Origin: Selaginella moellendorffii
Taxonomy: Eukaryota; Plantae; Lycopodiophyta
Length of the DNA stretch: 48,640 nucleotides
Reading direction: 5' to 3'
Assembly: GCF_000143415.4 (NCBI RefSeq)
Contig: NW_003314302.1
Location: 211,810-260,449, forward strand
Shown: positions 1-48,640 of the stretch, one piece after another
How positions within the stretch are numbered: the stretch's first letter is position 1
Layout of the letters: the number at the start of each line of letters is the position of its first letter
Notes under the pieces: generated by a model
Databases searched by the model: none
Told to the model about the DNA's origin: nothing
What the model saw: the letters and a program-made list of their open reading frames with translations, nothing else
Program-made: the position numbers and the translations under genes

Positions 1-2153
1 TGTTAGTGCTAATTTAAGCTTTGATCCCAATAGACTGCACAAGTCCTCTCACAACTTTCTAGAGTTGGATCATTCCCAAAAACTACTTAGATACCATTCC
101 AATTAGCCCTAGCCCTATCTGCCATGAAACTGCAAAAGTTGGTAGGCCTACTAATCCACTTTAGTACAATGTCAAAGAGGGACTTCTAAAATATTTCATG
201 AGCCATCTGGTCTTGTAATTTTAAACTTTGTTGTTATAATTATCAAGTTGGAATATAGCATATGAAAAGGGTCAATTATTTTAAGATAATGAGAAAAAAT
301 AACTACTTCAGATCATATATATGTGGTTGTTCAACCTAATACTTGCTCTATATGGTCAAAATGTACTCATGCATTAGCAAGGTCACTTGACCCAAACATA
401 TTCATTTGGGAGACAAGATCTACACTAGAGGCGGGGCCCATAGTAGACATTTTGAAGACGAAGAGGCCCTCTTACTCACTAACAACTTGATCTAGAAATA
501 AGATAAACTTGTAGGGACATGATTTTTTACTGTAGTTTCCCCTCTTGAGATTCACACATCCAAGATTTTATCCTAAATAAAACAAAATGTAAGAGAGATA
601 TTATTGAAAAGTATGTAATATTATTTTCATACCTCCTAAGGCTAGTTATAAGTTGCATACATCGTAGTAACTCTCACAAGTTAGCCTCATCTAGTTGAGT
701 TTTTTTGCAGCCTAAATCGAATAGAATGGTTGCGATAAAATCCTTCAACATTGTTTTTTGAATATGCTTCAGAGTTGTAAATGAGTTTTTTATAGTCTCT
801 ATTTATACAGCATCATTAAAATGGTTGACTAAACTCCTTTGTATCCCTTTTTGCATTAGATGTGTGTGTGTGCCAATATGTACTACAACTTTACTAGCCT
901 CTTTGTCCCATGAATGAAAATAGTACATCTTGGCCCTACAAATGGCATGATATAATAGAACATTTTTGTAAAACTAGCATTTAAATGTAATGTTTCATGC
1001 TTATTTCTTGAGCACTTTTTTGGAGTTCCACTCTCACTTTCAACTTTTTGAGTCAGAGTTTACTCATGAAACTCATGTTTGGTCATAGTGTTTCAAAATG
1101 TCATCCCAAAGTCCTAGATTGTGGAAAAAAAGAGGATCAATCCTCTTGCATAGTAACTAAAGATACAATTATGTGGCAAAGAAATCCTAAAGATTAATGA
1201 GACTTAGTGGTACTCTCCCCACCTTACACCTTTAGGTGCCCTAGCCATGTGGCTAAAATGAGGTTCCAATAAGCCAATTTTATTATTTTACTATTCTAAA
1301 TAAAATGTAAGCATAAGTTTCACTAATGGTATTATGGATGGGAGGATTGATTATAAATCCTTAAAAAAATGTGAAATTTATACTGTGCTCTCAATTGCAT
1401 GCTTCATTCACATAATCTAAATACCCACTATAATGAACTATAAATATTATACCTTTGACATGCTAGAAATGTGTGGTTTTGATTTTGCATCAATTGTAGA
1501 CATCTTACTTGGTCTCCATCCCCTTTCATTTTGAGCTGATAATAAATGGTTGTTCAAAAAAGATGTTGCTATTGTATGTGGATGGAAGCTTGCTCATGGG
1601 CCTATGCAAAAATGAGTGCATGTTGATAGGAAGGCGGGAAATTGGAAAGTGTTACAGACAGCTTTGAATATTAATGAAGTCAGAGTTGGTAGAGTCTTAG
1701 CTAGTATTGGACTGGCATCTCCACTAGAACTAAAAGAGGAGGAAATAATGACAACTAACTCTTGCTTCAAATTCACTTTTGCATGATTGCAGCATCACAC
1801 TTTAATTGGAGATCCAAAAACTCAAATCTCCTTAGACTTGGAATGTTGCAAATCCCAATGCTATTCACTTTCACCCACACCTAAAAGACGAAACTCTGAT
1901 TGTTCAACTACACTAGTGTTGTTGCAAATCATAGCCCCTATTGAAACAAAACCAAGAGAAAGATCAAAACATCAACAAAGAAAATTTTCTAAAACAAGAT
2001 TTTGGGAGAAAGAAAGCAATAAGTGATCTTAGTAATGTAGAAGAAAGCTCTCCATTTTGTTGTCTTCAAGTTTTGGGACTTTGAACTTTTATGATAAGGT
2101 CTATTAGAAGTATAAAAAGATTATCTTGTTATACAATATTAAAAGTTTATATT

Positions 2154-3289
2154 TGTAGCACATGTGGTTTTGACCCTTTATCCTATGGTGATTTACTATA
2201 GGATAACACTACGAACTAGAATCTAAACCCTCTTTGTGCCACATGACAGAAGCCACATATCACATGCCACGTGTGCAAAGGACAATGGTATAGAACCCAA
2301 GTTTCAGGGCCCTGGGCCACTGAACGAAGGAACAATGCCAAATTCCCAAGCATGGAGCCAAGGAGCAATGGCACTAGAGCATGAAATGATTCCCAAGCAT
2401 ACAACCCAAGGAGCGAAGGAACAGGAGTACAGAGTGACTTGGAACAGTCCTAGAGCAATTAGCATCCTAATGCTAAGACTAGCATGCAAAATGGAGCCAA
2501 GCGGAGTCTGGCACCACTTCAGCATACCAATGGCCTAACACAAGGACATGGGTACTCCACCAGCTGGCATAGTGTGGAACTTAGGCTTAAACCCAAGCTG
2601 GATGCAGAACAAGGATAGACACACAAGCAGGAGCTAAATTATGCCTTAGATTGGTTAGCTATGCCCAACCTACCCACTATCCCTACTATATATTTGGAAC
2701 CCCCTATATCCCCCCCCTGAGGAACACACACTTTGGGCTTTCACCCCAAGCCTCCTTTAGTATCAGGAGTTAGTCTCTAGGACAAACTTGAAACTTACTA
2801 AATATGGAATGTCCTTAGATTGCGAATTTGGACACAAAACGAACACCATTGTGTTCAAGCTAATCTTTACATTCCGTAGATATGCCAAATGAGCAAATGT
2901 AAATATTTTCCATAAATAGCATTTGGGACCGGAATGAGACCAACACAAAGGGCATGATAGCAACAGTGTTTGGCAAACATAGTAAGCTATCATCCAGCAA
3001 TATTGAGGGACTAGTTTCAATACGTGGAACTTCTTGTCAAGCTAGTGCAAGACAGAGCAAAAAAGAACTAAAAAGCCAGGCCAAGTATGCTTGGGCAAAT
3101 AGACACTTAGGAATTCCATCCTTATGCTCATCTAACCAAGTATAGATGCAAAGTCTAGATTACTAACACTTAAACAAGAGGGACTAAAAAAGGTTCCAGC
3201 AATATTGACCTTCTGCCATTATGGCAGTAAGGAAAGAGTGTCCGTAAGGACTAGTTGACAAGTAACTTTCGATACCCGAAGTCACATTC
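2154..3289 (-). repeat. 3' LTR of family-A element (inner end slightly truncated, no clear PPT)
   Basis: Collinear with 7758-9152 apart from the MITE insertion. Confidence 0.85.
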
Positions 3290-6200
3290 TAATGAATAAA
3301 GCTTAAATTAGAACACAAAAGTATTCCAAGTAAGTTATCATCTGATAAACTAGTATAATAGGATAAGAACTACCAAAACCACTATCATTGGAAAACATAG
3401 AATTCACCATCCAACAAAATTCAATAGCAAGTATATCATTAAGTAAACTTAATGAGAAAACTTAACTACTAAAGATTGTAGACAATATGCTAAACAACTT
3501 ACTAAAGATAATTCAAGGAACACAAAGTATCCTTAACCGACAAGCACAATGCTCACAAATGTATCATCCAAAGGAAACAACATCCTAATCTATCAAAACT
3601 AACTCGAACAACAACTAACAAAACTGAATGAATGTGGTAAAACCAACAAACACTTAGTCATGTCAACCATTGCATCAGCAAATCTGAATAAATCCCAGTC
3701 AAATTTACGAAGGATCCTAACTTACTTTAGCAAATGTCAGTAACATTCTATCAATGTCTAAAACCCAAGAGACCAATCTAAAGTAAACCACAAAGAACAT
3801 ATGGTATTGCGAAAAGCCATAAGCTATCAAAGAGAATAATTAACCATCATGAAAGATCATCAATCATCCCATCAATAAAGAGATGCATAATCATCATCGA
3901 AGAAATAATCCACCATCTTGAAGAACGGCAAACCATTTTATACCAATAATAATCAAGCAAAACATTTGACAAGGATAATCAACTATCCTAGATGATAGTA
4001 AATCATCATCAATGATTGCTAGATACAAATACTAATTTTAATATCAAAACTAATGAGCTGAAATGCCTTCCCTAACAAATCCCAATAAATGAAAAAATGA
4101 GCATGAAAACTCAAGAAACCAAAAGCTCAAAGAAGCCTATAGCCATATTTTGTCTAACAATTACCACAAGTCTCGCATGAACCAACTTCAATATTAAAGA
4201 ATAAATCACAGTGCAACCTACAATATCCTCCTCAATATATCTATAAACTAAATTTCATAATGCCAAAGCTAATGAAGAGCATATTTGCATCAATCCAAAA
4301 GCTAAGCACAATGGAGCTATGCTCAACAAGTATCATCAAATCGATCCTCCATGAATCTAATTTTAGCAAGACATAACTCACTTTATAACAAGCACAAAGA
4401 GAATCATTAATGATTGATATATCCCCAACTTAAATCCAACAAGGATTCAATCACTTCAATATTAATCACTAACTCTTCCTCTCGTAAAATTATCATAGTC
4501 CACAATTGAATCATTTTTCAAAGAAAAGCTCAAAGCTTAATCTCGACCAAGCAATTTTGTCTAAAATATAACTAACTCAACTTGCCACTTAGTTCATTTA
4601 AACGTCAATACAGTTGCTAACTAGCAAATGCATGGTTGCCAATAACACAAAGCTACAACCAAATCATCAATATTATTTTCATCGAGACTAATGAAACTTA
4701 ATATCAATTCTAAGGAGAGACATCTCATTTCACTCAAATCTCAACATCAATATTGTCAATAACAAGGCATCACTTCAATGCCATCAACACCATAACAAAG
4801 CTAGAAGAAAGAAAGAGTGATTCACCACTCAAAGCTTTTTAGCAACCAAGTTAACCAAAGTCAAAGATACTTTAGTCAGTATTTGAGACTAGTTTTTCAA
4901 TAAAACTTAATTACAGATAACACATCATCAAGGAGTAATTCACCACATCCAAGACTCAATGAAATCTAACACCACAGACTAAATGCAACTAAATGATATC
5001 GATAGACGTAGAGTTGATATGCTAACATGAAAAACTCATATAAGTTTAACGACACGATCCTTTGCAACACCATCCGATAAAGCAAGCCCATCACTACTAA
5101 ATCATCATCGAGTGAAGCAAGTGTCAAACAGTCTTTGACAAAATCTATAAGCAATCACTAGTTGCAAAGCAACCAACAATCACTCTTCAAGTTGCTTTCA
5201 CAAGACCCAAACACTAAACTCATGCCATCAAATCATATGCTTGTCCAATATGAACATAATACCCCAGATACAAGATATTGGCTCATGGACAAGCACGAAC
5301 TAAATGACCACTCAAATCTAACTTAACTGTAATAAACTCACTAATGCGTTTCCAACAGCTCTAAGCATGCCTTGAAAAGGCTAGTTGTGCATGATTAACA
5401 CTCAGTTGAAACTAAAGTGAAGACCATGAGATGGATTCATATTGGTACACAACCTCCTCATAGACAAAGCTATAATATAGGTACTAACATCTCAACTTCA
5501 CAACTAAGTTGGACATCACCATCCTTAGCTAAGTTGTAGGGCTACCAAGACTAAATCAAGATTAGTGAGAGCTCACTACCCTCATAAAGTTTAACGAAAT
5601 GCAAAATGAAACCTGCCACCAAGCAAAACACTATAGAAGAAAGGCACAAAGGTCACCTTTCTTAAAAAGTGCAACGGCCACTTTTCTACACCAACTCCAG
5701 ACTCTATCCAACTCAATTGCCTTAGCCCCAAAAGTCAACATCCCTTTCGGGCACATCATACAAACTATGTACTAAAATCTAAGACAACTGAAGTCAACTC
5801 TAAGCCTTCACTAGTTTGTATTGGCTTACAAAAATGGAAAGGTTTTCGAACAAAGTGATCAATAGATCAACCATTGAAAAAGTCTAAGAAAATTTGTGGA
5901 AAATTTTCCATCCTAGAGAAAGAATGACTCTCAATCTAAGAATACAAACATTCAAGACTCAACTAACTTCCTCTTACCAACAACTTCACATATGTTCACC
6001 TTAACACAAGTTCTCAAGAGCCATAGTATGCTTCAACATTGAAAATTTTGCTCATATTTTTTACATCTAACATTGACATCCGCAAAATGCAAAATGAATA
6101 TCCAAAGTTTGATTACGAAGACCACATCTTTGAATATCCACATTGCACTAACACTCTTCTTCAACCACTTTCAAGATTTAATATGAGGTGAAAACACTAA

Positions 6201-7744
6201 CAAGAAAAATGACATGGAAAATCAAGCTCTAAAGAAAATTCATTATCACTCGAACAACAATGCCATTTCCACTAACACAAGTGCTCGCAATATCAATGCC
6301 TTAACTACACATCTTCTCCATTCAACAATCTACTTCAAGTGCTAACGGATCAACTGATGAGCTATATCAAATGAATGCTATAACCCTTTCTAACACCTAA
6401 TGGGCAAATCTTCAAGGAAACAAGGTACCAACTTAAGCTTAGCATAATGGATCATTATTGAGAATTCAGTCAAAGTTACTACAATGCTATTATATGCAAG
6501 TAGGCTAGCTTCACTATCAACCACTTTGGGATTGATTATCATTTAACCAAGCAACTTTGTAAATGTATTACTCACTATCACATGGATATGATATAGAAAT
6601 CATAATGACTTAATCATCAGTTGAGCAACACCACGAGAAACACTCATGTCATTACCTCAAAAGTTTATATGACTATCAAGTGCCAACTTGATTCGACAAA
6701 ATGCAATATAAATGCCACACTTCACCGATAGAGATTTACAACACCTAACACCACTAATTTTTATTCACAATATGGACAAGTTCATGCCACTCTCTTTCCG
6801 ACCAAACTCAAAATTAATCCAACACCAAGTTACTTAAGAAGCAATAACAAGGTTCCCCAGAAAAGAATTGAGCATTGTAACCTATGTCTTCTAATAACGA
6901 GCCTAGACAAAATGGTTTAGCATTTCACCGCTATCCATCCCACAACTCACCATTTGTAAGACCATCATTTCCAATATGCACCAAGGTAGGGACTCTTGAT
7001 TGCAGAATGCGAACATGAGCAATGAGTGAACACCTCATTACAAATCATTTCTTCAAAAAGAGAAAATGATTTATGTATTTGATCCTTCGTCCCTGATAAC
7101 TTTTTTTTTGGTCCTAACTTTGACTTAACCTCAAGCTTACGTTTGCACTGCCTTCAGTCCAATCCAAGAAAAGTTTATAAGAGAGCACGGCAATGATTAC
7201 TTAAATCAATAGACTAATCCCTATAGTCTTGATTGATCCACTCATAATCATGCCTAGAAAGGATCCACTAGTGCCATGCTAGACAGCTACGGACCAGCCT
7301 ATTTGCCACTCATAGCAAACCTAGGGAAGGTTTACTTTCACCCATAGTATAAGGAACAACTCATAGAACCACTGATAGGCTAACATTAATCCTGCCAACT
7401 CAAAGTGTAACCTTGAGTTGCTAATGTGCCTCACTCATGAGCCCAAGCGCAAACTTGTGTTAATGGAACATCTCACATCCATCTTATGAGCTCAAGAGCA
7501 AGCTCATATAATACAATACAAAAAGGTAACCAAATCCAACCAATGCGAAGTTTTTATACCTAAACATATACCCACTCGAATCATCGTTTTCATCTCTGCG
7601 TATCATGGCTAGGGTGTCCAGCTGGAAATAAGGCCCCAAATCGCAGAGGTTCTTACGAGTAGCAGCTATAGCATGCCTGAGAGCACCGTGATGCAACGAG
7701 ATTAGTTGCCCAATTTCACTAGATAGTACTCGCTAAGACTCATT

Positions 7745-7755
7745 CTCTGATACCA
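7745..7755 (-). promoter_or_regulatory. Primer-binding site (tRNA-iMet type) of family-A element
   Basis: ctctgatacca = TGGTATCAGAG on minus strand, 2 nt from the LTR edge. Confidence 0.85.
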
Positions 7756-7757
7756 AA

Positions 7758-9158
7758 TGTCGTGTATGTGGTTTTGACCCTTTATCCTATGGTGATTTAC
7801 CATAGGATAACATCACGAAGTGGAACCTAAACCCTCTTTGTGCCACATGACAGATGCCACATGTCATATGCCACGTGTCCAAAGGATAATGGTGTGAAAC
7901 CTGAGTTTCAGAGCCTTGGGCCACTGAACAAAGGAACAGTGCCAAACTCCCAAGCATGGAGCCAAAGAGCAATGGAACTAGAACACGGAATGACTTCTGA
8001 GCATATAATGCTTTATTTCGTTAAAGTGGGACTTTTCATTATCCCACTTATGGTGTGTGGCCACATGCCATTTTTATAACAACAATAAAAAATTGAAGTT
8101 TTAACTTTATAATTTATAAATTAAAAACTTTTCATATGATTTTGTGTTATAATATTGTGAAATATAAAAAAATAAATTAAAAAACTGATAGAAATATTAA
8201 TAAATATTAATTAAGTACTAGGAAATGGCATGTGGACACATGCTAATTAATGTCCCACTTTACTGAATAAGTCCCACTTTAACGAAATAAAACATTATAG
8301 CCCAAGGAGCGAAGGAATAGGAGCTCGGAGTGACTTGGAATAGTCCTAGAGCAACCAATATCTTAATGCCAAGACCAACATGCAAAACGGAGCCAAATAG
8401 AGTCTAGCGCTATTTTAGCATACTGGTGGCCTAACGCAAGGACATAGGTATTCCACCAGCTAGCATGGTGTTGAACTTAGGCTTAGACCCAAGCCGGACG
8501 CAAAACAAAGATAGACACGCAAGCGGGAGCTAAATTATGCCTTAGGTTGGTCAGCCATGCCTGACCTACCCACTATCCTTACGATACATTTGAAACCCCC
8601 TATATCCCCCCTCCCCCCCTTGAGGAACACACGCTTTGGGCTTTCACCCCAAGCCTCCTTTAGTATCAAGAGTTAGTCTCTTCGAAACTTACTAAATATG
8701 GAATGTCCTTAATTGTGTTCAAGCTAATCTTTACATTCCGTAAATATGCCAGATGAGCAAATGTAAATATTTTCCATAAATAGCATTTAGGACCGGAATG
8801 AGATTAACATAAAGAGCATGATAGCAAAGGTGTTTGGTAAACACGGTAAACTATCATCCAGCGAGATTGAGGAACTAGTTTCAATACGCAAGGGTTCTTG
8901 TCAAGTTAGTGCAAGACAGAGCAAAAAAAAATTAAAAAGCCAAGCCAAATATGCTTGGCTAAATAAACACTTAGGAATTCTGTCCTTATGCTTATCCGGC
9001 CAAGTATGGATGCAAAGTCTAGTTTACTAACACTTGAACAGAGGGACTAATAAAGGGTCTAACAATACTGATCTCCTACCATCATGATAGTAAGGAAAGA
9101 GTGTCCATAAAGACTAGCTGACAGGTAACTTTTGATACCCAAAGTCACATTCGCGACA
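7758..9158 (-). repeat. 5' LTR of family-A element (contains a MITE)
   Basis: TGT...ACA ends, adjacent PBS, homologous to 2154-3289 and to 19389-20257 (inverted). Confidence 0.87.
8004..8299. mobile_element. MITE (~296 bp) with ~31-bp TIRs inserted at a TA-containing site
   Basis: tataatgctttatttcgttaaagtgggactt ... aagtcccactttaacgaaataaaacattata; AT-rich core; empty site in sister LTRs (~2400, ~20160). Confidence 0.88.
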
Positions 9159-9184
9159 ATATTGTCTTCCAATCTTTACACTGG

Positions 9185-9696
9185 TGTAAACTATAAATTT
9201 TTCCTTTCTAATTTACTAGTTTATCTCATTTATCCAACCATCATAGCCTTGGCCTTAGTTAAATTCCCTTGCTAAAATTCCTATCTATTGTACCAGCTCC
9301 TACTTAGTTCTACTTAACTTCAACAACTCATTCCACAAGCAATAAAATATTAACTATCTATCCATGGGCCATACCCATACTGAGCTATTAAGCCATGGTG
9401 TTTCCCTATGGTGTCCTGAAGCAAGTGTTACACTCAAGGCTTGAGATTTAAAATATCCCATGATTAAGTCTTATTATACCAAGGGAGGGGGGAGGGGGGG
9501 GGGGGGGGGAGGGAATTGGGAAAGAATTTGGGAATTCATGGATGGATGGCTAATACTTTATTGCTCGTGTAGTGAGTTAATAAAATCAAGTATGACCAAG
9601 TAGGAGTTAGTATAATAAGCAGGAACTTTGGCAAAAGAACTTAATTAAGGCCAAGGCCGTGATGGTCAGATAGACGAGGTAAGCTAATGGCTTACA
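9185..9696. mobile_element. Non-autonomous foldback element, long TIRs, TGT...ACA ends, 5-bp TSD ACTGG
   Basis: 9185-~9367 is the imperfect reverse complement of ~9537-9696; ACTGG at 9180-9184 and 9697-9701; empty site at ~44526-44530. Confidence 0.8.
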
Positions 9697-10245
9697 ACTG
9701 GATTCAAAAACATGTTTAAACTTATCATGTAAAGTATTTTGAGTTAAAATGCAAAGAAATGTCACCTCAAACATGTGCCATTACTAATATACCATTATAT
9801 GAAAAGTAATAGTGATTTAATCCTAGGATCTATCATTGATTAATGCTGTATAAATAAGGTTTATATGAAGTGCAGAGGACTATGTTGTACAATATTAACA
9901 AGTGCTGTATCACATCGAATTCAAAAACATGGTCAAAGTTATTATATAAACTACCTTTCGGTAGAATGGAAAGAAATATCACCTCAAGCATGCTCCATAA
10001 TGTGAAAGATAGGAACAATTTTATTCTAGGATCTACCATTGATCAACTATTGCCAAACTAATTAAATATTGTACATATTTTCAGTGCTTTATTAAAGTTA
10101 GAAATCATTATATTCTTTTAAACTCATTTCAATATATTCCATCTGTATACTACTATCTATCATCTATAGTAAATTATTTGTCACATTGCTTTGGAAATAA
10201 CACCTTCATAAAACAAGAATAATATGAATATATAAATTTTTGTAT
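9697..10245. repeat. AT-rich dispersed repeat with internal sub-repeats (related copies ~2090-2153, 18480-18768, 43860-44558)
   Basis: Recurrent motifs tcacctcaa(a/g)catg, ctaggatcta(t/c)cattgat and ttcaaaaacatg. Confidence 0.65.
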
Positions 10246-10299
10246 CTTTTGCTCTTTGTGTTAACTAAATGAAAATTTAACAAATAAATGACATGTAAA

Positions 10300-10372
10300 G
10301 CACTTGTAGCTCAGTGGATAAAGCATCTGTTTCTGGAGTAGAAAGTCACAGGTTCGAACCCTGTCCAGCGCG
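10300..10372 (+). pseudogene. tRNA-Arg-derived pseudogene, anticodon now reads CTG
   Basis: Body resembles plant tRNA-Arg (GCGCCTGTAGCTCAGTGGATAGAGCGTCTGTT...); A and B boxes present; mismatches in acceptor and D stems. Confidence 0.78.
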
Positions 10373-10435
10373 CTCATTACTTTGCATGGTGCTAATAATG
10401 CCAAGGTAATCTAAATCTGATTCCATTCCATCATT

Positions 10436-10495
10436 GCTGGTTAGAGCATGGTGCTAATAACGCCAAGGTCGCAGGTTCGAAACCTGCATGGGCCA
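10436..10495 (+). pseudogene. 5'-truncated tRNA-Ile(AAT); further fragments at 10384-10407 and ~10654-10668
   Basis: gtgctaataacgccaaggtcgcaggttcgaaacctgcatgggcca matches the intact gene at 15460-15533 but lacks its first ~14 nt. Confidence 0.85.
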
Positions 10496-10763
10496 ATTCG
10501 CAATTTAACGTTAACTATTGTTTAGTAACCTTTTCAAAAAAAGGGAAAGAAAAAGTTATTAATTTATAAATAATTAACAAGAAAAACAAATGTTATTTAC
10601 TAACATTTACCTCCCCCAAATTGAGCTAACAAAATTCAGGATAAATAAAAGCTGAAACCTGCATGGGCAAAATATTTTTCTCGTAATTTAAAATTAACTG
10701 TTGTTTGTAAACATTGGTAATTAACTAGCCTTTTCAAGAAAAAGGGAGAAATAGCTTAATGTA

Positions 10764-11501
10764 TCACACTTCAATCTCACTATATTTCACAATTTCACAA
10801 TCGCTAGTCGACTTAGCAGACCTTTCTGCGTGGAACCACTGGATCTTCCGCCCCTCGAGTTGGCGCCCTCTCCTGGCAAGCCCGTCCGCTACATTATTCT
10901 CATATACCTTGTCGTGCGCCTTGACTTTGCACAGCCGGATCTCCATCCCGCTCTTTGCTGCCGCACCAACGATGCACTGCAGGAGCGGCTTGAGCTGGAT
11001 GCAGTCGGGGTGCTCAGGCCGGCACTGCGCAAACTGTAACAGCTTCAGCGATTGCAAACTGTCCGTGTAGATATTCAGCTTGTTGGACTGCCAGTAACCT
11101 CGAGCCCTGTACAGCTGCACTGCCGCGATGGAGTCGTGTATCGCAAGAAGCTCCATGTTGAGTGAAGACACGATGAGGCTGTCGACGATAGGGTTCCCGT
11201 TTTTGCACCAGCCGTTCTCCTGCGGGACTTGCACCGCCATGCCCGTCCCTTTGTGGGACTCCTCTGCCGACGGGAAGTAGACGCCGTACCCTGCCGAGAG
11301 CGACTCTTTATCGAAGGAACCATCAGTGAATACATTCCAAGGAGAAGATGCTTTTATTTCATCAAGTCCTCGCTCACGAGTACAAATGGTAATGGCCCAT
11401 TTCTGCCATGGCTTTCCTAATCTGACTCCTACACCACCACACACCTTCTTGTTCGCGACGCACGCTTCATCCTCGCCAGCTTTGCGCTTGAGAGCCATCA
11501 T
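10764..11501 (-). CDS. Stand-alone ribonuclease H (RNase HI-type) protein, 245 aa, copy 1
   Basis: Motifs FTDGS, AGYGVYF, NMELLAI, IYTDS, KVKAH, NNVADGLARRG give D-E-D-H-D; intronless; basic N-terminus. Confidence 0.9.
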   Translation of the reverse strand: MMALKRKAGEDEACVANKKVCGGVGVRLGKPWQKWAITICTRERGLDEIKASSPWNVFTDGSFDKESLSAGYGVYFPSAEESHKGTGMAVQVPQENGWCKNGNPIVDSLIVSSLNMELLAIHDSIAAVQLYRARGYWQSNKLNIYTDSLQSLKLLQFAQCRPEHPDCIQLKPLLQCIVGAAAKSGMEIRLCKVKAHDKVYENNVADGLARRGRQLEGRKIQWFHAERSAKSTSDCEIVKYSEIEV

Positions 11502-11732
11502 CTTGTGCGTCTCGGAAGATTACCCTAAGTTTTGGGGCCCCAATTTCCACATGTATAGGTGGCTTTGGTCGTACGAAAACATTTTCTTACAAAGTAGATG
11601 CGAACTCGCCACCCTGGAGAATCAGATGAAGAAAAGCAAAAAACATCCTGCACTTGTCCAGCCAAAGATGGATTGATCGATTAGCAAACTATGACAGCAA
11701 CAACAATGAAAAAGTGAAAAGAGGCATTTTCT

Positions 11733-12925
11733 TCACTGGATGAAAGCCTTCCACTGTAGTGTCCCTTTTCGCAGCCTCTCGGGAACAGCCTGAGACCACT
11801 GTGTGAGATTGGGGAGGGGACCCGTGAAAGCCATCTTGTTATTCACTTGATCAAGCTTCCGCCAGTTCACCTGCTGTTCCTTCAACTCGTAAGCGCTTTA
11901 AGTATTAGGAAATGGAGAAAGAAAAAGTCTTACCTCGCCTGGAAATGCCTTTGACATCGCATAAAGAACATGGTTCTCGCCCGTAATTGTGGACTGTAGA
12001 GTTTCATCATCGTCATGTCCACGTCTTTGCTCTTCCACGCAGTTGATCATGATCCGGCCCCCGGGTCTCAGTCTTTTCCTGAGCTTAAACCATGTCTCTG
12101 CCTGGAAGGAAGAATCAGGAAAAGATATCAGTGATCTGATGCTCCGCAGAGACTAAAACTCGTTTCTCACCTCCTTGAGAACTGGCAGAACATCGCCATT
12201 TGAGAACAAATCCACGACAATGCCTGTAGAAAAGTGAGGTCGAAAGATTAACAAAAAAAAGAGAGGTTGCACCGAGCTACCTGCGAATCCACCCTTGGGA
12301 TCATTTGCATCCGAGAGAGCATCGTCGATGTGAATTGTAAGCCCTCCACCGTGTTTGTTTTTGCCTTCTAACTCCGACAAGCCGAGAAAATCCCTTGCCT
12401 TGTCAATTAGCTGCAAGCTTCAACGACGTAAGAGTTTGCATTGACGGTGTCAAAGAGTTACTCACGATCTCATCAATTTCCCAGCCTATCAATTCTCGCT
12501 TCGGCCACAAGTGGAGCAGCAATCGTGCAGCAGTACCACCGCCCTGATGATCAAACACAGAAAAACCAGGAAAGCTAGGAAGAAATCGAAAAGCTCTTAC
12601 CAGTCCTAGAATTGCAATGGGACCTCTGGGAATGATCGGTGGAAGCGAGGAGAACTCGTCCTTCAATCACACAAAGTAGTCATAACTCCTTCCTCAAGAA
12701 CGGAAGTTGTTTATCCAGTATGACCCGACCCACACAGAATCCTCCTTGTAAATACTATGAACATTTCCTACATTGGGACGTAAAGCTCTCTCAATCACCA
12801 CAAAAAGAACCAAATGATCTATAGATGAGAGAGATTGCTCACCTGTTTGATCCAGCAGCAGCAATCTAGCTCCCGCGAATTCACTGGGCGAATCCCTGGG
12901 CACCTCGAGAATCGCAATGGCGTTG

Positions 12926-12978
<53 letters not shown>

Positions 12979-13077
12979 GAGGTCACGACGGTGGGAGCGG
13001 CCGCGGTGGCCTCCAAATCCTCCTCCGTCCATTGCTCCACCGAGAAATCTCTCTTCCTCTTGGACGAGGACGTGGCA
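11733..13077 (-). pseudogene. SAM-methyltransferase-like pseudogene, copy 1
   Basis: Mirror of 15717-17001; lacks the first ~42 codons; (ATG)17 insertion with frameshift; intron-2 donor GT>AT. Confidence 0.87.
12926..12978. repeat. (TCA)17 / (ATG)17 microsatellite
   Basis: Perfect trinucleotide run. Confidence 0.97.
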
Positions 13078-13123
13078 GTATCATCCTCCCAAACTGAACA
13101 CCTTAAATAGACAGGAAAATATA

Positions 13124-13197
13124 TAGCCTATGAATGTTTCGAACCTGAGACCTTGGCATTATTAACAACATGCTCTGACCAACTGAGCTAATAGGCC
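13124..13197 (-). pseudogene. Degenerate full-length tRNA-Ile(AAT)
   Basis: 74-nt copy of 15460-15533 with substitutions in the anticodon, T and acceptor stems. Confidence 0.83.
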
Positions 13198-13250
13198 TTA
13201 AACATTAAGTGATTTATCTATATACTTGTTCATCCTTTTATCCTTTTATT

Positions 13251-13370
13251 AGACAAATGCGTCTGCCGGATCTTGGTGTGGCTCCAAGTGCTGGAAGTCA
13301 CTCATTGAGGATGCCACTCACTGGAGAAGCTTGCCGCAGTTGCATGAGTCGTGGTCTGTAGACAATAGTG
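13251..13370 (+). pseudogene. F-box gene 5' fragment (inverted copy)
   Basis: Encodes CVCRILVWL..WKSLIEDATHWRSLPQLHESW, matching 15190-15340 with an internal deletion. Confidence 0.85.
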
Positions 13371-13522
13371 AGCTGACAAAACAGGAAGCCCTAATGTCTA
13401 TGTGGTGACCCCAAACTGAAGCCACTCACCAAACCAAATTTATCGCATAGGAGCTGAAACTGGTGTGACCCCAACAGCTTGGTGAGAAGGTTGGCAGGCA
13501 TGTCCTCTGTCCCGAGATGTAT
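13371..13522 (-). mobile_element. Ty1/copia RNase H C-terminal fragment
   Basis: Reverse complement of 35317-35466 (HLGTEDMPANLLTK). Confidence 0.8.
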
Positions 13523-14224
13523 CTCACGGAGCTTGGATCGTCAACGTGAGCTCCGGAATGTAAGCCACCTTAAGATCTTACAAAATTTTGCTCCAGGCTG
13601 GTGGACTTTTATGGGAGATTGGAGGATTCGGTGCAAAGTCCTTGCACCATAGTAGGATGGCTATCATGCACAGAATGGAGACGAAGAATCGGCTCCATCA
13701 ATTGACGAAGCTGGCGAACCGAGCGCAGCGACTTTGGTTGTTGTTATTGAGTCTCCAAAGGTAAGTTTGAGAAGTGATCGGAACTAATGGTGCTGGGATA
13801 TACTGAAAGTGGTGAAACCGAGAATGGTCATCAACCATACGCAAAAGTGTCCACTCTCCCCTACATTGTTTGCAAAGGCACTCGAGCTTTATTCGCAAAT
13901 GATCCAAGGCTGAGGCTCTTCGCCGGTCACGTCATTCTCCTCGCAGCAAAACCTTGCCGAGAAGGAGCAACTGAAGCCGCTTGAGGATTCGCACAGCTTA
14001 CACGACCAGTGAGGTTTTTCGACTTGGAACTTGACACCATGCTGGCAATTAAGCTGCTGGATTCTTACGAAGGTCGTTGATGTCTCGTACGTCTGTAAAG
14101 AAGATTGGAGACAAAGTGATTGTATTAGAGGCCCGATGAGACGGTGGATCCGCCTGCCATCACATTTCTTTATTGATGGCTGAAGCCTTACATCATGGAT
14201 AATGCGATTCCGAAACTCATGTTT

Positions 14225-15406
14225 CTATGGTTTTATGTTTCTATGAGGCCGATAAAAAAGTATAGGCTTTGAAAATAAATCTGGTGTGAGCGTGAAGGCC
14301 GTCTTATAGTTATACTTGCTGCAGATACTCCATGAATTATTCTTGAAGAAGAAGGCCATCGGTGGAGAGACTGATAACATACTTGGTCGCACAACAACGG
14401 AATGCTTGATAACAAAATACTCAAACTCAAGACAGCCATTCTTCACCAAGTCACCCATGTAAACCTCACTCAAAAGTTTCCAATCTGTTGTCTCCATATT
14501 GAGTTCCCATGCAGCAGCAGACACCTTATAACCACCACTTATAGTTGACGAAACAAGAATCCACCTCCCATTGTAATCTACAATACAAGGCAGCCCACAA
14601 CAGAAAAGATTGCTTGGAAACTTCACCTTGACCCTGTCATAGCAACCTGAAACCTGATCAAACACAGCCACGTAAAGAAGATCAACCCGACCACCGGTGA
14701 TCTTTAGCGACTGCCTGTTAGGTGATGCAAACATACTGGATCCGAGCCATGGTCCCTTGTCATCCGCAGCGAGATCATCAATGCTCTTCTTGCTTGTAAA
14801 CTGGCAGCGCCGCCACTGCCTACTGAGCGAATTGAATAGCCAGTAGTGATCAAAATCTGCAAGGAGAAACACCAGGACCTTGAAGTACCCTGTGCATGAA
14901 TCCACAAGCAGTTTCCCCTCTTTCCTCGAGACCTCGTTCACCGGGAGCTTGGGGAGGCGACACCACTTCCCGGTGATCGGATTCCCAACCATGTAATAGG
15001 GAAGGTGGTGTCTCTGGAGATTCACAAAATAGCCACACACCAGGCCGCAGGACGAGTCGGCAAATATCCTAAACCTGCAGCGTCCTTCACCCCAAGGACC
15101 TCTATTCTTCAAGCGCAAGGGCAAATTAAGATGGCGAGCCCTGTGGGGAGAATTACTAGTTGCCAAGATACGACAGAGAACGGAACTGTTGTCTACAAAC
15201 CACGACTCATGCAACCGCGGCAAGCTTCTCCAGCGAGTGGCATCCTCAATGAGTGACTTCCAGCGCTTGCATACAAGCTTGCAGCGGACAAGGTCTGGAA
15301 TGGGGAGCCATGCCAAGATCCGGCAGACGCACTCGTCAGGTAGCTCCTCACACTCGAAACTCTCAGGAAACAAAAAGGCGAGGCAAACGCGCAGCCCGGC
15401 CAACAT
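14225..15406 (-). CDS. F-box protein (intronless, ~393 aa from first ATG)
   Basis: F-box motif ELPDECVCRILAWLPIPDLVRCKLVCKRWKSLI; plant F-box-associated motifs SSCGLVC and VGNPITGKWCRLP. Confidence 0.9.
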   Translation of the reverse strand: MLAGLRVCLAFLFPESFECEELPDECVCRILAWLPIPDLVRCKLVCKRWKSLIEDATRWRSLPRLHESWFVDNSSVLCRILATSNSPHRARHLNLPLRLKNRGPWGEGRCRFRIFADSSCGLVCGYFVNLQRHHLPYYMVGNPITGKWCRLPKLPVNEVSRKEGKLLVDSCTGYFKVLVFLLADFDHYWLFNSLSRQWRRCQFTSKKSIDDLAADDKGPWLGSSMFASPNRQSLKITGGRVDLLYVAVFDQVSGCYDRVKVKFPSNLFCCGLPCIVDYNGRWILVSSTISGGYKVSAAAWELNMETTDWKLLSEVYMGDLVKNGCLEFEYFVIKHSVVVRPSMLSVSPPMAFFFKNNSWSICSKYNYKTAFTLTPDLFSKPILFYRPHRNIKP

Positions 15407-15459
15407 CTCGAAGCAAAACAAGGCCTTTTCCCTTTCCTCGTTAAATAGAGACGAAGATA

Positions 15460-15533
15460 TGGCCTATGCAGGTTTCGAACCTGCGACCTTGGCGTTATTA
15501 GCACCACGCTCTGACCAACTGAGCTAATAGGCC
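15460..15533 (-). tRNA. tRNA-Ile(AAT), intact
   Basis: GGCCTATTAGCTCAGTTGGTCAGAGCGTGGTGCTAATAACGCCAAGGTCGCAGGTTCGAAACCTGCATAGGCCA folds into a cloverleaf, anticodon AAT. Confidence 0.95.
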
Positions 15534-15591
15534 TTATACATTAAGCGATTAATGTAATGCTTATCTATTGGTTGGAATTATGTAGTAGCAT

Positions 15592-17001
15592 ATGGCCGAG
15601 CTTCACTTGCCCGTGCTCGATCTTCTTCTCGTTAGGTCTAATCCACTTGTATTGCGATGCTCGCCGGCGATTCCAGTCGCAGCGCCCAGATGCCGCATTG
15701 CCCGTCTTGCCGCCAATGCCACGTCCTCGTCCAAGAGGAAGAGAGATTTCTCGGTGGAGCAATGGACGGAGGAGGATTTGGAGGCCACCGCGGCCGCTCC
15801 CACCGTCGTGACCTCGATGATGAGCTTCTACAACGCCATTGCGATTCTCGAGGTGCCCAGGGATTCGCCCAGTGAATTCGCGGGAGCTAGATTGCTGCTG
15901 CTGGATCAAACAGGTGAGCAATCTCTCTCATCTATAGATCATTTGGTTCTTTTTGTGGTGATTGAGAGTGCCAATGTAGGAAATGTTCATAGTATTTACA
16001 AGGAGGATTCTGTGTGGGTCGGGTCATACTGGGTAAACAACTTCCGTTCTTGAGGAGTGAAAAGAGCTATGACTTCTTTGTGTGATTGAAGGACGAGTTC
16101 TCCTCGCTTCCACCGATCATTCCCAGAGGTCCCATTGCAATTCTAGGACTGGTAAGAGCTTTACGATTTCTTCCTAGCTTTCTCTGTGTTTGATCATCAG
16201 GGCGGTGGTACTGCTGCACGATTGCTGCTCCACTTGTGGCCGGAGCGAGAATTGATAGGCTGGGAAATTGATGAGATCGTGAGTAACTCTTTGACACCGT
16301 CAATGCAAACTCTTACGTCGTTGAAGCTTGCAGCTAATTGACAAGGCAAGGGATTATCTCGGCTTGTCGGAGTTAGAAGGCAAAAACAAACACGGTGGAG
16401 GGCTTACAATTCACATCGACGATGCTCTCTCGGATGCAAATGATCCCAAGGGTGGATTCGCAGGTAGCTCGGTGCAACCTCTCTTTTTTCTGTTAATCTT
16501 TCGACCTCAGGCATTGTCGTGGATTTGTTCTCAAATGGCGATGTTCTGCCAGTTCTCAAGGAGGTGAGAAACGAGTTTTAGTCTCTGCGGAGCATCAGAT
16601 CACTGATATCTTTTCCTGATTCTTCCTTCCAGGCAGAGACATGGTTTAAGCTCAGGAAAAGACTGAGACCCGGGGGCCGGATCATGATCAACTGCGTGGA
16701 AGAGCAAAGACGTGGACATGACGATGATGAAACTCTACAGTCCACAATTACGGGCGAGAACCATGTTCTTTATGCGATGTCAAAGGCATTTCCAGGCGAG
16801 GTAAGACTTTTTCTTTCTCCATTTCCTAATACTTAAAGCGCTTACGAGTTGAAGGAACAGCAGGTGAACTGGCGGAAGCTTGATCAAGTGAATAACAAGA
16901 TGGCTTTCACGGGTCCCCTCCCCAATCTCACACAGTGGTCTCAGGCTGTTCCCGAGAGGCTGCGAAAAGGGACACTACAGTGGAAGGCTTTCATCCAGTG
17001 A
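15592..17001 (+). CDS. SAM-dependent methyltransferase-superfamily (spermidine-synthase-like fold) protein, 8 exons, ~333 aa, possible plastid transit peptide
   Basis: Exons 15592-15913, 15980-16032, 16092-16151, 16201-16278, 16334-16463, 16511-16563, 16633-16800, 16864-17001 join in frame (1002 nt) across GT-AG introns; motifs AILGLGGG, GWEIDE, IVVDLF, LRPGGRIMIN. Confidence 0.87.
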
Positions 17002-17232
17002 AGAAAATGCCTCTTTTCACTTTTTCATTGTTGTTGCTGTCATAGTTTGCTAATCGATCAATCCATCTTTGGCTGGACAAGTGCAGGATGTTTTTTGCTT
17101 TTCTTCATCTGATTCTCCAGGGTGGCGAGTTCACATCTACCTCGTACGAAAATGTTTTCGTACAACCAAAGCCACCTATACATGTGGAAATTGGGGCCCC
17201 AAAACTTAGGGTAATCTTCCGAGACGCACAAG

Positions 17233-17970
17233 ATGATGGCTCTCAAGCGCAAAGCTGGCGAGGATGAAGCGTGCGTCGCGAACAAGAAGGTGTGTGGTGG
17301 TGTAGGAGTCAGATTAGGAAAGCCATGGCAGAAATGGGCCATTACCATTTGTACTCGTGAGCGAGGACTTGATGAAATAAAAGCATCTTCTCCTTGGAAT
17401 GTATTCACTGATGGATCCTTCGATAAAGAGTCGCTCTCGGCAGGGTACGGCGTCTACTTCCCGTCGGCAGAGGAGTCCCACAAAGGGACGGGCATGGCGG
17501 TGCAAGTCCCGCAGGAGAACGGCTGGTGCAAAAACGGGAACCCTATCGTCGACAGCCTCATCGTGTCTTCGCTCAACATGGAGCTTCTTGCGATACACGA
17601 CTCCATCGCGGCAGTGCAGCTGTACAAGGCTCAAGGTTACTGGCAGTCCAACAAGCTGAATATCTACACGGACAGTTTGCAGTCGCTGAAGCTGTTGCAG
17701 TTTGCGCAGTGCCGGCCTGAGCACCCCGACTGCATCCAGCTCAAGCCGCTCCTGCAGTGCATCGTTGGTGCGGCAGCAAAGAGCGGGATGGAGATCCGGC
17801 TGTGCAAAGTCAAGGCGCACGACAAGGTATATGAGAATAATGTAGCGGACGGGCTTGCCAGGAGAGGGCGCCAACTCGAGGGGCGGAAGATCCAGTGGTT
17901 CCACGCAGAAAGGTCTGCTAAGTCGACCAGCGATTGTGAAATTGTGAAATATAGTGAGATTGAAGTGTGA
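17233..17970 (+). CDS. Stand-alone ribonuclease H protein, 245 aa, copy 2
   Basis: Same D-E-D-H-D motifs; 2 aa differences from copy 1. Confidence 0.9.
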   Translation: MMALKRKAGEDEACVANKKVCGGVGVRLGKPWQKWAITICTRERGLDEIKASSPWNVFTDGSFDKESLSAGYGVYFPSAEESHKGTGMAVQVPQENGWCKNGNPIVDSLIVSSLNMELLAIHDSIAAVQLYKAQGYWQSNKLNIYTDSLQSLKLLQFAQCRPEHPDCIQLKPLLQCIVGAAAKSGMEIRLCKVKAHDKVYENNVADGLARRGRQLEGRKIQWFHAERSAKSTSDCEIVKYSEIEV

Positions 17971-18230
17971 TACATTAAGCTATTTCTCCCTTTTTCTTGA
18001 AAAGGCTTGTTAATTACCAATGTTTACAAACAACAGTTAATTTTAAATTACGAGAAAAATATTTTGCCCATAGCTTTTATTTTATCCTGAATTTTGTTAG
18101 CTCAATTTGGAGGAGGTAAATGTTAGTAAATAACATTTGTTTTGCTTGTTAACTATTTATAAATTAATAACTTTTTCTTTCCCTTTTTTTGAAAAGGTTA
18201 CCAAACAATAGTTAACTCTAAATTGTGAAT

Positions 18231-18294
18231 TGGCCCATGCAGGTTTCGAACCTGTGTATTAGCACCACGCTCTGACCAGCTGAGCTAATAGGCC
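18231..18294 (-). pseudogene. tRNA-Ile(AAT) pseudogene with 10-nt internal deletion
   Basis: Matches 15460-15533 but lacks accttggcgt. Confidence 0.85.
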
Positions 18295-18357
18295 TTAAAC
18301 AATCAAGGATGATTGGAATGGAATCAGATTTAGAATTTAAGAGCGCAAGGTAATCAG

Positions 18358-18430
18358 CGCGCTGGACAGGGTTCGAACCTGTGACTTTCTGCTCCAGAAA
18401 TAGATGCTTTATCCAGTGAGCTACAAGTGC
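18358..18430 (-). pseudogene. tRNA-Arg-derived pseudogene (anticodon CTG)
   Basis: Mirror of 10300-10372, with an extra D-loop change. Confidence 0.78.
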
Positions 18431-18768
18431 TTTACATGTCATTTATTTGTTAAATTTTTATTTAGTTAACACAAAGAGCAAAAGATACAAAATTTTTATA
18501 TATTCATATTATTCTTGTCTTATGAAGGTGTTATTTGCAAAGCAATGTGACAGATAATTTACTATAGATGATAGATAATAGTATACAGGTGGAATATATT
18601 GAAATGAGTTCAAAAGAATGTAATGATTATGATAGATCCTAGGATAAAATCACTATTACTTTTCATATAATAATATATTAATAATGACACATGTTTGAGG
18701 TGACATTTCTTTTCATTTTAACTCAGAATACTTTACATGATAAGTTTAAGCATGTTTTTGAATCTGGT

Positions 18769-19362
18769 TGTAAGCCATAAATTTTTCTTTTCCAAATTGT
18801 TAGCTTACCTTCTATCTGACCATCACAGCCTTGGCCTTAATTAAGTTCTCTTGCCAAAGTTCCTACCTATTATAACAACTCCTATTTGGTCATACTTGAT
18901 TTTAGTAATTCACTACACAAATAACAAAGTGTTAGCCGTCCATCCACAAATTCGCAAATTCTTTCCTAATCTCCCCCTCAGGTTAAACTGGACTTAAAGT
19001 TTAGTTACACTCCCTGCATGCACAAGTAGCCATGCATACTATGCCTCTAGGTTTTTAACATCCCTTGGTACAACAAGATTTAATCATGAGATATTTTAAA
19101 TCCCAAGCCTTGGGTGTAGCATTTGCTTTAGGACACCATAGGGAAACACCATGGCTTAATGGCCCGGTATGGGTATGGCCTGTGGATGGATGGCTAACAT
19201 TTTATTGTTTGTGAAGTGAGTTGTTGAAATTAAGTAGAAATAAGTAGGAGTTGGTACAATAGATAGGAATTTTAGCAAGGGAATTTAACTAAGGCCAAGG
19301 CTGTGATGGTCGAATAAACGAGATAAACTAGCAAATTGGAAAGGAAAAATTTATGGTTTACA
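18769..19362. mobile_element. Foldback TGT...ACA element, mirror copy with more complete TIRs
   Basis: tgtaagccataaatttttc ... gaaaaatttatggtttaca; flanks CTGGT / CTAGT (mutated TSD). Confidence 0.8.
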
Positions 19363-19388
19363 CTAGTGTAAAGATTGGAAGACAATAT

Positions 19389-22300
19389 TGTCGCGAATGT
19401 GACTTTGGGTATTAAAAGTTACCTGTTGGCTAGTCTTTATGGATACTCTTTCCTTACTACCATAATGGCAGGAGGTCAGTATTATTAAACCCTTTATTAG
19501 TCCCTCTTGTTCAAGTGTTAGTAAACTGGACTTTACATTTATACTTGGCCGGATGAGCATAAAGATAGAATTCTTAAGTGTTTATTTGGCCAAGCATACT
19601 TGGCCCGGCCTTTTAGTTTTCTTTTGCTCTATCTTGCATTAGCTTGATAAGAACCCTCACGTATTGAAACTAGTTCCTCAATATCGTTGAATGATAGCTT
19701 ACCGTGTTTGCCAAACACCTTTGTTATCATGCTTTTTGTGTTAGTTTCATTTCGGTCCCAAATGTTATTTATGGAAAGTGTCTAGATTTGCTCATTTGGT
19801 CTACGGAATGTAGAGATTAGCCTGAACACATTGGTGTTCGTCTCGTGTCCAAATTTGTAATCTATAAACATTCCATATTTAATAAGTTTCAAACTTGTTC
19901 CAGAAACTAACTCCTGATACTAAGGGAGGCTTGGGGTGAAAACCCAAAGTGTGTGTTCCTCAAGGGGGGGGGGATATGGGGGGTTCCAAATGTATAGTAG
20001 GGATAGCAGGTAGGTTGGGCATGGGTAACCAACTTGAGGCATAATTTAGCCACCAGTTGTTTGGCTTTGTTTTGCATATTGGTCCTAGCATTAAGATGCT
20101 GGTTGCTCTAGGACTATTCTAAGTCGCTCTGGGCTCCTATTGCTTTGTTCCTTGGGCTGTATGCTCGGGAGTCATTCCATGCTCTAGTGGGTGCTATCCT
20201 ATGGTAAATCACTATAGTGATTTACCATGTACGTTACATTTGGTAACGTATATTACATTTGGTATCAGAGAATGAATCTTAGCCAGTACTATCCAATAAA
20301 ATTGGGTAACTAGTCTCATTGTATAAGTAGAGATGAAAACGATGATCCAAGTGGGTACATGTTTGGATATAAAGACTTCGCATTGGTTTCTTGGGTATAA
20401 ATTTGGTTACCTTTTTGTACCGTATTATATGAGTTTGCTCTTGAGCTCATAAGATGGATGTGAGATGTTCCATTAGTAGGAGTTTGTGCTTGGGCTTATG
20501 AGTGAGGCACATTAGCAACTCAAGGTTACACTTTGAGTTGGCAGGATTAATGTTAGCCTATCAATGGTTCCATGAATTGTTCTTTGTACCATAGGTGAAA
20601 GTAAACCTTTCCTGGGTTTGCTATGAGTGGCAAATAAGTTGGTCCATAGCTGTTTAGCATAGTATTAGTGGATCCTTCCTAGGTATGATTATGAGTGGAT
20701 CAATCAAGATTGGGATTAGTCTATTGATTTAAGTAATCATTGCCGTGCTCTCTTATAAACTTTTTTTGGATTGGACTGAAAGCAGTGCAAATGTAAGCTT
20801 GAGGTTAAGTCAAAGTTAGGACTGAAAAGAGAGTTATCAGGGACGAAGGATCAAATACGTAAATCATTTTCTCTTCTTGAAGAAATGATTTGCAATGAGG
20901 TGTTAACTCATTGCTCATGTTCACATTATGCAATCAAGAGTCCCTACCTTGGTGCATATTGGAAATGATGGTCTTACAAATGGTGAGTTGTGGGATGGAT
21001 AGTAGTGAAATGCTAAACTATTTTATCTAGGCTCGCTATTAAAAGACTTGGATTACAATGCTCAATTCTTTTCCGGGGAACCTTGCTATTGCTCTTTGAG
21101 TAGCTTGGTGTTGGATTAGTTTTGAGTTTGGTAGGAAAGAGAGTGGCATGAACTTGTCCATATTGTGAATAAAAATTAGTGGTGTTGGGTGTTGTAAATC
21201 TCTATCAGTGAAGTGTGGCATTTATGTTGCATTTTGTCGAATCGAGTTGGCACTTCATAGTCACATAAACCTTTGAGGTAATGACATGAGTGTTTCTCGT
21301 GGTATTGCTCAACTGATGATTAAGTCATTATGATTTCTATATCATATCCATGTGATAGTGAGTAATGCATTTACGAAGTTGCTTGGTTAAATGATAATTA
21401 ACCCCAAAGTGGTTGATAGTGAAGCTAACCTACTTGCACATAATAGCATTGTAGTAGCTTTTATTGGATTCTCAATGGTGATCCATTATGCTAAGCTTAA
21501 GTTGGTACCTTGTTTCCTTGAAAGTTTGCCTATTAAGTGTTAGAAAAGGTTATAGCATTCATTTGCTATATCTCATCAGTTGATCCGTTAACACTTGGAG
21601 TAGATTGTTGGATGGAGAAAATGTGTAGTTAAAGCATTGATATTGCTAGCACTTGTGTTAGTGGAAATGGCATTTTTGTTCAAGTGATAAGGAATTTTCC
21701 TTAGAGCTCGATTTTCCATGTCATTTTTTTTGTTAGTGTTTTCATCTTATATTATATCTTGAAAGTGGTTGAAGAAGAGTGTTAATGCAATGTGAATATT
21801 CAAAAATGTGGTCTTTATGATCAAACCTTGGATGTTCATTTTGCATTTTGTAAATGTCGGTGTTAGATGTTGGAAATATAGGCAAAATTTTCGATGTTGA
21901 AGCATACTATGGCTCTTGAGAACTTGTGTTGAGGTGAACATATGTGAAGTTGTTGGTAGGAGGAAGTTAGTTGAGTCTTGAATGTTTGTATTCCTAGACT
22001 GAGAGTCATTCTTTCTCTAGGATGGAAAATTTTCCACAAATTTTCTTAGATTTTTTCAATGGTTGATCTATTGATCACTTTACTCAAAAACCTTTCCATT
22101 TTTGTAAGCTGATACAAACTAGTGAAGGGGTTAGAGTTGACTTCAATTGTCTTAGATCTTAGTAAGTAGTTTGTATGATGCGCCCGAAAGGGATGTTGAC
22201 TTTTGGGGCTAAGGCAATTGAGTTGGATAGAGTCTGGAGTTGGTGTAGAAAAGTGGCCGTTATGCTTTTCTAAGAAAGGTGACCTTTGTGCCTTTCTTCT

Positions 22301-22662
22301 ATAGCGTTTTGCTTGGTGGCAGGTTGCACTTTGCATTTCATTACAGTTTATAAGGGTAGTGAGCTCTCACTGATCCTGATTTAGTCTTGGTAGCCCTGTG
22401 CCTTAGCTGAAGATGGTGATGTCCAACTTAGTTGTTTGAGGTTGAGATGTTAGTACCTATACTATAGCTTTGTCTATGGGGAGGTTGTGTATTAATATGA
22501 GTCCATCTTATGGTCTTCACTTTAGTTTTAACTGAGTGTTGATCATGCACAGCTAGCCTCTTCAAGGCATGCTTAGAGCTGTTGGCTAAAGGCATTAGTG
22601 AGCTTATTACAGTTAAGTTGGATTTGAGTGGTCATTTAGTTCATGCTTGTCTATGAGCCAAT
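19389..22662 (+). mobile_element. Family-A LTR element, duplicated copy: 5' LTR 19389-20257, PBS 20260-20270, internal region
   Basis: Reverse complement of 5277-9158 with deletions and without the MITE; same flank junction. Confidence 0.87.
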
Positions 22663-23666
22663 TGTAGGCGACTAAATTATCCATTCTACTTTAGTCACTT
22701 AACCACACCTCCGACCACTTGGAGGAGTCTCATTCACAACCTCCATAAGTCCAACTAGGACTTGGGACTTGCTAGCCCCGAGAATGGCATCCATGCCACT
22801 CAACATTTGCACTTGGTCCAAGTGCTCCACGTGTCCGATCCCATGACCGACACTCAAAGGTACCACCGACATGCCAGCCCGTTACACTAAGGCCATGCCC
22901 AATCACCTTTGCCACACTGGTAGTCCATTACCACTTGCATCACAGTCTTGGCTCTCCAAGACTAGGCAAACCATCCGTGAGTGGTCATCTGAGATCCACT
23001 CCTTAGCACCCTTAGGATGCCCACCGACAAGGGGAATAGCCTTCCCCAATATCCCTCTGTCAGTCCCCACTAAGTCCCTTTCTGCCCCTGGCCATGTTTG
23101 CCAACACTGCCACTGGATCGAGACCCACAGGCCCGACCACCAAGTCCCACGGTCCTCTAGGACTTCCTCACCACACGACTGTGTCCTTGGTCACTACCCC
23201 AGAGGACTGCTCCTCTTCCTTTCCACAGTCTGGGCCTTTGGGGCAACATTTCGGAACACCGTGGCCTTACGCGAGCCACCTGGGTACTCTCCTTGCCTTC
23301 TGCCCTTAGGTGCTCTAGCCATGGGCTTAGAGCGAGGTTCCGTTGAGCCACGCCTGGTATCCAAGTAGGTAGTGCCACCCACACTTGGACTGGGAGCATC
23401 GGCCAGTCGATCTCCCGGGGGAACTAGAGCCGGCTCTTGAACACTTCACCAAGCTACCCCGCTTGTCGGTCCGTATTCACTCTAGTCTTGGACTTCCCAG
23501 TGGTCAGTTCATCACCCAACACTGGGTCTGGCCTTCCTGGGCCAAACTGGCCTTTCCTGGCCAAACTGGCTCCACTACAGTCCTCCCCCTTACTATACTT
23601 TTGGAGGTCACCAAACCCCCCAGGGTCTGGGAGACGAATGCTTTGGGCTTTCACCCTCTCAGGCTC

Positions 23667-24277
23667 CGGACTCGGACTCGGACTCGGACTCGGACTCGGA
23701 CTCGGATTCGGACTCGGACTCGGGCTCGGGCTCGGTCTCGGCCTCGGCCTCGGTCTCGGTCTCGGTCCCGATCTCGGTCTCGGTCTCGGTCTCGATCCCG
23801 GTCTCGGTCCCGGTCTCGGTCCCGGTCTGGGTCTCGACTTCGGACTCCATCTCGGACTCCATCTCGGACTCCATTTCGGGTCCATCTCAGGTCCACCTCG
23901 GACTCCATCTCGGACTCCACTTCGGACTCCATCTCGAACTCCATCTCGGGTCCATCTCGGACTCCATCTCGGACTCCATCTCGGACTCCATCTCGGACTC
24001 CATCTCGGGTCCATCTCGGAGTCCATCTCGGACTCCATTTCGGGTCCATCTCGGGTCCACCTCGGACTCCATCTCGGACTCCATCTCGGACTCCATCTCA
24101 GACTCCATCTCGGGTCCATCTCAGACTCCACTTCGGACTCCATCTCGGGTCCATCTCGGGTCCACCTCGGACTCCACTTCGGACTCCAACTCGGGTCCAT
24201 CTCGGACTCCACTTCGGACTCCAACTCGGGTCCATCTCAGACTCCACTTCGGACTCCAACTCGAGTCCATCTCAGAC
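23667..24277. repeat. Compound tandem array in LTR: 6-mer (GGACTC and variants), 12-mer, ~35-mer
   Basis: Directly visible periodicity. Confidence 0.95.
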
Positions 24278-27200
24278 ACTCCCACGTGTCATGTGTTGGT
24301 CCTTTTGGGTCCCTTTTTGGAGCCTCGCCTTTTGCTCGCTTTGTGCTCGTTCCTCGAGCACTTCGTTGGGAGTTCCACTCCCGCTCTTGACTTTTCAAGT
24401 CGGAGCTTTTGGTCCAAACGTGTTACGCTCGTTTGGCTCTCGCTTCGGCCACTACCATGTGGCGCCCTTCCGGCTCCACTTTGGGGCCTAGGGATTTTGT
24501 GTCTCACAACTCCACCACCCATAGACAAAGTTCGATGTCCTCATCGAACGGTAAACCCTTTCATAAAGTAAAACCCACACGTGTTACCATTTCCATCTTT
24601 GGCACCTAGCCAATATTTGTCTATGGTTTGACACCAAAGGCTCACCATGCCTTGTCCATCCTTTAAGGAGCGTAGTCTCTCCAACTTAGAGACTGATTGG
24701 ACCACATGTAATGGTTCTCTCCTTTTATTGGTTTAGTTCTCGCTAAACCTCTTAGAGACCATTCTCTAAGTCAATCCCACTACTCCTTCTCGAGTAGTCT
24801 CAATTTCCATCGATATAACCTTTGCACTTTGGAACTTTGAATTTTGACTTCTTGGAGTCAATTTCCTAGGTGTCTCTGACACCTTGCCTTGCACCTTTTG
24901 TGCAACTCCACTTCCCATCCTAGAAAGTTCTCTACTCGAGAGCACCATCATCCTCTCTTCTATTTCGTGCCAAAGTTCCAGATATCATACTTTGTGCTAG
25001 GGCTGTTCATGGCCCTATTTATTTAGCTACCTTACCGCTCCCTCCCTTGGAGCTTCCACTTTCGCCAAATCGGAGCATTTCAGAATCCCTCCTTGGAAAC
25101 ACACTTCCTTTCCCGCAACTTGTTAGCGTCCAACACATTAGTGTTCCTCGCCTAACTTTGTCACTTGGATTCCTTCCAAGGGATTCCACGGCCCTATCTT
25201 GGCCACTCATCTTTTGCTCCTATCCGTTGATTGTTGCACCAAGCAACATCGAATCTCTACCTCCCTCCTTGAGGTATTGTTTCGGTTCCATAGCAAAGAC
25301 TCTTCTTTGCCAAGTCCGGTGGATGTTCACCCCTAGTACGTCTCTTTAGCATCTTCTGCTATGGGCTCTATCCACGGCCCAACTTCGTGACCCTCCCATG
25401 GTCTTTTATAGAGACTACTTTCTTCGGACTCACTATGCCATCGCATGGACATAGTTTATTTCCCTTAGGTGCTCTTCCCACTTGGTCATCACGACCAAGC
25501 CACACCACCTTAAACAGTTCAATTTCAACATTTTGAACCAGGAACTTCATTCCTTAGCCAACCAAGGACCTTGTCCTTATCTGGCCATAAGATCACCTAG
25601 TGATCTCACCTTGGCACCTTAACAGAGTTGCCAAGAGGCACTTGGTCTTCTAGACCTCCAAGTTATTGACTATAACCCCGGGGGCATCCCCCACACTTGG
25701 CGGTGCACCCAAGCTAGCCCTTACGGCCAAGGGTTCATAACAACTGAGATTAGGTGTCCCCATCTCACTCACCACGACCTTGGTGCCACTTGCACCAAAG
25801 TGTTCAAGTTAGATATGCTGAGCTTTCACACTAAGCAATTTAACCGTGCATCACGACTCCGAGGCATCCCTCGCTTGGCGGTGTGCCCAAACCAGTCTCC
25901 CCACTGAGAGTCCATGACCACCGAAATATGAGTGTCCTCATATTCCAAACCATCACCACGCCCTAGTGATTTGGGACTCGAACCCAAGCACTAGAGGGTC
26001 GGGACTCGAACCCAACCTCCGTATATGCATCTACGGATGGCATCACACAAGATGCCTGGCGTGACTCCCCACGCCGGTGCACCAACTTATTTTTAAAGCG
26101 CACTACAGATCACAACTTAGGAACCTAGTTCCTCCACACTGCTAAGTCCTCTCACTTGACATGTCTGTGATCATGCATGGACTCCTCCATGCTTGGCCCC
26201 ATGGGCCACCCCTAGGGTATTTGTTCCCTTTGACTTGCCAATCTCACTTAGCAAGTCATCCGGCCACCGTAACATGGTTCATGCATAAGCGTGAAAGTCC
26301 TTAACCATCGACTTTCGTTCAAAGCCCTCTCTTTGAACACTCGGGGACTACTTCCCCAACCTTGATAGCCTCGCCTCATGGCAAGCTTCAAGACCACGCC
26401 TCTGCTGCGCCACTCTGATTTCGCGCGTTCTATGAACCATTTACACTTGGCTTTCTAGGTATCCAATTATCTAGAATTGTCTTTGGGAACCTTTCGAAAA
26501 AACTCCATCCCTTTAGCTTGCTAAGGCCTCTCCTTTCACAAGCTTTCCAATTGCCATATAGTCTAACATCGACAATTCCATATTTTAGACTCTCCATGGC
26601 ATCACGGTTGCTAGCAGCAACACCCTCGAGCCCCCACTTGATTCTCCACTCCCAGCTGGCATACCCAACCTTGGTTATGCCCTTTGATTCCTATGGTTCG
26701 GTTCTATCTCTTTACTTCTTGCTTTTGGCTTCACACCTTTCCTTCAGTCATTCTCCTCCAGACCAGGAGGATAGCTTTGCACTTTCTATCATGCTTTAGC
26801 AATTATTCTTAGGGATGAACCTACCCAATAGCCCAGGGAGTGGTTCCTCAATCCGGGTATGCTCACCTTATAATCCCACACACTGGGATTACATTGTTGC
26901 TTATGGGCCTTTACATGCCCATCACTAGCCTTGCCAAAATTCCATTTTTGGTTTTGTCCAACTCGGGTAGACAGTCCTCTCCTGTCTCCGCAACCTTGGA
27001 CATTTGGATAGCACCTTCTATCCATCATTCGCTAGGGACTTAGTCCCTTGGGCTTTATCCATTGCCCTCGTGACATCAAACACCACCTTCTGGTGTTCTA
27101 GAGTGTTCGGGTGTCCCAATGATGGCTTTCTTGACAATGAGTATTTCATTTTATGACATTGACTTACTATATCGCAACACAAGCAACTTATCCCCCGTAA

Positions 27201-29546
27201 GGGTATATCCGACTTCTCTATGCTATTAAGAAGTCTTGGGTAGCTACTTTCTACCCATTTAACCAGTTATTTTGCACCTCTTGCTTAGTTGCCTCATAGT
27301 TGTTAAGTCCTATAACTCATTGCTTGGTGCTTTCACACCTCCATCATTATCTGGGTCACCACACTCCAACTGCATGCTCTGCAGCTTAGGCTATGCTATT
27401 CCCATTTCCATTGGGATTCTTTTGGCAAGGGGTTCTCATGAACCCACCAACATAGCCTCAAGGTATCACACCTTGGCACATTTGGTGTCTCCACACCATC
27501 GGCTCCACGAGCCTACCTCTATGACACTTTCCCTTCGTGTCTAAGTCTTTGCCAAGACCAACACCGCCCTTTCTCATGCCAACCATCCGTTAGCACTACA
27601 CCATAGAGGTCACACACAACTTTGTGTCAAAGTTGTTTTCTTTTGGGAACACCTTTCCCATAACTTTAGCATGGCACATTTTGCCATCGATGAGATACCC
27701 TCTGTTCTCATCCTTGGATCCTATGATCCCCCCCAATCCTTTGTGGGGTACAACACACCTCAGTCCAAATGCTTCCATCAGTCCTTTTAGGACCATCCCT
27801 TGACTCTACTTGAGTCATCCAGCAGTTTTGGACTTGGTTAATCCACAGACCCTTAAGGTCCTACTTGTGAGGCACTAGCTCACTGGAATACACTTCTTGC
27901 ATTCCTGTCCTACTCAAAAGGACTATTTTCACAAGTGTTACTCCGACACTTGATTTTGTTCTCTGGGGGCAACTTTTGCCCCTTAGGACTACTTGTCCAT
28001 GCGATGAGAATACCACTCATCTCTAAGTACACCCCCAACTCCTTGGGTTGTTCCAGCATTTATTAAAGGTAGCCCCGACTACCATTTCAAGGACTTGAGT
28101 CCTCTTCCGTATTTGACCTCCCACGGTCATTACTTCTGGTCTCACATTCATGAGCACCAACCTCAACTATATGAGGATAATTTTGTGACTCCTTTATTGC
28201 TTTGGAGTCTTTATCTTTCCCGTGATCCCAACTGTAGTTGTTTACCACAACTACATTAGCCAGTTTGCTAAGTCAAACGCTCATCTGGATCACATCCTCA
28301 ACTCAATGAGGGAAACTTTGCACTGTTCCCAAGATCCCAAAGTCGTTCCATTATTGGCCCCTTTTCTATCCACCACCTTGTCTACAAGTTCACACATGAA
28401 CTGTAATGGAGAGCCATGTCTTCCCGACCTGCTACTCCTCAAGGATAGGCCCACTTCTCGGACCTTCCGTTGCCAACACCAGTGGTGATATACTTGAGCA
28501 CCAATAAAAGTCGGACTAAGGAACAGCTCCGATACCAAATTGTAAGCGACTAATTTTTCCATTCTACTTTAGTCACTTAACCACACCTCCGACCACTTGG
28601 AGGAGTCTCATTCACAACCTCCATAAGTCCAATCCAGGACTTGGGACTTGCTAGCCCCGAGAATGGCATCCATGCGACTCAACATTTGCACTTGGTCCAA
28701 GTGCTCCACGTGTCCGATCCCATGACCGACACTCAAAGGTACCACCGACATGCCAGCCCGTTATGCTAAGGCCATGCCCAATCACCTTTGCCACACTAGT
28801 AGTCCATTACCACTTGCATCACAGTCTTGGCTCTCCAAGACTAGGCAAACCATCCGTGAGTGGTCATCTGAGATCCACTCCTTAGCACCCTTAGGATGCC
28901 CACCGACAAGGGGAATAGCCTTCCCCAATATCCCTCTGTCAGTCCCCACTAAGTCCCTTTCTGCCCCTGGCCATGTTTGCCAACACTACCACTGGATCGA
29001 GACCCACAGGCCCGACCACCAAGTCCCACGGTCCTCTGGGACTTCCTCACCACACGACTGTGTCCTTGGTCACTACCCCAGAGGACTGCTCCTCTTCCTT
29101 TCCACAGTCTGGGCCTTTGGGGCAACATTTCGGAACACCGTGGCCTTACGCGAGCCACCTGAGTACTCTCCTCGCCTTTTGCCCTTAGGTGCTCTAGCCA
29201 TGGGCTTAGAGCGAGGTTCCGTTGAGCCACGCCTGGTATCCAAGTAGGTAGTGCCACCCACACTTGGACTGGGAGCATCGGCCAGTCGATCTCCCGGGGG
29301 AACTAGAGCCGGCTCTTGAACACTTCACCAAGCTACCCCGCTTGTCGGTCCGTATTCACTCTAGTCTTGGACTTCCCAGTGGTCAGTTCATCACCCAACA
29401 CTGGGTCTGGCCTTCCTGGGCCAAACTGGCCTTTCCTAGCCAAACTGGCTCCATTACAGTCCTCCCCCTTACTATACTTTTGGAGCTCACCAAACCCCCC
29501 AGGGTCTGGGAGACGAACGCTTTGGGCTTTCACCCTCTCAGGCTCC

Positions 29547-29996
29547 GGACTCACTCGGACTCGGACTCGGACTCGGATTCGGACTCGGACTCGGGCTCGG
29601 GCTCGGTCTCGGCCTCGGCCTCGGTCTCGGTCTCGGTCCCGATCTCGGTCTCGGTCTCGGTCTCGATCCCGGTCTCGGTCCCGGTCTCGGTCCCAGTCTC
29701 GGTCTCGACTTCGGACTCCATCTCGGACTCCATCTCGGACTCCATCTCGGACTCCATTTCGGGTCCATCTCGGACTCCATCTCGGGTCCATCTCGGACTC
29801 CATCTCGGACTCCATCTCAGACTCCATCTCGGGTCCATCTCGGACTCCACTTCGGACTCCAACTCGGGTCCATCTCGGGTCCACCTCGGACTCCACTTCG
29901 GACTCCAACTCGGGTCCATCTCGGACTCCACTTCGGACTCCAACTCGGGTCCATCTCGGACTCCACTTCGGACTCCAACTCGAGTCCATCTCAGAC
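29547..29996. repeat. Shorter version of the same array in the second LTR
   Basis: Same units, ~160 bp shorter. Confidence 0.95.
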
Positions 29997-30227
29997 ACTC
30001 CCACGTGTCATGTGTTGGTCCTTTTGGGTCCCTTTTTGGAGCCTCGCCTTTTGCTCGCTTCGTGCTCGTTCCTCGAGCACTTCGTTGGGAGTTCCACTCC
30101 CGCTCTTGACTTTTCAAGTCGGAGCTTTTGGTCCAAACGTGTTACGCTCGTTTGGCTCTCGCTTCGGCCACTACCATGTGGCGCCCTTCCGGCTCCACTT
30201 TGGGGCCTAGGGATTTTGTGTCTCACA

Positions 30228-31073
30228 CCAATATCTTGTATATGGAGTATTATGTTCATATTGGACAAGCATATGGCTTGATAGCATGAGTTTAGTGTTT
30301 AGGTCTTGTGAAGGCAACTTGAAGAGTGATTGTTGGTTGCTTTGTAACTAGTGATTGCTTATAAATTTTGTCAAAGACTGTTTGACACTTGCTTCACTCG
30401 ATGATGATTTAGTAGTGATGGGTTTGTTTTACCGGATGGTGTTACGGAAGATTGTGTTGTTAAACTTATATGAGTTTTTCATGTTGGCATGTCGACTCTA
30501 CCTCTATCGATATCATTTGGTTGCGTTTAGTCTGTGGCATTAGATTTCATTGAGTCTTGGATGTGGTGAATCACTCCTTGATGATGTGTTATTTGTAACT
30601 AAATTTTATTGAAGAATTAATGTCAAATATTAACTAAAGTATCTTTGACTTTGGTTAGCTTGGCCGGTAGAAAGCTTTGAGTGGTGAATCACTCTTGCTT
30701 TTTTTTTAGCTTTGTTATGGTGTTGATGGCATTGAAGTGATGCCTTGTTATTGACAATATTGATGTTGAGATTTGAGTGAAATGACATGTCTCTCCTTAA
30801 GATTGATATTGAGTTTCATTAGTCTCAATGAAAATAGTATTGATGATTTGGTTGTAGCTTTGTGTTATTGGCAACCGTGCATTTGCTAATTAGCAATTGT
30901 ATTGACATTCAAATGAACTAAGTGGCAAGTTGAGTTAGTTATATTTTAGACGAGATTGCTTGGTCGAGGTTGAGCTTTGAGCTTTTCTTTGAAAAATGAT
31001 TCAATTGTGGACTATGCTAACTTTATGAGAGGAAGAGTTAGTAATTGATATTGAAGTGATTGAATCCTTGTTG
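30228..31073 (+). mobile_element. Continuation of family-A internal region, truncated at ~31073
   Basis: Reverse complement of 4437-5281. Confidence 0.85.
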
Positions 31074-32039
31074 AAGCTAATTATATTTGCTAAGACAATC
31101 AATATTTATTCTCTATTAATAATATAAACTTATTATACTTTATTTAACTAATAAAAAACATTTTTTCATTTCACTTTTCATTTATATACTTAAGAGTGTT
31201 CTTTTCACAATACTGCCCATAGTACTTATATGTCTTTATTTTTGTCTTTACCATCTCAAAAAATATTTTATAGTAGTCTTTCGAGTGTGTGATATTGCAG
31301 TATGTCACAAGAGCATATATACCATCATAATGATCATCACCATTGTTTTCATCGAAAGCTAGAAAATATATAAGGCATTACTTGAAAGTCACAAAATTGT
31401 AATTTTCAATGGGATGACTATTGTGGCTTCTAGCCCTTGAATTACTACTCTAAAAAGAAAGATTATAAAAGTTAAAATTACCAACATTAAAACTCACAAA
31501 CATTTATGTGTGATTCCTTCTCTTCAAATAAAAGTGTAAGTGAAGATATATAAATTCTAGACATTATACTATGACAAACCCCTCAAGAATATATTCTAGA
31601 GAAGAATCAAGTCTCACTTTTATATGCAACAAATTTACATCAATAGTTTTTCCTTTCAAATGGTTATATGGTTTTATATAAAATCTATTTAAAATTTAAT
31701 AATTTTTTAAATTTTGACAAACCTGATATTTACTAGCCAGAAAGTATAGAGTATATATTTAAGGAACTGACAATAATACTTTTTTTGCAAACATCTTATT
31801 TTATATTCTAATAAACATCCCTATTATGGCATATAATTAATATTTTAAATTATTAAATTAGAAGTGTCTTTTAGAAAAAAATTATCTATACAATATGTAG
31901 AGAGTTATGAAATTATTAAGTTTGCCATAACCTTAATATTTTAAAGTTTATAATGTTTGTATTAAATTACAATTGAAAATTAAACTTAACTCATGAACTC
32001 AACTCTTCAGCTCATAAGCTCAAGAGTGGTCCATACTCT

Positions 32040-35000
32040 CACAAATGAGCAGTAGAGGTTACATCTCTACAAGTCCCTGCCAACTAACTAGAAGAATGTA
32101 GTTGAGAGCTTGCTTCTCCAACTAGGATGACTTGGGTAGATACCATGAGGAGTCTTTGTAATGTTGTGGTCATGCAAAGTGAGAGAGTGAAATGCCATAG
32201 GCTATATATGCTTTACAGGCTCTTGGTGATGCCAAGGTGGCAAAATTGCATGCCGCTGTTAATGCCTAAAAAGGGCAAAATTCTGTGGCATTTGGGCATG
32301 CCAAGCCTAGACTTGCCAAGAATCAATGTGCTTGGAGATGGGCTATTGGGCTCAAGATTGCACTTCTTTGAAGCCTGTTAGCTTCAAAGCTAGCTAGCTA
32401 CAACAGCAAAAGCCAAACTACTCAAGAGTGATGGAATTGCTATAATAAATAAGGTTAAGAAAGAGCTCTACAATGTAGAGGTAGTTGGAACACCAAGTAG
32501 GTGGCTTCTAAACTTTGGTTATACTAGTCTTATGGGCAATAAGAAAAATCTTTTTTAGTGTTACCAATTGAGTGTTGGAAAATGTGGTGTTCATTTATGT
32601 GACAATATCACTATCCCCAAGGCATTGGGCAATTTTAGCTCTCACTTGATTCACATATCTTAGCGACAAACATTAAGTTTTGTTGCAAGATAAAGATATG
32701 CATGGCACCATCAAATGTCATGGTCCTTCAAGATGCAATGGTAGTCTTTAATGCAAAGGGAGTCTCTTTGGTTGATTTTAGTGACTTTCACATGTTTGGT
32801 ACATAGTTGTTTCATGAGCCATGCACTATGGACTTGTATGAAATCACTACTGCCAACCAGGTTAAAGCCTTTCAAACCATTGAGGTAGATTCTAGTGTGG
32901 AGCTCTAGCACAAGAGACTTAGTCATATGCATTACCAATCTCTTTAGTAGATGAAATCCCAAGATATTATTACTCAATTGGATTTTTGACATATTCCATT
33001 TATATTTAGTGAAGCTTGTATTCTAAGCAAACATCACTGCCAAATTTCTCACTAAGCAAGCATCAAGCAATTGGACTTTTGGACTTAGTCCATTCTGATC
33101 TTTGTGGCCCCATAGACATGCTAAACCACAATGGCACAAAGTAGTTTTAACAATGAGCTTTGGGGCATTTGTCATGATGTAGGCATATGACCACAAGCCA
33201 TAGCCCACTAGACCCCCTAACAAAATGATGTTCCGGAAAGGAAGAATTGCATTATTGTCAACGTTACTTGTGCTTTGTTAGTTGATGCACATCTTGGTAA
33301 AACATTTTGGCAACAAGCTATAGCCACAGTAATGCATGTCCAAAATTGCCTTGCACAGTTGCTTTGGATGGAAAAACCCTTGAGGCATTTTGGACACTTG
33401 ATCTGTCCCACTTTCAAGTTTTCAGTTGTGCAGCATACGTGCATACCTCTGATCAAATTCAGAAAAAGTTAGATCCCAAAAGTACAAAATTCATCTTCAT
33501 AGGATATGCACAAGATGACAATCAGGAAAAAAGCTTATAAGTTGTGGGATCTTGCATCTCACAAAACCCTTGTAAGCATAGATGTCATATTCAACAAAGA
33601 TGACTTTCCCATGCATACAAAGGCTGTTCAAGATCCTTCTTCATTTTGAAGACTTGACTTGTTCCTTCGATCCCACTTATGGGAGATGGTCTCCTTTTGC
33701 CTCCACCTTTAGATCTTATTCATGAGTTGCCACTAGAGATTCCATTGGGGAATCCTCCACTTTTAGACATGCCTGAATCAATTGATTCTCTCTTCCAATC
33801 AAGGATAGGCCTTTGACACCTCCACCACTTTGTCAATGTTGTGGCATGCTTGATCCAATGCTAGTTCTTGATCACCCCCAAAAATATCAGCCCTCATTGA
33901 AGAAAGTCTGGGAAAATGCTGAAGCAGATGCTATAAAGTTTGATGACTTTTATGGCCTTGTTGATATTGGCATCCCCATGATCTATGATGAGGCTGTCTC
34001 AAAATCTAAGGTTCCATCTTGGATGGAAGCTATTGAGGAAGAAGTTGCTTCCATTCAGGTTAATAGCACTTATGTTCCAATGGATTCAACTCCACCAAGA
34101 TGACGGGTTTTGGATCCAAAATGGATTTTTTTCCAAAAAGTATGGGAAAGATGGTTAAGTGGTATATTATAAGGCATGGTTTGTTATTTGCAAATTTTGC
34201 CAAGTCCATGGCCTTGACTATGATGAAACATTCTCACTAGTTGCAAAAATGGCTAGCCTCCATACCCTTTTTTGCACTTGTGGCTACTCGCAAATGGCAA
34301 GTCCACCATATGGATGTCAAAACAGCATTCTTGAATGGGGATTTGCAAGAGGACATCTACATGTATATACCTCTTGGTTTTGAGGATGATGTTGCCTCTA
34401 GTGACACTATACAACAGAACACACAAGTTTGTGAGCTTCATGGCGGCTTCGTTGCTACCATACTAATCACAATGTGTATGTGAATGGTCATGCTGAGAGC
34501 ATGTTTATTTTGGCCCTCTACATTGATGATTTGCTCATCAAGGGTGATGACACCAATGCCATTGCTGCTCTAAAAGCTATTCTTAGCCAACAATTCCAGA
34601 TGAAGGGCCTTGGCTAAGACTGTTACTTTCTTGGCTTTAAGGTCACACATGATCTTGAGTCTGGTGGCTACATGCTTAGCCAATGATGTAAAGTAAAAGT
34701 CTTGCTAGATCGGTTTGGTATGCGTGATTATCACCCCGTCAAGACCCTAATCGTTGTTGGTGCTATCGACCTCATAGTTGAGCAGTCTGGTGAGCCTCTA
34801 CTCACTGGGACTCTCATCACTTGCCTCACATATTTAGCCTTGATGACTTGCCCTAATATCACATATGTGACTATTGCCTTGAGTTAGTACAATATATTGC
34901 CAACCAGTATACATTGGCATACCAAGCATATCAACAGAAACCTCCAAGGCACCATGGACTGCAGCTTTGTTTATTCAGGGGGTGATGCATTATTGACATG

Positions 35001-35466
35001 TTACACAGATGCTAGCTTTGCCAACAACAAAGGCCATCACTCGACTTCTGGTATTTGCCTTTCCTTCTGGGCTCCAAGCAATAATTTGTGGTGGCACTTT
35101 CTAGTGCAGAAGTGCAATACATTGCACTCACTACTGGTAGCAGGGATGTGGTCTAGGCTTGGGAGTTACTTGCTGAGCTGGGATGTGCACAAGCTGGCCC
35201 CACTACTTCTTGGTGTGACAACTAAAGTAGTATTGCCATGTCCAAGAACCAAAAGCATATTAAGTCCAATTTCACTATGTGTGTGAGTTGGTTGATAGTG
35301 GTACCCTAGCAGTCCAACATCTCGGGACAGAGGACATGCCAGCCAACCTTCTCACCAAGCCGTTGGGGCCACACCAGTTTCAGCTCTTATGTGACAGATT
35401 TGGTTTGGTGAGTGGCTTTGGTTTGGGGTCACCACATAGACATTAGGGCTTCCTGTTTTGTCAGCT
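32040..35466 (+). mobile_element. Degenerate Ty1/copia gag-pol remnant
   Basis: LDLVHSDLCGP (integrase), KKLDPKSTKFIFIGY, HHMDVKTAFLNGDLQEDIYM and LYIDDLLI (RT), CYTDASFA / WCDN / NLLTKPLG (RNase H) in Copia order; many stops and frameshifts; LTRs not identified. Confidence 0.92.
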
Positions 35467-35488
35467 AGCCCAGTGCTCTTTGATCCTC

Positions 35489-35639
35489 ACTATTGTCTAG
35501 AGACCACAACTCATGCAACTGCAGCTTCTCCAGTGAGTGGCATCCTCAATGAGTGACTTCCAGCACTTGCATACAACCTTGCAGTAGACAAGGTCTGGAA
35601 TGGGGAGCCACACCAAGATCCAGCAGACGCACTTGTCTG
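35489..35639 (-). pseudogene. F-box gene 5' fragment, copy 3
   Basis: Direct similarity to 15188-15340. Confidence 0.85.
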
Positions 35640-35700
35640 ATAAAAGGATAAAAGGATGAACAAAACTCTTGAGTATATAGATAAATCACTTAATGTTTAA

Positions 35701-35774
35701 GGTCTATTAGCTCAGTTGGTCAGAGCATGTTGTTAATAATGTCAAGGTCTCAGGTTCGAAACATTCATAGGCTA
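35701..35774 (+). pseudogene. Degenerate tRNA-Ile(AAT), copy 3
   Basis: Shares the substitutions of 13124-13197 plus two more. Confidence 0.83.
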
Positions 35775-35833
35775 TATATTTTCCTCTCTATTTAAGGTGT
35801 TCAGTTTGGGAGGACGAGGGCGAAGTAGGATAC

Positions 35834-37105
35834 TGCCACGTCCTCGTCCAAGAGGAAGAGAGATTTCTCGGTGGAGCAATGGACGGAGGAGGATTTGGAG
35901 GCCACCGCGGCCGCTCCCACCGTCGTGACCTCGATGATGAGCCTCTACAACGCCATTGCGATTCTCGAGGTGCCCAGGGATTCGCCCAGTGAATTCGCGG
36001 GAGCTAGATTGCTGCTGCTGGATCAAACACTCTCATCTATAGATCATTTGGTTCTTTTTGTGGTGATTGAGAGAGTTTTACGTCCCAATGTAGGAAATGT
36101 TCATAGTATTTACAAGGAGGATTCTGTGTGGGTCGGGTCATACTGGATAAACAACTTCCGTTCTTGAGGAAGGAGTTATGACTACTTTGTGTGATTGAAG
36201 GACGAGTTCTCCTCGCTTCCACCGATCATTCCCAGAGGTCCCATTGCAATTCTAGGACTGGTAAGAGCTTTTCGATTTCTTCCTAGCTTTCCTGGTTTTT
36301 CTGTGTTTGATCATCAGGGCGGTGGTACTGCTGCACGATTGCTGCTCCACTTGTGGCCGGAGCGAGAATTGATAGGCTTGGAAATTGATGAGATCGTGAG
36401 TAACTCTTTGACACCGTCAATGCAAACTCTTACGTCGTTGAAGCTTGCAGCTAATTGACAAGGCAAGGGATTATCTCGGCTTGTCGAAAACAAACACGGT
36501 GGAGGGCTTACAATTCACATCGACGATGCTCTCTCGGATGCAGATGATCCCAAGGGTGGATTCGCAGGTAGCTCGGTGCAACCTCTCTTTTTTTTGTTAA
36601 TCTTTCGACCTCAGGCATTGTCGTGGATTTGTTCTCAAATGGCGATGTTCTGCCAGTTCTCAAGGAGGTGAGAAACGAGTTGTAGTCTCTGCGGAGCATC
36701 AGATCACTGATATCTTTTCCTGATTCTTCCTTCTAGGCAGAGACATGGTTTAAGCTCAGGAAAAGACTGAGCCCCGGGGGCCGGATCATGATCAACTGCG
36801 TAGAAGAGCAAAGACATGGACATGACGATGATGAAACTCTTGAGTCCACAATTACGGGCGAGAACCATGTTCTTTATGCGATGTCAAAGGCATTTCCAGG
36901 CGAGGTAAGATTTTTTTTTTCTCCATTTCCTAATACTTAAAGCGCTTACGAGTTGAAGGAATCGCAGGTGAACTGGCGGAAGCTTGATCAAGTGAATAAC
37001 AAAATTGCTTTCACGGGTCCCCTCCCCAATCTCACACAGTGGTCTCAGGCTGTTCCCGAGAGGCTGCGAAAAGGGACACTACAGTGGAAGTTTTTCATCC
37101 AGTGA
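35834..37105 (+). pseudogene. SAM-methyltransferase-like pseudogene, copy 3
   Basis: Same 5' truncation and intron-2 GT>AT as copy 1; intron-1 donor deleted; 13-nt deletion in exon 5. Confidence 0.87.
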
Positions 37106-37328
37106 AGAAAATGCTTCCTTTCACTTTTTCATTGTTGTTGCTGCCATAGTTTGCTAATCGATCAATCCATCTTTGGCTGGACAAGTGCAGTTTTTTTTGC
37201 TTTTCTTCATCAGTTTCTCCAGTGGATTGCATCTAGTACGAAAACGTTTTCGTACGACCAAAGCCACGCAACCTTTTGAGCCGAAATTGAGGCCCAAAAA
37301 CTTAGGGTAATCTTCCGAGACGCACAAG

Positions 37329-38066
37329 ATGATGGCTCTCAAGCGCAAAGCGGGCGAGGATGAAGCGTGCATCGCGAACAAGAAGGTGTGTGGTGGTGTA
37401 GGAGTCAGATTAGGAAAGCCATGGCAGAAATGGGCCATTACCATTTGTACTCGTGAGCGAGGACTTGATGAAATAAAAGCATCTTCTCCTTGGAATGTAT
37501 TCACTGATGGATCCTTCGATAAAGAGTCGCTCTCGGCAGGGTACGGCGTCTACTTCCCGTCGGCAGAGGAGTCCCACAAAGGGACGGGCATGGCGGTGCA
37601 AGTCCCGCAGGAGAACGGCTGGTGCAAAAACGGGAACCCTATCGTCGACAGCCTCATCGTGTCTTCGCTCAACATGGAGCTTCTTGCGATACACGACTCC
37701 ATCGCGGCAGTGCAGCTGTACAAGGCTCAAGGTTACTGGCAGTCCAACAAGCTGAATATCTACACGGACAGTTTGCAGTCGCTGAAGCTGTTGCAGTTTG
37801 CGCAGTGCCGGCCTGAGCACCCCGACTGCATCCAGCTCAAGCCGCTCCTGCAGTGCATCGTTGGTGCGGCAGCAAAGAGCGGGATGGAGATCCGGCTGTG
37901 CAAAGTCAAGGCGCACGACAAGGTATATGAGAATAATGTAGCGGACGGGCTCGCCAAGAGAGGGCGCCAACTCGAGGGGCGGAAGATCCAATGGTTCCAC
38001 GTAGAAAGGTCTGCTAAGTCGACCAGCGATTGTGAAATTGTGAAATATAGTGAGATTAAAGTGTGA
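37329..38066 (+). CDS. Stand-alone ribonuclease H protein, 245 aa, copy 3
   Basis: Intact ORF, catalytic residues unchanged; 4 aa differences from copy 2. Confidence 0.9.
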   Translation: MMALKRKAGEDEACIANKKVCGGVGVRLGKPWQKWAITICTRERGLDEIKASSPWNVFTDGSFDKESLSAGYGVYFPSAEESHKGTGMAVQVPQENGWCKNGNPIVDSLIVSSLNMELLAIHDSIAAVQLYKAQGYWQSNKLNIYTDSLQSLKLLQFAQCRPEHPDCIQLKPLLQCIVGAAAKSGMEIRLCKVKAHDKVYENNVADGLAKRGRQLEGRKIQWFHVERSAKSTSDCEIVKYSEIKV

Positions 38067-38332
38067 TACATTAATAGCTATTTCTCTCCCTTTTTCTTGA
38101 AAAGGCTTGTTAACTACCAAAGTCTATCAAATAACAGTTAATTTTAAATTGCGAGAAAAATATTTAGCCTGCAGGTTTCAGCTTTCATTTTATCCTGAAT
38201 TTTGTTAGATCAATTTGGAGGAGGTAAATAAATAACAAAGTTTTTGTTGTAAATTATTTATAAATTAATAACTATTTCTTTCCCTTTTTTGTGAAAAGGT
38301 TACCAAACAACAGTTAACTTTCAATTGCGAAT

Positions 38333-38382
38333 TGGCCCATGCAGGTTTCGAACCTGTGTATTAGCACCACACTGAATAGGCC
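38333..38382 (-). pseudogene. tRNA-Ile remnant with two deletions
   Basis: Shares the 10-nt deletion of 18231-18294. Confidence 0.78.
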
Positions 38383-38445
38383 TTAAACAATCAAGGATGA
38401 TTGGAATGGAATCAGATTTAGAATTTAAGAACGCAAGGTAATCAG

Positions 38446-38507
38446 CGCGCTGGACAGGGTTCGAACCTGTGACTTTCTGCTCAGGAAACAGACGCTCTAT
38501 CCACTGC
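38446..38507 (-). pseudogene. 5'-deleted tRNA-Arg remnant (anticodon CCT)
   Basis: cagtggatagagcgtctgttTCCTGAgcagaaagtcacaggttcgaaccctgtccagcgcg on the minus strand. Confidence 0.8.
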
Positions 38508-38618
38508 TTTACACGTCATTTATTTGTTAGATTTTCATTTAGTTAACACGAAGAGCAAAAGATACAGAAATACCCGGGCTTGGGATCCAGAAATTACGGT
38601 ACAAACTCTCAACAATAC

Positions 38619-39812
38619 CTATTGGAGGAAGCAAAGTCCATGGCTGCTCGGGCCTTGGCTCTGCTTAAGTTGATGCCCATTAAGTGGACCCTTGTCCTCG
38701 GTTATAATCTCGATGTCTCTCATGTCTCTCTTGAGCACACTAGCGAGACGTGATATAGCTTCAGTTTGCTTGCGTAGAACCTGGAATACGAGAGCTACCA
38801 TTGGAAACAAAAGGCTGCATCTCGTGAATGTCAGTCAAGCTTTGCTTGTCGAGTTGGCCTGGTAGAAATGATGCATTTCCTATGCCTGCATGCAGGTGTG
38901 AAATCGACAAGACTGAGTCCACTTTCCTTGGAAGCTCTGTCGTTGGCTGGAGCTGAGAAAGTAAAAGTCACTCTTAAGTCCCTACGTCGTATCAAAGAAA
39001 GACTTACTTGTCGTGCCAGAGTTCGTAACTTTTCTCCCAGAAGTGTTTCGGACCTTGTCAAAGGCATCCGTAAGCCCTTTGCTTCAAGCATTTTGATTAT
39101 CCTTGTAAGCTGGAAAAAGGAAAACAAGTTAGAAAACCCCCGCTCCTTGAGTCTTAACCTTTGGAGCCAAGATGATGTGATGACCTGGAAATGTCTTTGC
39201 AACTGTGAAAAAATGGGAGAGCTAAGATGCAAGGCACTGTGGCATCCAAAGCTCACCAGCTTCATGTTGCTTTCAGTAGCTTGCAGCCTGTTCATATCTG
39301 AAGAGATTGCCTCGTCTTGCAGCTGCCTTCCGACACATGTCAGCCTAAAAACGATTGTAACAGAAATTTCAACTCAAGGGAAATGTTACCTGAAGTCACT
39401 TCGAAAGGTCTTTGAATCCCAACAGCAGCTCGGGGTATAGCCGCTCCTGATCTTCAGTTCCTATTGTCTCAAGCTTGCTCATCACTTCCACCCACATGAT
39501 CTAGGAAAAAAGAGAAGCAAAAAGTTACGGATATACTCTAAATTATGATTCATCTTTACATCAGAAATGCCTGGAGGTTTGAATCACTGAGAAGCCTCCG
39601 TGACACTAAGAAAAAGATGCTGCATACAAAATGGTGGTAAGTCTCACAACATAATACACTTCTCTTATGCTGAATGTGTAACAAGAATTAGCAGGGTCCT
39701 CCCTATAGGCATCACAAATGCCTGTATAGAACCAGCAAGCACTAGTCAGAGTAAGAAGGTAGCTAAACCGAGTCTAATCCTTGCCTGGATTTCCCCCTCC
39801 AGAAGTTCCCAG
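38619..39812 (-). pseudogene. NUP54: Nucleoporin Nup54 pseudogene (intron-containing, 5' part not found)
   Basis: Exon peptides DAYREDPAN, HLFLSVTE..KPPGISD, IMWVEVMSKLE...ERLYPELLLGFKDLSK*LQ, LQRHFQ, LEAKGLRMPLT, VLRKQTEAISRLASVLKRDMRDIEI match plant Nup54 as I recall it; two TGA at Arg positions, a frameshift and a GT>AT donor. Confidence 0.82.
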
Positions 39813-40107
39813 TCCATGTCAGGCTGGTTCACCAGTGTACTGGGCCCGGCTGAGCACCTGGCCCATGTCAGGCCAGTTCGCTGGGGTACTAGGCATGGCT
39901 GAGTGCCTGGCCCACATCAGGCCAGGACAGTGTACCATGTGGGGGATGACACCATGGCCCCTGCACCCTGTGGTCCTAGCCCAGCTAGTGCACTGTGGGC
40001 CAGGCCGGATGCCTCACCCATTGGCGCCCATGCATGATGCACTAGTGAACTGTGGGTTGCAACATCGTGCGGGGTAGGGTGTGGTGGCTACGGCATTGTG
40101 TAGGGTG

Positions 40108-40523
40108 TGTTACACGTGATTATGGAATGAAATTTGAATATATTGTTACTATGGATCTTTAAAACCTTAGAGGATAAATATGGATAAAATAGCCCTTAAA
40201 AACTCTTTTATCAAGCAAATGCCCCTTTTCCAATTGGCTTAAGAGGAATTATTAATTTAGGAATTGAACCCATGCCATTTACTCTGATACTATATGTAAT
40301 GCATCCTCACATAGATGCCCAATATATATGATTTAGTAGGAATATACCTTGCTCAAGGGTATATTATATTTTAAGTACTTAGGTAAGTGTAACGCATATG
40401 ATCATGGAATGAGATTTGGATATATTGTCACTATAAAACCTTGGAACCTTATAGAATAAATGGGGATAAAATAACCATTGCTCTTTTATCAATTACCCTT
40501 TTTCCAATTGGTTACAAAGAGGA
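40108..40523. repeat. Two diverged ~140-bp direct repeats (40108-40247, 40388-40523) starting TGT, with a PBS-like ctctgatac between them: LTR remnants
   Basis: Visible direct similarity; motif at ~40282-40292. Confidence 0.5.
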
Positions 40524-40560
40524 GAAAAATAAAGTGTGTTATATAAATAGGGCATATAAG

Positions 40561-43078
40561 TGTAAGAAACTAAATTTTTACTTTAGTCACTTACCACCCC
40601 TTTGACCATTTGGAGGAGTCTTACTCACAACCTCTATAAGTCCTATTTCGGACTTTGGGCTTGCTAGCCCCGAGAATGGCATCCATGCCACTAAACCTTT
40701 GCATTTCATCCAAGTGCTTCTCGTGTTCGATTCCATGACCGACACCCAAATGTACCATTGATATATCAACCCATTACACTAAGGCTATGCCCATCCACTT
40801 TTGTCAAACTAGTGATCCATCACCACCTACATCATAGTCCTGTCTCTCAAAGATTAGGCCATCCGTCCATGAGTAGCATCCTTAAGATGCTTATAGACAT
40901 GGGGAATCACCTTCTTCAATATCCTTTTTTTGATCTTCACCAAGTCCCTTTTTGTCCATGGTTGTGTTCACTAACATTACCACTAGGTCCAGGCCCACAT
41001 GCCCAACCACTAAGTTCCACTACTTTGGGATTTCCTCACCATATGACCGTATCCTTGGTCACTACACTAGAGGACTGTAAGACATAAAATCCCTAGGCCC
41101 CAGAAAAGAGCCAAAAGGGTGCCACGTGGTAGTGGTTGAGACAGAAGCCAAATGAGGTAACACATATGGACTAAAAGCTCAATCGGGGGAAAAAATACCC
41201 CAGTTAAAGGTGTTAACTTAAAAAAGGGTCAAAGCATAGAGGCGTCCATGCATAATCACATACTTGTCAAGTGAGAGGATTTGGCAATATGGAAGAATTA
41301 GATTCTTAAGTTGTGATTTGTAATATGCTTTAAATATAAGTTGGTGCCCTAGCATGGGGAGTCACACCAGACATCCTGGGTGATGCCATCCATAGATGCA
41401 TATACAGAGGTTGGGTTTAAGTCCCAACCCTATAATGCTTGGGTTCAAATTCTAATTCACTAAAGCATGGTGATGGTTTGGAATATGAGAACACTCATTT
41501 TTTAGTAGTTATAGATTCTTAGTGAGGAGACTTGTTTAGGCACACTACCAAGTGGGAGATGCCCCAAAGTTATGATGCACAGTTAAATTGGTTAGTGGGA
41601 AAGTTCAGCATATCTAACTTGAACACTTTGGTGCAAGTGGCGCCAAAGATGTGGTGAATGAGATGGGGACACCCAATCTCAATTGTGATGGACCCTTGGC
41701 CGAAAAGGTTAGCTTGGGCACATTGCTAAGTATAGAGGATGCCCACAGGGTCATGGTCAACAACTTAAAAGTCTGGAAAATATTGGCAAACCTATTAAGG
41801 TTAGATCACTAAGTGATCTTATGGTCAAGCAAGGACGAGGTACTTGTGAGGTTAAGGAATAAAGTTCTTAGTTCAAAGTGTTGATTTAACTGTTAGTAAT
41901 GGTGTGACTTAGTCAAAGTGACTAAGTGGGAAGGATTTCTAAAAGGAAATTAGTGATGTTAATGCAATGGTATAGTGAGTCCAAGAAAATAGTCTCTAAA
42001 AAAGACATATGAGAGGGTTGCAAAGTTAGGGCATAGAGAGAAGCCATAGTAGAAAATGCTAAGAGATTATTAAGGGTAACCACCCTTTGGAATTAGCAAA
42101 ATAGACCCTTTCCCATGGAACTGAAAGACTACCTCGAAGATGGAGATAGTGATTTTATGTTGCTTGGTGCAATAATCAATGGATAAGAGCAAAATACTAA
42201 TGGCCAAGTTTGGGCCATGGAATTTGTTGGAAAGAATCTAAATAGCAACGTTAGGTGAAGAACACTAATGTGTTAAATAATAACGAATTGTGGGAAAGGG
42301 ACTGTGTTTCTAATTATGGATTCCCAAATGCTCTAATTTAACAAAGGTAAAAGTTTCAAGGGAGGGAGTAGTAAGGTAGCCAAATGATAGGGTCATAGAT
42401 AGCTTTAGCACAACTTATGATAACTGAAACTTGGTGCCAAATGTGGCATGAAATAAAAAAGAGGATGATGGTGCTCTCAAGTAGAGAACTTCTTAAGATT
42501 GGGAAATGGAGTGTATGCAATATGTGTAATAAAAGGTGTTAGAGACACCCAAAAAATTGACTTTAAGAAGTCAAGATTAAAAATTCCAAAGTGGAATGGT
42601 TATCAATAAAAGTTGAGATTACTCGAGAATGAGTAATGGGATTAAGATAGAGAAAATGTCTTTAATAGGTTTAGCGAGAACTAAACCAACAAAAGAGAGA
42701 GAACCACCATAGATGGTTGAATGAGTTTCTATGTTGGAAAGACTATGCTCCTTAGAGGATAGACAAGGCATGATGAGCTTTCGTTGTCAAACCATTAACG
42801 AATATTAGCTAGGTGCCAAGGATAGAAAAGATAATACATACTAGTGTTACTTTATAAAATGGTTTATTGTTCAATGAGGATATTAAACTTCATTTATGGG
42901 TGGTGGAGTTGTGAGACACAAATCACAAATTCCCAGTGCCACGTGGTAGTGGCCGAAGTGGAAGCCAAACAAGAATAACACGTTTAGACTAAAAGATGTA
43001 ACTTGAAAAGTCAAGAGCAGAAGAGGAACTTTTAATGAAGTGCTCACAGAATGAGCACGAAGCGAGCAATAAGTGAGC
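40561..43078. mobile_element. Older rearranged family-B remnants: LTR piece 40561-41076, then oppositely oriented LTR start (41076-~41185), internal piece, PPT and LTR start (42910-43078)
   Basis: Similar to 22663-23208 (direct) and to 24320-26190 (inverted); gggtggtggagt|tgtgagacaca at 42898-42920. Confidence 0.82.
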
Positions 43079-43859
43079 TGGCATACCATGGGTTATGGTG
43101 TTGTGTGGGGCAAGGTGCGAAGGCTATGGGCAAGGCATGTGGAGGCACTCGGCCTGGTCCATATGGTGCAGCATGGTGCTCAACTTTGCTTGTATGGCAC
43201 AGTGTAATGCTTAGTCCGGCCTACATGTTCTGGCCTACACGTGGTCCTAACTAGTGTGGCCCACATTGCACACCAAGGCTCTTGGCCTGGCCAATGTGGT
43301 GCAGCCCAGTTCACGTGGCAAGTGTGGAGGTAGTGGTGTGGTGGTATGGAGGCCAATGCGACATGCAGTCTAGTTTGCATGGCGATCATGGAGGTGTTGT
43401 TGAGCAATCAACACTATGAGGGAGAGAAGGAGAAAGAAATGACTTACTCTTGATGGCATTATTCTTAATATCGACAAATCCCATTGAGTCGCTCCCAATC
43501 TCCCACTCTACTTTCTGATGCTGGCAGCTGCCCTAACTCTAACCTAACTTTCATTACAGCCATTTATTGTGGATGGAGTAAATCTCATATGTCCATTTCT
43601 TTATACAATTATTTGCTAGCAATCTACAATTTCTACTCCGTTCTAGATTTAATCATGTGACAAAACTCCTTTTGAGTTATAACCTAATATGACTATGCTA
43701 TAATGTGGAAATAATGTGACAGCCACATATGTGGAATTGATCACAATATGAAATTATAAATAAGAATTATGTGTTTTCTTGCACATCATAGAATCTTGTC
43801 ATAAATATAAGGTTCTTAAAATCATAAATTTATATAATGTTTTTGCTTATTTTACATAT

Positions 43860-44558
43860 TTGTATTATTCTCGTCCTATAAAGATGTTATTTCCAAAGTA
43901 ATATGACAGATAATTTACTATAGATGATAGATGATAGTACATATATGGAATATATTAAAATGATTTCAGAAGAATGTGATGATTTTTGGCTTTAATAAAG
44001 TACTAAAAATATGTACAATATTTAATTTGTTTGGCAACAGTTGATCACATGTTTCTTTTGCACCTCGTGATAATCCTATGCTTGTATACTAGCTCCATAA
44101 GTCTGTTATCTGGAAGATCAATAAGGTCTAGCAAGACATAATGAATAGAAGTCATGGGTGTGTTCTCACTAGAAGCTATATACGTGTTCTTGTTCAAGAC
44201 CTAGAATAATATCATTCTTATTTTTCACATTATGGAGTATGTTTGAGGTGATATTTCTTTCTATTATGCCGAAAGGTAGTTTATATACTAACTTTGAGCA
44301 TGTTTTTGAATTTGATGTATACAGACTTTTAATATTGTACAACATAGTCCTCTATACTTTATATAGACCTTATTATAACAGCATTAATCAATGATAGATC
44401 CTAGAATAAAAACACCATTACTTTTCACATAATGGCATATTAGTAATGGCACATGTTTGAGGTGACATTTTTTTTTGTTCTAGCTCTAAATACTCTACAT
44501 GATAACTTTGAGCATGTTTTTGAATCCAATATAAAGATTCAAAGATAATATAGACTTT
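43860..44558. repeat. Diverged copy of the AT-rich repeat found downstream of the cassette, lacking the foldback insertion
   Basis: Inverted similarity to 9159-9184 plus 9697-10240. Confidence 0.78.
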
Positions 44559-44807
44559 TGTAGCACACGTGGTTTTGACCCTTTATCCTATGGTGATTTA
44601 CCATAGGATAACACCACGAAGCAGAACCTAAACCCTCTTTGTGCCATGTGACAAATGCCACGTGTCACATACCACGTGTCCATGCCATGTGTCCATAAGA
44701 ACCCGAGGTTCAGGGCCTTGGGCCACTGAACGAAGGAACGGTGCCAAACTCCCAAGCGTGATGCCAAGGAGTGATAGAACCGGACCACGGAGCAACTCCC
44801 GAGCATA
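44559..44807 (-). mobile_element. Family-A LTR fragment
   Basis: Direct similarity to 2154-2401 and 7758-8005. Confidence 0.88.
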
Positions 44808-44809
44808 TT

Positions 44810-45454
44810 TGCGATTGCCATAAGCTGCTGATGCTAGGTTATAGGATTAGTATTTGACGAGCATTCTTCCATTTATCCGAGCAAAGTGTGATGAACACTT
44901 AAGCCGCATATAAGTGGGACAATAACAACATTACAACTCCCATCATTGTTCACTTGCAAAGTACAAAGTGGATGAGTTTGTGTTAATCCATTTTCCCTAT
45001 CTTACAGTACATAGTTTATCTAAGGGGCTCCTTGCTCAGTGGAAAGGACCGTATTAGGTGTTGCAGCAAATTGGACTTCAAGTTTATAAGGTTTGGCTTG
45101 ACATCCAGTAGGCTAATCCTCCTGAAATTGTGCATGTGCAACGGTTGAAATGCTTCATACAAAGGGATCAGGAACAATTAATACCACCTACAAATTTGCC
45201 AATGCCTCCTCTTGACGTTCCTTCAGATCCTAGCGCATCTATAAGAGAAGCTTGATAGTCTTCCATTATTCCTAGAGGAAGGGATGATGTGAGGTCCAAG
45301 TGTATAGCTACGATGCTATATACTAATATTAGCATAGTGGGATTTTAGTAGCCGTTGGATTGGTTACCATTCGCTCCTATATATAAGTTAAGGTTTTTGG
45401 GATAATTGATATACACATTTTCTGTATTCCCTTTCCATATTCCATGCACTCACA
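44810..45454 (+). mobile_element. Ty3/gypsy 3' fragment: integrase GPY/F tail, PPT and short LTR (45288-45454)
   Basis: AQWKGPY*VLQQIG..VYKV...IVHVQRLK; agaggaagggatga precedes TGTGAG...CTCACA, which contains TATATAA. Confidence 0.75.
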
Positions 45455-46105
45455 TCTATTATGGCATATAATTAATATTTAAATTATTAAAACAATTTTT
45501 CTTTAGAACATTTTTATTTATTTAATGTGTAAAAAGTTATGAAATTATTAGATTCACCATAACCTTAATATTTAAAAGTTTATAATATTTATATTAACTT
45601 ACAATTCAAAACTAAACTCAACTCTTTAGCTCGTAAGCTCAAGAATGGTCCGCACTCATAGATGAGCAGTAGAGGCTACACCTCTACAATCTCTACCAAC
45701 TAATTGGAAGAATGCAATTGAAAATTTACTTCTCCAACCAAAGATAACTTAGGAAGATGATATAAGGAATCTTTGCAATATTGAGGTCATACAAAGTGAG
45801 AGAGTGGAAATGCCATAAGCTATGTATGCTTCACAAACTCTTGGTGATGCCAAGGTGGCAAAACCACATGCAGCTGCAAATGCCTAGAAAGGGCAAAATT
45901 CTGTGGCATTTAGGCATGCTAAGCCTAGACTTGCCAAGAATCAATGTGTTACTGCGTGGAGGTGGGTGATTGGGCTCAAGATTGCACTACTCCGAAGCTT
46001 GTCAAGTGACTAGCTACGACGGCAAAGACCAATCTGTTCAAGAGTGATGGAATTACTATAGTAAATGAAGTTGGCAAAGAGTTTTACAATATATAGGCAA
46101 TGCAA

Positions 46106-46205
46106 NNNNNNNNNNNNNNNNNNNNNNNNNNNNNNNNNNNNNNNNNNNNNNNNNNNNNNNNNNNNNNNNNNNNNNNNNNNNNNNNNNNNNNNNNNNNNNN
46201 NNNNN
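46106..46205. other. Assembly gap (100 N)
   Basis: Run of N. Confidence 1.
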
Positions 46206-46456
46206 ACTTGATCATGAGAGGACCATGATATTCAATGGTGCCATGCATGTCTCCACCTTGTGACAAAACTTAATATCTGTCGCTAAGATATGTGATCAAG
46301 ATGCAATGGTAGTCTTTGATGCAAAAGAAGTCTCTTTGGTTGACTCTAGTGACTTTCATATGCTTGGTACACAATTGCATCATGGGCCACTCATTGAGGA
46401 CTTATACAAAATCACTACTGCCAACTAGGTTCAAGCCTTTCAAACCATGGAGGTAG

Positions 46457-46649
46457 TGTAAACTCCTGAGTTTAGACTTCTCAGGAGGTCACCCAGCCTA
46501 GTACTATTTTAACCCAATGATGCTTAACCCAAATATCCCAAGACCCTTAACTAATTAGAAAAGGGGGTGCATTCTTGTTCATGGGCCCTTTCCCTCTATA
46601 TTTGAACCCCATGGACTGTCTCTCAAGTCGTTCTCTTTAGTTGCTTACA
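46457..46649. mobile_element. Solo LTR, 193 bp, TSD GGTAG
   Basis: TGTAA...TTACA flanked by GGTAG on both sides; empty site at 32884-32888. Confidence 0.88.
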
Positions 46650-46908
46650 GGTAGATTCTAGTGTAGAGCTCTGGCACAAGAGACTTAGTCATATGCATTA
46701 CCAATTTTTTCAATAAATGAAATCCCAAGATATTGTTACTGAATTGGACTTTCGACATATTTACATTTTGTGAAGTTTGTGTTCTAACAAGCATCACCAC
46801 CAAAATTTCTCACCAAGAAAGCATCAAGCAATTGGACTTTTAAACTTGGTCCATTCTAATCTTTGTGTCCCTATGGACATGCCAAGCCATGATGGTACAA
46901 AATATTTT

Positions 46909-47056
46909 TATTGAAAACTAAGGAAGAAGAGAAAAACTCTATTACTCAGATATCATCATTGCTATATATGCACAGGTGAGAGTCGTGATCTCTAAATCCA
47001 CCACATCTCAGCCATACAGTGATCTCAGATGTACTACATCCTCACACCCCCACTCA
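46909..47056 (-). mobile_element. Probable short LTR plus PPT fragment inserted in the Copia copy
   Basis: Absent from the first Copia copy; gagtggggg|tgtgagg on the minus strand. Confidence 0.45.
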
Positions 47057-48640
47057 GCCGAGATCATGTTATGATGTAGGCATATGACTACAAGCCATAG
47101 CCCGTTACACCCTTTAGCAAAATGGTGTTGCAAAAAGGAAAAATCACACTCTTGTTAATATTGCTTGTGCTTTGTTAGCTAATGCACATCTTGATAAGAC
47201 ATTTTGGCAAAAGGCCATAGCCACAATAAGCCACAACAAAATCCTTCTTTCATTGCTGAAACTTAACTTGTTCTTTTGATCCCACTTATGGAAAATGGTC
47301 CATTTTTGCCTCTACCTTTAGATCCTATTCATGAGTTGCCACTAGAGATTCCACTAGGGAATCCTCCACTTCTAGATATGCCTGAATCAACTGATGCTCT
47401 CCTCCAGTTGAGGACAAGCCTCCGACACCTCCACCACCTTGTCAACATTATGGCATGCTTGATCCGATGCCAATTCTTGATCACCCCCAGGACATCAGCC
47501 CTTATTGAAAGTCCAGGAAAATGCTGAAGAAGATGCTACAAAGCTTAATGACTTTTGTGGCCTTATCATTGTTGGCATCCCCATGACCTATTATGAGGCT
47601 ATCTCAAGACCTGAGGCTCCATCTTGGATGGAAGCTATTGAGGAAGAAGTTAGTTCCATTCAGGTTAACAACACTTATGTTCTAGTGGATTCAGCACCAC
47701 CGAGACAACATGTTTTGGATCCAAAAGTATGGGAAAGATGGTCAAGTGGTATGTTATAAAGCACGATTTATTGTTCACAGATTTTAGTCCATGGGCTTGA
47801 CTATGATGAAACATTTTCAATGGCCAGCCTCCATACCCTTTTTGCACTTGCAAATGGCAAGTCCACCATATGGATGTCAAAACAGCATTCTTAAATAGGG
47901 ATTTGCAAGAGATCTTGGTTTTGAGGAGGAAAGCTTTATATGGCTTAAAATAGAGCTCCCTTGTTTAGTATCAAAAATTTGCCACCCTACATGCTCAGGG
48001 TTTTAGTTGCTAGCATGCTAATCACAATGTGTATGTGAATGGTCATGCTAAGAGCATGCTTATTGTGGCCCTCTACATTGATGATTTACTCATCATGGGT
48101 GATGACATCAATGCCATTGCTGCTCTAAAAGCTGCTCTCAACTAGCAATTCCAAATGAAGGACCTTGGCCAAGACTCTTACTTTCTTAGCTTTGAGGTCA
48201 CATGCAATCCTGAGTCTGGTGGCTATATGCTTAGCCAACTATATAAGATCAAAGTCTTCCTAGATCGTGATTGCCACCCCATCAAGACCCTGATAGTTGT
48301 TGGTGCTATTGACCTCATAGTTGAGTAGTCTAGTGAGCCTCTACCCACTAGGATTCCCTATTGGCATCTCATTAGTTGCCTCACATATTTGGCCATGATG
48401 ACTTGCCCGAACATCACATATGCAACTATTGCCTTGAGTCAGTGCAATACATCACCAACCATCATACATTAACAAGCTGCCAAGTATATTGTCAGATACC
48501 TCCTGGGCACTATAGACTGCAACATTGCTTATTTAGGGGGTGATGCATTATTGACATGTTACATGAATGCTAACTTTGTCAACAAAGGTCATCATTCAAC
48601 TTCTAGCATTTGCCTTTCCTTCTCAGGAGGTGCCATGGCA

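What the first reader, a model, noticed from the sequence alone, without database searches (positions are those of the whole stretch)
10764..38066. Triplicated stand-alone RNase H gene kept intact while every cassette neighbour decays
Seen: three intronless 245-aa ORFs (10764-11501, 17233-17970, 37329-38066), all with D(TDGS)-E(MELL)-D(YTDS)-H(KAH)-D(VADG). There is no RT or integrase in frame, no recognisable hybrid-binding domain, and the N-terminus KRK-x10-KK resembles a bipartite NLS. In copies 1 and 3 the adjacent F-box, methyltransferase and tRNAs are all broken. By eye, copy 1 vs 2 differs at ~5 synonymous and 2 nonsynonymous sites, and copy 2 vs 3 at ~3 and 4. Known: the His-loop (KAH/KGH) signature is typical of fungal/animal/bacterial RNase H1 and some non-LTR elements, whereas canonical plant RNH1 proteins are archaeal-like. 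Inference: a domesticated or horizontally acquired, dosage-amplified RNA:DNA-hybrid nuclease, possibly acting on R-loops or restricting retroelements.
Basis: partly seen in the sequence, partly recalled or inferred. Interest (0 to 1): 0.82.

Follow-up and report, generated by a model that had tools for sequence, protein, structure and literature searches.

The report
Spikemoss solo RNase H gene family
Three intact, nearly identical copies of an intron-free RNase H gene lie in this likely spikemoss DNA; the gene was likely taken over long ago from a LINE retrotransposon and is predicted to cut RNA:DNA hybrids, but it is almost silent in the RNA samples checked, and the extra copies are likely young duplicates rather than a proven dosage adaptation.

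Summary
The protein has a complete D-E-D-H-D site and an RNase H1 fold (Z 15.8). It is not the ordinary plant RNH1, which is Arg-type. Its only close relatives are three solo RNase H loci of Selaginella moellendorffii. In trees these group with LINE RNase H domains, nearest Dualen/RandI-like fragments (modest support). Bacterial, giant-virus-like and cellular-RNase-H1-like sisters were rejected by AU tests. The headline is overstated. In copy 2 the F-box ORF, tRNA-Ile and methyltransferase are intact, and the methyltransferase is spliced and expressed. In copies 1 and 3 these neighbours were cut at a shared duplication junction. RNase H got about 2 of 171 and 1 of 234 RNA reads laid. Constraint is real but modest: 8 synonymous and 6 replacement changes (P about 0.014, up to 0.11 with methylation bias), against 3 and 10 in dead neighbour exons. 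Copy 3 alone fits neutrality, and there are signs of gene conversion. Verdict: an apparently undescribed, likely LINE-derived solo RNase H family with variable copy number; dosage selection is not shown.

The parts
17233..17970 (+). RNase H copy 2, 245 aa, intronless; sits at the locus with intact neighbours (likely parent)
10764..11501 (-). RNase H copy 1, intact; in the left arm of an inverted duplication
37329..38066 (+). RNase H copy 3, intact; dispersed direct copy
15592..17001 (+). Intact 8-exon, 333-aa gene, spliced and expressed; SAM-dependent methyltransferase-like by its GLGGG/WEID motifs (label recalled; five single exons gave no Pfam hit)
14225..15406 (-). Intact intronless F-box ORF, 393 aa (expression not tested)
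15460..15533 (-). Intact tRNA-Ile(AAT) gene
11733..13077 (-). Copy 1 methyltransferase remnant: 5' end missing, 38-nt GAT-repeat frameshift (left boundary approximate)
35834..37105 (+). Copy 3 methyltransferase remnant: same 5' junction, 12-nt deletion across a splice donor, 13-nt exon deletion (right boundary approximate)
13103..13369 (.). Copy 1 junction: decayed tRNA-Ile copy and 85-bp F-box fragment, rearranged relative to the parent locus
35489..35795 (.). Copy 3 junction: 153-bp F-box fragment and inverted decayed tRNA-Ile copy; same junction type as copy 1
18231..18430 (-). Two degenerate tRNA remnants downstream of copy 2 (40.8 and 42.1 bits)
10300..10373 (+). Degenerate tRNA downstream of copy 1 (49.7 bits; ARAGORN reads anticodon CTG)
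4437..13077 (-). Left arm of the inverted duplication; outer part 84-92% identical to the right arm, core about 99%
15717..31073 (+). Right arm of the inverted duplication, interrupted by a younger LTR element
22663..30227 (.). Younger LTR element: TG...CA ends, 5-bp target duplication CCAAT, LTR blocks 98.3-99.5% identical, no long internal ORF

Best explanation
This is a small family of stand-alone, intron-free, His-type RNase H genes, found so far only in Selaginella, likely exapted long ago from the RNase H domain of a LINE retrotransposon (nearest: Dualen/RandI-like) and predicted to cut the RNA strand of RNA:DNA hybrids. Steps: (1) A LINE's RNase H domain lost its RT and endonuclease neighbours and gained a start codon and a host promoter (inferred from trees, lack of introns and lack of LINE remnants). 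(2) It has been kept under purifying selection: the catalytic residues persist across relatives only 31-41% identical (shown), with a synonymous excess among copies (shown, modest). (3) The locus of copy 2 was duplicated into TE-rich DNA; one rearranged derivative gave copies 1 and 3, truncating the F-box and methyltransferase at birth (junctions shown, order inferred). Conversion between copies likely keeps the core near 99% identical. (4) The 27-kDa protein would enter the nucleus by size or by its weak basic N-terminus and use two metal ions at D60/E117/D147/D206 with H196 (inferred from fold and known RNase H chemistry). It is expressed at a trace level in the samples seen (shown), so it likely acts in a narrow cell type or condition. 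My preferred target is retroelement RNA:cDNA intermediates and R-loops in TE-rich chromatin (about even odds against generic R-loop clean-up; untested). The extra copies are likely passengers more than a selected dose.
For: Fold: AlphaFold model pLDDT 77.7, best VIA-align match human RNase H1, Z 15.8, rmsd 2.4 over 138 residues. Family: the single-protein searches returned 1 hit of 257 candidates and 4 hits among 1.84 billion representatives; 3 of the 4 are S. moellendorffii proteins whose only Pfam family is RNase_H. Tree of 91 domains: window + 3 S. moellendorffii rows form a clade at 99/92, inside a starred 26-row clade (96/95) that otherwise holds LINE-type fragments, 7 unnamed solo RNase H rows and a few unassigned rows, and excludes the bacterial and giant-virus-like rows. 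Best outside scores for a Selaginella-only profile are P0110 (73) and P0111 (70), next 65; P0111 and P0020 are the 2 of 28 long proteins with both a zinc-knuckle and an RLE-like motif. Selection: 8S/6N in the ORF against 3S/10N in dead methyltransferase exons; 4 more ORF variants listed for another individual's DNA contigs are all synonymous. Conversion: core 0.99% (transversions 6 of 2126) against outer arm 7.7% (22 of 2324); sites 17275 and 17627 show all four allele pairs across copies 1-3 and the X1 contigs. Expression: methyltransferase bins 7-39x, RNase H bins 0-1.5x.
Against: The grouping with Dualen-like rows has only 83/80 support and is an open fork in the larger tree. AU tests did not reject sister status to I-group LINE rows (p 0.064), fungal LINE rows (0.067) or the unnamed solo family (0.18). 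No named Dualen and no plant archaeal-type sequence were in the tree; rows were gathered by similarity to the query. Domain-to-domain Fisher test for selection is p 0.12 on window data alone, and the binomial P rises to 0.05-0.11 under strong CG/CHG bias. The protein has no hybrid-binding domain and lacks the Trp/Lys-rich substrate-binding stretch seen in the E. coli-type alignments, so activity on its own is uncertain. Trace expression could also mean a gene on its way out in this species. DNA from another individual hints at more RNase H copies with the methyltransferase deleted, which favours the dosage rival.
Confidence: 0.52

Rival explanations
1. Selected dosage amplification: each extra copy is functional and kept by selection, while hitch-hiking neighbours are lost, as in a defence gene racing against retroelements.
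For: 0 indels in 738 ORF sites against 26 in 1952 other cassette sites. Copy 1 differs from copy 2 by 5S/2N, and both replacements are shared with another individual. In DNA run X1, single RNase H contigs have depth 84 against 11-23 for mid-methyltransferase contigs, and joints 15944 to 16893 show copies that drop 948 bp of the methyltransferase, a different lesion from copies 1 and 3 (the tool warns that depth is no copy number).
Against: Against comparable dead exons the indel deficit is 0 vs 3, P 0.16. Copy 3 alone is 3S/4N, P 0.18-0.53 under neutrality. Neighbours were truncated at duplication. All copies together gave about 2 of 171 and 1 of 234 laid RNA reads. Conversion can keep copies open.
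Confidence: 0.2
2. The ORF is still element property: cargo or a helper module of a mobile cassette (Helitron-like or non-autonomous retroelement), selected at the element level and supplying RNase H in trans to retroelements.
For: TE-rich setting, rearranged gene-fragment junctions typical of capture, several rearranged forms in X1, tRNA genes on both sides, and LINE affinity.
Against: No RT, endonuclease or zinc-knuckle remnant near any copy. Copy 2 sits 231 bp behind an expressed host gene. S. moellendorffii shows only 3 divergent clusters (5 sequences) in the protein collections. I saw no shared terminal repeats or target duplication around the cassette by inspection; no dedicated test was run.
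Confidence: 0.13
3. Horizontal acquisition of a cellular or viral His-type RNase HI from a bacterium, fungus or giant virus.
For: Intronless; His-type site as in bacterial and fungal enzymes; patchy distribution; an unnamed solo family (P0005 and relatives, host unknown) is about equally close.
Against: AU tests reject a clade with 6 bacterial-type rows (p 0.0066), 3 giant-virus-like rows (0.023), and 2 or 4 cellular-RNase-H1-like rows (0.029, 0.012) (groups labelled by me after seeing the tree, 34 of 91 rows, simple model). NCBIfam ribonuclease HI score 16.8 against cut-off 160. No close relative in prokaryote genomes (0 of 14 candidates) or viral contigs (0 of 2); these two scans find close relatives only.
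Confidence: 0.1
4. Part of the triplication is an assembly effect: copy 1 is an alternative haplotype placed in inverted orientation next to copy 2.
For: Adjacent inverted arms; copy-1-type alleles in the intron and ORF are carried by main contigs of another individual.
Against: Copy 1 has its own junction shared with copy 3 and lacks a working methyltransferase; outer arms differ by 7.7% and by a 7.5-kb insertion. X1 also hints at several copies.
Confidence: 0.05

Closest known systems
S. moellendorffii hypothetical proteins SELMODRAFT_413093/412538, 427944, 409945/414436
   Same: Only close relatives found (32-41% identity over matched stretches); RNase_H is the only Pfam family; same catalytic residues; one clade with the window protein (99/92).
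   Different: Lengths 195-911 aa with unrelated extensions; two carry stronger basic N-terminal runs. Their genomic context and expression could not be seen; names are automatic.
RNase H domain of Dualen/RandI-type LINEs
   Same: His-type site; best outside profile scores and nearest tree rows are fragments in which RNase H is followed by zinc-knuckle and RLE-like motifs. PMC4640811 (passages) lists Dualen/RandI among LINEs with RNase H and as encoding RLE.
   Different: Here the domain is alone, with its own start and stop and no RT, APE or RLE nearby. The Dualen label for P0020/P0110/P0111 is my inference from architecture.
Canonical plant RNH1 (archaeal-type; AtRNH1A/B/C, S. moellendorffii XP_002990328)
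   Same: Type 1 RNase H fold, DEDD core, plant nuclear gene; would act on the same substrate.
   Different: Canonical enzymes have Arg in place of His (PMC4408406 and PMC5348765 passages; supplement row) and a hybrid-binding domain (bioRxiv 10.1101/662080 passages). This one has His196, no such domain and no introns.
Fungal/animal RNase H1 and E. coli RNase HI (fmRNH subtype)
   Same: D-E-D-H-D site and fold (Z 15.8 to human RNase H1, 13.3 to E. coli).
   Different: About 21-23% identity; no hybrid-binding domain; extra predicted strands at residues 37-44, 219-227 and 235-244; not sister in AU tests.
'Individual' RNase H genes of oomycetes (aRNH 1 and 3)
   Same: RT-free, multi-copy RNase H sequences read by the authors as possible retrotransposon remnants (PMC5348765 passages): the same kind of phenomenon.
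   Different: Those are Arg-type and in oomycetes; function was left open there too.

Membership tests
Type 1 RNase H, His (fmRNH) subtype | DEDD catalytic core with His-loop | tested here: met
   D60, E117, D147, H196, D206 align across 10 rows and with E. coli-type enzymes through the profile
Type 1 RNase H, His (fmRNH) subtype | RNase H1 fold | tested here: met
   Model pLDDT 77.7; Z 15.8, rmsd 2.4 over 138 residues to human RNase H1
Type 1 RNase H, His (fmRNH) subtype | Cleaves RNA in RNA:DNA hybrids | not testable with these tools
   Needs an assay
Canonical plant RNH1 (archaeal-type) | Arg at the fifth active-site position | tested here: not met
   His196 in KAH; S. moellendorffii XP_002990328 has Arg
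Canonical plant RNH1 (archaeal-type) | N-terminal hybrid-binding domain | tested here: not met
   No PF01693 match at E up to 0.1; residues 1-31 have pLDDT under 50
Canonical plant RNH1 (archaeal-type) | Groups with plant RNH1 orthologs in a tree | not tested
   No plant archaeal-type sequence was available as a stored protein
Dualen/RandI LINE element | RNase H within a long ORF with APE, RT and RLE | tested here: not met
   ORF closed at 245 aa; tblastn with LINE proteins hits only the RNase H stretch
Dualen/RandI LINE element | RNase H domain descends from the Dualen-type domain | tested here: inconclusive
   Best tree joins them at 83/80, top outside profile scores; other LINE sisters not rejected
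Bacterial ribonuclease HI (NF001236) | Equivalog score and bacterial sister group | tested here: not met
   16.8 bits against cut-off 160; AU p 0.0066
Domesticated TE-derived host gene | Purifying selection on a stand-alone domain | tested here: met
   Modestly: 8S/6N, P 0.014 at measured transition bias, 0.05-0.11 under strong methylation bias; catalytic residues kept across distant paralogues
Domesticated TE-derived host gene | Expression as a host transcript | tested here: inconclusive
   Sense-strand trace only: about 2 and 1 reads in 12% of two runs; one 183-nt contig in a third
Domesticated TE-derived host gene | Fixed syntenic locus across species | not testable with these tools
   No genome held; no context for the S. 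moellendorffii genes

The most novel reading that the evidence does not exclude
Spikemosses exapted a LINE's own RNase H as a second, His-type nuclear RNase H family, alongside the canonical archaeal-type RNH1, and use it as a copy-number-variable restriction factor that destroys retroelement RNA:cDNA intermediates in dividing or spore-forming cells. The gene is amplified repeatedly and independently while its passengers are deleted, and an unnamed sister family suggests the same capture elsewhere.
Probability: 0.17. Interest if true: 0.8.

Novelty: new variant of a known kind. Interest (0 to 1): 0.47.

Why it matters
Land plants are described as using archaeal-type RNH1, and reported traffic of RNase H runs from host to retroelement (PMC4408406, PMC5348765 passages). 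A His-type solo family in Selaginella, likely from a LINE, would be a case of the reverse direction and a second hybrid nuclease in a plant lineage. It is cheap to test by rnhA complementation and hybrid cleavage. If it restricts retroelements it would bear on how small, TE-rich spikemoss genomes hold their elements in check. If the copies are passengers, what remains is a real but modest lineage-specific gene family.

Tried and rejected
No whole genome is held, so genome-wide copy count and synteny were not possible. phmmer of the single protein against PDB sequences gave 0 hits at E up to 1; the 10-row profile gave 57. The look-up of sequencing runs: no RNA holder listed among indexed runs; this blank is no evidence. 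F-box and tRNA-Ile expression was not measured. ESM Atlas gave only generic RNase H clusters for the window protein and P0005; no inference drawn. Viral contigs with alignment A1: 4 weak loci of 273 candidates, E 5e-6 or weaker. Metagenome scan with the unnamed solo family: 6 weak loci of 99 candidates, none a family member; L005 is a microbial-type RNase HI locus and L007 a full ORF1 + APE-RT-RNase H LINE by reading its ORFs. The host of the unnamed family stays unknown. Phage tblastn: 1 marginal hit, E 8e-3. Foldseek viral library: generic RNase H only. Whole-frame Pfam scans of flanks were not possible; 10 stop-free flank ORFs and 5 methyltransferase exons gave no hit above a curated cut-off, so flank TE labels rest on structure (LTRs, target duplication, primer-binding site) and recalled motifs. 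Bipartite NLS: not matched. Earlier scan findings: 3 look-ups, nothing. A resemblance between the N-terminal 'ICT' strand and an 'ILC' motif in P0110/P0111 was dropped because the spacing to the first Asp differs widely. Literature: 10 searches listed no title or abstract start describing this family; for only 12 of 59, 12 of 103, 8 of 19 and 15 of 19 papers were listed, and subscription papers are not covered. bioRxiv supplements were not seen and could list these proteins.

Full report
Observation. The window holds three ATG-to-stop ORFs of 245 aa at 10764-11501 (minus), 17233-17970 (plus) and 37329-38066 (plus). Pairwise changes are 5 synonymous/2 replacement (copies 1 and 2), 3/4 (2 and 3) and 8/6 (1 and 3), so copy 2 has no change of its own. 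Pfam RNase_H matches residues 56-213 at E 1.6e-9. The AlphaFold model from a 10-row alignment has pLDDT 77.7, a disordered N-terminus (1-31) and extra strands before and after the core. Its best structural matches are human RNase H1 (Z 15.8, rmsd 2.4, 138 residues), then retroviral, archaeal and E. coli enzymes. The host is likely a Selaginella species: the only close relatives are from S. moellendorffii and the neighbouring gene has 47-69 nt introns. This is inference; the window's proteins are not in the collection letter for letter.

The cassette. The locus of copy 2 reads F-box (minus, intact 393 aa), tRNA-Ile(AAT) (intact), a methyltransferase-like gene (15592-17001), a 231-bp spacer, RNase H, and two degenerate tRNAs. 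RNA reads show all seven introns of the methyltransferase spliced at GT..AG, giving an open 333-aa frame. Copies 1 and 3 begin at the same rearranged junction: a short F-box fragment and an inverted tRNA-Ile remnant joined into exon 1 at 15717. Their neighbours were therefore broken when the duplicate formed, and later lesions (a 38-nt GAT expansion in copy 1; 12- and 13-nt deletions in copy 3) hit sequence that was already dead. Copies 1 and 2 are arms of an inverted duplication that extends about 8 kb into an old LTR element; a younger LTR element with a CCAAT target duplication interrupts the right arm. The outer arm differs by 7.7% (157 transitions, 22 transversions in 2324 sites) and the core by 0.99% (15 and 6 in 2126). 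Methylation explains much of that gap, but transversions still differ about threefold, which suggests homogenisation of the core. Sites 17275 and 17627 show all four allele pairs among copies 1, 2, 3 and the main contigs of DNA run X1, if those two contigs of equal depth belong together; that also points to conversion.

Selection. With the transition bias measured in the non-RNase H parts of the cassette (46 transitions, 31 transversions, after leaving out three hard-to-align stretches), 26% of changes should be synonymous; 8 of 14 gives P 0.014, and 0.05-0.11 under strong CG/CHG bias. Dead methyltransferase exons give 3 synonymous and 10 replacement changes, leaving out 7 rows at the GAT junction; Fisher p is 0.12, or 0.029 when 4 further synonymous variants listed for X1 are added (42 variant rows were not shown). 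Copy 3 alone (3S/4N) fits neutrality. No indel falls in the ORF; against dead exons P is 0.16, against exons plus introns 0.039, against all other cassette DNA 0.0002, but the AT-rich flanks are a poor control. The chance of no stop among 14 substitutions is 0.55. All six replacements avoid catalytic residues and five are conservative. So the family is constrained, but selection on each extra copy is not shown.

Expression. Two raw RNA runs with the same species label as the best DNA holder were laid on 15600-18200, 12% of each run being read. Methyltransferase bins have depth 7-39. RNase H bins have 0-1.5: about 2 of 171 laid reads in X21 and 1 of 234 in X23, all in the sense direction, for all copies together. 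In X8 (another organism label, RNA judged by its spliced contig) a 183-nt RNase H contig has depth 3.6 against 173 for the methyltransferase, whose transcript runs to 17226, just before the RNase H start, so read-through is possible. Tissues are unknown, so narrow expression is not excluded. In DNA run X1, RNase H contigs have depth 84 against 11-23 for mid-methyltransferase contigs, and joints skip 948 bp of the methyltransferase. The tool warns that depth is no copy number; I take it as a hint of more copies with different breakpoints in another individual.

Relatives and origin. The single-protein searches gave 1 hit and 4 hits: three S. moellendorffii clusters (5 sequences) and P0005, the first of an unnamed solo RNase H family of 174-297 aa. 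From 204 stored domains, 91 were kept after a 62% identity filter. In the careful tree the four Selaginella rows form a clade (99/92) inside a starred 26-row clade (96/95) with the unnamed family (7 rows), six rows I labelled Dualen-like, seven long fungal-type LINE fragments and two unassigned long-branch rows; bacterial-type, giant-virus-like, cellular-RNase-H1-like and I-group-like rows lie outside (bootstrap not fully settled). L007, a complete APE-RT-RNase H ORF of similar make-up, supports reading the fungal-type rows as LINEs. On a 34-row subset, Selaginella joins the Dualen-like rows at 83/80. AU tests reject union with bacterial (p 0.0066), giant-virus-like (0.023) and cellular-RNase-H1-like rows (0.029, 0.012), but not with I-group (0.064), fungal LINE (0.067) or the unnamed family (0.18). 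Most group labels are mine, from size, domains and a few source names, and were set after seeing the tree. A Selaginella-only profile ranks P0110 and P0111 first outside the family (73 and 70 bits, next 65), and P0111 and P0020 are the only 2 of 28 long proteins with both zinc-knuckle and RLE-like motifs. PMC4640811 (passages) lists Dualen/RandI among LINEs with RNase H and says it encodes RLE; the other RLE case there, oomycete Utopia, is Arg-type with RNase H upstream of RT. A LINE origin is thus the best reading and Dualen the best guess within it.

Comparison with what is known. PMC4408406 and PMC5348765 (passages) define the His (fungi/metazoa) and Arg (archaeal, plant) subtypes and describe host-to-element capture. 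The supplement of the latter shows S. moellendorffii's canonical Arg-type enzyme, so this family is additional to it. bioRxiv 10.1101/662080 (passages) defined plant RNH1 by similarity to AtRNH1C plus a hybrid-binding domain, which would exclude these proteins. bioRxiv 10.1101/572842 (passages) did not include Selaginella, and PMC9409398 (passages) does not mention it in its main text. PMC8557442 (passages) mentions Dualen and Selaginella separately, not together. Smyshlyaev 2013 and Kojima and Fujiwara 2005 were not read. Ten searches listed nothing describing the family; coverage is limited to open-licence papers.

Mechanism and verdict. Shown: three intact copies, complete active site, fold, solo architecture, Selaginella-restricted close kin, modest constraint, trace expression, intact and expressed parent neighbours. 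Inferred: LINE origin, conversion, nuclear action on hybrids. Untested: catalysis and target. The lack of a hybrid-binding domain and of the Trp/Lys-rich stretch of E. coli-type enzymes leaves activity open; the extra strands and the 78-105 insertion (pI 8.5) might compensate. I favour a domesticated, narrowly expressed hybrid nuclease whose extra copies are mostly passengers (0.52), over selected dosage (0.2), element cargo (0.13), horizontal transfer (0.1) and a partial assembly effect (0.05). Novelty: new variant of a known kind. Interest 0.47.

Noticed in passing
window 17185-17232 and equivalents before copies 1 and 3: A GGCCC(A/C) element followed by TTAGGGT lies 20-45 bp before each start codon. 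It resembles the site II plus telo-box pair of genes active in cycling cells (PMC3022908 passages), but the telo box is inexact and only copy 3 has an exact site II. TTAGGGT occurs 4 times in the window, 3 of them here.
   Followed up: partly
P0005, P0007-P0013, P0091-P0099, P0104-P0105: An unnamed family of solo His-type RNase H proteins (about 170-300 aa, N-terminal IC motif, Ser/Pro-rich basic tail) from short public contigs; host unknown; possibly a second independent or related capture.
   Followed up: partly
window 2150-9500 (minus) and 19000-31073 (plus): Old decayed LTR element copied with the cassette; primer-binding-site-like CTCTGATACCA at 7745-7755 beside the LTR end (tRNA-Met type, recalled); its two LTRs are about 83% identical.
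   Followed up: partly
window 22663-30227: Recent LTR element with a 5-bp target duplication, LTRs containing long 6/12-bp tandem arrays and no long internal ORF; a 76-77% relative lies at about 40560-43077.
   Followed up: partly
window 38570-43849: A 5.3-kb insertion splits the downstream flank of copy 3; the flank resumes at 43850.
   Followed up: no
window 31821-35420 and 45456-48623: Two decayed copia-like elements about 80% identical (label from recalled RT/RNase H motifs); the tail of one is fused to the junction shared by copies 1 and 3.
   Followed up: no
window 10300-10373 and 18357-18430: ARAGORN calls these tRNA-Gln(CTG), but the body looks like a decayed tRNA-Arg (recalled resemblance); the copy 1 version scores higher than the copy 2 version.
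   Followed up: no
window 12926-12978: A perfect 17.7-copy TCA/GAT microsatellite expansion in the dead methyltransferase of copy 1 creates a spurious poly-Asp ORF (12694-13032).
   Followed up: yes
window 46106-46205: A 100-base run of N marks a scaffold gap.
   Followed up: no
L007 214-7557: A complete two-ORF LINE (629-aa ORF1, 1814-aa ORF2 with APE, RT and His-type RNase H by inspection) in a metagenome contig.
   Followed up: partly
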